Shown here in pieces: positions 1 through 64,000 of a stretch of DNA of 64,000 nt (position 1 is its first letter; each line of letters starts with the position of its first letter). Where the stretch lies: positions 95,854,354 through 95,918,353 of the forward strand of contig NC_057718.1 in NCBI RefSeq assembly GCF_004010195.1. The letters are read 5' to 3'. The notes beneath the pieces were generated by a model. The model had not been told where the DNA came from. It made no database searches and saw nothing but the letters and a program-made list of their open reading frames with translations. Source of the DNA: Chiloscyllium plagiosum (lineage: Eukaryota). Both the position numbers and the translations under genes were made by a program.

Positions 1-1022
1 CTGCAGATACATGGAATCAACCTTCATCATTTTCGCCACCTCCAACAGACCCCACCACCAAGGATATATTTCCCTCCCCTCCCCTATCAGTGTTCTGGAA
101 AGACTACTCCCTCCGTGACTCCCTCGTCAGATCCAGATCCCCCACCAACCCAACCTCCACTCCCGGCACCTTCCTCTGGGACCGCAAGAAATGCAAAACT
201 TGCGACCACACCTCCCCACTCACTTCCCTCCACGGCCCTAAGGGATCCTTCCATATCCGTCAGAAATTCACCTGCACCTCCACACACATCATTTACTGCA
301 TCCGCTGCACCCGATGTGGCCTCCAATGCATTGGGGAGACAGGCCGCTTACTTGCATAACGTTTCAGAGAACACCTCTGGGACACCCGCACCAACCAACC
401 CAACCGCCCTGTGGCTGAACACTTTAACTCCTCCTCCCATTCTGTCAAGGACATGCAGATCCTTGACCTCCTCCATCGCCAGACCATGGCAACATGACGC
501 CTGGAGGAAGAGCCACTCATCTTCCGCCTAGGAACCCTCCAACCACAAGGGATGATTGCCGATTTCTCCAGCTTTCTCATTTCCCCTTCTCCCACCTTTT
601 CTCAGTCCCAACCCTCAGATTCAGCACCGCCTTATTGACCTGCAATCTTCTTCCCGACCTCTCTGTCCACCCCTCTCTGCCCTATCACCCTCACCTTAAC
701 CTCCTTCCACCCATCGTATACCCAACGCCCCTCCCCCAATTCCTTCCTCCCTACCTTGTATCTTAGTCTGCTTGGCACATCCTCCTCATTCCTGAAGAAG
801 GGCTTATGCCCGAAACGTCGATTCTCACGCCCCTCCCCCACTTCCTTCCTCCCTACCTTTTATCTCAGCCCGCTTGCCACACCTTCCTCATTCCTGAAGA
901 AGGGCTAATGCCCGAATCGTTGATTCTCCTACTCCTCGGAAGCTGCCTGACCTGCTGCGTTTTTCTAGCAACACATTTTTCAGCTCTGAACTCCAGCATC
1001 TGCAGTCCACCCTTTCTCCTAG
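1..1022 (+). mobile_element. Penelope-like element (PLE family A) 3' fragment: decayed GIY-YIG endonuclease region plus terminal repeat
   Basis: ORF 90..359 reads CKTC...FHIRQKFTCTSTHIIYCIRCTRCGLQCIGETGR (PLE-type GIY-YIG with CxxC). Stops follow. The terminus gatgctgcctgacctgctg...ctccagcatctgcagtcc is shared with many copies in the window. Confidence 0.88.
788..823 (+). ncRNA. Minimal hammerhead ribozyme motif in PLE terminus
   Basis: CTGAAGA(792-798)-A-GGGC-TTAT-GCCC-GAAA-CG-TC(819): intact core, 4-bp helix II, palindromic ACGT helix III, weak helix I. Confidence 0.75.
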
Positions 1023-1039
1023 ACTTTTAATCAGTTAAA

Positions 1040-1152
1040 GAATCAAGGGTTATAGGGAAAAGGCAAGGAAGTGCAGTTGAGAATGATCAGATCAGCCAAC
1101 ATCTCATTGAGTGATGGAGCAGATTTGATGGGCTGAATGGCGTATTTCTGTC
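1040..1152 (+). mobile_element. CR1-type LINE 3' UTR remnant
   Basis: gatcagatcagcc...gatgggctgaatggc tail, shared with 12540-12650, 22810-22915 and 63950-64000. Confidence 0.55.
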
Positions 1153-1244
1153 CTACAGTCCTTGCCCAATCGAATAGAGTTAAATTTAAAGGGGATAAGT
1201 GCAGTCAAAGTTGCCTGGAAGCAAAATCCAAATTGTGTACAGAA

Positions 1245-1570
1245 AGCTCTCCCAGTCTTTTCCCTGGGGTGGAGGAGATCAGAACTGGAGGATATATTTT
1301 GTAGGTGAGAGGAGGAAGATTTGAAAGGGACTCGAGGAGCAACTTTTTCCCACAAAGGGTGATTTGTATATGGAATGAGCTGCCAGAGGAAGTGATAGAT
1401 GCAGGTACAGTTACTTCATTTAAAAGACATTTGGATAGGCACATGAACTGGAAAGGTCTAGAGGGATATGGGCTAAATGCAGTCAAATGGGACTAACGTA
1501 TTTGGGGAACTTGGTCGGCATGGATGGATGGATGGACCGCAGGGTCTGTTTCCATGCTGTGTGACTCTAT
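1245..1570 (+). mobile_element. CR1 LINE 3' end
   Basis: RGGRFERDSRSNFFPQRVICIWNELPEEVIDAGTVTSFKRHLDRHMN is the CR1 ORF2 C-terminus, followed by the tail gggtctgtttccatgctgtgtgactcta. Confidence 0.88.
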
Positions 1571-1619
1571 AATAACAAATAAAAGGTTTTAACCAATCTG
1601 CTCACTTGATGTGAGTTTA

Positions 1620-1935
1620 GGGCTCAGTAGTTAGCACTGCTGCCTCACAGTACCAGGGACCTGGGTTCGATTCCAGCCTCGGGTGACTGTCTGTGTGGAG
1701 TTTGCACATTCTCCCAGTGTCTGCGTGGGTTTCTCTGGGTGCCCTGGTTTGCTCTCACAGTCCAAAGAGTTGGTGGTCAGGTGAATTGGCCTTGCTAAAT
1801 TGCCCATAGTGATAGGTGTGTTAGTAAGGGGTATATATAGGGTAGCGGAATGGGTCTGGGTGGGTTACACTTCAGAGGGTCGGTGTGGACTTGATGGGCT
1901 GAAGGGCCTGTTTCCACTCTGTGGGGAATCTAATC
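1620..1935 (+). mobile_element. HE1-like tRNA-derived V-SINE
   Basis: A box ggctcagtag, B box ggttcgattcc, V-domain gtgtggagtttgcacattctccc...ctaaattgccc, CR1-like tail gggcctgtttccac. Confidence 0.88.
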
Positions 1936-1939
1936 AACC

Positions 1940-2125
1940 ATAAATATTGGCCACAGGAAGAGTGAGATTCCCCCATGCTCTTCTTGGAAGAAGAACTATA
2001 GGATCTTGCAAGTTGATTGTGGCTTCAGTTTACCATTTCTGCTGCAAGGCAGTTATCTGACAGTGCAGCACTCCCTCTGAACTGCATTGCTAGAGTAGAT
2101 TATACATTTCAGTCTCTGGACTGCC
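1940..2125 (-). mobile_element. Deu-domain SINE (SacSINE1/AmnSINE1-like) remnant
   Basis: Reverse strand has gagggagtgctgcactgtcaga...ggccaatatttat, resembling the Deu domain. Confidence 0.55.
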
Positions 2126-2212
2126 GCTGAAACCAATGGTCAGAGTCACGAGTATCTCCAAAGCTGACACCAGATGGTAGCAATTTCTTTTCATACATTT
2201 AGGTAATAGATA

Positions 2213-2520
2213 CAGAATCCCTACAGTATGGAAACAGGCCCTCCAGCCCAACCCGACCCTCTGAAGAGTAACCCACCCAGACCCATTCCCCAACATTGCA
2301 CCCCTGACTAATGTACCTAACCTACACGTCCCTGAACACTATGGGCAATTTAGCATGGCCAATTCACCTAACCTGCAAACCTTTGGATTGTGGGAGGAAA
2401 CTGGAGCAAACCCACGCAGACACAGGGAAAATATGCAAATTCCACACAGACAGTCACCCGAGGCTAGAATTGAGCATGGGTCCCTGGCGCTGTGAGGCAA
2501 CAGTGCTAATGAGCCACTAC
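2213..2520 (-). mobile_element. HE1-like V-SINE
   Basis: Reverse complement of the 1620-1935 type element. Confidence 0.88.
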
Positions 2521-2559
2521 GGTCAGGTAGGTGAGCCCTGCTCGGCTTGGCTATAAGAT

Positions 2560-2810
2560 CCACAGATTCCCTCCCCTCTGAGAGAAGAAATTCCTCCTCA
2601 TCTCTGGATTAAATGTATGACCCCTTACTTTGAGATTTTACCCTCTGGTTCCAGGCTCTCCCGCCAGGTGAAACAACTTTTCCGCATCCAACATGTCATT
2701 CTGCTAAGAACCTTGAATGTTTCAATTAGGGTTTCCTCTCATTCTCCTAAACGCCAATGAGTTCAGACCCAAACTATTCAACATCTCTTCATTAGAAAAT
2801 CCGTCTATAT
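2560..2810 (-). mobile_element. CR1 LINE fragment
   Basis: gagagaagaaattcctcctcatctc...cctctcattctcctaaac is an antisense CR1 ORF2 3' region. Confidence 0.65.
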
Positions 2811-2865
2811 ACAGACAGTAGGTGACTGAAGATAAAATCTGCTTGCCAGATGCATTAGCTGTAAG

Positions 2866-3260
2866 AAAAAACAGAAGTTGCTGGAAAAGCTCAACAGGTT
2901 CAGAAGCATCTGTGAAGAGAAATCAGAGTTAATGTTTTGGTTCTGGTGACCCTTCCTAAGTGGTAGCTCAGAAAATGTCAGTTTATTTGCAGAGGATAGG
3001 GTTGGGAAAGGGGAGCGGTAAGGAGTAAAAATAGGTGGGGATAGAGCCCAGAGACGGAGAAGACAGTTGGACAGACAAAGGATTGATAACGATCTGGATG
3101 AGAGGGGGAATAGCTGTTAATGGAGACTGTTAGTGGCTAATGATAGGTACTGGCAGACTATGTGATAACAAGGCTTAGTGGGTGGGGTAGGGAGCTAGGA
3201 CATGGGAGAGTTCAGGCCCTAAAATTATTGAACTTGGTATTGAGTCTGGTTGTAAGGTTG
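2866..3260 (-). mobile_element. PLE family B terminal fragment with degenerate hammerhead
   Basis: aaaacagaagttgctggaaaagctcaacagg terminus. Reverse strand cttaggaagggtcaccagaacccaaaacattaac is a decayed CUGAGGA...GAAACGUU. Confidence 0.6.
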
Positions 3261-3454
3261 TTGCATAGATGATTTAGAATTTGTTTCGGTTGGTGATGAC
3301 ATGCATTGATGAATAGGCTGGTGTCTTAGTCGAAGCTGAGTGTGAAAGGAACAGATGCAGAAATACAATAGAAGTTGCAACAATCAAATCACCTAGTGTT
3401 AAGAAAAGGCTGACAGTAAGATTGCCAAAGTAACAACTCAACCACAATGGGAAG

Positions 3455-4428
3455 AAGACCAAGTTTAATTTAGATAAATGTGAGGTGCTGAATTTTGGAA
3501 AGGTAAATCAAGGCAGGGTTTAGATCAGAGTGGTGCTGGAAAAGCACAGCAGGTCAGGCAGCATCAGAGGAGCAGGAAAATCAATGTTTCGGGCAAAAGC
3601 CCTTCAAAAAACTTCTCAACCTTCACAACATCTTTCCCATAGGAGGGAGACCAGAATTGAACGCAATATTCTATTAGAGGCCTAATCAATGTCCTGTTTA
3701 GCCACAAGATGACCTCCCAACTCCTATACTCAATGCACTGACCAATAAAGGAAAGCATACCAAATGCCTTCTTCACTATCCTATCTACCTGCGACTCGAC
3801 TTTCAAGGAGCTATGAATCTACAATCCAAGATCTCCTTGTTCAGGAACCCTCCCTAGGACCTTACCATTAAGTATATAGGTCCTGCCTTGATTTAGGCAA
3901 AAGTGAGAACTGCAGATGCTGGAATCCAAAGTAGACAGGCAGGACGCTGGAAGAACACAGCAAGCCAGGCAGCATCAGGAGGTGGAGAAGTGGTGAAGAG
4001 CTTGAGCTATAGGGAGAGGCTGAATAGGCTTGGGCTGTTTTCCCTGGAGCCTCGGAGGCTGAGGGGTGACCTTATAGAGGTTTATAAAATCATGAGGGGC
4101 ATGGATAGGGTAAATAGACAAAGTCTCTTCCCTGGGGTCGGGGAGTCCAGGACATGAGGGCATAGTTTTAGGGTGAGAGAGGAAAGATATAAAAGGGACC
4201 TAAGGGGCAACTTTTTCACTCAGAGGGTAGTAAGTGTATGGAATGAGCTGCCAGAGGAAGTGGAGGAGGCTGGTACAATTGTAACATGGGTATATGAATA
4301 GGAAGGGTTTGGAGGGATATGGGCCGGGTGCTGGCAGGTGGGACTAGATTGGGTTGGGCTATCTGGTCGGCATGGACGACTTGGACCGAAGGGTCTGTTT
4401 CCGTGCTGTACTATGACTCCATGTCTCT
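3455..4428. mobile_element. Rearranged CR1 LINE (+ 3455-3518, - 3607-3893, + 3992-4428) with PLE termini at the junctions
   Basis: KVESQVDRIVKKAFG...EYCVQFWSPSYGKDVVK on minus. SLSYRERLNRLGLFSLEPRRLRGDLIEVYKIMRG on plus. Confidence 0.85.
3520..3606 (-). mobile_element. PLE family A terminal fragment
   Basis: gagtggtgctggaaaagcacagcaggtcaggcagcatc...tttcgggcaaaagcccttca, truncated inside the hammerhead core. Confidence 0.8.
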
Positions 4429-5135
4429 AAGTCAATGTTTTGGGTGTAACTCTTCTTCAGGAATGCAGGTGGGGGTAGGAGGAGCTGCATATAGAGAGGG
4501 GGGAGGTTTGGGTGGGGAGAGGGATGGAACTGTGAGGTAGTGACGGTGAACACAGGTGGTGGGTACGACCTGGTTGGTCAATGGGATGGATGAATACAGT
4601 TGGTAGTTGGAGGGAAGGGTTGGTCGGGGGGAATGGAAGGGAGGAGGTGGGGCTGGAAGCAGAGTCAGGGGGTGGGTGGGAAGATTATTTGAAATTGGAG
4701 AACTCAACGTTGAGTCCTCCAGGCTGTAGGCTGGCTAGGCGGAAAACAAAGTGTTGTTCCTCCAATTTGCAGTCTGAGGCAATGGAGGAGGCTGAGGATG
4801 GTCCTGTCCGGAAAGGGAGTGGGAAGGGGAATTGAAATGGGCCGTGACCGGGAGGTCAGGCTAGTTCTTACTGGCCCAGCTGAGATGCTCGGTGAGTCAT
4901 TCCCTAAGTTTGCATTCGGTCTCCCCGAAGTAGAGAAGACCACAGCGGGAGCACCTGATAGAGTAAACTAGGTTGGAGGAGAGGCAGGTGAACCTCTGTC
5001 TCACCTGGAAGGACTGTTTGGGGCCCTGGATGGAGGTGAGGGGCGTGGTGTACCAGCAGGTTTTGCATCTTTTACAGTTGTAGGGGTAGATACTGAGGGG
5101 GTCGGGGGGGTTTGGTGGTGTGAACTAAGAGGAAG
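3895..5135 (-). mobile_element. PLE (GIY-YIG region plus terminus) interrupted by CR1 at 3992-4428
   Basis: Terminus 3895-3991 resumes at about 4429. Reverse strand near 4920-5035 encodes QGPKQSFQVRQRFTCLSSNLVYSIRCSRCGLLYFGET. Confidence 0.8.
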
Positions 5136-5139
5136 TGGT

Positions 5140-5310
5140 GATGACAACATTGAAAAGGCATCTGGATGGGTATATGAATAGGAAGGGTTTAGAGGGATAT
5201 GGGCCAAATGCTGGAAAATGGGACTAGATTATTTTCTCGGATATCTGGTCGGCATGGACGAGTTGGACCAAAGGGTTTGTTTCCATGGCTTACATCTTGA
5301 TGACTCTAAG
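5140..5310 (+). mobile_element. CR1 3' end
   Basis: ggcatctggatgggtatatgaataggaagggtttagagggatatgggcc...gactcta. Confidence 0.85.
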
Positions 5311-7319
5311 AAATATAAAGGGGAGGCAGCTGCAATATGCATAAAAAAACTTGCCACGTCTGCAAAACGATTACAGAGGAAGAAGATAAAAGTGCAAGCT
5401 TGGGGATCCCGAATGCAGATTCTCCCCCTCCGAAGCTCAGCTATTTCAAGGGGTAGATCACTTTGTATAAACCAGACCAGTGCAATTCAAACAGCGCTGT
5501 CAATTAATGCCTTCAATCATTTGGAAACCAGACACTGGTCATAATTGAATGCTTCTACATGTGTAATTAGTTTGGTGTGCTGTGAGTTACAGAACTTGCT
5601 TCACTGAAAGACTCCAAGTCGAATTGTACGTAATAAGAGCCTATTTTGGGAGGAAGGAAAATGCATTTCCAGTAAGAAGGAAGAGGCGGAGAGTATTTAG
5701 TATTGTACAAAAGCCCTCTGCTTGCCTTTGCAGCTAGCTTGCTGATTTGCCTGCCCCTCAATCCCAATTGACAGAGTCTTAATCATCCCAGGCAGCCCGG
5801 TAGGTCAGCTCAGTTGAAATACCCTAATCTGGCAAACTATACAGAGCACTGGAGATAGGCGTATGGTAAATTATACACTGACCTAATCCAGCTGTGCTTC
5901 CTGGGAAGAGGAGCAATTAACCAATCCAAATGGATGGAAAACTCCAGCAACCAAACTGGATAGAACAAGTATTGACAGCATTTGAGAAGCTGTGAATATG
6001 AGGTAATAATCAGTTTCTCAGGAAGAGAGCATTTTATAACCATGAGTAGCAGGCAAATTTCCAATTCCGTGGTGAGCTGAATTAGATTATCTTCAATTAA
6101 TCACTAAGTGTCTGCATTTGGATACATCAGGCCCAATTAGACTTGTCCTTTGAAAAGAAAGCTCTGTGTTTGCATCTCATCCCTTCCTGCGGTGCACTAT
6201 TTTGACAGGTCCACAAAACTGGCTGTTACTCAGGGCTGAATGTTGCCACTTTCATATGAAATGGAGAAAAAAAAATCCTATTGACTGATGTCTGGATCAA
6301 GCAATTTGAAGGTTTCTGCACCTGTTTCTCATGGGCAAAATGGCTGCCTAAGCATCCAATATGGTGAATCTGGCCCTCCTTAATGAAGGCAGAAAAGGAG
6401 GTGTTCAGAGTCAATGCTCAAAACAAACATTAGACTAATGTATACCTTCCAAAATCTAATAGCCCCTTGTCAGTAAGGTCTCTTTTTAAAAATTAATTAA
6501 ATTTTAATTTACTTGAATGTAGAGCTGGGAGGTGCAGGAGGCATTGAATTCTTTTAAGGAACAAGAATTATAGGCTTGAGTTTTCACACAGGTGAAGAAA
6601 CTGCATCTTCGCGAAAAATGGCGCAGAGGACCAGGTGTGTGGGGAGGTGAAGTATAAGGGCTGGACGGTCGTATCTTTTCTACTACTTTCTCAAGGCTGT
6701 ACTGAAGCCCACCGAGTCCTGAGACTGGCCTTTTACCCCGAGCACTTCCACAGCAAGGACCCTCCAAAACCTCATCAAGAGCAGCAGCCACAGCTAACCT
6801 CCCCGCCAGAATGAAAATCCCAATCTCCGCTGCAGTCTTTCCCAGGTCAGGTATGAGGAGCCAGGAGTAAAAAGATTCAGCCATAAAGATCGGATTCAAG
6901 GATATCTACATGGGAGAAGAATCATTGCCCAACTTAGGGCTTCATCCCACTGCTGCTTGTACTAACACAGCAGTGTATGGTGGCCATTGGTATGTAAGGA
7001 GGATGGCATGCAAATCCATGTCTGGTTGTTTGCGATTTCCTGATTGAGGGGGGAGGATTCCTGAATATGGGATATACTATCTGGGGCAGGGGGGTGGGGG
7101 TGGGGGGGAGGTTGGCAGTTGAAGAGAGCTGACCCCTCCCTCCTGTTGCGTCCAACATCCACATTTGGTAAATCTCAACTTTCAGTGTTTATACAAACTT
7201 TCAGTGTTGGTACAAAGGAATATTTTGAAGCGTTGCCTCAAAACAAATCTCTTATTGAGTTTTGGCGAGATGTTACTCATGCCCCCCCTACACATTCACA
7301 GCACAGAGGTAAGAATGAT

Positions 7320-7958
7320 TGGAGGGTGTCAAGCTCCTGGGAGTGGTCATCCACAACAAGCTTTTTTGCACACTTCATGTGGACGCACTGGTTACAAAGG
7401 CCCAACAACGCCTCTTCTTCCTCAGGCAGCTGGAAAATTTGGCATGATGACGAATGCCCTTTGCCAAATTTTATAGGTGCACCATCGAGAGCATCCTGCC
7501 TGGATGTATCACTACCTGGTATGGCAACTGTACCATTCAAGATCGGAGACGGTTACAGAGAGTGGGGAACTCGGCCCGGACAATCACAAAGGCCAACCTC
7601 CCATCTATACCTTCCATCACCCAGGCCCGCTGTCAAGGAAAGGCCGCCAGCATTCTCAAAGATCCGTCCCAACCTGGCAATGTTTTTCTACAACCTCTAC
7701 CATCGGGGAGAAGGTACAGAAGCCTGAACACACGCACCAGCCGGTTTTGAAACAGTTTCTACCCTACAGTTTTTAGAATACTGAATGGACTCACAAACTC
7801 TTAATATTCGCCTGTATCTGTGTTTTTGTTTTTGCCGCTGATTACCTATTATTTACTATCTATGCTACTTAACTCTGTGACCTGTCTGTATTACTCGCAA
7901 GACAAAGCTTTTCACTGTGCCTCGGTACATGTGACAATAAATTCAAATCAATTCAAAA
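7320..7958 (+). mobile_element. Rex1/Babar-type LINE 3' portion
   Basis: AQQRLFFLRQL...FYRCTIESILPGCITTWYGNCTIQDRRRLQRV...ILKDPSQPG...LPSGRRYRSLNTRTSRF (DUF1891-like region). Tail ttttcactgtgcctcggtacatgtgacaataaattcaaatc. Confidence 0.82.
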
Positions 7959-8024
7959 AGTAAGGCCATCATACATTTGAGCAACTCATGGAGAAAGTTA
8001 GTGAAGGCTTGTACTTTGAGTTAT

Positions 8025-8326
8025 GGTCATAGAGATGTACAGCATGGAAATAGACCCTTCGGTCCAACTCGTCCATGCTGACCAGATATCCCAACCTAAT
8101 CTTGTCCCATTTGACAGCATTTGGCGCATATCCCTCCAAACCTTTCCTATTCATATACCCATTCAGGTGCCTTTTAAATGTTGTCATTGTACCAGCCTCC
8201 ACCACTTCCTCTGGCAGCTCATTTCATACACACACATCACCCTTTGGGTGGAAAAGTTGCCTCTTAGTCCCTTTTAAATTTGCCCCTCTCACCCTAAACC
8301 TATGCCCTCTAGTTCTGGACTCCCCT
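8025..8326 (-). mobile_element. CR1 3' end
   Basis: VEAGTMTTFKRHLNGYMNRKGLEGY on the minus strand, plus tail. Confidence 0.88.
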
Positions 8327-8524
8327 TGTTTGAACCAATATAGACAAATCAATGTGGTGATTATCAAACAAATGCCCCTCTGAGCAAATAGATGTTAAGA
8401 CAGACAACTAAAAGTTTGTTTAAAGACATAGCCTGTAAGGAGTACCTTAAAGGAAGAGAGAGTGGGAGACATAAAGAGGTATTGCTCAGAGTACCAGAGT
8501 TGGGACATTATATAGAGGTTGTAA

Positions 8525-9078
8525 TGGGTTTTGGTGAGGCCTGTTGTGTATATCCAGTTCTGGTATCCTTGTTATAGGAAGGATATTTTTAAGCTGGAGA
8601 GGATTCACAAGAGATTTACCAGGATGTTGCCAGAAATGGAGGCTTTGAGTTATAAAGAATGGCTGGATAGGCTGGGACTTATTCACTGAAGCATAGGATG
8701 TTGAGATGTGACCTTATAGAGGTTTATGAAATCATGAGGGGTATAGAACAGGTGAATGGCAGGTGTCTTTTCCCTTGGGTGAGGGATTTCAAGACTAGGA
8801 GACATATTTTTTAAGGTGAGAGGAATAAGATTCAAAAAGGACATGAGAGTGGTTTACGCAGAGAGTGATTCGTGTATGGAATGGAGTTCCAGAGGAAGTG
8901 GAGGATGAGGGTACAGTTACAACAACTAAAAGACATTTGGATAAGTACATGAATAAGAAATGTTTGGAGTTGTATGGATCAAGAGCAGGATGGTGGGACT
9001 AGTTTAGTTTGCGATTATGTTTGGCATGGACTGGTTGAATGTAAGGGTCTATTCCTGTGCTGTATGATTCTATGACTT
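8525..9078 (+). mobile_element. CR1 3' portion, nested in an L2-like remnant (about 8350-8510 and 9080-9200, minus)
   Basis: ttggtgaggcc...ccagttctgg...gaccttatagaggtttat...tgtatgattctatgac. Confidence 0.85.
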
Positions 9079-10084
9079 TAGGTAGATAGATTTGGGGGGA
9101 GAATTTCAGAGTTTAGGGCCAGAGATTGGAAGGAAGACTACCAATACTGGAATGAAGGGAAGTAGGTAATGTAGCAGAGGCTAGAATTGGAGTTAACCAA
9201 TTGTAACAGCAGCTGTGCGCTTGCAAGAATATCTTTAACAAAGACAGAGCCAGCACTGCTTTGTGTAATCTAGGCACGTAAAGCTTTACAAAGTTGTTAC
9301 TCCAACTTGAAGAGACTTATGAACTTAGTGAACCACATTTTCATGATTACATCTGTGGCAGCAATAAATAGAATAAAGGCTTTTAAGAGTGAGAGTGAAA
9401 CCTGTCACCCATTGGTTTTGAACACACACCTTCACCTTCCACAATCCTCCACCCCCTACAATAAGAGTCCACTGCTGCAAAACACTGTTGAATCCCCAAA
9501 AAAAGGCATGAGAAGTGATTAGAGCTGTTTGATTTTAACCTATATCAAAGCAACATTTACATGAATGCTGGAATTTGATTTGAGGTAACTTGCACAGGAA
9601 TCTGATTATTTTGTTCTGATTCAAGGGTTTGCTTATTTTTATAGTTATGTCACTGTTCATCAGCAGATTTCTTAAAAATCTTTTCAAATTCATTCATAAC
9701 AAACACCTTCTCTCTTTCATTGGCCCTATTCAAGACCTGGCTTTTTGTTATGTTACTATGCTTTCTCAGAAGGTAAACTTTAACCTGCGATTCTATGTGC
9801 CACCCCGCCCTTCACTCGGGGGGCATCGTAGTCTAATCTAAATGGCAGATGTACGGGCATCAGCTCCAGTGCAAAAACTGAGCAGTACACCCCACTCCCA
9901 CACCCTTGAAGCCTGAGATATTGAAGTCAGTTTTAGCAATTGCATTACTCCCCTGACTGATTCTATCAACCCTGCGCAGTGTAGAATCAAAGACCATTTC
10001 TGCTTGTTATATATGGCCCAATGCTTCACTCCACTGATCTAATTTAGATGAGACTGAGATTGCCACACCTTAAAATCTCTAGCA

Positions 10085-10555
10085 TCACCAACAATAACAT
10101 ATATTTATACAGTGCATTTAACTGAATGCAGCAGAGCCAAGCACTTCACTGGTGAATTATAGCAGAAGGTATAACATTGAGCTATACAAGTGAGGTAAAT
10201 ATTTTTGATTGGCAAAATCAGCAAAGCCTAGTTGGATGACCAGAGGATTAATAAATGAGTTAGGTTTTAAGGAGTATCCAGAAAGAGAAAGGGAAGGTTG
10301 AGAAATAGCATTTTGTCAGGAGGGTAGCGCAGAGCTTACGACCTATCAACATCTGGCACGTCCATCAATGGTGGAACGATTATAGGGTACATAAGAGGCC
10401 GGAATTAGAGGAGCTGAGATATCTTGGAGGAGCTGGATGTTACTTTGAAGCTAAGATGTTACTTGACCGGGAGCCAATGTAGGTGAGCAAGCGCAGGGTT
10501 GATGGAGAAGGAAACTTAGTGCAAGTTAAGACACAAGCAGCAGTGTTAGGATCAT
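10085..10555 (-). mobile_element. L2-type LINE 3' remnant
   Basis: aacatatatttatacagtgcatttaac...ggttttaaggag...gggagccaatgtaggtgagcaagc; degenerate antisense L2 end. Confidence 0.55.
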
Positions 10556-10644
10556 GAAGTCTAAACATCCAGCCCTAAGACTTGCAATTGGAATTCCTTG
10601 CTCAATCCTTTGCGTTGGTCAGTCATATTGAGGTTGTAAATTGA

Positions 10645-11155
10645 TGTGCCCAGTTCTGGTCACCCTGTTATGGGAAGGATATTATTAAGCTAGAGAGAGT
10701 TCCGAGAAGATTTACCAGAACGTTGCCGGGTATGGAAGGTTTGCATTATAAAGAATGGCTGGATAGGTCAGGACTTTTTACACTGGAACATAGGAGGTTG
10801 AGAGGTTTATAAAATCATGAGGGGTATAGATAGGATTAATGATTGGGGCCTTTTCCCTAAGTTGAGGCATTTCAAGACTGGGGGTACTTTTTAAAATGAG
10901 AGGAGAGAGATTTAAAAAAGTCATGAGAGGCAACTTTTTTACACAGAGGTTGGTTGCGTGTGGAATGAACTTTCTGAGGAAACAGTGGATGTGGGCACAG
11001 TTATAACATTTAAAAGACACTTGGACAAGTCCATGAATAGGAAGGGTTTGGAGGGACGTGGGCCAGGAGCAGGCAGGTGGGACTAGTTTAGTTTGGGATC
11101 ATGTTTGACCTGGTTGGACCGAAGGGTCTGTTCCCGTGCTGTATGACCCCATGGC
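10645..11155 (+). mobile_element. CR1 3' portion
   Basis: ccagttctggtcaccctgttatgggaaggat...gaggtttataaaatcatgagggg...gggtctgttcccgtgctgtatgac. Confidence 0.87.
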
Positions 11156-11724
11156 TTTTTGACTCTGCCTTCTCTCATCCAGTTATTGCATGATGCGATA
11201 AAAGTGGAGCTGTGGGATGCATGACAAATCTGTCAGAATCTTAAATTTCCTATTTTGTTTTTCACTTCTCAATCTGCAGCACTAACATGCTATTTTGCTA
11301 TGTCAGTGAAAGGCTTGGGTTTAACTATGTGTACAGTCAGATTTGAATTTACATATTTTTAAATCCAAGAGCAAGATTTGGGAAAGTGACCAGTTTTAAA
11401 AATAAAATCTGATATGATTCAGTAAATTTACAGTAATTTAGTCTTGGGATTCAGATGATGACATACCTCAGAGTTCAGTCTTGTGGTTTATGATGCCATC
11501 TGTGTCTTTTCAGTTGAATGCTCCCTTGTAATTCAGTGAAAGGTCTATTGACCTGCCCGGGATTTGCCGAGTAGTATCATTCCACACCACTGTTTCTTTC
11601 CCGTGAGTGTAATTTTAGCTCCAGTTTTAACTATCATTAACATTTTTATCTCTATGTTGTATTTAGATCATTGTCCTGATAGAAGGACTGGTTAGGAAAA
11701 GATTTAACTTAATCTTCAGCCTGA

Positions 11725-12045
11725 ACACGGTGGCACAGCGGTTATTGCTGCTGCCTCAGGGGACCAGGGTTGAATTCTAGCCTCAGGCACCTGTCTGTGT
11801 GGAGTTTGCATGTTCTCCTCGTGTTCTGCATGTGCTTTCTCCAGGTGCTCTGGTTTCCTCCCACAATCCAAAGGTTAGGTGAATTGGCCATGCTAAATGG
11901 TGTATAGTGTTCAGGGATGTGTAGGTTAAGTGCATTAGTTAGGGGTACAATGTCAGGGAATGGGTTTGGGTGGATTACTCTTCAGAGGGTTAGTGTGGAC
12001 TTGAGCGAAATGAACTGTTTCCACACTGTAGGGATTCTATGATTC
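11725..12045 (+). mobile_element. HE1-like V-SINE
   Basis: acggtggcacagcgg head, V-domain, tail tgtttccacactgtagggattctatg. Confidence 0.85.
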
Positions 12046-12374
12046 TTGGCAGTCAGAGTTTGTGATAAGATTTGAATTCTTTGATTAGAATGACAGACTT
12101 ATTCCCCTCTCTCCAATATAGTTATGTAAAGCAGATATATTCTTATGAAAGAATAACTGGACTAACAAATAGCCATGGTAAAGAAGATGTGTTTATAAAA
12201 TTCACAAGATATGACACACTGCCATTGTTCACCATTGCATCTTTGCTTCCACATAAGGTTATCGAGAAGCTCTCTTAAGTTTTTGATGGTTTATTCAATC
12301 CTTATTTCATCCATACTATTGGTCTGTAGCAATGACTGATTCAAACACGTTTTGAACATAAAGAAACAAATGTT

Positions 12375-12655
12375 TCCACATGAGGGGCAAAGTCTTAGGA
12401 TAAAGTGGGGAGGTGGCAATCATTTCAGACTGAGGTGAGGCAAAATTACTTCACTCAAAAGGTTTTGAATCTTTTAAATTCATTGTTCAGAGGGTCATTG
12501 CATGTGGTTTAAGCTGAGACAGACAGGCGTTTGGTCTCTGAGGGATATGGGGAGTACACAGGTTGGTGGAATTGAAGACTGAGATAAACCCTGACCATAT
12601 TAAATATTGGAGCAGATCTGATGGTCCACTGCTACTCCTATTTCTTGTGCTCTTG
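12375..12655 (+). mobile_element. Old CR1 3' remnant
   Basis: gactgaggtgaggcaaaattacttcactcaaaagg...tactcctatttcttgtg. Confidence 0.6.
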
Positions 12656-12959
12656 TGACAGCACAGTCCTTCCCATTTTTCTCTACCCTGCCCCTTATTT
12701 TCCCAAGCTCTCTATATTGTGTATGAGCTGATAAATCTCCAACTCAAATGGAGATGCAAATCATCAATGTAGATGGTGACAAGTTCCTTTCCAGCAGTGG
12801 GGGATACTCGAACCAGGGGACCTATCACAGAATAAGGGGACACACGTTTCAAACTGAAATATAAAGGAATGTCTTCCCTCGGAGGTGATGGAATGTCTGG
12901 AATTCTATACCCTGGAGAGTTGTGGATTGACCCCTTCTACCCAGGTTACAATCTCTTCT

Positions 12960-13252
12960 GACCTCTTCCATCAGGCAGAAGATACAAAAGTGTTAACACA
13001 CGTGCTAACACATTCAAGAACAGCCTCAATTGTCAGACTTCTGAATGGACCTTGCCAATTACAAACCTAACATTGATCTTGCTTTTTGTGCACCTTCTCT
13101 GCAGCAATAACTTTGTATTCCTCGCTCTGTTCAATCACCCTGTGATCTTTGTGTCTTATGATCTGCCTGTACTGCACACAAAACAAAATTTTTCACTGTA
13201 CTTAGGCACATGTGGCAAGAATAAATCAAATTAAATGGAATCAAATCAAATT
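12960..13252 (+). mobile_element. Rex1/Babar 3' end nested in an old CR1 (12770-12925 and 13255-13400)
   Basis: cttccatcaggcagaagatacaaaag...ttttcactgtacttagg...aataaatcaaa tail. Confidence 0.75.
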
Positions 13253-13439
13253 GAAAGAACTTAAGGAGGATTCAGATAGATGTTTGATGTATTGAAGAGC
13301 TGAGGGCTCTGAGGAGATGGCACGGATGAAGAATTGGAGCAGATCAGCCGTGACCTTCATTGAACGTTGAGGAGCTGATGGCCCACTCTTTCTCTACTTT
13401 GTCAAATTCTTCCGCAACTTCCTTCAGGTTTGAAGATAA

Positions 13440-13628
13440 GTCATTAACCTGAAACCCTAACCCTGTTTCTCTCTCCACGTGTGGTGCCTAACTTGCTGAT
13501 TGTCGTTAACCTGAAACACTAACCCTGTTTCTCTCTCCACGTGTGGTGCCTAACTTGCTGATTGTCATTAACCTGAAACACCAACCCTATTCCTCTCTCC
13601 ACATATGGTGCGTAATTTGCTGACTGTC
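13440..13628 (+). repeat. Three-copy 62-bp tandem repeat derived from a PLE family B terminus
   Basis: Unit gtcattaacctgaaacactaaccctgtttctctctccacgtgtggtgcctaacttgctgatt starts at 13440, 13502 and 13564. Confidence 0.9.
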
Positions 13629-13844
13629 TATTTTTATTTCAGATTTGCAGCATCGACAGTATTCTACTTTTATCTTTTGGAAAAACGTGTTCAATATTTC
13701 ATTAACCAATAAAGCAGCTGGTATTAATGAGCTAAACAGTTTAAGGAGTGGTGTCTATTTGATTAACACGGCAAAAATTTATTTAATCCTGAAACCTACT
13801 TTTAGAAGTTTGTACCAAGACTGTAGGATAGTAAGATAGATCTT

Positions 13845-14015
13845 AACTTATTCATTTATGGGATGTGGGCATTCCTGACTATATTTTATTTATTGTCCTT
13901 TCCTAGTTGCCCAGAGTTAGCCATATTGCTGTGGGTCTAGTCACACATCGATCAGACCAAGTAAGAATGGCACTTTCCTTTACGAAACTACATTAGTGAA
14001 CCAGATTGGTTTAAT
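13845..14015 (-). mobile_element. Second tRNA-derived SINE family, 3' part
   Basis: ttattcatttatgggatg...attgctgtgggtct...cattagtgaaccag; homologous to 50090-50410, 55672-55850 and 30270-30432. Confidence 0.65.
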
Positions 14016-14077
14016 AATGTCTTTTAGAGGAGGAAACTATTGTTCTTACATTTGGTTTATATCATCTGCAAAACTGA

Positions 14078-15598
14078 GAGAAAGTGTGGACGGCAGATGC
14101 TGGAGAGTCAGAGTCGAAAAGTGTGGCGCTGGAAAAGCACAGCAGGTCAGGCAGCATCCGAGGAGCAGGAGAGTTTCAGGCATAAACCCTCCATCAGGAA
14201 TGTTGGGGGGTGGGGAAGGGAGCTGAGTGATAAATAGAAGGATGGGGCTGGGCATGGGGGTAAAGTAGCNNNNNNNNNNNNNGGGGGAGGGGCGATTTGG
14301 AAACTAATGAAGTCGATGTTGATGTTGTGTGGTTGGAAGGTCCCAAGGCAGAAGATGAGGCGTTCTTCTTCCAGTCGTCAGGTGGCTTGGGTTTGGTGGT
14401 GGAGGAGGCCCGGGACTTGCATGTCCTTCGGGAAGTGGGAGAGGGAGTTGAAGCGATCGACCACAGGGTAGTGCGGTTGTCTGGTGCATATTTCCTGGAG
14501 ATATTCCCTGAAATGCTGCACAAGTTGGCATTGTATGTCTCTGATGGAGAGGAGACTAGGAGGAGCAATTCCACTCTAGGCCATCCCAAATGGCATCCTA
14601 TTTCCAGGACTGCAATTTCACCTCCGTGGTCAACGATGCCCTCCAGTGCATCTCCTCCACTTACCCCACCCCCGCCCTTGAATCTCACCCCTCCATTCAC
14701 AACAAGGATAAATACCCTCTGGTCCTCTCCTTCCACCCACTAACATCCGGATATAGTGCAGTATCCTCTGTCAGTTCCTCCACTTGCAATCAGACCCCAC
14801 CACCAGAGATATATTTGCCTCCTCACCCCCTAACTGTGTTCTGCAGAGACCATTCCCTCTGTGACTCTCTTGTTAGGTCCATGCCCCCGCCAACCCATCC
14901 TTCACACCTGGCAAAATACCTTGCTGCACCAAGAGGTTAAAACCTGTCCCTTTACCTCCATCCAAGGACCCTAAGGGTCTTTCCACATCCATCAGAGATT
15001 TTTCTGTGCATCCAACCACCTCATCTACTGTGTCTGTTGCTCTCGATGTGGTGTCCTCTACATTGGGGAGATAGGACGCCAACCCGCGGAGCATTCCAGG
15101 GAACACATGCACCAAACAACCCCACCATCGTGTGGTTGACCACTTCAACTCCCCCTCCCACTCCACCAATCACATGCAGTCCTGGGCCTCTTCCATTGCC
15201 AAATCCAAGCCATCTGACGACTGGAGGAAGAACACCTCATCTTCTGCCTTGGGACCTTCCAACCACACGGCATCAATGTTGACTTCACCAGTTTCCACAT
15301 CTCCCGTTCTCCCCACCTCACCCCAAATCCAACCCTCCAACTTGGCACTGCCCTCTTGATCTAACCCACCTGTCCATCTTTTGTCCCACATACCTGCTCC
15401 ACCCACCCCACCGACCTATCACAATCACCCGCCACCTGCATCTACCTATCACCTTCCCAGCTACTTTCCCCCCAGCCCCACCCCCACCCCCTTCCCCCAC
15501 CGCACACATTCTTGATGAAGGACTTATGCCTGAAATGTCGACTCTCCTGCTTCTCAGATGCTGGCTGACCTGCTGTGCTTTTTCAGCAACACACTTCT
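14078..15598. mobile_element. PLE with inverted structure: minus arm 14078-14555, plus arm 14565-15598 (RT C-terminus, GIY-YIG, terminus)
   Basis: MASYFQDCNFTSVVNDALQCISST...PLVLSFHP, then catctactgtgtctgttgctctcgatgtggtgtcctctacattggggag (IYCVCCSRCGVLYIGE). Family A termini point outward at both ends. Confidence 0.85.
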
Positions 15599-15814
15599 AG
15601 GCCATCTGCAATACATTTGGTGAGGCCTCTTCTGGAATACTGTGTCCAGTTCTGATCATCCAGTTATAGGAAGGATATTATTAAGCTGGAGAGGATTCAG
15701 AAGAGACTTACCAGGATGTGACTGGGATTGGAAGTTTTGAGTTAAATCTTTTTCACAGAAGCGTAGGAAGATGAAAGGCAATTTCACAGAGTTTTATAAA
15801 ATCATGACAGATTT

Positions 15815-16110
15815 AGATTAGATTCCCTACACTATGGAAACAGGCCCTTCAGCCCAACAAGTCCACACCGACCCTCTGAAGAGCAACCCACGCAGACCCA
15901 TTCCCCTTAACTAATGCACCTAACTCTACAGGTAATTTTAGTGTGACCAATTCATCTGGCCTGCACATCCTTGGACTGTGGGTGGAAACCGGAGCACCCC
16001 CACACAGACACAGGGAGAATGTGCAAACTCCACACAGGCAGTCGGCTGAGGCTGGAACCGAACCCAGGTCCCTGGTATTGTGAGGCAGCAGTGCTAACCA
16101 CTGAGGCACC
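15815..16110 (-). mobile_element. HE1-like V-SINE
   Basis: ttagattagattccctacac tail through cagtgctaaccactgag head. Confidence 0.88.
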
Positions 16111-16368
16111 GTGTCTTTTCCTGAGGATGGGGAATTTCAAGATTAGGTAGCACATTTTTAAGGTGAAAGGAGAGAAATTTAAAAAAGATATGAGGGTCAA
16201 ATGTTTTACACAGGCGATGCTTCAGACGTGGAATGAACCTCCTGAGGAGGTGGTCGATGTGGGTGCAGTTACAATGTTTCAAAAACATTTGAAGAAGTTC
16301 ATGGATAGGAAACGTTTGGAGGGATATGGACCAGGAACAGGCAGGTGGGATTAGTTTAGTTTGGAATT

Positions 16369-16496
16369 AGAAGAAAGTGAGGACTGCAAATGCTGGAAGT
16401 CAGAGTCGAGAGAGTGGTGCTGGATAAGGACAGCAGGTCAGGTAGCATCCGAGGAGCAGGAGAATTGACGTTTCGGGCAAAAGCCCTTCATCAGGA
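16369..16496 (-). mobile_element. Short PLE family A insertion with intact hammerhead core (16467-16494)
   Basis: Reverse strand cctgatgaagggcttttgcccgaaacgtcaat. Flanked by agtttggaatt / agtttgggatt (TSD). Confidence 0.85.
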
Positions 16497-16729
16497 AGTT
16501 TGGGATTGCGTTTGGCATGGACTGGTTGGACCGAAGGGTCTGTTTCTGTGCTGTATGACTCTATGACAGGGTCTGAGTGGATCTGAGAAGGGAGATTGCA
16601 ATCTAGTATCAGTACCCAACTGACTTTCCTCCTATCCAAAGGTCAAAATGTATCTTGTTCTTTAATTATTGTCTGTTTTAGCTCTGCTCTCTGGTCACTG
16701 AAGATACAGTTCAGTTCAGCAATATTTAC

Positions 16730-16900
16730 AAGAAAGAAGTTGCACTCATCTATATTTTTAAAAATCCCCTTCTACGACATCGGGAAGTCCCAACGTATTC
16801 CACAGCTGGTCCAGTACTTAAGAAGTGCAGTAATCTTAATAACACAGTAATCAATCGGTGGACAGAAATAAACTGCATCAGGCAATCAGACAGTGACCGA
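16730..16900 (-). mobile_element. Deu-SINE 3' tail remnant
   Basis: aagaaagaagttgcac...tcccaacgtattccacagc...agtacttaagaagtgcagt, antisense to the tail at 28870-28985. Confidence 0.45.
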
Positions 16901-18534
16901 GACAGAATGAGGGGTACATGGACACAATTCTAAAACATGTTGTTCCTATTGGGAATTTTTAACATGTCTCCTTGGAGATAAAAAGGAAGGGTCTCAGTTT
17001 AACAGTTTACGTGAAAGATCTGTATGGAACACTGAAGCTTGATGGCTGGCTGTCTACAGTGACAAATCGAACAGGATTTGTGGGACGGTTACCCTGCCTA
17101 GCATTAGACACTTAGTGGCAGTCGATGGACAATGGAGCTTCTTTTCAGCTATGACCCACACGCATGGATAAGAACCAAGGATGAGGAAGTCAAACAGTAA
17201 ATGTGCAGCTGGAAGGTCTTTAACCAGGGCAAAATTCCCACCAGGAATAAGGAGGCTATCCCAACCCAGAGCTTCCTGGTCTGTGCAGAGATACTTAGTT
17301 ACCTGGCTTAGTTATTGCTGTCTGAGACAAACAGCGTTTGTGCAGTTCTCTTCCCATTTGGTTCAGTGTCAGGTTTTTGTGGTTAGTTTGGGCTCTGTAT
17401 GTAATACAAGGAGCCAGAATGCAAATGTTTTGCAGGCTTCAAACAGCATGAAATCTCCAACTTTGGCAGAAGTGGAAAACGTACAGGCTTGGCCATTTCT
17501 CAGGCATGTCTGAACAAGGCATGAGACAGGACTTTGGTGTGGATGGGCAGCCAGGGTGCTCTCCTGACCTGTTTGCTGTGCAGTTTTGTTCAGGAGCCGT
17601 GTGGGTGTATGGAATACTTGTCCCTTAATCTTAACTCCAAATTGTCGCCTGAAATGTTCATGACGTGGACTTACTGTGCTGCTTATACTCAGAGCAAAGA
17701 GAGGCATGTTCACTGAACTCAAATAAAATGGAAAAGTCTCAATATTTCCTCCTGCAGGTTTTTCTGATACGTTAAAAATATCCAATCTGATACCAGTCAG
17801 ACTTTGGCAACACGAGGCTTGTAGGATACCTGATCTGTGAAGTTGTCCAAACAAGGAGAAATGAACATAGAACATAGCCCTACAGTCAGAGGCAAGCCAA
17901 CTAAATATATCAAGGAAGCAAGCCTATTCAAATGAAGTGATGGGATAATTTGACACGCAATGTTGCTGAATGCTTCGATGCAAAATTAATTTGACAGAGG
18001 AACCCAAGACAGTAGCATTCATTTATTACAGGAATTTGCTGTGCTCAGGATAAATGGACTCCACTATTTTGGGTTTGTCATCTACTATATTCAGAATTGT
18101 AAATGGGAGCCGAATCATTCAGCTTTCGAGAACCTCAGCTGTTATTTTCGACTGCAAACAAAATCGAAAATGTCAAGAGTTCCCGCAGCCAAGTTATTAG
18201 GATTTAAATTATAACCACCCCTGTAAATAACTTATGCAATACATGTGGCCTTTAGGAAAGTGGCTTTATAGGTTCCAGGAGCAACCACAAGAACTATATT
18301 TTTGGGATGAACTCATGCCATATGATGGGCCAAGTGATTGTCAAAGTGCGTAATAGAAAATAACACCAACCTCAACCACATCGTGAGTGTGGTGTCATGA
18401 AGCACGTTTCACCACACAGTCACATAAAGGATAAAAGTTCAGAACGGGAAGCAGAATCGAATCACAAATGTTGCCTCCATCCATTTGGTGACGCAAACCT
18501 TCCAGGTCTTTGCAGCTCAGAAATCAATATGCGG

Positions 18535-18862
18535 AGGAGCCAGTGTTGGATTGAGGTGGACAAAGCTAAAAATCACACAACACCAGCTTATAGTCCAACA
18601 GGTTTAGTTGGAGGCACTGGCTTTCAGAGCGCTGCTCCTTCATCAGGTGGTAGTGGATTATAAGACCATAAGACATAGAATTTATAGCAAATGATTGCAG
18701 TGTCATTCAACTGAAATGATACCAGGTTTGTTCAATATATCATTTCAGTTGAATGACACTGTAATCTTTTGTGTAAATTCTATGTCTTATGATCCTGCTC
18801 CACAACCACCTGAAGAAGGAGTAGCGCTCCAAAAGCCAGTGCCTCCAAAAGAACATGTTTTA
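18535..18862. mobile_element. PLE family C fold-back (long inverted repeat)
   Basis: Left arm ...ggaggcactggctttcagagcgctgctccttcatcaggtgg...ataagacatagaattt. Right arm aaattctatgtcttat...ccacctgaagaaggagtagcgctccaaaagccagtgcctcc. Confidence 0.8.
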
Positions 18863-18979
18863 CTTTAATCTCAAAACCAAACAAGTTGTACTGAAGGTAA
18901 TTTTGACTTTGGGTGTTATTTTAAAATGATGGCACAAAATCAGCCATCCATTGCACATCATTGCCAGTTTTCGTTAAAG

Positions 18980-19293
18980 TCCATCAGGCAGAAGATACAG
19001 GAGCTTGAACACATGCACCAACTGGTTCAAGAACAGCTTCTTCCCAGCTGTTATTAGACCGATCAATGGACTCTCTAACTTAAAGTAAAGCTAACCTCGT
19101 TAATGTTGATCTTGCTTTATGCACTTTCTGTGCAGCTGTAACCTGGATGCCTCACTCTGTCTAAACACTCTGTGATCTGTATGTTCTCGTTTGCTATGAT
19201 CTGCTTGTATTTCTGGCAAAACAAAGCCTTTCACTGTACTCAGGTACATGTGACTACAATAAATCAAATCAAATCAAATCAAATCAAATCAAT
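18980..19293 (+). mobile_element. Rex1/Babar 3' end with (AAATC)n tail
   Basis: ccatcaggcagaagatacaggagcttgaacac...tttcactgtactcaggtacatgtgactacaat followed by (aaatc)6. Confidence 0.8.
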
Positions 19294-19747
19294 GCCTGAT
19301 AATATCCCAACTTCTTGGATTTGGCATTTGTAGCATTCAGGAGAATTGTGTTCCAAGTTCTCATAGCAATTTCTGTTCATAAGTTTTTGCTAGCTTTTCT
19401 TTCATCGCTGATTCTAAGATTAGGTTCCTTGTTTTGGATTCCCTTACTAGAGAAAGCAACTTTCCTATTTACACCATCAATTGGCATTCATTACTGTAAA
19501 CACTTTATAGGAGCTCGATCAACCTTCGGTCTCTTCAGGGCTCATAAACCAAGAGTATTAATTTTCTTTTATTATCTTAGGAATCATCCTCTAAGGTATG
19601 TCTTGTCTTTTGAGTAGGGAAAGAACTGAACTGCAGGATATAGGGAAAAGGCTGATTGTCCAAAATGTGTCCATCATACAATGCCCAATATGTTTCAACG
19701 ATATGGTGCTAGGAAGGAACAGGCTTCACTGGATGAGCTTCACGTTT

Positions 19748-19890
19748 AGAGTCATGGAGTCACACAGCATGGAAACAGACCCTTCAGTCGACCAGTTATA
19801 GAGTCATAGAGTCAAAGAGATGTACAGCACGGAAGCAGACCCTTCGGTCCAAACCGTCCATGCTGACCAGATATTCCAATCCAACCTAGT
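19748..19890 (-). mobile_element. Two tandem CR1 3' tail fragments
   Basis: agagtcat...acagcatggaaacagacccttc, followed by agagtcatagagtc...acagcacggaagcagacccttcgg. Confidence 0.75.
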
Positions 19891-20528
19891 GCGGTGAAGA
19901 AGGCTTTCAGTATGCTTGCTTTCACTGGTCAGAGCACTGAGTGTAGGAGTTGGGATGCTTTCTTGCCATTGTACAAGACGTTGGTGAGGCCACGTTTGGA
20001 GTACTGCATGGATTTCTGGTCCCCTACTTTAGAAAGCATACTTTAAAACTAAAAAGAGTTACAGAAAAGATTTACTAGGATGCTACCCCCACTGGAAGGT
20101 TTGAGTTACAAGGAAAGGTTGGACAGGTGGGACTTTTTGACCTGTAGGAAACTGAGACATGACCTTATAGAGGTCTTTAAGATCATGAGAGGCATAGGTA
20201 AGGTAGAGAGCTGACAGCTTTTCCCCATGGTAGGGGAGTCAAAGGCTAGAGGGCATAGGTGAAGGGGAAGAGATACAAAAGGGCCCAGAGGGGCAATTGT
20301 TTTACATAGAGGGTGGTGAGTGCATCTAATGGGCTGCCCGAGGTAGTGGTGGAAGCGAGTACAATTTCATTATTTAGGAAACATTTAGATAGGAACATGG
20401 ATGGGATAGGTTTGGAGGGATATGGACCAAATACAGGCAAATGGGATGAGTTTAAATTGTTAAAACTGGGCAGCGTGAGTAAGTTGGATGGAAGGGCCTT
20501 TTTCTAAGCTGTAGGCCTCTATGATTTA
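19891..20528 (+). mobile_element. CR1 3' portion
   Basis: gcggtgaagaaggctttc...ttggtgaggccacgtttggagtactg; NGLPEVVVEASTISLFRKHLDRNMD. Confidence 0.87.
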
Positions 20529-20675
20529 TGTTGTTCATTACAAGAAAAGAGATGGGTCTGTGTGGACTTGGGTTGTAGATTTGCCACGGCTTCATTGAAT
20601 GATGGACCAGCTCAAAGGGCTGAATGGTCTCTCCTGTTTCTATATTCCTGAAAATTGAACATATCTGTTGCTTAA

Positions 20676-20976
20676 AGGTGACTCAGTGGTTAGCACTGCT
20701 GCCTCATGGTCCCAGGTTCGATTCCCGCCTCAGGCGACAGTCTGTGTGGAGTTTGCACATTCTCCCCGAGTCTGCGTGAGTTCCTCCGGGTGTTCTGGTT
20801 TCCTCCCACAGTCCAAAGATGTGCAGGTCAGGGGAATTGGCCATGCTAAATTGCCCATAGTGTTAGGTGCATCATTCAGAGGGTAAATGGGTCTGGGTGG
20901 GTTACTCTTCAGAGGATTGGTGTGGACTTGTTGGGCCGAAGAGCCCTGTTTCCACACTGTAGGGAATCTAATCTAA
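20676..20976 (+). mobile_element. HE1-like V-SINE
   Basis: A box, B box ggttcgattcc, V-domain, tail gggaatctaatctaa. Confidence 0.9.
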
Positions 20977-22147
20977 ATAGATTTGTAAAACATATTCCTT
21001 ATCTTAAACAATGAGTTAATCGGGCTTGAAATTAAAGTTTTGAGTTCATTGGTGCAAGACAATAGAATTGTGAAAACAACTAGCATTCCTGCTCATATTA
21101 TAGAAGTAAGTTGCAATACCTTATTTTACAAGTGAAACAGTATTCTCCCTTCCCCATTCGCTGTATTGTTTCATCTTGCATTGAGCATCTCCTTGCATTT
21201 TTTTTAGTTTTGTAGTAATCATGCAATACCAGTAGGTGGTACTCTAAGTGTCCAGTTTACAATTAATCAGGAAATAAGCAACTGTGGTTCATTTAGATAA
21301 GGAAATTAATGCTTAGATTTGTCAATGGCATCTCAACTGTACATCCCTATCTTTTCTTTCTGGTACAAGGTTGGTTGAAATTTACATATCTGATCAGTTT
21401 GACCTCGGTCATCACTTCGAAGACTGACATGGGCCCTCACTTTTAACTACTGCTCTCAACAGTCCAGTTAAAAAAAAGGTATGGCAAAATATAATAGTTC
21501 AAACAGAAATTTAACTTCACTATAAATATACTTGAAAGAAATTCTCAAAAGCAGATGTATCCCAGTTTCTTCAGATCAGCTCTCCTGATTAACAAACACA
21601 GACAGATTAAAAGTTCTCAGTTTTAAATTCCAGTTTGTGTTAAGTTAGGTGGGGTAACACTGAGAGACAGGAGAAGGCTATTCAGTCCCTAGAATGTGTC
21701 CTACCTTTCAATGAGATCATGGCTGATCATTTTCCTAAATCTATACACTGCTTTAGCTTTATATTTGGAGCTTTACCATTGGCCTCATCATCCCTAACTC
21801 TAGAGAAATAAAAAAAATTCTACACTTTGATTACTTGACTATTTGCTGGATGCTGTGTGTGGATAGATGAATGGGACACAACACCATAGTGGTTAAATAG
21901 CACCACCCACAATCATCGTCCAGGAGTCACCCATGAAGATTAACCAATGGAGGGGATTCATAGGGGTCATAGCCTGAGAATTAAGACCAAACCAATCAGG
22001 AGAGATGTTAGGAAGCATTTCGACACAAAAAGGGCGGTAGAGTTTGGAAATCTATTCCAGAAAAGGTGGTGGATGCAGAATGAGTTGTTAATTTTAAATC
22101 TGAGAGAGATAAACTTTTATCACGTAAAGGAATTTAAGAGAAATGAC

Positions 22148-22805
22148 AGGTAGATAGGATAGTGAAGAAGGCGTTTGGTATGCTTTCCTTTATTGGTTAG
22201 AGTATTGAGTACAGGAGTTGGGAGGTCATGTTGCGGCTGTACAGGACATTGGTTAAGCCACTGTTGGAATATTGTGTGCAATTCTGGTCTCCTTCCTATC
22301 AGAAAGATGTTGTGAAACTTGAATGGGTTCAGAAAAGATTTACAAGGATGTTGCCAGGGTTGGAGGGTTTGAGCTATGGGGAGAGGCTGTATAGGCTGGG
22401 GCTGTTTTCCCTGGAGTGTTGGAGACTGAGGGGTGATGTTATAGAGGCTTACAAAATCATGAGGGGTGTGGATACGATAAATAGACAAAATCTTTTCCCT
22501 GGGGTGGGGGAGTCCCGAACTAGAGGGTGAGAGGGGAATGATTTAAAAGGGACCTAAGGGACAACCTTTTCACACAGAGGGTAGTGTGTGTATGGAATGA
22601 GTTGCCAGAGGAAGTGGTGGAGGCTGGTACAATTACCACATTTAAAAGGCATCAGGATGGCTGTATGGATAGGAAGGGTTTAGAGGGATATGTGCCAAGT
22701 GTTGGCAAATGGGACTAGATTAGGTGAGTATATCTGGTCGGCATGGACAAGTTAGACCTAAGGGTCTGTTTCCGTGCTGTACATCTCTATGACTCCATGA
22801 CTCTG
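22148..22805 (+). mobile_element. CR1 3' portion nested in an older CR1 end (21960-22147 and 22806-22915)
   Basis: LRLYRTLVKPLLEYCVQFWSPSYQKDVVKLEWVQKRFTRMLPGLEGLSYGERLYRLGLFSLE. Confidence 0.92.
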
Positions 22806-23194
22806 AGATTTGGGGCCAAGACAGGTATATGTAGTTAGATCAAGATCAGCAATGATCTTAGTAAATGGTGGAACAGGCTTGCGGTACTGAATAACCTACT
22901 CCTTTTCCTATGATTCTAATGTTTATGGATACAGACAATAACCAAGAGCTTCCGGAGAAAGGAGGATAAATTGAACTGAAAATCCCTGTGAAAAGTATTG
23001 TTTAACTTTGATGTTGTAATAGGGCTTGTCATTGTTAAGCCATCAGTAGGAAGATCAGATACACGAAAGGGAAGGGAATCTCAAAGGGTGGCAGTTGTTT
23101 TAATATGGATGTTGTCTGTGCAGGTAAAGTTAGGCCAGATCATAAGATATTTCTTTAACTGGTAATCATTAATAGAGTGCACATATTATTAGGA

Positions 23195-23435
23195 AAAAAA
23201 ACAATTCTTCCCCCCAAGAGTGGTGAGCTTGTGGAATTCTCTGCCACCAGAGGCAGCTGAGGCTGAAACATTGAAGAATTTCAAGGAAGATGTCAATGTA
23301 GTACATAGGAATAAAGAGATCAAAGGATGTGGGAGGAAAGCGGGAATAGGGCACTGAGTTAAATGATCAGCAATGATCGTATTGAATGGCAGAGAGGTTC
23401 GAGGGGCTACATGGCCTCCTCCTGCTCCAATATTC
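23195..23435 (+). mobile_element. CR1 3' end (older subfamily)
   Basis: agagtggtgagcttgtggaattctctgccaccagaggcag...atggcctcctcctgctcc. Confidence 0.75.
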
Positions 23436-23576
23436 AATATTTCTATCACCATGATGATTATGGAGCAGCCAGCTGTATCCTCAGTCATTCCAGTAGCATC
23501 ATTCCCAAAATTCTGAGATCCTCTCACATGACTTACATCGCAGCTTATCTCAGAGGCTCATTTCTTATCCCCACAG

Positions 23577-23853
23577 CAGTGCTTTCGAAACTTGTTTTCT
23601 TACTGGTAACCTACGTTTTTTTAAAAAAAGCAACTCAGGACCCCTCTGCCAGAACTTTTGGTGAGGTTTGAAGTTGGATACCTCTGAGGCCAGGGGATGG
23701 GGAAGAGGAGACCCTTAAGAGCGGGGAGGGGAGGGGTCAGATCCACAATGGTGACCTTTGCTGCTTATGAACTCATGTCCCCAAATTTAAGTTTGCAACT
23801 CCACTCGGAGTCCTGACCTTCTCAGCCCGCAACCCCTACTTTGGGAAGCCCTG
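23577..23853. mobile_element. Possible decayed hAT (Charlie-like) MITE
   Basis: Imperfect terminal inverted repeats cagtgctttcgaaact / actttgggaagccctg. No clean 8-bp TSD. Confidence 0.3.
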
Positions 23854-24031
23854 CTCTACCATAATCTCGATGGTATTGGATCCAAGTGTTCTTCTGATTT
23901 TGAACGATCTGCCTCTTCCGTTTGGATCTTCTGTCTTCATCCTGCCTCAGTTGGTAATACTCTTGCCGTTGAGTTACTAAGTTTTTAGGTTCAGGTCCCA
24001 TTCCAATGTTTGAGATTGGCTTGCAATACTA

Positions 24032-24370
24032 GGGTGTCACAGTGGCTCAGCAGTTAGTATTGCAGCCTTGCAGTGCCAGGGACCTGGGTTCAATTCCAGC
24101 CTTGGGTGACTGTATGCTTGGAGTTTGCACATTCTCCCTCTGTCTGCATGGGTTTGCTCCGGTTTCCTCCCACATTCCAAAGCTGTGCAGGTTAGGTGGA
24201 TTGGCCGTGCTAAATTGCCCCATGGTGTGCAGCGATGTGCAAGCTTGATGGATTAGCCATGGGAAATGCATGGATAGGATAGGGGTGTGAATTGGGTGGG
24301 ATGGTCTTCAGAGGGTTGGTGTGGATTCAATGGGCGGAATGGCCTGCTTCCACAGTGTAGGGTTCTATGT
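24032..24370 (+). mobile_element. HE1-like V-SINE
   Basis: acagtggctcagc head, gggttcaattcc B box, V-domain, tail. Confidence 0.88.
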
Positions 24371-24458
24371 CAGAGGTTCTGCCATCCAGATGAGATGTTA
24401 ACCAGAGATCATGTCACCTTGCTTTGTTAGCATAAAAGTTCCACTGACAATATTATGA

Positions 24459-24775
24459 TAGAATCCCTACAGTGTGGAAACAGGCCCTTCTGCCCAACAA
24501 GTCCATACTGGCCCTCTGCAGAGTAACTTACCCAGACCCATTACTCTATATTTACCCCTAACTAATGCACCTAACGTACACTATAGTCAATTTAGCATGG
24601 TCAATTCACCCTAACTTGTACACCTTTGGATTGTGGGAGGAAACTAGGAGGAAACCCATGCAGACACGAGGAGAACATGCAAACGCGACATAGACAATCA
24701 CCTGAGGGTGGAATCGAACCCAGGTCCCTGGCGCTGTGAGGCAGCAGTGCTAACCACTGAGCCACTGTGCCATCC
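24459..24775 (-). mobile_element. HE1-like V-SINE
   Basis: Tail-to-tail with the previous copy. ggaatcgaacc is the antisense B box. Confidence 0.88.
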
Positions 24776-25511
24776 TTTTGGAAACAGTCCTCAAGCTGCA
24801 GACGTTTGTAGAAATGATCAAACTGTAGCATGGAATACACAGGTGACCCTGTTCTGGGGTTAGAGTTGATCAAAATTTTTAAGTGACCAGCCACATAAAT
24901 ACAGTGGTTACAAGGGCAGAAGAAAGGTTAGGAATTCTGTATTAAATAACACCACCCCTAAATCTCAAAAGTCAGTCCAACAGCAAGATACAAGCCAGGG
25001 TGTGGTCAAACGCTCTGTAAGTGGCTGGATGTATGCAGCTCCTGAGGCAACAGTATAAACACTGGGCCACCATGCTGCCCTGCTTGAAACAGTCCTCAAG
25101 CTGCAGATTTTGATATAAATGGTCATCCAGAAAGCAGAGTGGCCCCCAGTGTCCTGTCAATATTTGTCCTTCAAAGAACATTGCAAAACCAAGTCATCTA
25201 ACACACAAACTTACCATTGTTATTCCTACAGTGCAACAATGACTACATTTCAATTGTATTTAATTAACTGCTCAGTACTTGAAACCTCTAGAGGTTGTGA
25301 AGGATGCTATATCAATGTAAATCTTTTGTTCTGCGACATTCAAGTTTCTGCTGGTTCAGACCGCACGTATTTCAGTTAAAACTCTGCTAGGAGGTAATGT
25401 TCACCAGTGCCTGAAACTGAAGGTATGGGGAATGTTATGGGCCCAAACAGTGAGGGAGACAGCAAATATTGTTGTGGATGAGGGAAGGGTTGCAGCAGAG
25501 GGGGAGAGCAC

Positions 25512-26235
25512 TATAGAACATAGAACATAGAAAAGTACAGCACAGAACAGGCCCTTAGGCCCATGATGTTGTGGCGAGACTTAATCCTAATGTAAAATAT
25601 AGTAATTTCACCTACGCACCCCTCAACTCATTGCTATCCATGTGCATGTCCAGCAGTCGCTTAAATGTCCCCAATGACTTCGCTTCCACCACCTCAACTG
25701 GCAATGCATTCCATACATTCACAACTCTCTGCGTAAAGAACCTCCCTCTGACGTCTCCTTTATACCTTCCTCCTAATATCTTCAAACTATGACTTCTCAT
25801 ACCAGTCAATCCTGCCCTGGGGAAACGTCTCTGGCTATTGACTCTATGTATTCTTCTCATTATTTTGTACACCTTGATCAAGTCTCCTCTCTTCCTCCTT
25901 CTCCCCAGAGAGAAAAGTCCGAGCTTATTCAACCTTTCTTCATAAGGCAAGCGCTCCAGTCCAGGCAGCATCCTGGTAAACCTTCTTTGCACCCTCCCCA
26001 AAGCCTCTGTATCTTTCCTATAGTGGGGCGACCAGAACTGGGCACAATATTCCAAGTGTGGTCTCACCAGGACTTGTAGAGCTGCAGCAAAACCTCGGGG
26101 CTCTTAAACTCAATACTCCTGTTAATGAAAGGCAAAACACCATATGCTTTCTTAAAACCCTATCCACTTGCGTGGCAACTTTGAGGGACCTATGTACTTA
26201 CATACCCAGATCCCTCTGTTCCTCCACACTGCCTG
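25512..26235 (-). mobile_element. CR1 3' portion with (ATAGAAC)n tail
   Basis: ORF 25612..26067 RPHLEYCAQFWSPHYRKD...RFFTQRVVNVWNALPVEVVEAKSLGTFKRLLD. Confidence 0.92.
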
Positions 26236-26827
26236 TCTTTAATCCTATAATCCTATTGGGGAATGGGGGAGGAAGTGAGAAATGGGTTGAGAATGAGGGA
26301 GGGGGGTGAACAGTGTTGTGGGGAGAAAGGAGAATGAATACTATGGGAGAGGTGAGGGAGGGATTTGAGCATTGTTGTGGATGGCTGAGTGAGTTTTTAT
26401 GAGAGCACGTTGTACAGTGTGGAGTTGTCAGCTCCCTTTAGAACTACGCAAGTCAATGAACTGAGACCTGACCTGAAGGGGATGACTTTTGTTCATGAAA
26501 AGAGTTTATGACTGCACTGGAATTACATCCACCAATTTGCCTCCTGTCTCTGTTTGGAACTATACTTGACCTGGAATTGGAACCACGCAAAGACTCCGGA
26601 GCAACGTAGCAAGTGGGCAGTGCTGTAGTGTTGGACACAGCTTCTTTTGATGTGACCAGAAGACTATGAGCTATTGTGACATAAAGCGGGGTGCAGCTTG
26701 ATGGGCAAGTGGTTGCCAGTCAGAATGAGTCACTGACAGCAATGCATTTCGAGTTCGAGGTTCAGAGTGCTCCCAAGGAGTTTTCTTTGACCTCTTCTGG
26801 AACTTTGGACATTTGTTTGGTGGTTTA

Positions 26828-27708
26828 GTGGAGAAGGTTATCTAAGATCACAAAGAAGTCTTGGTCAGTTGGGTCAATGGGCTGAAGAGTGGCAGATGGA
26901 GTTTAATTTGGATAAATACGAGGTATTGCATTTTGGTAAAACAAGCAAAGACAAGACTTACACAATTAAAAGTAGTGCTTTGGGTAACGTAGGACAGAGA
27001 AACCTAGGGGTCCAGATCTATAATGCTTTGAAGTTTGCATCACATGTAGATAGGGTGGTTCAGAAGATATGTAACACACTTGCCTTCATTGTTCAGACCT
27101 TTGAGCAGAGGAGTTGGGATATTATGTTGAGGATGTACAAGACATTTGTTGGGCCCCTTCTGGAGCACTATGTCCAGTTCTGGTGACCCCGTTATCGGAA
27201 GGATATTATTAAGCTGGAGAGGGTTCAGAAGAGATTTACCAGGATTTTGCCAGGAATGGAGGGTTTGAGTTATAAGGAGAGGCTGGATTGGATGGCACTT
27301 CTCTCACTGGAGTGTAAATGGTTGAGAGGAGACCGTATAGAGGTTTATAAAATCATGAGGGCATAGATAAGGTAAATGGCAGGTGCCTTTTCTCTAGGGT
27401 GGGGGATTTCAAGACAGAGATCATTTTTGGAGGTGAGAGGAGAAAGATTTAAAAAAGACACATGGAACAATTTTTTTACACAGAGATGGTTTGTGTGTGG
27501 AATGAGGTTCCAGAGGAAGTGGTGAATACAGGTCTAGTTACAATATTTAAAAGATACTTACATGAATAAGAAATGTTTGGGAGGGCATGCGGGGGTGGGG
27601 GTTGGGTGGGTATGGGCCAAGTGCAGGCAGGTGGGACTATTATGGGATTATGGTCAGCACGGACTGGTTGGACCAGCGGGTCTGTTCCTGTTCTGAATGA
27701 CTCTATGA
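26828..27708 (+). mobile_element. CR1 3' portion
   Basis: GQWAEEWQMEFNLDKYEVLHFGK...LLEHYVQFW, then the standard tail. Confidence 0.92.
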
Positions 27709-28814
27709 TTGTTGAGGAAATAAGGAGCTGGCAAGGGAGACAGTTTCTGGTGATCCAAATGCAGGGTTCAGTCGACCATAGTTGTTTTTTTGAGACCTTC
27801 TACATCCTGAAAACTTGTGAAACTGGCTTCAGGAGGGAGAGGTCCTTCAGGCCCCTGGTGTTGACGTTGTCCAATTCCTGATAGGCTTCCCACTACCAGG
27901 AACTAGCCAGTGATGGCTGTCAAACATACGAGTGGGAACCTGGGGAGGATAGCATCAAACTCGTCCTGTTGCTCCCAGCAAACACTAAGATTGGCTGCAC
28001 AGATTGTCAGTCTTAGCGATGATCTGGGCCTAGACAGAGGTGGTATATTCTGGCCTGACACCCATGGTTGTAGGGAGTCTGCTATTCTTGGGTCAGGGGG
28101 CTGGGGCCATTGCACTCAGGTTGAGGGTACAGACGGGTACAGCCACTGTGTTGGATTGGGGCTGATTGCAATGACAACAGGGGCCCCCAGTCCAGGAGCT
28201 GAACAGATGCCTGTGATATCTGCCCCTTCCCCTGGCATTGGTCATTTGGAAAATGGCACATGAGGGTAGTCATTGACTCAGTGCCCATTTACCATCGATG
28301 GACCAACACTGTGGGAAATGAAGAGAGGAAAGTGCTAAGAAAAGGAACAATTCGTCCAAATAACAGTTAATTGCACTTTCCCCATTTTGTTTAAATTTGG
28401 GATTACTTCAGACAGGTGCTCCACCTGGATGCCAATTCGCACCTGCTTGAGAGGCAGATACATTGTAGGGGTGGGCATACGGAATGATGGCAGCAAGGAA
28501 AGGTGAAAGCAATGATTTTAGGAGATTGGAAATGGGAATAACAGCAGCTATACAGAAGGGTTTCAACACGGAACTTGTATCGGGTATCATCCAGACCTCT
28601 GAACTGACCCAGACGGTTGTATAAGGTAATGGTTTGGAAAGAGTTAATGTTGAAGCTTTATTAAGTCCCACCTAATTTGATGATGTCCTACAATCATTTG
28701 GTGAGAAGCAGCAGCTCACCTGATAGAGTCAGAAGTGTCATCTCTGGCCCTTGATAGTCTTAGTGATTGTACCTCACTAATCTGATCTTAATCAATGTCA
28801 CAAACATAAATTAT

Positions 28815-28985
28815 CAAGTCATTATCATGTTGCTCCTTGTGGGAGCTTGCTACTGGCAACTTGGCTGCTGCTTTTCCTACATTACAATCATGCCTAAGCT
28901 CCAAAAGTACTCCAGGGGTTGTAAAACCCTTTGGAATCCCCTGCGGTTGAGAAAGATGCCGGATAAATGCAAGAGTCTCTTTGTT
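28815..28985 (+). mobile_element. Deu-SINE 3' part
   Basis: tgtgggagcttgct...ttggctgctgcttttcctacattacaa...caaaagtact...ataaatgcaag. Confidence 0.6.
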
Positions 28986-29609
28986 CCAGATCTTCTTGCC
29001 TTTAAATTCTGGCCCCCTTGCCCCCTCCCCAGAAGCAACTCCTGTAGCATAGTCACAGAACATAGAGTTTGGACCCGTGTTGGTGAGTCTGGGATGATAA
29101 GGGAGCTGGAGTTAGCAGTTGGTATCAATACATGGAAAACAGGTCCCCGGTTCCAAATTGGAGTTCTGCCAGTGTAAAAGTGGAACAGGCGATTTTAGAA
29201 AGTACTGGATTCACACTGATATAAAACTGAATCACCAGACCGGCCAATTAACCAATTTTTTTTCCCTCTTTCACCTGCCGCCTGTTTTGGCCACCAATTT
29301 GTTTTAAGTTGCCTGTCTCCACTTTCTCCCACTATGAGCTTATATAGACCCAATTCAACAACACCTTGCATTGCTCCAGCAATGTTAAAAAGCGTCCAAA
29401 GCCACTTCACCGGAACACATGGGTGACCAGAGGAGTTTTTAACTGTCACAAAGACATTGGATTGTGGAACACCATTCAGAGTTTCAGGGCATCCCTAAGT
29501 GCCGCAGTTACTATTGTACACAGCAACCAATTGGTATACAGCAAGCTTTCACAAATTGTAAAATCAGGTTTCTTTCTCTTAGCGTTGTTGATCATGCATT
29601 AAGCTTTGG

Positions 29610-29838
29610 TCAGGGCACCTGGCAAACCTCCCCTGCCCTTATTCCTTTGGAGGATTTTTAACACCCACTTGAAAAGGCAGATGTGGTCTTAAACCAAAGC
29701 TCCATTCATAATTTGGCATCTTCAATGTCCAGCACCCCATCAGGGCTGCACTCAGGAGCAATCCTAGGTCTTTGCACTCAAGCCTTTAATCAGGAAACAG
29801 GACCCAGAACCTCCTGACTCAGAGGCAGTGACACTACT
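29610..29838 (-). mobile_element. Deu-SINE 5' and central remnant
   Basis: ctcccctgccctt...acccagaacctcctgactcagaggc (antisense tRNA-like head). Confidence 0.45.
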
Positions 29839-29954
29839 AAAAGAGCCATGACTGATACAGTAAGGATGAATGCAGGGCTGCCTCATGCAATATCGTGTAG
29901 TACTCAAAAAGCTTTACACCAAAGCTTGGGACACTGATTTTTAATTTACCTGAG

Positions 29955-30184
29955 TTAATAAAGTGTGGCGCTGGAAAAGCACAACAGGTCAGGCAGCACC
30001 CGAGGAGCAAGAGAGTTGACATTTCGAGGATAACCCTTCTTCAAGTCTGGGGAAGGGGAAAGGAGCTGAGGAGATCTCTTGCTCCTTGGATGCTCCTTGG
30101 ATGCTGCCTGACCTGCGGTGCTTTTTCCAATGCCTCGTTTTATCGACACTAACTCTCCACAATCTGCAGTCTTCCCTTTCTCCT
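29955..30184. mobile_element. PLE family A fold-back
   Basis: Minus arm 29955-30070, plus arm 30075-30184. Approximate TSD tttttaatttacctg / tttctaatttacatg. Confidence 0.75.
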
Positions 30185-30269
30185 TTCTAATTTACATGCC
30201 CACAATACCTCATATGTATGGTTAGATCTTTACCCTTTCTGCAGGTACAGGTCAAATTAAAACAACCTT

Positions 30270-30432
30270 ATGTCCTTTAGGGAGGGAAACTACCATCCTT
30301 ACCTGGTCTGGCCTACATGAGGCTCCAGACTCACAGCAACGTGGTTGACTCTTAACTGCTCTCTGGGCAATTAGGGATGGGCAAAGAATGCAGGGCTAGC
30401 CAGCGATGCCTACATCCCGTGAATGAACTAAA
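30270..30432 (+). mobile_element. Second tRNA-derived SINE family, 3' half
   Basis: tgtcctttagggagggaaactaccatccttacctggtctggcctacatg...gggcaattagggatgggc...catcccgtgaatgaa. Confidence 0.75.
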
Positions 30433-30474
30433 AGACAGAAGGTGCAGTAAGTTTCATAAAATATGAGGTAGCGG

Positions 30475-30770
30475 AAAGTTTTAGTGTCCAAAGGAACCCA
30501 GGTTTCCTTGTTGTAAGTCATTGAAAGCGAGCGTGTAGTGCATAGCTTGAACAGTGTGTGAGCCTTTATTAAAAGAAGATTTGAGTACAGGAGCAAAAAA
30601 AGTCTCGCTTTAATTGTATACAACAGTGTAGGACCACACTTGGAGTATTGTGTGCAACTCTGCTCCCCTTACTGACAGAAGACTGTACTTACCAAATAAG
30701 GAATGCAGCCGAGATGCCCCAGCCTGCTTCCTGCGGTGTTGTGACTGTCCTCTGAACAGATACTGAGGAG
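30475..30770 (+). mobile_element. Old CR1 fragment
   Basis: aggaccacacttggagtattgtgtgcaactctgctcccc (RPHLEYCVQLCSP). Confidence 0.65.
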
Positions 30771-30775
30771 ACCTT

Positions 30776-31440
30776 TTTTGATTTGATTTATTATTGTCAC
30801 GTCCTTAGGTACAGTGAAAAGTTTTGCTTTGCATGGAGTACAGGCAGATCGTAGCATACTATACCATTGGTGGCACAGTGGCTGAGTGGTTAGCAGGTTC
30901 GATTCCAGCTTCAGGCGACTGTCTGTGTGGAGTTTGCACATTCTCTCCGTGTCTGCGTGGGTTTCCTTTGGGTGCTCTGGTTTCCTCCCACAGTCCAAAG
31001 ATGTGCAGGTCAGGTGAATTGGCCGTGCTAAATTGCCCATAGTGTTAGGTGCATTAGTCAGAGGGAAATGGGTCTGGGTGGGTTACTCTTTGGATGGTCA
31101 GTGTGGACTGGCTGGGCTGAAGGGCCTGTTTCCACACTGTAGGGAATCTAATCTACAAAGTGCATGAGGGTACCGCAGAACAAAAAAGAAATGTTACAGC
31201 TGCAGAGAAGGCAACAGAGAGCAGGATCGACATTAAATTTAAACTTTGAGAGATCTATTCAGAAGTCTGGTAACAGAGGGGAAGTAACTGTTCTTGAACC
31301 TGTTGGTACGTGTGTTTCAGCTTCTGTATCTTCTACCTGACAGAAGAGGTTTGAAGAGATTGTAATAAGGGATGTGGGGGAGGGGGGTGTCTGTGATGAT
31401 GTTGGCTGCCTTCCCAAGGCAGTGGGAAGTATAGATAGAC
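30776..31440 (-). mobile_element. Rex1/Babar 3' end interrupted by an HE1 SINE
   Basis: ttgatttgatttattattgtcac...tacagtgaaaag; resumes at about 31156 through cttctgtatcttctacctgacagaag. Confidence 0.75.
30868..31155 (+). mobile_element. HE1-like V-SINE
   Basis: ggcacagtggctgagtgg, ggttcgattcc, V-domain, tail. Confidence 0.9.
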
Positions 31441-31854
31441 TGGGTTTCCTTAAGGTCAGCAGTGTCGGCCTACGGGAAGCCGAGAAGTTTCTGTTCACTC
31501 TAGGCTTGCGGGCATGGTAATCAGGCCTGGTCAATCAGAGAATCTTCAGGCCTGCAAGTTGACTGAAGAGTTGGGCCACTATCCTCTGCAGGTCAGAAGA
31601 ATGAATGGCAATCACAGACCAACCTAGAAAATTCTTAAAGAGATGGACAGAATAGATGCAGACAGGACATTTCACTCAACTAACCCATTCTTAACTGTTG
31701 ATATAACAGAATTTGGTTACAACCTTATTACCCACAACGTACAAATAATTATACCCATATCTCTTACATTTAACCTGATATCTCTGTAGCCTCATTATTG
31801 ATCCCTCAATCTCAGTGAAGAGGTTTATATTTGCTCTATTCACAGATTCAAACA

Positions 31855-32085
31855 TTGATTTAATTTGATATGATTTATTATTGTCAAATGTACCAAGTTT
31901 CAGTGAACAGTATTGTTTTGTGTGCTAATCAGACAAATCCTATCTTACATAAGTACAACAGGGTAATAGAACAGAATACATAATATACAGAAGGTGCAAA
32001 GAAAGATCAACTCTGGTATAAGAGAGGTCTATTCATGAGTCTGATAACAGCAGGGAAGAAGCTGTTCTTGAATCTGTTGGTATCA
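31855..32085 (-). mobile_element. Rex1/Babar 3' end
   Basis: tgatttattattgtc...cagtgaac...gggaagaagctgttcttgaatctgttgg. Confidence 0.72.
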
Positions 32086-32559
32086 GTTTAACCTGTAGTC
32101 TCCTCAAATTATCAAAAATAAGTGTAATAATTTATCTTTACATGCAAGTTTTACTTGTAATCAAACATCTGCCTCTCAAACTGAGGAGAGTAGAAACACA
32201 GATCTAACACCATTAGCACGTAGCTCTGAGATACCTTTGAGACATTGTTGGTGATTAATCTCATTAATAAATGAGGAACATTGGTGACAAACTAACTGGC
32301 ATGCTACTGTCATACTCCTGTTGTCATTGCTTCCCACCTCATCAATCTTCTTTATATAACTCAGGAGAGCCGGGAGTTAAGGTCAAAGTTGGATTGCAGG
32401 TCAGAGGGGGAAAGAGGTGCTTGATTGAAGATAGCTCCAGAACAAGAGGTGAATGGGAGAGGAAACAAGGTGAGGATTGGGAGACCTGTCTACACTGAGA
32501 TCAGGGTGGTGTAATGTCACAGGTGCGGGGGAAAGCAGCTGATCATTGTGCATTGGCAA

Positions 32560-32700
32560 GTCCAAAGTGCCAAATGGAGTGCACATTCTTCAGTACGTGC
32601 AAAGTTATGGATACACCGTGTGTTCCAGACAAATACATCGACAGAAGATTCACCTGTTGCCCAAGCTTGAAGTTTGGGTATCTGTCAGGGAGTGGAACTC
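32560..32700 (+). mobile_element. Possible decayed CR1 ORF1 N-terminal zinc-finger region
   Basis: MECTFFSTCKVMDTPCVPDKYI resembles the CR1 ORF1 motif ECxxCxMWEVxD...VPDxYxCxxC. Confidence 0.4.
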
Positions 32701-32989
32701 CTGTCAGTGGCTTCGGGGGCTGTTTTCGTTGGTGCTAGTTTGGGTCTCCGTGTGGCGGCTTCAGTCAGTCTGTGACTCCATGTGGTGTTTACTCCAGCAT
32801 CATGGTGGGTCCGGCCTGGGATTCCAACAGGGGTCAGCTCCTTGAGCCCAGAGCTGTCACATGGACTAAGTGGGCTTTGTCTTAAATTTGCTTCTTTTTA
32901 ATTTCTGTTTTGTTTTCTTCATTTGGTTAATTTGGAAGGACTGTTCCAAACGTTTTACTTCTTCATTAATCTAGTTTATTACTATGATT

Positions 32990-33607
32990 TTGAAGGTCTG
33001 TAATGCTGGACTTTTTATTTCTTTACTTTCCTAATCTTTTTTCCCTCAGAATTTGTACTGAAGAATTTGTAGCTCGGTACTTTTGTTCCTAAGATGGTGC
33101 CGTAAGTGGCAATTTGTAAACTTCTCACTCTCCTTGTATGCGTATTATTTCTTTTTATTTTATTAAACAATACAGTTTACAAAACAGTTAACATTAACAG
33201 CTGTATACAGAGAAACAGCAATTTTACAAAGCCAGGCCCCAAACCCGACCGTTCAACCCGTTTCCAGGGAAATGAGGACAAACCTCAAATCCCTGTTTCA
33301 ATCATTACAGAACAGTAACAATGACATTTTTACATATAAGACAGTCCAAATGCGTAAATAACAGTGCATAAAATACAAACCCCCCAGCAAGCCCCCGTCC
33401 CTCCCACCTTCTGGCCACTCTAAGGCAGCCACCCCTTGCCCCTTCTGGCTCTCGGTTCGCCCTGACACGCCTTCCAACCACCTCTAGGACAGCCCGTCCT
33501 GCTTCCACAACCACCCCTCCCAGGACGACAGTGAACAGGACGATCTACCCAGCTTTCCTTGTATGTTTATATGTGACAATAAAGCTAATTCAATTCAATT
33601 CAATTCA
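32990..33607 (+). mobile_element. Non-LTR element 3' end with Rex1-like tail and (AATTC)n, interrupted at 33141-33555
   Basis: cctaagatggtgccgtaag...cttctcactc|...atgtgacaataaagct(aattc)n. Confidence 0.6.
33141..33555 (-). mobile_element. Poly(A)-type (Tx1/L1-like) retroelement 3' end with 10-bp TSD
   Basis: TSD tccttgtatg at 33131-33140 and 33556-33565. The minus strand ends in aataaaataaaaagaaataa. Confidence 0.65.
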
Positions 33608-33899
33608 GTTGTTGAGTGACACACTGTTTCAGAGATGGCACATCTCTCAACATATTGCTCAATTCTTCCAGCCTAGTCTTTCCAATGCGAAGACTTGTTA
33701 AGGGTGGCAATTGAGAATTCCATAATTATTGGCCCGCTATCCTCAGAAATTAAACTCTGGATGCTGTAACGTTCTGTCAAACGTGTGCACACCTCTCTCG
33801 AGTACTTGAGGATATGTGTTTACGTATACGATCACAATGAACTTCTTAGGAACCCGTTTAGAATGGGGATGTCTTCAATCCTGGAGTTGTGATTCCTGA

Positions 33900-34165
33900 G
33901 GGCAGCCAACCCATCTAATAGTGGATCCACACAGCTTCCCACAGATGGTATATGAGTGGGTGGGTAGGATGCTTGGATTATCACTCCCTCCTTCCACTGT
34001 TTGCATTTTGTCTCCCCCTGCGGCTGCCAGAGATGCTCAAAGTGGTTGTCTCCTTTGAGGCTGCTTCGCCTCCAGTTTGGATGGTCCTTACAAATAGATT
34101 CCCTTGTGTTGGTAGCGAGGGATATTGCATATTTTTGAGGGAAGCTTTGAAGCATAGTGTGCATT
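33900..34165 (-). mobile_element. RTE-type LINE C-terminal remnant
   Basis: TNTRESICKDHPNWRRSSLKGDNHFEHLWQPQGETKCKQWKE resembles the RTE/BovB ORF end (WE..AxDRxxWR...KRxxRKE). Confidence 0.55.
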
Positions 34166-34329
34166 AATGGAAAAGCTAGTCAAGCCCACGGGGGAGAACG
34201 GCAATAGAGGATTAAAGTGATGGATTCTGACAAAGAAAGGTGGGAGAAGTGGAGTGAGAACATTGACAGGCATGGGTTGGGCTGAATGGCCTCTTCTCTA
34301 AATATCCTACATAACCCATAAATGCACGG

Positions 34330-34600
34330 TTTAAAAATAAAGGGGCCTCCCATATAAGATGGAGATGAGAAGGAATGGTTCCTGTCAGGGGGTCATGAGT
34401 CTGTGGATCTCCTTTCACCAGAGGCATGTGATAGCAGAACTCTTGAATATATTTAAGGCAGAGTTAAATGGAGTTTTGACTATCAAGGGAGCCACAGAGT
34501 ATTGGGGGTGGACATAAAAGTGGTGTTGAAGCCACAACTAAGCCAGTCATGATCTTATCAAATGCTGGAGGAGGCTAGCCTGGTCTACTCCTAATTGTAT
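34330..34600 (+). mobile_element. Old CR1 3' end
   Basis: ggagatgagaaggaat...atatttaaggcagag...catgatcttatcaaatg. Confidence 0.65.
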
Positions 34601-34724
34601 GTATATTTTACGTGTCACGATATTTTTAGTATATCCATCACACTACTGAAAAATAGTTTGATGGTTTTACATAAAAGCCCTCCTTTTCCTCATGTCATCT
34701 GTTATGATTCAGCCTGAAGTGGTT

Positions 34725-34822
34725 CGGTTGAAAAGTCACAGGATTCGAAACGGTTACTCTGCTTTCTCCCAACAGATGCTGCGGGCCCTGCTGAGTTTCG
34801 CCAGCAATTTCGGTTTTTGTCA
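34725..34822 (+). mobile_element. PLE family B terminus, degenerate
   Basis: cgaaacggttactctgctttctcccaacagatgctgc...ctgctgagtttcgccagcaatttc. Confidence 0.6.
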
Positions 34823-35344
34823 TAGCCTGACTGATCTTGGCTGATAGAACCTCACCCATTGACCATGGGACTATTGCATCTGTTACAACTACTTCCAAGT
34901 GGGAAGCTGATGCAAGTTTAGGGAAAAGATCAAGTGCTGACTCAACTACCCAGAATACACTAACATTTTGCTCAGAAGTTGGACACAGTGCAGTCCATTT
35001 TATTCTCCGTTATGTCCCCTGCCGTTGCTCCAAATGTTCTGACTTTCATGTGATCTGCCAGTTGAGCACTTATACTTGCACTTCTCAATGTGTGAGGGAG
35101 TTATCAGTAAGCTGCTCAACCTTATAACAGACAGCACCTTCCTTCAGGTCACACCTGTCATTCTTGATTCTTCGGTTTTGTAATAGGAACCCACCGGCCA
35201 GGAAACTAATAGAATTAGATTGCCCTCTGCAATAAGATATTCAATCCAACGGCACATTTGTATTCACATTTAAATTTGTATTCCTATCTCAGTTCATCTG
35301 CTTCAGACCCTAACCACACTTTGTGATTTCTTGTCAGGTGTCCT

Positions 35345-35772
35345 ACAATCTATCCTGTTGAGATCGATCAAATACTCTGCTCCTCACTTGCACCAAGACC
35401 CATTCACCCATTATCCCAACACCTTGGTCTTAAACTCTCAATCGCATCTTCAAATATCCATGGCCTCGCCCCTCCCTATTGCTGTTATCACATCCAATCC
35501 TACAACCCCCTATGATACATGTCCGACTCCAATTCAGGCTTCTAGAGTATCCTGTCCCCTCATCGCTGTACTTCAGTGGCTGAGCATTCAGTTGCTAAGG
35601 TCTGAAGCTCTGGTCTGACTTCCCCCTTTATACCTCTCCTTTCTCCTTTTAAAATCAGGCTCTTTATCCAGGCTTGTAGTCATCTACCCCATATCTCCCT
35701 GTGTGACTGTATATTTGGTTTATAACTCTTCTGTGAGGCACTTGAGGTGTTTTACTACATTAAGGGAAGTAT
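35345..35772 (+). mobile_element. L2-type LINE 3' remnant
   Basis: tcttcaaatatccatggcctcgcccctccctat...tctgtgaggcacttgaggtgttttactacattaagg; tail continues at 36133-36152. Confidence 0.55.
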
Positions 35773-35774
35773 AG

Positions 35775-36130
35775 ATAGAATAGAATCCCTACAGTGTCTA
35801 AACAGGCCATTTGGCCCAACAAGTCCACGCCAGCCCTCTGAAGACCATCCCACACAGACCCATTCCCCTACCCTATTACTCTATATCTCCCCCTGACTAA
35901 AGCAGCTAACCTACACATCCCTGAACACTACGGGCAATTTAGAACCGCCGATTCACCCTAACCTGCACATCTTTGGATTGTGGGAGGAAACCAGAGCATC
36001 TGGAGGAAACCCACACAGGCACAGGGAGAATGTGTAAACTCCACACAGACAGTCGCCTGAGGCAGGGGTCGAACCCGGGTCCCTGGTGCTGTGAGGCAGC
36101 AGTGTTAACCACTGAGACACCATGCCACCC
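35775..36130 (-). mobile_element. HE1-like V-SINE
   Basis: tagaatccctacagtg tail through ggtcgaacccggg and aaccactgagacaccatgccacc head. Confidence 0.9.
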
Positions 36131-36158
36131 CCATGTAAATGTAAGTTATTGCTTATAC

Positions 36159-36815
36159 TGTTATCATGTGGGATAAACCCTCCTGCTTAATTTAAACCAG
36201 CAACACAGAAAAGATTTATCCTGTGCAGTAATCTGTGAAAATTCGAGAGGCCAAGAACTATTTAAAGTAGCAACTATTTACAACTCCTTCCTCTAAACTA
36301 TCTTTTACCTTCCCCTTCTACAATACTAGTCCAATAAAACCTCCCGATTTACCAAAAATTCAAGTACTCAAAACCAGCCAGATGTCGAATCTTCTCTTCC
36401 TCTGTCTTTTCTTTTTTTCAGGGATTTCTGCTTCACAGGTCATTGGTCAATAAAGGTACCTTTAAGAAAGCGTTTCTCCAGGCAGTCTGCAGATGCTGTT
36501 CTCTTCCCAACTGTTCAATTTTCCCCGGTCTTATACCCCCGAAGCATCAGATTGTGTCATTGGCTTTTAAGATTGTCAATATACTCAATTCAAACTTGAT
36601 TGGAGTTTGGTTTTTTTTGGGGGTGGGTGGGAGGGGGGTATAACTTAAACTGATTGGCCTAATTCAAATTTGTTTTGTCATCTCCAGGCAACCAGCTAAT
36701 TGAATTGTTCGACCAAATGTTACATTATATCTTTTTCAGGACATTTGATGCTGCCAGATGGTTCTGCTAGCATTTAGCTCTCTTAAAGGTACAATACACC
36801 CACATCTTCTTAACA
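36159..36815 (-). mobile_element. Solo LTR (Gypsy- or ERV-type), 657 bp
   Basis: TGTTA...TAACA termini with internal atgtggg/cccacat inverted match. 4-bp TSD ATAC at 36155-36158 and 36816-36819. CCAAT and TATA-like (ggggtataag) motifs on the minus strand. Confidence 0.75.
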
Positions 36816-37023
36816 ATACCCTTCCCAAATTTGCTTTTCACTGTCATCAAGACTTATATTCAAATTAATGCCAAGCACAACGTCGTTCCCATCCTCTCTC
36901 TTGGAAACTCGTGGCCAAGGCACATCTTAGTTCAGTTTCTGAGATTCAGTCTAGAGACTGGTGAGATAATCATTGACACAAGGACCAAGGAGTTGTGTTT
37001 GTATCTTCTGCTACTTTCCTGAA

Positions 37024-37049
37024 GTGTGTGTGTGTGTGTGTGTGTGTGT
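37024..37049. repeat. (GT)n microsatellite
   Basis: About 13 GT units. Confidence 0.95.
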
Positions 37050-39236
37050 TTGATGTATCTCCATATGTGCCCATGTGTGTGCTGTTTAGAGAGGGAGAGA
37101 GGGAATGTTTTGTCTGTCATCTGGTGGAGATTTTCATCATGAGTGAGAAGTAGAGACTGCTACAGTGTCAAGAGAAAGGTTATGTAGATGAAGGCTGATC
37201 TTTACTTCAACCACATTCTGGGACTATTGACTAGACTGTGGTTTTTAAACCGGAAAATAGTTTAGGACAATGACTGTCTGGAATGTAAGTTGCACGTGGG
37301 GGTTTAGGTTATACGTGAACATTTTCCTGATTAGCGCAAGAGTCTGCAGGTAAACATCGTTTCGTCTGGGGTAATGTATTTTTCTTGCCCTCTCACATTC
37401 CCATTGCTGGTTCTTAGGCAAAACTTTAAGAACTTTCGGTAATCTCATTACCCACATGAGCTAACCTCAGGGTCTGGTTAGGTGAAGCCGCGCAATGGGC
37501 GCAAAATAGTGGATAGTGTTTCGCTTGGGGTTTTAATTACAGAGAATTATATTCAAGAAACTATAGAGGATGCCAGAGATCGGGCCACTTTCTTCGCTTC
37601 TGGGTTCAGATTAAAAGGCAGGAGTTCCACATAGAGATGGGATGAAAACATCTCAATTTGTGGTGAAGTTGAACAGCTTTGATTTTGAAGTTGAGAAACA
37701 TTTGTCCAGTCGGAGATTATAGAGTCATGGAACACAGAAAATGGCCCTTTGGCCCATCGCATCTGTGCCAGTCAAAACAACCACTTCACTAGTTAATCCC
37801 ATTTTCCAGCACTTGGCCCATTGCCACGGTGTTACAAATGCACACCTAAATGCTTCCGAAATATTGCCTTCTGATTTCCCACCATGGTGGCAAAGTAAAT
37901 GCTGGCGCAGGTATGAAACTTTCAGAATTATTTTTGTTAAGATTTATTTTATTCTGGCAATGTTTAGTTGCTTTATATACTTATGAAGGGCAATTAAATG
38001 TAGGAAGCATGGAGTGAAGAAGTTTACTCTCATAACAGCTACTCAGCATGTGCATAGGAGCTATGCTGTAATGATGTTCGATTTGCATGGAGCTGGAATT
38101 GGAGTCTGCAGGTTCCTTCTCCCTTGCCATTTCTTGTATATCACCATGTTCACCGAAGTCTGTTAATGCTCACCCACCTGAATATAGATCTGACATTACC
38201 ACAAGAAGTAACATTTGATCCATACTGGAATTTGCTACTCTAAGATTAGCTGGCTGCGAAGATTGTGAATGTGGTAAACATCAGATTCCCAAGACGTAGA
38301 TGTCAGTCACTGGGACAGACTTGGCTTTGCAAATGCTTCTATTTCTGGTACTCAAGCCAACCCTCCCCAGCACTCTCAGAAGGGCAATGCTCTCCTCCAT
38401 TACTCCATCCAATCCCCTTCATTCCATTTTTAAATAAAACAGCTTTTATAGTTGGCCCTTTGTCAGTTCCAACAGATGTTCTCTAATGCTTTCTTCTGTG
38501 ACCTCCCAAGCCGTATCCCACACAAACTTTGAAGCTTTCGTTTTTCCCGGGAATGTTCCATTTGACTATGACTCCTGGTTTCGCTAACTTTCACTTAGTC
38601 CTCAACTAATATCCGATACATTGCAGTCCATTGTTTTCACCCTATCTCAATCTGCGGCTTCTTCCAGTCCCACTTCTGATCAATGTTTTTCTCTTTTGAG
38701 TCTGATCTACTTTCTCCAATCCGCGATTGCTGGCAGAGCTTTCAAACTCTGCTGGCCTGACTCTTCCGAAAGCTTCCTGCTTTTGCAACCCCTTGCGACC
38801 TTTTTAAAATGTCTCCGGGAAACCTGACCCATTGATCCTTCAAGTTCTGGTCACCTGTGCAACTCTTCAATCTCCAGCCTTGTGTCTAGTCTTATTAGAT
38901 CCCAGTCTGGAGATGCCAGCTGTGATGCTGAGAATAATCGTGTCAGTGGGTTGCAGTAAGTTGGAGCTGTGACCTGTTTTGTTGAAAGGTGTGTTGTACA
39001 CTTATGTGTTTTTTTCCATCCACACAAAGCAGAGCTTTGTGTGTGAATAGATGTAACTCCATTACACACAAGACCATTACACTGTGAGTCTTACTGACAA
39101 TTCTAGTGTGGCTGTCAACATAATTCTCTGCACACTTTGAACTATGCAGCAAGTTTTGTCCAATTATCAAACCTTATTTGATGTAAGATACGGTGTGGTG
39201 TATTTTCTAAGCATAGGTTGGTTGGTTCTAGTCAGT

Positions 39237-39459
39237 TAGGAGAAAGTGAGGACTGCAGATGATGGAGACCAGAGTTGAAAAATGTCATGCTGGAAAAACA
39301 CAGCAGGCCAGGCAGCATCCGAGGAGCAGGAGAATCGATGTTTCGGGCATAAGCCCTTCTTCAGAAATCAAGAAGGGCTTATACCCGAAACATCCATTCT
39401 CCTGCTCACCGGATGCTGCCTGGCCTGCTGTGTTTTTCCAGCACGACATTTTTCAACTC
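39237..39459. mobile_element. PLE family A fold-back with 14-bp TSD
   Basis: TSD tggttctagtcagt at 39223-39236 and 39460-39473. Arms meet at cccttcttcagaaatcaagaaggg. Confidence 0.88.
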
Positions 39460-39679
39460 TGGTTCTAGTCAGTATCTGGTTTGTTGTAGACAGCTGGTTG
39501 ATTTACTGATCCATTTTACTGGGCAATACCTTGGCCAATCAGACTTAACCTGCTGGCTTTAAAATATTGACAAAGACTAATAGTTCACTGTCAATTATCA
39601 TTAACTGGTGCATTTTCCATGGCATTGCCTCTACCAGCCACCTGGGTGACCAATAAGCACTCTCTCTCTCACTCATAAA

Positions 39680-39817
39680 TTAAAAAATCCCACAACACCA
39701 GGTTATAGTCCAACAGTGCCGCTCTGAAAGTTAATTAAACCTGTTGGACTATAACCTGGTGATGTGTGATTTTTAACTTTGTACACTCCAGTCCATCACC
39801 GGCATCTCCAAATCACG
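39680..39817. mobile_element. PLE family C fold-back
   Basis: acaacaccaggttatagtccaacag / ctgttggactataacctggtg inverted arms. Confidence 0.8.
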
Positions 39818-39924
39818 TCTCTCGTAAATGTTGATTTGCCCTTGCAATGGTATTTATTTATTTATTTTTTCTTTCTTAACCCCCACACTCCCACCTAACT
39901 GCGGTAGCAATGGTATTTATATAA

Positions 39925-40128
39925 TTTGGAGATGCCGGTGTTGGACTGGGGTGTACAACATTAAAAATCACACAACACCAGGTTATAGTCCAACAGGTTT
40001 AATTGGAAGCACACTAGCTTTCGGAGCGTCGCTCCTTCATCAGGTGATAAGGAGCGTCGCTCTGAAAGCTAGTGTGCTTCCAATTAAACCTGTTGGACTA
40101 TAACCTGGTGTTGTGTGATTTTTAACTC
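39925..40128. mobile_element. PLE family C fold-back with intact minus-strand hammerhead (40015-40043)
   Basis: Near-perfect arms of about 75 bp. Reverse strand cac-CTGATGA-A-GGAGC-GAC-GCTCC-GAAA-GC-TA-gtg. TSD gtatttatat. Confidence 0.85.
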
Positions 40129-40249
40129 TGTATTTATATGAGTTATCCTGATGACTGCAAGATGAACAACTTTGACAACATGGGCCTTTTTATTGGCCAT
40201 ACTGAGCATTCATTTTGTTGTGAATTTAAATACTACCATGTGAACATGA

Positions 40250-40778
40250 GCAGCACAGTGACTCAGTGGTTAACACTGCTGCCTGAGCACCAGGGAACCA
40301 GGTTTGATTTCACTCTTGGGCAACTGCCTATGTGGAGTTTGCACATTCTCCCTAAGTCTGCTTGAGTTTCCTCCAGCTGCTCAGGTTTCCTTCCACAGCT
40401 GAAAAAGCGCAGCATCCGAGGAGCAGGTGAATCGACGTTTCGGTCATAATCCCTTCTTCAGCATCTGCAGTCCTCACTTTCTCCTCATTGATCTTAACCT
40501 ACTGCAAATCCTCTTGCAAGGATGCCTACCTTGAAGCAGCTCTCGTCCTCCCTCTAGTCTCCAGCATCTGCAGTCCTCACTTTCTCCTAGTTTCCTTCCA
40601 CAGTCCCAAGGTCTGCTGTTTAGATGGATTGACCATGGTCAATTGCCCATAGTGTCCAGGGATGTACAGGCTTGGTGGATTAGCCATGGGAAATGCAGAG
40701 TTACAGGGGTAGGGGGTTGGATCTGGAGGGAATGCTCTTTTGAGAGTTGTTGTGAACAGCCTACCGCCACACTGTATG
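40250..40778 (+). mobile_element. HE1-like V-SINE interrupted by a PLE insertion at 40399-40589
   Basis: SINE head and V-domain. TSD gtttccttccacag at 40385-40398 and 40590-40603 flanks the PLE family A pieces. Confidence 0.82.
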
Positions 40779-41789
40779 AACATCAGGAAAATTTGAAATC
40801 ATTTCTGTCAGGTCTTCCAAGGTACACCTGTCGATAGAGGCATCTACCTTCTTACACTACCTGAGCATTTACGTAGCTTGAGAAATATTCTCACGGAAGA
40901 CCAGAGAGTGAGACTAATGGCCTCATGGATCATGCTGTAAAGGATGCCCAGAGAATTGAATCACTAAAAGCTTCAAGGGGGAAAAAAACCTATTTGTACA
41001 TCTCATCCGCCATGAAACTAGCAAAATATGTAAATCTAATGACTGTGAACATTGTCTCTTCACAATGAATCTTATTCCAAGGAGGAATACTAGGAACATG
41101 ACAAACCACCAAATTTCATTGCCAGTAAAAGAATATACGACACTAGAATAAAAAGATGTTTGATTTCAATGTCAAAGTGTTAGGAATAGGACTAGGAATA
41201 TCAAGAAAATAAAGTTTTATTTACAGCAGTTCAGACAATGGGGTATGATCAACTTGAAACTGGTGTTGAGAGAGAAATTGACTTGGAATATTCCTGTCTG
41301 TGTGATTAGATTTTAAATACTAAATATTTGAGATGTTTCCAATGTTTAACAGCTGGGAATTGTAAACCCAGCAAAACTCTCATCATTAACATTGTGAAAC
41401 CAGAAGTCAGGAATAAACAAGCACATGGACTGAAAGATCTATGATCATTATGATTACTCAGACATTTTATTGATCAGAAACACAGACTCTTATGGGTGGA
41501 AATCCAAAATGATGTTCGAAAATCCCAACTTGAGCAATCCCTTGTTTCTATCTCCTAACCCCTGTGTCCCATCACTGTAGGCATCTCTCCCCACCCTCCC
41601 CCCACAATCCCTGCTTCCCTGCACAGGGAATCCTGACAGGATCACAGTCTTCATGGCAGAGAGGAATGCACCAGAAATCAACAGCTTTTTGTCTGAATTC
41701 AATAACAAATTCTGTCAATGTTATATTTGGGCTCGCCATTGACCTCCGTGGCATTGGTGGTGGAGAGTTGAGTCAGCACAGACCTGAGG

Positions 41790-43548
41790 GACTCCTGGCC
41801 TTGAAAAAGCCCAGTGGGGATGGATTCAGATGGACACTCAGCCTTAAGGTGAATCCCAGCACAGAGTCCCGGCCTTGAGGTGAGGCCCAGGGTGGGCTCC
41901 CGGCCTTGAGGAGAAGCCCAGGGTGGGTTCCCGGCCTTGAGGAGAAGCCCAGAGTGGGCTCCCGGCCTTGAGGTGAAGCCCAGGTTGGGCTCCTGGTCTT
42001 GAGGAGAAGCCCAGGGTGGGCTCCCGGCCTTGAGGAGAAACCCAGGGTGGGCTCCTGGCGTTGAGGTGAAGCCCAAGGTGGACTCCCAGCCTTGAGGTGA
42101 AGCCCAGGGTGGACTCCCAGCCTTGAGGTGAAGACTAGGGTGGACTCCCGGTCTTGAAGTGAAGACCAGGGTAGACTCCCAGCCTTGAAGAGAAGCCCAA
42201 GGTGGGCTCCTGGCCTTGAGGAGAAACCCAGGGTGGGCTCCTGGCATTGAAGAGAAGTCCAGGGTGGACTCCTGGCCTTGAGGTGAAGCCCAGGGTGGGC
42301 TCCTGGCCTTGAGGAGAATCCCAGGGTGAACTCCTGGCCTTGAGGAGAATCCCAGGGTGGGCTCCTGGCCTTGAAGTGAAGCCCAGGGTATACTCCCGGC
42401 CTTGAGGAGAATCCCAGGGTGAACTCCCAGCTTTTAGGTGAACCTTGAGTTGGACTCCGACTTGAGGTGAAGCCCAGGGTGGACTCCCAGCCTTGAGGTG
42501 AAGACTAGGGTGGACTCCCGGCCTTGAGGTGAAGACCAGGGTAGACTCCCAGCCTTGAAGAGAAGCCCAGGGTGGGCTCCTGGCCTTGAGGAGAAACCCA
42601 GGGTGGGCTCCTGGCGTTGAAGAGAAGCCCAGGGTGGACTCCCGGCCTTGAGGTGAAGTCCAGGGTGGACTCCTGGCCTTGAGGAGAATCCCAGGGTGAA
42701 CTCCTGGCCTTGAGGAGAATCCCAGGGTGAACTCCCAGCCTTGAGGAGAATCCCAGGGTGGGCTCCCAGCTTTTAGGTGAACCTTGAGTTGGACTCCGAC
42801 ATTGAGGAAGCCGAGTGCAGCTCCCCAGCCTCGATGTGAAGCCCACTGTGGACACCGTTTTGAGGAAGCCCAAGGCCGACTCCCAGCCTTGTGGAAGCCC
42901 AAGATGGAGTCCTAGCCTTGACGAGGCCCAGCGTGGACTCCCACCTTGAGGTGAGGCCCAGTGTGGAGTCCTGGTCTTAAGGAACCCAGGGTGGACTCCC
43001 GGCCTTGAGGATGTCCAGTGCAGAGACCCAGCCTTGAGGAAACCCAGTGCGGATTCCTGGCATTGAGGTGAAGCCCAGCACAGACTCCTGCCCTGGGGAA
43101 GCCCAGGGTGGACTCTTAGCCTTGAGGAAACCCAGCATGGACTCCCAGCCTTGAGGAAACCCAGCGCGGACTCCTGGCCTTGAGGACATCCAGTGGAGAG
43201 TCCCAGCCTTGAGGAAACCCAATGCGGATTACTGGCCTTGAGGTGAAGCCTAGCACAGACTCCTGCCCTGGGGAAGCCCAGGGTGGACTCCTAGCCTTGA
43301 GGAAACCCAGCATGGAATTCCGGCCTTGTGGAAACCCAGCATGGACTCCCAGCCTTGAGGAAGCCCATCATAGACTCCCAGCCTTGAGGAAACCCAGCAT
43401 GGACTCCCAGCCTTGAGGAAACCCATAATGGACTCCCAGCCTTGAGGAAACCCAGCATGGACTCCCAGCCTTGAGGAAACCCATAATGGACTCCCAGCCT
43501 TGAGGAAACCCAGCGTTGAATCCTGGTCTTGATGAAGCCCAGTGGGGT
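41790..43548. repeat. GC-rich minisatellite, 31-bp then 29-bp unit, with higher-order repeats
   Basis: Units ccttgaggwgaagcccagggtggrctccygg (31 bp) and ccttgaggaaacccagcatggactcccag (29 bp), about 55-60 copies with no spacers. Confidence 0.95.
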
Positions 43549-43854
43549 CTCGATGTAATGCTGAACCTTTCCCTCTGTTTATTTATGTTTCTAATTCATA
43601 CCTAAGATTTTGTAGTGAGGTATCTTTGTACCTAGCTTTATGAAGAATGCAATGGTGATCTTTTAACTTTAATTTTTCATTTTCCTAATTTAGACCGACT
43701 GTTTGGTGTTGGCATAACCACAACGCTGTTTGGGAGCGTGTTCCAGGAACCCTGGTTTAGGAACGATGAAGGAATAGCCATGAGGTGTGAATTGGAAAGG
43801 AACCTGGGGTGATGGTGGCATTCCAATTTGGCACAAATGTTCCTTGAAAGAGTC

Positions 43855-44354
43855 NNNNNNNNNNNNNNNNNNNNNNNNNNNNNNNNNNNNNNNNNNNNNN
43901 NNNNNNNNNNNNNNNNNNNNNNNNNNNNNNNNNNNNNNNNNNNNNNNNNNNNNNNNNNNNNNNNNNNNNNNNNNNNNNNNNNNNNNNNNNNNNNNNNNNN
44001 NNNNNNNNNNNNNNNNNNNNNNNNNNNNNNNNNNNNNNNNNNNNNNNNNNNNNNNNNNNNNNNNNNNNNNNNNNNNNNNNNNNNNNNNNNNNNNNNNNNN
44101 NNNNNNNNNNNNNNNNNNNNNNNNNNNNNNNNNNNNNNNNNNNNNNNNNNNNNNNNNNNNNNNNNNNNNNNNNNNNNNNNNNNNNNNNNNNNNNNNNNNN
44201 NNNNNNNNNNNNNNNNNNNNNNNNNNNNNNNNNNNNNNNNNNNNNNNNNNNNNNNNNNNNNNNNNNNNNNNNNNNNNNNNNNNNNNNNNNNNNNNNNNNN
44301 NNNNNNNNNNNNNNNNNNNNNNNNNNNNNNNNNNNNNNNNNNNNNNNNNNNNNN
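43855..44354. other. Assembly gap
   Basis: Run of N. Other gaps lie at 14270-14282 and 59490-60327. Confidence 1.
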
Positions 44355-45218
44355 GTTCCCCGAAACGTTCCGCAAGTAGGTGGCCTGTCTCCCCAATGTA
44401 CAAGAGACCACATTGGGTGCAGCGGATACAGTAAATGATGTGTGTGGAGGTGCAGGTGAATTTGCGACAGATATGGAAGTATCCATTGGGGCCTTGGAGG
44501 GAGGTGAGGGGGGAGGTGTGCGCACAAGTTTTGCACTTCTTGCGGTTGTAGGGGAAGGTGCCGGGAGTGGAGTTTGCGTTGGTGGGGGGTGTGGACCTGA
44601 TGAGGGAGTCGTGGAGGGAGTGGTCTCTTCAGAACGCTGATAGGGGTGGGGAGGGAAATATATCCTGTGTGGTTTTAGGGTCCAAGGCGGAAGACGAGGC
44701 ATCCTTCCTCCAGGCGTCGGGTAGTTAGGGTTTGGCGATGGAGAGTCCCAGGACTTGCAAGTCCTTGGTGGAGTGGAAGGGGGAGTTAAAGTTAGAGGAA
44801 GAATGCCTCATCTTCTACCATGGGACCCTGCACTCCCATGAGATCAATGTGGATGTCACCACTTTCCTTATTTCCCATCCCCCCCACCTTAGCCCAGTCC
44901 CAAGCTTCCAACTCGGCACTGCCCTGTTGACCTGTCCATCTTCCTTCTCACCTATCCACTCCACCCTCCTCTCCGACCTATCACATTCTCCCCCCACACT
45001 TCATCTACCTTCTGCATTCCCACCTACCTTGCCCCCGATGCCCCAACCCCTCCCATTTATCTCTCTGCACCCCAGCCCCCAAGCCTCATTCCTAATGAAG
45101 GGCTTATGCCCAAAATATGGATTATCCTGCTCCTCAGATGCTGCCTGACCTGCTGTGCTTTTCCAGCAACACACTCTTGACTCTGATCTCCAGCATCTGC
45201 AGTTCTCACTTTCTCCTT
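44355..45218. mobile_element. PLE family A inverted structure: minus GIY-YIG arm 44355-44790, plus terminal arm 44790-45218
   Basis: Minus strand YIGETGHLLAERF and cacatcatttactgtatccgctgc. Plus arm ends cctaatgaagggcttatgcccaaaat...ctcactttctcc. Confidence 0.85.
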
Positions 45219-45754
45219 TTGGGTCCTGAACCATGAAATGGGGGTAAGTTCTACCTCCCTCCTCTGTCTTGGCTCCCATACAAAGGATGTGCATGCAATC
45301 TTGAAATGAATGGTTGCTGATACCCTTGAACCATCTTTAATGTGAGTGACTATCTTCAGGGAAGTGGAGGTATTAGCAAATAAAAATTGCAAGAAAGACT
45401 GGTAGACAGATATCCCAACTTGAAATGTGTCCAGTTATTATATCTTTCCTTCTATCTCCCTTGTTTTCCTTGCTTCAGGCACTCATGTTTTTGGCTGGGA
45501 TTTTGCAGTTCATGTTTCAGCAATGGCTCTTTCTCCTGAAGACAAGGAAGGCGGCCTGTAAAGGTTTTACAATCTCTATAATATGGATTTCCTTTTTCTG
45601 AACCTGGGGAGGTTCAAAGGGGAAAAGGGATTTCCAGGCATTCGACAAGATTGATGCATTAATACAGAGCCACAGCCAATCAGTTTCTCGGATTCTCTCA
45701 GGGGGTCCAACACATTGTCTTGGATCTCATTTACCATCCCCTGAGAATAAAAAA

Positions 45755-45970
45755 AAACAGGGAATGGCATCACCACAGGAAATGACACCACCAACCTAAG
45801 GAAGCCTAAACACATAAATAGAAAGGGGCCACACCACCAGCGCTTCATCCAGAGGCTCACTGTTACCTAGTATGGTGACGAAACATCTGAAAATGAACCT
45901 TCCAGCTCAGCGAGCAAACCTACATTCAGAACCTCAACCTGAGCTACAAATCTTCTCAAAGCTCGCTAAC
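45755..45970 (+). mobile_element. PLE family D terminus with a deleted hammerhead core
   Basis: ggctcactg-ttacctagtatggtgac-gaaacatc-tga retains helix II, GAAA and helix I but has no complete CUGANGA. Confidence 0.55.
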
Positions 45971-47007
45971 AATTATAGAAGTTAGCATAACATAAAATCT
46001 TGACATTTTACAAATATGATGCAGTTTTTCAGGGCCAGAGATAGTTTTCATAAGTAATTATGAATATAGACCACCATTGAAATGTCAGTTGTTCAGTTAG
46101 AAAGGTATAATTTTTGAAGAGTTCTACAGCAAGGTTAACAGTGCAAAAGTGCAAAGGTTAATTCAATGAGGAAGATGGAAGTGTTTCAAGGCAAAAAAAT
46201 GGAGAGTCTTTTGAAGGTGGGAAAAGAACTAATCAGGTAAAGGAATTTGTGTTCAGAGAGTACTGTAACATGGGACAATTCACTTCCAGGATTAGGGATT
46301 GAGGCAAACACTTTGGGGAACTTTGACTAAAGATCCTCAGAGGGAGAGAGTCCCACTTCTCCTCTGGTCATATCAAAACTCACATTCAATCGGACTGATG
46401 GTAAGGCCAATTCTGCAGGTTTCAGACTTTATCTTGGTCAGTGAAAGAAAGAAGATAATGAGGTTTATTTAGTCAAGAAAGAATAACACATTTATCATAT
46501 ATAATAATTATTCAAACAGACATGCAAGGGTTATTGACATAAAAAAGATTGAGGCTGTGCAAGGATAGATATGATTTATATTATATCTTCCCAAATGCAG
46601 AAAAATATTAGCAAGAAAGCCTACATGAAACAGAAAGTGCAATCAAATAGATTTCTCAGAAATTCCATTCCCTCTCACAGTGTTAAAGACACCGTGGGTC
46701 ACAAAATCTCATTAACACTTCACAAGGGTTAATGAGTGTTTAATTTTTAACTTGGCCTTGGAAGTCCTTAAATAATCACTCCATCAAGGACTGCACATGT
46801 TCTGGTGGCCCACCTTGTTTGCCTGGGACAATGTTCTTCTGAATTCTTAGAAAGTGCACTTTAGCACTTAATCACAGTCACTACTCCAGTTTTTCTCAAA
46901 TAGTGAGCTTCTCCAAGCCAATTTGAGTTTTTTTTCTTGACCTCCAATTTGACTCAGTTGGGTAAAGCAAATACTGCACTGTGGACGTACAACCCCCATT
47001 ATTTACT

Positions 47008-48008
47008 AGATTAGATTAGATTCCCTACAGTGTGGGAACAGGCCCTTCGGCCCAACAAATCCAAACTGGCCCTCCAAAGAGCAACCAACCCAGACCCATT
47101 CCCCTACATTTACCCCTGACTAATGCACCTAAACCTACGGGCAATTTAGCATGGTCAATTCACCTAACCTGCACATCTTTGGAGTGTGGGAGGAAACCGG
47201 AGCACCCAGAGGAAACCCACGCTGACACAGGGAGAATGTGCAAACCTCACACAGACAGTCGCCTGAGGCTGAGAATTATCTTTGAAGTTTATCTTTGAAA
47301 GTTGCCACCCAGGTAAATAGTGCAGTGAAGAAGGCATATGGCGTACTGGCTTTTATTGGTAGAGGAATTGAGTTCCGGAGTACTGCGGTCATGGTGCAGT
47401 TGTATAAGACTCTGATGCGGCCGCATCTGGAGTATTGTGTGCAGTTTTGGTCGCCATACTATAGAAAGGATGTGGAGGCACTGGAACGGGTGCAGAGGAG
47501 GTTTACCAGAATGTTGCCTGGTATGGTAGAAAGATCGTATGAGGAAAGGCTGAGGCACTTGGGGTTGTTTTCATTGGAGAAAACAAGGTTTAGGGGTGAC
47601 TTGATAGAGGTGTACAAGATGATTACGGGTTTAGATAGGGTCGACAGTGAGAATCTTTTCCCACGTATGGAGTCAGCTATTACAAGGGGCATAACTTTAA
47701 ATTAAAGGGGGGATAGGTATAGGACAGATGTTAGGGGTAGATTCTTTACTCAGCGAGACGTGAGTCCATGGAATGCCCTGCCAGTAGCAGTGGTGGACCC
47801 TCCCTCTTTATGGGCATTTAAACGGGCATTGGATAGGCATATGGAGGATAGTGGGCTAGTGTAGGTTAGGTGGGCTTGGATCGGTGCAACGTCGAGGGCC
47901 GAAGGGCCTGTACTGCGCTGTATTCTTCTATGTTCTATGTTCTATGTAACTGAACTTAGGGCCCTGGTGCTGTGAGGCAGTAGTGCTAACCACTGAGCCA
48001 TCGTGCCT
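47008..48008 (-). mobile_element. HE1-like V-SINE split by a CR1 insertion (body 47008-47276, head 47950-48008)
   Basis: Tail tagattagatt...cgcctgaggctg; head ccctggtgctgtgaggcagtagtgctaaccactgagcc. Confidence 0.82.
47290..47946 (+). mobile_element. Young CR1 3' portion with (TTCTATG)n tail
   Basis: ORF 47295..47705 KVATQVNSAVKKAYGVLAFIGRGIEFRS...RPHLEYCVQFWSPYYRKD. Confidence 0.93.
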
Positions 48009-48094
48009 GATCTAATTGGGCAATGGCTTCTTCTCAGCCTGACACAGCTCCTATGATTTCCCTGAGCCCTCACTACGTAGAACACATCATTCAG

Positions 48095-48396
48095 TTGCCT
48101 TCTGTCAGAAAGAAGATACAGATGTTTGAACACATGCACCAACAAGTTCAAGAACAGCTTCTTCCCTGCCGTTATTGGACTGATGAATATACCTTTCTAA
48201 CTTCAAATACTGTTAATCTTGCTAATGTTAATCTTGTTTTATGCACCTGCTGTCCATCCATAACCCTGCATGCCTCATTGTGTCTGAGCACCCATTGATC
48301 TGTATGGTCCTTGTTTGCTATGATCTGCCTGCGCTGCTCACAAAACAAACCCTTTCACTGTACTTAGATACATATGACTACAATAAATCAAATCAA
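48095..48396 (+). mobile_element. Rex1/Babar 3' end
   Basis: gaagatacagatgtttgaacacatgcaccaacaagttcaagaacagcttcttc...caataaatcaaatcaa. Confidence 0.78.
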
Positions 48397-48793
48397 GCTA
48401 TTAATTCTGTTTTATTTTCAAGCCCTTCTCAGCTCCTAGGACTTCCCTGATCCCTCACTACATTGAGTTTTTCAACTACTGTTCACACAGAATCCATTTT
48501 GTTCAGTTACCTTTAGCCATACACTAACAACAGCCAGGTCTGCTTCTCTCTCTCTTACCCTGCCTTTTTCTCTGTGATCCCAGACTGCTCTTTAGTGAAC
48601 ACTGAACTTTCCTGAGTGACATTTTGAAATACTTGCAACAAATTTGTTTGGCAGTGTGAAGGTAACTAATGTTTTCGAACAGTCAAATGCAACATCCCTG
48701 AGAGCTTTCCATTCCTTAAATGTTTCACATTTATGTTTCACAGAAGGTTGTTTTGCAACACAAATTGCATACAACAGAATAAAAGCAGGAATT

Positions 48794-49201
48794 CCAACTG
48801 CCTGTCCCTCTTCCGCGGTTACGTTAGAGCCCGGGTGTCCTTGGAGAAGGAGCACGCGGTGTCCACCAACACCTTGGGGTTGTTCAGGGAGAGGTGGGCG
48901 CCGCAGGGAGTGGAGTGCATCATTTCCCCCTCCAACTCCATTTTGATTTAGTCCCTACCCTCCCCTTCACTGTTTTGATCACACAGCACTGCCCTCTGAT
49001 GTGAAGGGCAGTGTTTGTCACTGGCCACCCGGGTGTTTTCCTATCTTCCTGGTGGTGGAATTTGAATAAAGATTCGTGCGCTTTGTGTCTTTCACTGTGT
49101 CTCACACCTGCACACACACACCATGGGTGCTGGGGAAAAAATAAGCACTACCGCACTTAGGTGGTAGTGTGGGGGTTAATATAAAAAAAAACATAAAATA
49201 A
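48794..49201 (+). mobile_element. Tx1-like LINE 3' end with about 16-bp TSD
   Basis: CLSLFRGYVRARVSLEKEHAVSTNTLGLFRERWAPQGVECII*, A-rich tail, TSD aataaaagcag(g/a)aatt at 48778-48793 and 49202-49217. CpG-rich, so young. Confidence 0.75.
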
Positions 49202-49357
49202 AATAAAAGCAGAAATTTGTCATAATGGAGCGGCTCAATTTGCTGCCAATTTTAATTCTTAGCGTCTGAGGTCAGAAAAAGATGATGCACCAATCAGACT
49301 TGGGCAAATGCCTCATAAACCAATAAACATCAGCTATTCTATGCTGTCAATGGCACC

Positions 49358-49450
49358 CATACCTGATGAAGGAGCGGCGCTCCGAAAGCTAGTGTGCTTC
49401 CAATTGAACCCGTTGGACTATAACTTGGTGTTGTGTGACTTTTAACTGTA
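49358..49450 (+). ncRNA. PLE family C terminus with intact minimal hammerhead (core 49363-49391)
   Basis: catac-CTGATGA-A-GGAGC-GGC-GCTCC-GAAA-GC-TA-gtgtg. Helix I catac/gtgtg, palindromic AGCT helix III. Confidence 0.78.
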
Positions 49451-49929
49451 TTCTAACTTGGTTTTGAGCAGGAAACATTCAAGGGTAAGCAGATGGCTAG
49501 ATTTTCGGATTTCAAAGAAGTCCCTCAGTTCGAGTTATAAACCTTTCTATCAGGGGCAAGGAGGGCCGAAGTGCCTGTTTATGTGCTGTACACTTCTCAG
49601 GAGGAGCCTCTCCCATCTGAATCCAGCCTTCTGTCCCATGAGCCCTCGCTAAGTCCCCTTTCCTGTGACAAGCCTGAAAAAGCAGTTAGCCACACAATTG
49701 TTCCTATTTTCTTACTGCTAACTACTACTGCTAAGTAAACTACTGTTTACTTACATTCCCACCTGAACCACGTAGATGAAAATCCCCAAAATGTAAATTG
49801 TACCAGCCTCAAATTTTGGTCGTAATTCCACTTCCCATCACATCACACCAATAGCCTGAACCCCCACAGGTTAAAAATCTATCTTACGCTACACAAAATT
49901 GGGTAGGTGAGTGATGATAGGAAAAAAAT

Positions 49930-50590
49930 ACCAGGGAGATGGTAACATAATAGTAATGTCCTTGGACTTGTAATCCAGAGTCCCAGACTAATGTCCTGGA
50001 CAATTGGTAGAATTTGAATTAAAAGAGCTCTTGGACCCGATGTAACTATTGTCTACTGGTTTGTTTACTGGTGTGGAGATTGGTACAAGTGAATGGCTTG
50101 CCAGGCTATATCAGAGAGCAATTGAGTGTCAACCACATTGCAGTGGGTCTGGAGTCACATGTAGGCCAGACCAGGCGAGGATGACAGATTTCCTCCCCTA
50201 AAGGACATTAGTGAACCAAAGGGATTTTTCCTGACAGTTGACAATTGTTTCATGGTCATCAGTAGATTCTTAATTCCAGATTTCTTTTTTATTGAATTCA
50301 AATTGCACCATCTGCTGTGATGGGATTCGAACATGGGTCTCCAGGACATTATCTGGGTCTCTGGATAAATAGTCTAGCAATAACACCACTGGGCCATTGC
50401 CTCTCTCCCCCTCCCCATCTCCCTTTATGGAAGAATATGTGCTGTCCCATTTGCAGGTCTGGTCTATCCGTGACTTCAGAATCACAGCAATGTGGTTGAC
50501 TTTCAATGGCCTAGCAAGCTGCTCAATTCAAGGACAATTAAGGATGCCAAATAAATGCTGTCCTATCTAGATAGGATAACATCCCATTTA
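49930..50590. mobile_element. Second tRNA-derived SINE family: minus copy (50090-50410) inside an older plus copy
   Basis: gggattcgaac is the antisense B box. Plus-strand head 49930-50030 and tail 50445-50590. Confidence 0.65.
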
Positions 50591-51029
50591 TACATTTCTC
50601 AAAAATGGAGATGGGAACAGACAAATGTGGTAAGGACAACATGCTCATCTTGAAGCTAAACTCTAGCATGACACATTTCTATTTGTAGCTCCTTTGTAAC
50701 AGCAGCATTAAAATGTGTAAATGTTCTATATTACTATAAGAGTTTTGGCAACAACACTTAATACTGAGCTGCTTCACAGTTATTAGCGGAGGTGACCTGA
50801 AGCTTGGTCAAAGACATAGGTTTAAAAGGAGATCTAAGTTGGCGAGAGAGAAGTAGACAGGCAGAGAGTTTTTGTGAGGGATTTCCACATTTCAGCGCCA
50901 AAGCAACTGAAACCACAACCACCAAAAAATGATCCAATTGAAGCAGGGATTTAGCAAGAGACCTGGCATGGTGCAGCACAGACATTTTACGGCATCACAT
51001 GGCTGGAAGAGAGTGACAGACATGGGAAG

Positions 51030-51285
51030 TGATTTGAAGATGCCAGTGTTGGGCTGGGGTGTACAAAGTTAAAAATCACACAACACCAGATTATAGTCCA
51101 ACAGGTTTAATTGGAAGCACACTAACTTTCGGAGCGTAACTCCTTTATCAGGAATGATATAAGGCTTTTGCCCAACACGTTGATTTTCCTGCTCCTCGGA
51201 TGCAGCCTGACCTGCTGTGTTTTTCCAACACCACTCTAATCTTGACTCTAATCTCCAGTATCTGCAGTACCCACTTCCGCCTGTA
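51030..51285. mobile_element. Head-to-head PLE family C (minus) / family A (plus) junction
   Basis: ...ctttcggagcgtaactcctttatcagg|aatgatataaggcttttgcccaacacgttgattttcctgctcctcgg... Confidence 0.75.
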
Positions 51286-51772
51286 CGTGAGCTTCCAATT
51301 CAGCCATGGTTAGTAAGTAGGTGTTCATTGTAATGACCAGAAGAACCACTCATGGTTTGACAAGCCACTGAGCTTCCACAGTATTGGATTCACCCTGAGT
51401 GCACATTCGGGAAGTGGTTGGAATCTGTGCTGTGGTTTAAATCCATTTAAATAAACCTAATATCCAAATCACGCAGTGAAGCCCTTGTTTAGATCAATTC
51501 TCTAGAAACCTATAAATAAACAGCAACTCTCAGCTAACATAAAAACTGCACACTGGTGTGGAATTTGCATGTTGTGAGGAGGTGCCAGTTGCTGCCAGTG
51601 TGTTGTGACAGGGAGGTGTAAAAACCAGGCAGAGCTCCGATCTTGGTAGTTACCCACTGGGCATCTTGTTAGAATGCACATCTCTGGGAATATCAGCTGG
51701 AAGTGGAATGAGACTCATTTGAGATCTCCCCCGGTTGAATAGGCTGCTGACACACAGGCCATGACTGAGAGT

Positions 51773-51980
51773 TGAAAATGTGTTGCTGGAAAAGCGCAGC
51801 AGGTCAGGCAGCATCCAAGGAGCAGGAGAATCGACGTTTCAGGCATGAGCCCTTCTCCAGGAAAAGGGCTCATGCCCGAAACATCGATTCTCCTGTTCCC
51901 TGGATGCTGCCTGACCTGTTGCGCTTTTCCAGCAACACATTTTCAGCTCTGATCTCCAGCATCTGCAGCCCTCACTTTCT
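51773..51980. mobile_element. PLE family A fold-back with 14-bp TSD
   Basis: TSD ccatgactgagagt at 51759-51772 and 51981-51994. Arms meet at gagcccttctccaggaaaagggctc. Confidence 0.88.
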
Positions 51981-52139
51981 CCATGACTGAGAGTGAAAAG
52001 CATGGAGAACGGCAGCTATAACAATGTATCTCAGTGTTGAGTTCCTTCAGGGAAATTTCAAAGAAAATGAAGGGCTATGTGGTGGAAGGCTTGGGAGAAT
52101 AGGCAGGTTTTGAATTACTGTCGGTTTATTTTCATCTCC

Positions 52140-52640
52140 ATAACACTACCTATCCCTGGCTCATCTCTTGCTGAAACCTTCATCCTTGCCCTTGTTCCCT
52201 TTACACTGGACTACTTCAGTACACTCCTGGTTGGAATCCCATCTTCCACTGGACATTAACTTGAACTCCCTCCATCCAACACTCTGCTGTTGACCACGTC
52301 CTAACTCACACCAACTCTTGTTCAGCCGTTACGCTAATGCTTGTAGATGAATATTATTCTGCTCCTCAGGCTTGATAATGCCCAATTTAAAATACCTCAC
52401 CCTTATTTGCAAAATCCCTTCAGAGCACTGCTTCTCTATCTCTGTAACTTTCCTTTATTGTCCAAATCTTCAAGGTGGATACTTGCTTCCAAGGTCGGCC
52501 TCACGCGCATCCCCGAGTTTGATCGCATCTCTCTTAGTTGCCAGCGATTTGCCCTCAGATACCTGTCCCATTCCCCAAGGTGGGCTCTGGAATTCTCTCC
52601 CTAAACCTCAGCAACTCCTCCACCTCTTTATCCTCCTATA
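52140..52640 (+). mobile_element. L2-type LINE ORF2 remnant
   Basis: AETFILALVPFTLDYFSTLLVGIP resembles the L2 motif AETLIHAFVTSRLDYCNxLLxGLP. Confidence 0.6.
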
Positions 52641-52644
52641 AGAA

Positions 52645-54495
52645 GCTCCAACTACAGAGAGTTGTGAACACAGTCCAGACCAGCACGCAAACCAACCTTC
52701 CATTTATGGACTCTATTTACACTGTGGAAAGACAGCCACGTCATTAAAGAGCTCTCCCACCCTGGTTCTAAACACTTTTTTCATAGTTTCATAGTAACAG
52801 AAGCAGGAGTAGACCATTGTGGCCTGTGCTGACCCATTCATTAAGATCATGGCTGATCTAACCATTATCTCAGCTCCTCCTACCTGCAATATTCCCGTAA
52901 CCCTTAATTCCCCTACCATGCAAAAAACATCCAACTGTGTCTTGAATATATTTAATGAAGCTGCCTGTACTGTTTCCTTGGGCAGGGAATTCCATAGTTT
53001 CACTGCTCTCTGGGAAAAACAGTTCCTCCACATTTCTGTACTAAATATACTCCCCCTAATCTTGATGCTATGTCCCCTAGACCCAGTCTCACCCACCAGC
53101 GGAAACAACTCGCTTGCCTCTATCTTATCTATCTCTTTCATAATTTTATATGTTTCTATAAGATCCCCTCTCATTCTTCTAAACTCTAGTGAGTACAGCC
53201 CCAGGCGGCTCAACCTCTCCTCACAGGGTAACCCCCTCATATCTGGAATCAACCTGGTGAAACTCCTCTGCACCACCTCCAAAGCCAATGTATCCTTCCT
53301 CAAGTAAGGAGACCAGAACTGCTCACAATACTCCAGGTGCGGCCTCACCAACTCCTTGTACAATTGCAGCAGAACCTCCCTGCTCATAAATTCAATCCCT
53401 CTTGCAATGAAAGCCAATATTCCATCTGCCTTCCTGATTCCCTGTTGCAACTGCAAATCAACTTTTAGCAATTCATGTACGAGCACTCCTAAGTCCCTCT
53501 GCACAACAGCAAACTGCAATCTTTCACCGGTTAAGTAATACTCCGGCCTAATATTTTTACCTGCAAAGTGGATGACCTCACATTTACCAACATTGTACTT
53601 CATCTACCAGACCCTTGCCCACTCATTTAACCTATCTAAATCTCTCTGCAGCCCTCCACATCCTCTGCACAATGCTGAGAGGCACTGATAAAATATCTTC
53701 TGTAGTAGCATGGCCTGGTGAAAGCTTACTAGGCCCATCCACCCGAATTCAATACATCAAAGCTCCCCTTTGCACTGTAAAAGCCAGAGCTTCTTTTTCA
53801 ATGCCTTTCTTTATTTCCTTTGTTATCTAAGGCTGGGTCTTTCTACCCTTGCTATCCCTGTTTTTGACCGGAATATACTTCCCTCGCGCACTGTGAAAAA
53901 TCTCTTTGAAAGTCCTCCACTGTTCCTCCATATAGCTTGTGTTCCCAGTCTCATTTAGCCAAATCCTTCCTCATCCCTTTAGAGTCTCCCTTGTTTAAGC
54001 ATAACATCCGGGTTTTAGATGATATTATGCCACCTTCCGTTTGTATCTGAAACTCGAAGATAGTGTTGTACTCTTTCTAGAGGATCCTTAACTACAAGAT
54101 CATTAATTTTCCCTGTTTCATTACACAGGACCAGATCTAAGATCGCATGCTCCCTTGTAGGTTCAGCAACATGCTGTTCAAGAAAGTTAGTCTTGCATCA
54201 GGCAGAAGACACAAAAGCTTAAACACACCTACCAACAGGTTCAAGAACAGCTTCTTCCCCGCTGTTATTTGGCTTATGAGTGGACCTCTCACATTTCAAA
54301 TCTAATGTTGATCTTGCTTTTTGTGCACTTTTTTGTAAGTTTGTGTTCCTCTCTATATAACAGGGAAAAGTTACAAGCTGTAAGTTTGTGTTCCTCTCTA
54401 TGATCTTTGTGCATTATGATCTGCCTGTATTGCTTGCAAAACAAAGCTTTTGACTGTACCTCGATACATGTGACAATAATAAATAAAACTGAATT
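52645..54495 (+). mobile_element. Rex1/Babar 3' portion split by a CR1 insertion (pieces 52645-52780 and 54193-54495)
   Basis: LQRVVNTVQTSTQTNLP...ctcccaccctgg, resuming at catcaggcagaagacacaaaagc...gtgacaataataaa. Confidence 0.72.
52782..54188 (-). mobile_element. CR1 LINE, internally deleted (RT C-terminus 52782-53690; endonuclease-proximal part 53720-54188)
   Basis: ORF 52713..53603 MKYNVGKCEVIHF...RPHLEYCEQFWSPYLRKD...LWNSLPKETVQAASLNIFK. Upstream minus strand FLEQHVAEPTREHAILDLVLCNE. Confidence 0.92.
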
Positions 54496-54789
54496 AAATA
54501 AAGCTTTCCACTTTCTCCATGCTTTCGGTCAGTGATCCCAAGACCTCCTTCTGTGACTCGATTAGACAGCGTTCCTGTGATATATCTTGGAAAGTTCCTC
54601 ATGGTGAAATGTTATATAAAAATGCATATTATTGATGTTGTTATTGCAAATAAACAAGTAACAAATTGCAGTAATTACATGTACAGGCTGCATGGAGTAG
54701 ATTTTCAACATGCTGTTCAGGCCTAAAACTGATGAAGCTATGTGGTCCCCTGTATTCAAAACCATTGATTACAACGTAAAGAGATGATG

Positions 54790-54962
54790 TGGTGTTGGAC
54801 TGGGGTGGACAAATTAAAAATCATACAACACCAGATTATAGTCCAACAGGTTTATTTGGAAGCACTAGCTTTTAGAGCACTAGTGATTGTGGAGCTTCTG
54901 AAAGCTAGTGCTTCCAATTAAACCTGTTGGACTATAACCTGGTGTTATGTGATTTTTAACAA
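54790..54962. mobile_element. PLE family C fold-back
   Basis: aaaaatcatacaacaccagattatagtccaacagg...cactagcttt / aaagctagtg...cctgttggactataacctggtgttatgtgattttt. Confidence 0.82.
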
Positions 54963-55094
54963 TGTAAAGAGAATTTTCTGACATGTTTGGGAGGGGTTGC
55001 TGAGCCACAAGTTGGAAATCTAACCACCTTCCTCTGCACTTTCTTTCCCTAAATGATCTATTGATCATTAATATTTTATAAATGCACTAGTTTT

Positions 55095-55390
55095 TGAGTT
55101 TGATTTATTGTTGTCACATGTACCGAGATACAGTGAAAGATATTGCTTTGTGTGCTATACATCCAGATTGCACCAGTCACAGCGCATCAGGGTGACGGAA
55201 CAGAGTGCAGGATACAGTGTTGGAACCATAGAGAAAATGCAGAGAGAGAGATCAGAATCAACATTTGAGAGGGCTGTTCAAAAGTCTGATAACCACAGGG
55301 AAGAAGCTATTTTTGAATCTGTTCGTATGTGTATTCAAACTCTTATATCTTCTGTCCAGTGGAAGAGGGTGAAAGAAAATATAACCGGGA
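55095..55390 (-). mobile_element. Rex1/Babar 3' end
   Basis: tttgatttattgttgtcacatgtaccgagatacagtgaaa...cttatatcttctgtccagtggaag. Confidence 0.75.
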
Positions 55391-55429
55391 AAAGGTGAAT
55401 CTCAGCCATTAGCAGCAAGAATGCATTAA

Positions 55430-55560
55430 TTCTGAAGAAGGGCCCCTGGACTCTACTTGTTAACTCTGCTTTCTCTGCATAGACGCTGCCAGACCTGCTG
55501 AGTTTCTCCAACAATTTCTGTTTTTGTTCCAAATCTTCAGCATCCACAGTTCTTTCTTTG
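55430..55560 (+). mobile_element. PLE family B terminus
   Basis: ttctgaagaagggcccctggac...gttaactctgctttctctgcatagacgctgccagacctgctgag. Confidence 0.65.
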
Positions 55561-55671
55561 AATCGCGCAGTCTACTAGGAGGAACAGAATCCAACTGATA
55601 ATAAACCAGCAGCATCGATGTCAAAATCCACCTCAGAAAATAAACAGTGACCATAAAATGCTAAAGCTTTG

Positions 55672-55850
55672 TTTTTTATTCATTTATGGGATGAGGACGT
55701 CACTGGCTAGGCTAACATTTATTGCCCATGCCTAATTACCCAGAGGGCATTAAAGAATCAACCCCATTGCTGTGGGTCTGGAATCACATGTAGGCCCAGA
55801 CCAGGTAAGAATGGCAGGTTCCTTCCCTGAAGGACATTAGTGAACCAGTA
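55672..55850 (-). mobile_element. Second tRNA-derived SINE family, 3' half
   Basis: tttattcatttatgggatgagg...gggtctggaatcacatgtaggc...ggacattagtgaaccag. Confidence 0.75.
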
Positions 55851-58800
55851 GTGAATTAGTGTTCTTTGGGTTATGACACCTTTGGATCTCAAAATAGAAT
55901 GTCTGCCTGGGAATTTGTCTCAGGTAACCACCAAATTCTGTAGATTGTTCTTTTCATTCATTCACATTCTTTCCTTCTCGAAAATACCAACAGAATCCAG
56001 GCTCTAAGTTGCACCTTCACACAGATTGTTATGATTTGGGAACTTGTGTCTTGAGTTATGCGCCTGTGAGCAATCTTTTGTCGCTGGATCACAACTACTT
56101 TTCAACAGCAGCGCAGGCTAACCCTGTCAACCTGTTACATGAGCTGCTAAGCAATGCATTTGTGTATAAGGGAGCCATTCACAACAACTTAATTTGAATT
56201 ACAGATCCTTCTCCCTCAGCCGGTTTTCTGCCCTCTTCACAAATCTGGGGATGTGATGTCAGCTGAAGAGGTAATCCTTCAGTAACTTGCGAAAGTGAGC
56301 CAATCACCATTTACGATTCTGTTTAGTGAACACCAAGACTCGATCCAATCACAAGGAGCTCAATGTCTGAATTGGTAATTCTTTTTCTGCAGGCTGATTC
56401 ACACGTCAGTGATCTGGAGTCCTGAGGCTGACTTTAATATACATTACTGCCCTCACTCGGGTGAGTTAATTGTGTGCAAATTACAGATGGTACTTTGGCA
56501 TCTTCCTGTTCTATGCCTTATGTATGCCATTGTGTGGTATACTTACTGATTGTGACAACACAGAAGCAGTCTTTTTAAAGGCATAAGAAGTTGTTTAGAA
56601 ATTAAATTTAAATTTAAATTTAAACCAGTCAATTTATATTTTTATTTGCAACAGTGGTAGAACACAAACATTCACCTGAGGCCTTACAGAGGCTTTTCCA
56701 ATCAAATAAATTGCCATTCTGCGAACTTCTTCCGAGAGGAATTAATAAGCAGTCTCTTTTGTGACAAGGCCCTTTCTCCTTCATAAGAGACAGGTGTTTT
56801 ACTAAAACCCTGGAGCTATGTCTAATCTCTGCTTTTCACAAATGGAACTTTTGTTCCTCCTGTTTGATTCCTGGTCGCAAGAGAGACTCTTTTAAGGATA
56901 CAAAGAGATGACAAAAAAAAATGCATCTGCACATATGGCAAGGCTGCCTGCGATGACATCATTTATTTAGCTCAGCTACAGTAATACAGGGATGTAGTGA
57001 GGGGAAGGGCTTCTTGTCAGAAAATAATGTGGTTATGGCCAAAGGCTAGGTATGAGACAAACCACAAAGTATCTGGTACCAAAACAATGAAAAGTTCATT
57101 GGTTGAGAGAGCTACTATCTCAGGTGCGGTGAAAGAGAATAGGCCTCCATTGTTAAGACAGGATAAGGACACCGCTTTGTTCCCTTCTGTCCTCTGGCAT
57201 TACAATAATGATATCTTGTCAGTTTACAGACATGTTGGTATAGATGGCAACCACTGATGGATATGCAGCAAATGAATGGGCAACCTCATGTATTCATGCC
57301 GAGGTATGTTGTCGCAATTTCTTTCAATTTAACTTGGAATCCAAACAACTGGGAATAAAAGTGTGGTTGCGGAAAGACGTGAGGGATTTAGTGCAACAAA
57401 CAGGGTTCTGTTTCTTTTCGAGACTAAGTGTTAGCTGCTAAAAGTGAGCCACATCTCCTGCACTATCAGTGTTTTGCTTCAGAGTTTACTCAGGGCCAGC
57501 CATCAAACCATTGTTAAAAAGCCAAGCATACGATTTTGCTTTAGCTTGTAATCACTTTGAGATGGAACAGACGTGTAGCAGTAGAGCGCAAAACTGCACT
57601 GATTCAAAACTTAAGGGTCCATTTGCTCAATGTGTCCAGTAGAAATGTGAAATAGTTCCAATTTCATGCCTTACTAAGTGTATGTAGTCCACTGGGATTC
57701 CCCTTCCATGTCTGATGGTTGTTGTGACTCTGAAATTAGCTTCGAGATGGCGCAAAATGAAACAGCTTAGCATCTATGCTACAATTGCAATATCCTTCAC
57801 AGAGGGAAACACACACACACACACATTGCTTTTGTATATTGGAAAGATCCATATTCTTCAACTTGCTCACAGCTTGCAAATGTCAGGGCACAACATATCA
57901 CAGCCACACTGAGATTAGGTTGGATAACCATTTGTCAGAGATGTACAGTTTCTGATAAACCTGACACAGCACATGGTTATTTTAGCCTCGCATGTATTTT
58001 CATAACCTGAATTTCGAATTCAAATGAAAGAAAAAAAAAACGGGAAGCTCTTCCTAAAAAAAATGTCAATTTCTCGCTAAAATACTTCACATAAGACTAA
58101 AGACCCTAAGTAAAACCATCTGAGAGAAGCAAGCATGCGTTAGCTCATAATAAATCTGTTGAAAGTTGTTGAAAACTGACCTTTTATTTGTAGACGTTTG
58201 ATGATTTCACATATGAATCAGGGGAGGTGGGGGGAGGTTGCACTCAAAGGAAATTGCCTTTAATTCGAACTCTTAGGGCTACTTTATGTCAGAGGATTAC
58301 ACGCTTGCCTGATTAGAAGCTTGAGTTACATAAACACACTGTGTTTAGATTTAAGCTTTACTGTCAGATCTTAAACAGCTGCTTGTACTTAGCTCCAGCA
58401 GCAAGCCTTAGTTTAATCAAAGGGACAGAAATATTTTACCTGTTTCTCTCACGTTCAAGCAAGGAGTCAGGAACATTACGAATGTGTGGATTTAATGGCA
58501 GCCACTATGACAGCATACTGTAAGTTTAACACAATATTGGGCTCTTGTGGTCATCTGACTGAACCCAGGTAGTGCAGAAATCAGGTCAGTTTTGTTGCCT
58601 GAAATCTTTTGCTGCCAAAGTCCTACTTTCTTTGCACTTCTCAGGAAGCCTGAATAATATTTACCGCTACTAATGATTGTAGACAGGCTAAGGCACAAAG
58701 TGAATGCATAAATACTTAGAATGAAAAATGTGGCCTTAAAAAAAATCAGGGGAGGTTCAGACAGTACTGGAAAAAACAGGTGTGAAGGGTTTAAAGGAGC

Positions 58801-59338
58801 AATTTAATAGTCTGGATCATTCACATGCTAATGTACTAATTGAGTCACTGATAGGATAATTGACACCTCGGCATAACATGAAATGTTTAGGTGCACTGGC
58901 AGATTGAGTTCGGTTTAGTTGTGGCAAATGAGACGTTTAATCTCACAACTATGTGCATCACTTAAATGGATTCCATTCTGGAATAAAATGAGATCAATTA
59001 TGGGGAAACAAATAGGAAATGGTTAGATAGGTTCATTATGTGATAATGAGCAGATTATGATGTACAAGTGCATAAAAGCAATCAGGTTTCACTGCTCAGA
59101 ACGTCTGTTTTTATATAGATTTGACTGCACAGGAAATAGAGATTATTGCAACAGAAGTTGTAGGGAGACCACCCAGTTTTTGCTTTTGGAAAAAAAAGAC
59201 ATCAGAACTAAGACATACAGATAAATGTTTAGCCCTTGGCCTGTCTATGTTAGTTCAACCTAGCTCGGGCAGTCAATGTATCAGTTCCATTGGCTTCATT
59301 CACCCTGGCCTGGAGTAGATGGGAGTTAGTCAGTGGTA

Positions 59339-60524
59339 AAAACAATGACTGCAGATGCTGGAAACCAGATTCTGGATTAGTGGTGCTGGAAGAGCACAGC
59401 AGTTCAGGCAGCATCCGAGGAGCAGCGAAATCGACATTTCGGGCAAAAGCCCTTCATCAAGAATACAGGCAGAGAGCCTGAAGGGTGGANNNNNNNNNNN
59501 NNNNNNNNNNNNNNNNNNNNNNNNNNNNNNNNNNNNNNNNNNNNNNNNNNNNNNNNNNNNNNNNNNNNNNNNNNNNNNNNNNNNNNNNNNNNNNNNNNNN
59601 NNNNNNNNNNNNNNNNNNNNNNNNNNNNNNNNNNNNNNNNNNNNNNNNNNNNNNNNNNNNNNNNNNNNNNNNNNNNNNNNNNNNNNNNNNNNNNNNNNNN
59701 NNNNNNNNNNNNNNNNNNNNNNNNNNNNNNNNNNNNNNNNNNNNNNNNNNNNNNNNNNNNNNNNNNNNNNNNNNNNNNNNNNNNNNNNNNNNNNNNNNNN
59801 NNNNNNNNNNNNNNNNNNNNNNNNNNNNNNNNNNNNNNNNNNNNNNNNNNNNNNNNNNNNNNNNNNNNNNNNNNNNNNNNNNNNNNNNNNNNNNNNNNNN
59901 NNNNNNNNNNNNNNNNNNNNNNNNNNNNNNNNNNNNNNNNNNNNNNNNNNNNNNNNNNNNNNNNNNNNNNNNNNNNNNNNNNNNNNNNNNNNNNNNNNNN
60001 NNNNNNNNNNNNNNNNNNNNNNNNNNNNNNNNNNNNNNNNNNNNNNNNNNNNNNNNNNNNNNNNNNNNNNNNNNNNNNNNNNNNNNNNNNNNNNNNNNNN
60101 NNNNNNNNNNNNNNNNNNNNNNNNNNNNNNNNNNNNNNNNNNNNNNNNNNNNNNNNNNNNNNNNNNNNNNNNNNNNNNNNNNNNNNNNNNNNNNNNNNNN
60201 NNNNNNNNNNNNNNNNNNNNNNNNNNNNNNNNNNNNNNNNNNNNNNNNNNNNNNNNNNNNNNNNNNNNNNNNNNNNNNNNNNNNNNNNNNNNNNNNNNNN
60301 NNNNNNNNNNNNNNNNNNNNNNNNNNNGCTCCTTTAGGGCCTTGGATAGAGGTGAGGGAGGAGGTGTGGGCGCAGGTTTTACAGTTCCTACGGTGGCAGG
60401 GGAAGGTGCCAGGATGGGAGGGTGGGTTGTAGGGGGACGTGGACCTGACCAGGTCGTCACGGAGGGAACGGTCTTTGCGGAAGGCGGAAAGGAGTGGGGA
60501 GGGAAATATATCCCTGGTGGTGGG
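59339..60524 (-). mobile_element. PLE family A insertion spanning an assembly gap, 14-bp TSD
   Basis: TSD gttagtcagtggta at 59325-59338 and 60525-60538. Terminus left of the gap, Cys-rich pre-GIY-YIG region right of it. Confidence 0.8.
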
Positions 60525-60541
60525 GTTAGTCAGTGGTACCT

Positions 60542-60717
60542 GTTGAGCAGGAAAATCAATATTTCGGACAAAAGCCCTTCATCAGGAATTCCTGATGAAG
60601 GCTTTTTGCCCAAAACATCAATTTTCCTGCTCCTCAGATGCTCCTGACCTGCTGTGCTTTTCCAGCACCAACTCTAATTTAGACTGATTTCCAGCATCGG
60701 CAGTCCTCACTTTTGTC
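60542..60717. mobile_element. PLE family A fold-back with a perfect 26-bp central palindrome
   Basis: ccttcatcaggaattcctgatgaagg at 60576-60601. TSD cagtggt(a/g)cct. Confidence 0.87.
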
Positions 60718-60815
60718 CAGTGGTGCCTTTTGCCAATTTGTGATCAGTCAGTTTTACTGAGCGAGAGAGAATACAATTGTCTCTGATCCCTGCTCTGCCA
60801 ATGTATGAGGAACAT

Positions 60816-61108
60816 TAAACTAGCACTGCTGTCTCACACTGCCAAGGACCTGGGTTCAATTTTAGCCATGGGTGACTATCTGTCTGCACTTTCTCCCCCC
60901 GTGTCTGCGTGGGTTTCCTCCTGGTGCTCCGATTTCCTCCCACAGTCCAAAGATGTCCATCGTGTCCAGGGACACGCAGGCTAAGTGGGAAATGTGGGGT
61001 TATGGAGATAGGGGAGGAGGAGGATGGGTCTGGGTGGGATGCTGTTTGGAGGGTCGGTGTGGACTCGATGGGCTGAATGGCCTGCTTCCACACTGTCGGG
61101 ATTCTATG
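60816..61108 (+). mobile_element. HE1-like V-SINE
   Basis: tagcactgctgtctcac, gggttcaattt, V-domain, tail. Confidence 0.85.
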
Positions 61109-61169
61109 AAGAGTCAGTGCCTACAGAGGATGGGATCAAATGTTGGGAAATGCAGGAGAGACTTGAGTT

Positions 61170-61497
61170 TGGATGAAGCTTCACTGATCCGGAATATTAA
61201 CGCGGTTTTCTCTTTCTCTCCACAGATGCTGCCAGACCTGCTGAGTGTCTCCAGCATTTTCCATTTCTATGTCCGATTTCCAGCCTCTGCCACATCTTGC
61301 TTTTGTAGATTTCTTGGGGTTTGATTCCCAAAAGTGAAGACTCACTGCTCTGCAAATAAAAAGGGAAACATAGCGGAAGCTGCAAAACTGAAATGGAAAC
61401 AGAAATTGCTGGCAGAACTCAGCAGGTCTGCAGCGTCTGTGGAGAGAGAGCAGAATTAATGTGTCAAGTTGAAAATGACACTGATTCTTCTTCAGAA
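61170..61497. mobile_element. Two old PLE family B termini, tail to tail (+ 61170-61305, - 61378-61497)
   Basis: ctctccacagatgctgccagacctgctgag and its reverse complement ctcagcaggtctgcagcgtctgtggagag. Confidence 0.65.
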
Positions 61498-61544
61498 TAG
61501 AAGCTGAATGTAGCCTGACCGTGGTTTTGTATAATTGAAGCATC

Positions 61545-62222
61545 ATTACAAGGGTGTTGCCTGGTCTCAATGGTCTGAGTTATAGGGAGAGGTTAGACAG
61601 GCTGGGACTTTTTTCTAGGTAAAAACAATGACTGCAGGATGCTGGAAACCAGAGTCTAGATTAGAGTGGTGCTGGAAAAGCACAGCAGTTCAGGCAGCAT
61701 CCGAGGAGCAGGAAAATCAACATTTCGGGCAAAAGCCCTTCATCAGGAATACAGCATTCCTGTATTCCTGATGAAGGGCTTTTGCCCGAAAGGTCGATTT
61801 TACTACTCCTCGGATGCTGCCTGAACTGCTGTGCTTTTCCAGCACCACTCTAATCTGGGACTTTTTTATCCTTTCTTGAGGTGTGCAAGATCATGAAAGG
61901 TATGGATAAGGGGAATGCAGTCAGCTTTTTTTCCGCTAGGTTGTAGTATTGAGGGCCAGAGGGCCTCAGTTTAAGGTTAGAGGGGAAAGAATAAAAGGGA
62001 ACCTGAGAGGCAAAGTTTTACATAGAGAGTGGTACACTTGTGGAATGAGCTGCCAGAGGAAATGGTTGGGGCAGCTACTTTCACAATATTTCAAAGGCAT
62101 TTGGACAAATACACGGAAAGGCAAGGATTAGAAAGAGATGGGCCAAGTGCAGGGGAATGGGGTTAGCATGGGTGGACATTTTGGGCCAAAAGATCTGTCT
62201 TTGTGCTGTAGGACTCTATGAC
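61545..62222 (+). mobile_element. CR1 3' portion interrupted by a PLE fold-back
   Basis: ctgagttatagggagaggttagacaggctgggac...tggaatgagctgccagaggaa...gactctatgac. Confidence 0.8.
61615..61854. mobile_element. PLE family A fold-back with 13-bp TSD
   Basis: TSD ctgggactttttt at 61602-61614 and 61855-61867. Centre cttcatcaggaatacag-cattc-ctgtattcctgatgaag. Confidence 0.9.
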
Positions 62223-62799
62223 ACTTTTATTCCAACCCATTTGTGATAACGTCCATTAATATTTCTTAATTTCTCCTTCTACCTTTGCAGTGTGCTACAG
62301 TGCATCACTTGGGAATGCTGAATTGCTGTGATAGCACACACAATGCAGTCTGGAGTTAAGGTTACTAATGTGGAGGCTCCAATATTCTGTCCTTTGCATA
62401 ACTGAGTAGGGATCTCTCCTGTTGTTACCACTTACTGCGTGTACAAGGATTTACATGTTGGTACAGAAACCTTTCCACCACATTATGATCGTACCTTCCT
62501 TAGTGACCAAGTCCTGGAGTGGGACTTGAACCCAGAGCATTTGGCTCAGAGGCAGAAATGCTGCCCACTGTGCCATAAGACCATCTTGTATTTTTGCACG
62601 AGCAAACTGCCTTTGTTCCTAATGTGTAAGCGTTGAAGAAAATAAAGCTGATTTGTTTTGATTGTCTCCAAGGTCAATTACCTCATACTGCCTCACATTG
62701 ATCTCCATCATCCATCGAAAGTTCAAGGGCTCCAGACATCTGGGAGTTACCTCACTAGTAGTTTGTGCTCAAGTCATAAGACATTCTTACTTGGAATGA

Positions 62800-63095
62800 T
62801 GCCATTGTTCCTTCATTGTTGTTGGATCAGAACCTGGAGTTCCCTCAAAAGCTGTAGAGTACGTTAACCTTGTTGACTTCAGTGATTCAAGAAAATGACA
62901 CTTGACCATTTTCTCAAGGGGGATTAGGGATGGGCAATTAATGCTGACCCAACCAATGATACCCCACATCATAAAAAATTATTTTTGTTTGTTCAATTCA
63001 TGGGGTGTGGGTTTTTCTCACTGGGCCAGTATTTATTACTTGTGTCTGTTAGCCCTTGGGAAGGTGGTCGTGAGCTGCCTACTTGAACTTCGGTG
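62800..63095. mobile_element. Two LINE/SINE 3' tails of the gggatgggcaataaatgctg type, tail to tail
   Basis: Plus 62800-62970 (ttagggatgggcaattaatgctg). Minus 62990-63095 (ccagtatttatt...cccttgggaaggtggtcgtgagctgcc). Confidence 0.55.
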
Positions 63096-63324
63096 GTTCA
63101 GTCATAAACACTGTCAGGGAGACCTTTTTCAATGAGTTGCATTGTGAGAGGGATTGGAGACAAGGTGGAGTAGAGTTGCAAGTCCATGCACATGTGGTTT
63201 AAGAAATGTAGGCTTCTTTGGTCCCACTGTAGATCACCAAGTTGGAAATGGTAGATCATCTTGAAACCAATACCACTGAAATAAATCTCTTGGTATCAGT
63301 GTGTACCTGCACTTCCATAATTGA

Positions 63325-64000
63325 ATTGCAGAAAGGTGCTGTGTGCAATGAGACCTGGGTGTTCTTGTGCATCAGTCGCTGAAGGTAGGTGTGCAAGTGC
63401 AGCAAGCAGTAAAGAAGGCAAACAATGTGTTGGCCTTCATTGCATGAGGTTTCGAGTACAGGATCAGGAATGTGTTGTTGCAGTTAGACAGGGTCTTGGT
63501 GAGGCCACCCTGAGATTATTGTGTGCAGTTTTGGTCTCCTTTTCTGAGGAAGGATGTTCTTGCTCTCGAGGAAGTGCAGCGAAGGTTTCCCAGGCTGGTT
63601 CGACGGATGGCGGGACTGACACATGAGGAGAGCTGGACTAGGTTAGGATTGTTTTCACTGGAGTTCAGACAAATGAAGGGGGACTCTCATAGAGACTAAC
63701 AAAATGCTAACTGGACTAGAAAGGGTAGATGCAGGGAGGATGTTCCTGGTGGTGGGTGTGTCCAGAACCAGGGGTCACAGTCTGAGGATTGAGGGTGGAC
63801 CATTTGGGACGGAGATGAGGAGACATCGCTTCACCCACAGAGTGGTGAGCCTGTAGAATTCATTACCACAGGAAATTGTTGATTCCAAAACATGGAATGT
63901 GTTCAAGGGGCAGCTAGATGTAGCAGTTGGGGCATTTGTGATCAAAGGTTATGGGGGGAAAGCAGGATGAGGCGACTGAGTTGGACAATCAGCCATGATC
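63325..64000 (+). mobile_element. CR1 3' portion, running off the window end
   Basis: gagacctgggtgttcttgtgcatcagtc...ttggtgaggccacc...cttcacccacagagtggtgagcc. Confidence 0.88.

Follow-up and report, generated by a model that had tools for sequence, protein, structure and literature searches.

Short Penelope-type stubs in a Chiloscyllium plagiosum window mostly stop just 5' of the hammerhead

RESULTS

Family A and C insertions in the window

The window analyzed here is one 64,000-nt stretch of Chiloscyllium plagiosum DNA (NC_057718.1, GCF_004010195.1), picked since the pattern described below had been noticed there. We catalogued 19 insertion events of two families, A and C. Positions are counted with the C of the CUGANGA core of the hammerhead as +1, and the position of an event is its deepest 5' end. 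Fold-backs and head-to-head pairs are listed without a strand; the name by which an event is cited is given where it differs from its start. TSD, target-site duplication.

1..1020, plus strand: long family A copy that runs off the start of the window; a 102-nt segment containing the hammerhead is duplicated in tandem
3504..3989, minus strand: two family A arms of different subfamilies, 3518-3606 to +5 and 3896-3989 to +31
14079..15597: long family A fold-back extending into the endonuclease-coding region; 9-12 bp TSD candidate
16369..16497, minus strand: single arm of family A with its 5' end at -3 and a 3' end of the long class; core C at 16494
18533..18850: family C fold-back lying outside the cluster; turn about 75 nt 5' of the core
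29960..30184: older family A fold-back, not in the cluster; the minus arm ends at about -28 and the plus arm starts at about +30
39238..39463 (39237): family A fold-back with arms 94.7% alike; the minus arm ends at -4 (alignable to -12) and the plus arm starts at +4
39680..39813: family C fold-back, center deleted, not in the cluster; the minus arm ends at +46 and the plus arm starts at about +15
39925..40131: family C fold-back with arms 97.4% alike; the minus arm ends at -6 and the plus arm starts at +2
40405..40588: family A fold-back; the minus arm ends at +1, and the plus arm starts at about +100 and is followed by 67 nt unique within the window and then a repeated 3' tail; 14-bp TSD
44355..45217, plus strand: long rearranged family A copy; core C at 45092, GIY-YIG fragment on the minus strand at 44356-44628
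49361..49445 (49358), plus strand: family C single arm; 5' end -2, short 3' end at about +83
51033..51282: head-to-head chimera in which a family C minus arm, ending at -1, meets a family A plus arm, starting at about +2, at the shared core
51768..51982 (51773): family A fold-back; the minus arm ends at -3 and the plus arm starts at about +7
54791..54959 (54790): family C fold-back with a rearranged center; minus arm to +14, plus arm from +19, upstream bases -1 to -13 between the two arms
59341..60525, minus strand: long 5'-truncated family A copy spanning an N gap; 14-bp TSD
60545..60713 (60542): family A fold-back; loop-free palindromic center at -4/-4, left arm just 45 nt
61615..61856: family A fold-back; turn at -8/-9, arms 95.9% alike

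The original prediction had named six inverted pairs and two single arms, with 3' ends outward and a turn or stop near the CUGANGA/helix II region. All eight were found where they had been placed and in that orientation, with deepest ends at -13 to -2. The list was real but incomplete, as the window holds 11 further A/C events: seven with deepest ends at +5, +1, -1, +15, +31, -28, and -75 and four long ones reaching at least 740 nt upstream of the core. Partner arms start at +4 (39237), +2 (39925), +7 (51773), +19 (54790), -4 (60542), and -9 (61615). The catalogue leaves out a coding fragment that lacks a terminal arm (4919-5089). We also aligned six candidate copies of an older third family, B, but excluded it from all counts because the positions of its 5' ends were unreliable. 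As an out-of-sample case, one family B copy was apparently long and one ended at about -10 as judged by a 7-bp repeat, with unreliable placement.

Element identity and hammerhead motif

Family A has the layout of an endonuclease-bearing Penelope-like element (PLE), with an RT followed by a C-terminal GIY-YIG domain. Its relatives are the shark proteins P0001 (71%) and P0002 (60%), and in P0002 an RVT_1 match below the cut-off precedes a GIY-YIG match above it. The fragment at 44356-44628, one of four scanned, matched Pfam GIY-YIG with an E value of 0.0084, below the curated cut-off. No intact PLE open reading frame was found in the window. A cysteine-rich linker precedes GIY-YIG both in the window reading frame at 43690-44628 and in P0002; available sections of PMC8557442 name a Zn-finger-like linker for Neptune and Nematis, and by this motif family A appears to be Neptune-like. 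Family C copies in the window reach at most 75 nt upstream of the core, and this family was assigned by its hammerhead, tail, and architecture.

The terminal repeat carries a minimal type I hammerhead, with 12 of 13 descriptor matches lying in A/C arms. An Rfam search of the window gave 13 matches, all below the gathering score and none to a hammerhead family; they were mostly microRNA models on palindromes. The family A 3'-end motif had 0 matches in viral, genome, and metagenome contigs.

Target-site duplications and arm lengths

As predicted, most named events carry a TSD of 10-14 bp: candidates flank 7 of the 8, and 5 are strong. Exact TSDs bound 39237 (14 bp, 39223-39236 / 39460-39473), 51773 (14 bp, 51759-51772 / 51981-51994), 61615 (13 bp, 61602-61614 / 61855-61867), and 39925 (10 bp, 39913-39922 / 40130-40139), and 54790 has one of 14 bp with 1 mismatch. 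The 11-bp candidates of 16369 (16358-16368 / 16497-16507) and 60542, each with 1 mismatch, are marginal, a score matched or beaten by 14/287 random position pairs. A 12-bp candidate with 1 mismatch flanks 29960..30184. No TSD was found at the flanks of the 49358 single arm or of the 51033-51282 chimera.

The arms are unequal, again as described, and their 3' ends form two classes: the shorter arm mostly extends to +80 to +95 and the longer to about +105 to +127. This is the published PLE “tail,” one arm being about 30-35 nt shorter. We thus see inverted, 5'-truncated copies with a TSD and a 30-40 bp tail at one end, and an inverted pseudo-LTR, a 30-40 bp tail, and a TSD are what the available text of PMC3846280 and PMC8557442 gives for endonuclease-bearing Penelope-like insertions.

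5' ends cluster at the front edge of the hammerhead

Short Penelope-type stubs in the window mostly stop just 5' of the hammerhead, with 11 of the 19 A/C events ending within a single stretch of 20 nt (-13 to +5 relative to the core). We compared this count with smooth 5' truncation, the background named in the original prediction, and the full set was significant under every null tried. The clustering was equalled in 0/100,000 simulations of an exponential null, 2/100,000 of a two-exponential null, 13/100,000 when the deepest of two arms was drawn, and 32/200,000 of a flat null. It persisted without four possibly rearranged events (3-7/60,000) and in the 11 TSD-bounded events alone (2-14/60,000). 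The 11 events that had not been named beforehand, taken alone, place 4 in their best 20 nt and are not significant (7,992-15,111/60,000), as expected because the clustered ones were already removed.

The clustered ends spread across 18 nt and do not share a single base. Their positions vary with an SD of 5 nt and their lengths with one of 21 nt, descriptive values for events selected by position; the small SD in position compared to that in length ties the stop to a sequence position. Single arms that differ in their 3' starts end at -3, -2, and +5, so no inverted partner is needed for a stop at the core edge. Two short events run beyond the cluster upstream, to -28 and -75. In a detection control, planted arms were recovered in 13/13 cases at each of 50, 60, and 80 nt and in 10/14 at 30 nt, and a laxer search of the window for additional short A/C 3' stubs found none.

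Smooth truncation could merely appear clustered through subfamily homology ending at the core, missed short stubs, or later deletion of palindrome centers. Family A subfamilies do diverge upstream of about -4 (68-77% identity in long copies), and alignments end there; the centers of 39680 and 54790 are clearly rearranged, the window was chosen for the pattern, and the subset independent of the prediction is not significant. However, in TSD-bounded and fold-back events the next base is the TSD or the other arm, which leaves no hidden upstream DNA, and the TSD-bounded subset still clusters. Short stubs are detectable yet absent, and center deletions would scatter ends 3'-ward and not pile them. 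We therefore consider an artifact or decay very unlikely. A splice acceptor at the upstream edge, as in the D. virilis case in the text available from PMC4209133, was also tried and rejected, since the junctions share no exon sequence. Our search of open-licence literature found no prior report of breakpoint clustering at the hammerhead; the supplement text of PMC11167929 gave no match on it, and Fig. S2 there may show genomic coverage at the hammerhead.

Junctions lie 5' of the cleavage site and past helix II

The predicted cleavage site follows +28 in family A and +29 in family C. The junctions lie about 25-40 nt 5' of it, in agreement with the roughly 30 nt first proposed, and the clustering is seen in both families, also as proposed. 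With breakpoints 5' of the cleavage site in A and C alike, the template was continuous across the site and therefore either uncleaved, as the original prediction had it, or re-ligated. Uncleaved RNA is the dominant substrate in vitro in the sections available of PMC11167929.

The same prediction cast the ribozyme fold or the helix II hairpin as a signal for RT stalling or template switching. RT travels 3' to 5' on RNA, and a stall would be expected at about +21 to +30, the 3' foot of the structure. By contrast, helix II (+9 to +21) was traversed completely in 11 of the 13 short events, the other two ending inside it (+15) and near the cleavage site (+31), and none of the 13 ends at its 3' foot (+21/+22). 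Helix II has only 4-5 bp, and a structure already unwound cannot halt RT, so the stall was not borne out. The switch fared better in part: native inverted repeats straddling the core fit several junctions, but snap-back sites of equal stability at +45 to +60 saw little use. In 5/6 folded templates, no 30-nt local structure is more stable than the hammerhead region (-8 to -10.7 kcal/mol), and partner arms starting at +2 to +19 are compatible with a hammerhead-linked switch. A protein bound to the ribozyme could also be a roadblock, cleavage being protein-assisted in the portion of PMC11167929 available. Taken together, we regard a stall or switch caused by the fold as quite unlikely.

Junctions are unique, and several fit native inverted repeats

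The 10 junction centers compared within the window all differ. The suggestion of MITE-like elements thus comes down to a resemblance in shape. A self-propagating hairpin subfamily copied from one or a few masters would fit the similar size and shape of the units and their high copy number (>100,000 contigs aligned per run), but its junctions would not all differ, arm lengths vary between copies, the TSDs vary over 10-14 bp, and long copies with the same ends extend to the GIY-YIG region; such a subfamily is highly improbable.

Copies that retain upstream DNA are predicted to fold a hairpin over CUGANGA, at about -10 to +8 in A894 and -17 to +15 in C18810. The 39237 junction aligns to native upstream DNA to -12, which needs no switch, and a hairpin over the core is predicted in that native DNA. 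These repeats alone might place the junction if cDNA of any length snapped back or annealed at them, with overhangs trimmed and single arms being opened hairpins. The 39237, 39925, and 54790 junctions fit core-straddling repeats, self-priming is proposed for palindromic junctions in the available part of PMC3846280, and the 90-97% identity between arms in most pairs fits snap-back copying of a single cDNA. However, snap-back is predicted to be as stable or more stable at +45 to +60 in 3/5 templates, where the only arm is that of 39680 (+46), and the A59460-type subfamily, in which no hairpin covers the core, nevertheless has its turns at -4 and -9. Arms from two different subfamilies are impossible by snap-back. 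We find it unlikely that the repeats act alone. Snap-back energy as the sole predictor was tried and failed to predict the junctions.

Two loci with mixed arms

At 3504-3989, the arms are 92.5% and 73.3% identical to the 61615 arm and sit at two ends of one duplicated target. They flank a 289-bp inverted host segment, and 14 nt of target sequence occur twice, in opposite orientations (3504-3517 / 3882-3895). This locus and the 51033-51282 chimera, whose arms mix subfamilies or families, point to two RNAs per insertion. Both could be secondary events, because nesting is seen in this window, where 59341..60525 sits within the left-hand TSD of the 60542 fold-back, and because no TSD was found around the chimera.

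Public contigs and RNA reads

We used 44355..45217 as the reference stretch for aligning reads and contigs. Public contigs from two organisms have 3' loose ends at 45216-45217 and 45173-45177. Four strand-change joints are among the 15 listed (507 further are unlisted), with one side at -5, -5, -4, and +4, and -5 is also where subfamilies diverge upstream. The alignment revealed no place where many molecules begin or end, the poly(A) single-cell library being unsuited to this. Loose 5' ends at 45120-45125 were discarded as clipping artifacts, since the loose letters are the family's own hammerhead. RNA depth, summed over both directions, was 1,549 at 45104-45134, 13 at 45042-45072, 99 at 44949-44979, and 39-87 in the coding bins of 44360-44669. 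We rejected this cliff as proof because the reference copy is diverged and subfamilies differ upstream.

DISCUSSION

Our preferred reading, to which we give a probability of roughly 0.5, is that both target strands are primed, that the cDNAs run off an RNA 5' end near the core, and that they are joined via inverted repeats. The clustering is probably due to an RNA 5' start there and not to the ribozyme fold blocking copying. The events would be dead-on-arrival insertions of endonuclease-bearing Penelope-like elements, whose protein would nick the target strands 10-14 nt apart and prime cDNA at both nicks. With cDNA starting at either of two internal sites (about +85 to +95 or about +120 to +127), a short and a long arm would result, and each cDNA would run off the RNA just upstream of the core. 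Free cDNA ends joined to each other through the short native repeats straddling the core would give fold-backs, an end joined to host DNA would give a single arm, and read-through tandem transcripts would give long copies. We infer the RNA 5' end, the priming at both nicks in vivo, and the joining step; the breakpoint pile, the reading through helix II, the two 3'-end classes, the unique junctions, the native repeats, and the two heterologous pairs were directly observed.

In vitro, a PLE protein from an anole cuts and extends both strands, starting at two internal sites and without need of hammerhead cleavage (PMC11167929, sections available). Against an RNA 5' end at the core, transcription of D. 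virilis Penelope starts upstream of helix I, at a distance of 46 nt plus a 75-nt intron (PMC2377424 and PMC4209133, in the text available), and not at about -10. The 18-nt spread of the clustered ends and the two short events reaching -28 and -75 weigh against it as well. Also, with most arms 90-97% alike, snap-back of a single cDNA fits as well as the two-strand model.

Retroviral minus-strand strong-stop DNA is a short cDNA that ends at the 5' end of its template. By analogy, a more specific scheme, which we advance tentatively, has symmetric priming on two RNAs, of different subfamilies or even families, yielding strong-stop-like cDNAs that stop at the front edge of the hammerhead, with the core and its repeats serving as a strand-joining signal and not as a nuclease. 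If true, it would account together for the abundance of stubs headed by a hammerhead, the tail on one side only, and the inverted pseudo-LTRs, and the two-strand priming known from the in vitro work would have left its genomic trace in loci whose arms derive from two RNAs. The results bear on how PLE insertion is completed, how the inverted repeats originate, and what the hammerhead does. In a genome that carries a very large number of copies, 5' ends piled sharply just upstream of the ribozyme naturally report the template 5' end and argue against the cleavage site defining that end.

Comparison with known systems

In L1 twin priming, the second primer comes from the other target strand, and a non-overlapping upstream part of one RNA is inverted. 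Here, in contrast, both arms copy the same segment, possibly from different RNAs.

The insertions resemble those of published endonuclease-bearing PLEs in their head-to-head pseudo-LTRs, TSD, and tail, but are mostly 100-250 bp units with 5' breakpoints piled at the front edge of the hammerhead; the parts available of PMC3846280 and PMC8557442 do not map breakpoints against the ribozyme. The motif matches metazoan PLE hammerheads (Cervera and De la Pena 2014, PMC4209133, in part) in its CUGANGA, extra base, helix II, and GAAA, as well as in a palindromic 4-nt helix III and short helix I. The available text of that study ascribes many solo hammerhead motifs to truncated PLEs and describes Schistosoma hammerhead pairs 100-700 bp apart on opposite strands. 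It proposes cleavage and circularization, whereas the stubs here keep the entire motif, ending 25-40 nt 5' of the cut site.

The anole Poseidon element (Frangieh et al. 2024, PMC11167929) has two internal RT starts that match the tail, cleaves and extends both target strands in vitro, uses uncleaved RNA, and gives a shorter product when the template is truncated at its 5' end. Poseidon belongs to a different clade by linker motif, compared to the putatively Neptune-like family A, and its account, in the sections available, does not address the 5' ends of genomic copies or how inverted units form. The non-LTR retrozymes (bioRxiv 10.64898/2026.07.22.740005, available portion) are likewise short, non-coding hammerhead sequences from PLE terminal repeats and include dispersed monomers. 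However, they are head-to-tail tandems, while the units here are head-to-head or solo, TSD bounded, and unpermuted at the cleavage site, the sole direct tandem being the 102-nt duplication within a long copy; they are not retrozymes of this kind. Nor are they MITEs, given junctions that all differ and TSDs of variable length. The elements themselves are ordinary PLE debris, and the architecture of inverted pseudo-LTR, tail, and TSD is already published; what appears new, within the open-licence literature searched, is the breakpoint pile at the hammerhead edge.

Elements, hammerheads and other repeats

The DNA of the window comes from a vertebrate; its GC content is 43%, and it contains three N gaps. 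By sequence motif, the Penelope-like elements (PLE) of its repeat families A and C both contain a minimal type I hammerhead, made up of CUGANGA, one extra base, a 4- to 5-bp helix II, GAAA, a palindromic 4-nt helix III and a 2- to 3-bp helix I. Counting from the C of the CUGANGA core as +1, helix II occupies +9 to +20/21, and the cut is predicted after +28 (family A) or +29 (family C). A relaxed hammerhead descriptor gave a lone match outside the A and C copies, at 56263, which is probably due to chance. Of 22 candidates compared with a GIY-YIG-like fragment of 91 aa at 44356-44628, 5 proved to be relatives. The best come from two sharks (71% and 60% identity), and one of these has RT followed by GIY-YIG.

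Family A copies with the long 3′ end (45217, 40588, 61615, 1021) finish in a run of pyrimidines, with AG frequently coming next, a pattern that looks like a splice acceptor. The AG also follows in the loose-end letters of public contigs. At 40486-40588, a normal 3′ end is followed by 67 nt unique within the window and then by a second copy of its final ~35 nt; the added sequence may be an ORF start plus tail. Directly upstream of the core, two A copies have six bases (45086-45091 and 888-893) that resemble an initiator motif; in other subfamilies the likeness is weaker.

Other repeats in the window.
2860-2950, 13440-13660, 34720-34820, 55430-55560, 61170-61310, 61360-61480: copies of a third, older family, B, whose downstream sequence is similar and whose hammerheads have decayed (the 13440 copy includes a 62-nt tandem repeat; 61170 and 61360 are arranged tail to tail)
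41700-43300: tandem repeats in which long open frames encode repetitive peptide
1631-2509, 8088-9015, 24031-24776, 25856-27359, 54191-55366: long inverted pairs of LINE- or SINE-like fragments, 0.5 to 1.2 kb apart

Catalogue of insertion events

BLAST searches with the window arms returned 23 hits for family A and 10 for family C, which we collapsed into 19 insertion events; the counts exclude family B and a single coding fragment that lacks an end. All eight insertions named in the original prediction are real, and 11 further events were identified. TSDs had been noted for most of the insertions, and among the eight we found five strong, two marginal (a score matched or beaten by 14 of 287 random pairs) and none at 49358.

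Insertion events and their deepest 5′ ends (core C = +1).
Named in the original prediction
16369: -3
39237: -4 (alignable to -12)
39925: -6
49358: -2
51773: -3
54790: -13 (by hand at the junction; the automatic alignment halts at +14, before an internal deletion)
60542: -4
61615: -9
Further events
3518: +5
3896: +31
40405: +1
51033: -1
39680: +15
29960: -28
18533: -75
Four others: long

Breakpoints cluster at the hammerhead

A peak of breakpoints at the hammerhead, as opposed to smooth 5′ truncation, had been proposed, and the full set bears this out. One 20-nt stretch contains 11 of the 19 events. Using a scan statistic, which does not presuppose the peak position, we found this clustering to be rare under every null: fitted exponential (0/100,000 simulations), two-exponential mixture (2/100,000), deeper of two arms (13/100,000) and a flat distribution up to -14 (32/200,000). 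The frequency was 2 to 14 per 60,000 when 39237 was placed at -4, when four events that may be rearranged were removed, or when the set was limited to the 11 TSD-bounded events. In this window, which was selected for showing the pattern, the 11 newly added events taken alone were not significantly clustered (7,992 to 15,111 of 60,000 simulations), and thus the signal depends on the complete catalogue. Planted arms were recovered in 13/13 cases at each of 50, 60 and 80 nt and in 10/14 at 30 nt, while a laxer search of the window for missed short stubs returned family B and chance hits only; overlooked stubs are therefore not the cause. The breakpoint feature is real and non-random.

Beyond the window, the family A 3′-end motif had no match in viral, genome and metagenome contigs. 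We mapped public data on 44360-45260, comprising contigs of three runs from two organisms (102,909, 104,761 and 111,679) and one RNA run (4,192 reads). Loose 3′ ends at 45216-45217 and 45173-45177 form two end classes 30 to 35 nt apart, the latter continuing with about ten more family-like letters. The strand changes in 4 joints among the 15 listed (507 further joints), with one side at -5, -5, -4 and +4. The public data agree with the window pattern, but as evidence they are weak: the subfamilies part ways upstream of about -4, and a diverged copy served as the reference. The mapping listed no accumulation of RNA ends. Among RNA reads at 45104-45227 (run X21), one strand outnumbers the other 1.2- to 2.5-fold, increasingly so toward the 3′ end.

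What sets the stop

The original prediction had the ribozyme fold or helix II stall the RT. The hammerhead is indeed the most stable predicted local structure in most templates folded, and RT reaches the 3′ side of the fold first. However, among the 13 events whose ends lie no further 5′ than -14, 11 go through helix II, one ends within it and one ends near the cut site; none ends at its 3′ foot. A stall at the fold is thus unlikely.

Native inverted repeats over the core could instead set the stop. Hairpins over the core are predicted in upstream-bearing copies of one A subfamily and of C, the 39237 junction is native sequence to -12 that runs on into the second arm, and the 39925 and 54790 junctions are consistent with short repeats in C. 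Yet at sites from +45 to +60, modeled snap-back was equal or better in three of five templates, and these sites were used once. Single arms, which have no inverted partner, also end at the same place as fold-backs (head-to-head inverted pairs). Therefore, such repeats probably govern the joining of ends and not the stop position. A master copy, or self-propagating subfamily with recurring identical junctions, was rejected, as all 10 junction centers compared differ.

We consider run-off with two-strand priming the most likely reading, at a probability of roughly 0.5. Here, cDNA synthesis would run off the end of the RNA template, whose 5′ terminus would lie immediately upstream of the core; we infer this terminus and did not observe it. 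Run-off of this kind fits the single arms, the read-through of helix II and a stop at a fixed position. Against it, the Drosophila virilis Penelope transcription start, as given in PMC2377424 and PMC4209133, is further upstream than run-off would place it.

Heterologous loci and the number of cDNAs

Arms are 90 to 97% identical in most pairs; for three pairs that are older or CpG-decayed, the figure is 84 to 89%. These values are compatible with one or two cDNAs and do not decide between them. Two loci combine unlike arms. The 3504-3989 locus has a 289-bp host segment that has been inverted, flanked by a 14-nt target whose two copies lie in opposite orientations. Related repeat copies (22147-22554 and 26900-27454) show the original order of the segment. 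The segment is itself a repeat, and about 29 nt are missing at the far break. One arm is 92.5% identical to the 61615 arm and stops at the short 3′ site, while the other is only 73.3% identical and stops at the long site; by sequence, they belong to different subfamilies. The 51033-51282 locus joins arms of two families, C and A, head-to-head through the core they share, and no TSD was found there.

Snap-back of a single cDNA cannot produce either locus, whereas both-strand priming on two RNAs can. An alternative route could be a nested insertion that later underwent inversion or deletion, and nesting does occur in the window (59341 lies inside the TSD of 60542). In the stretch 59325-60541, this long family A copy interrupts the target duplication on the left of the 60542 fold-back, and its own TSD has 8 nt in common with that at 39237, possibly through target preference or reuse.

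Comparison with known PLE

The A and C hammerhead geometry is like that of the PLE terminal repeats in PMC4209133, which also describes hammerhead pairs on opposite strands and solo motifs from truncated copies. Head-to-head inverted pseudo-LTRs, junction palindromes, a one-arm tail and TSDs appear in PMC3846280 and PMC8557442. PMC11167929 shows that the tail is bounded by two internal RT start sites, that cutting and extension occur on both target strands and that hammerhead cleavage is dispensable. Therefore, one complete and one shorter arm, and an uncleaved template, both noted previously, are expected. Our literature search found no paper placing 5′ breakpoints at the hammerhead edge, and the portions seen of PMC5753468, PMC2377424 and bioRxiv 10.64898/2026.07.22.740005 contain no breakpoint mapping. 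Taken together, these elements are ordinary PLE stubs of known architecture, and what is new is the breakpoint pile-up plus the heterologous pairs.
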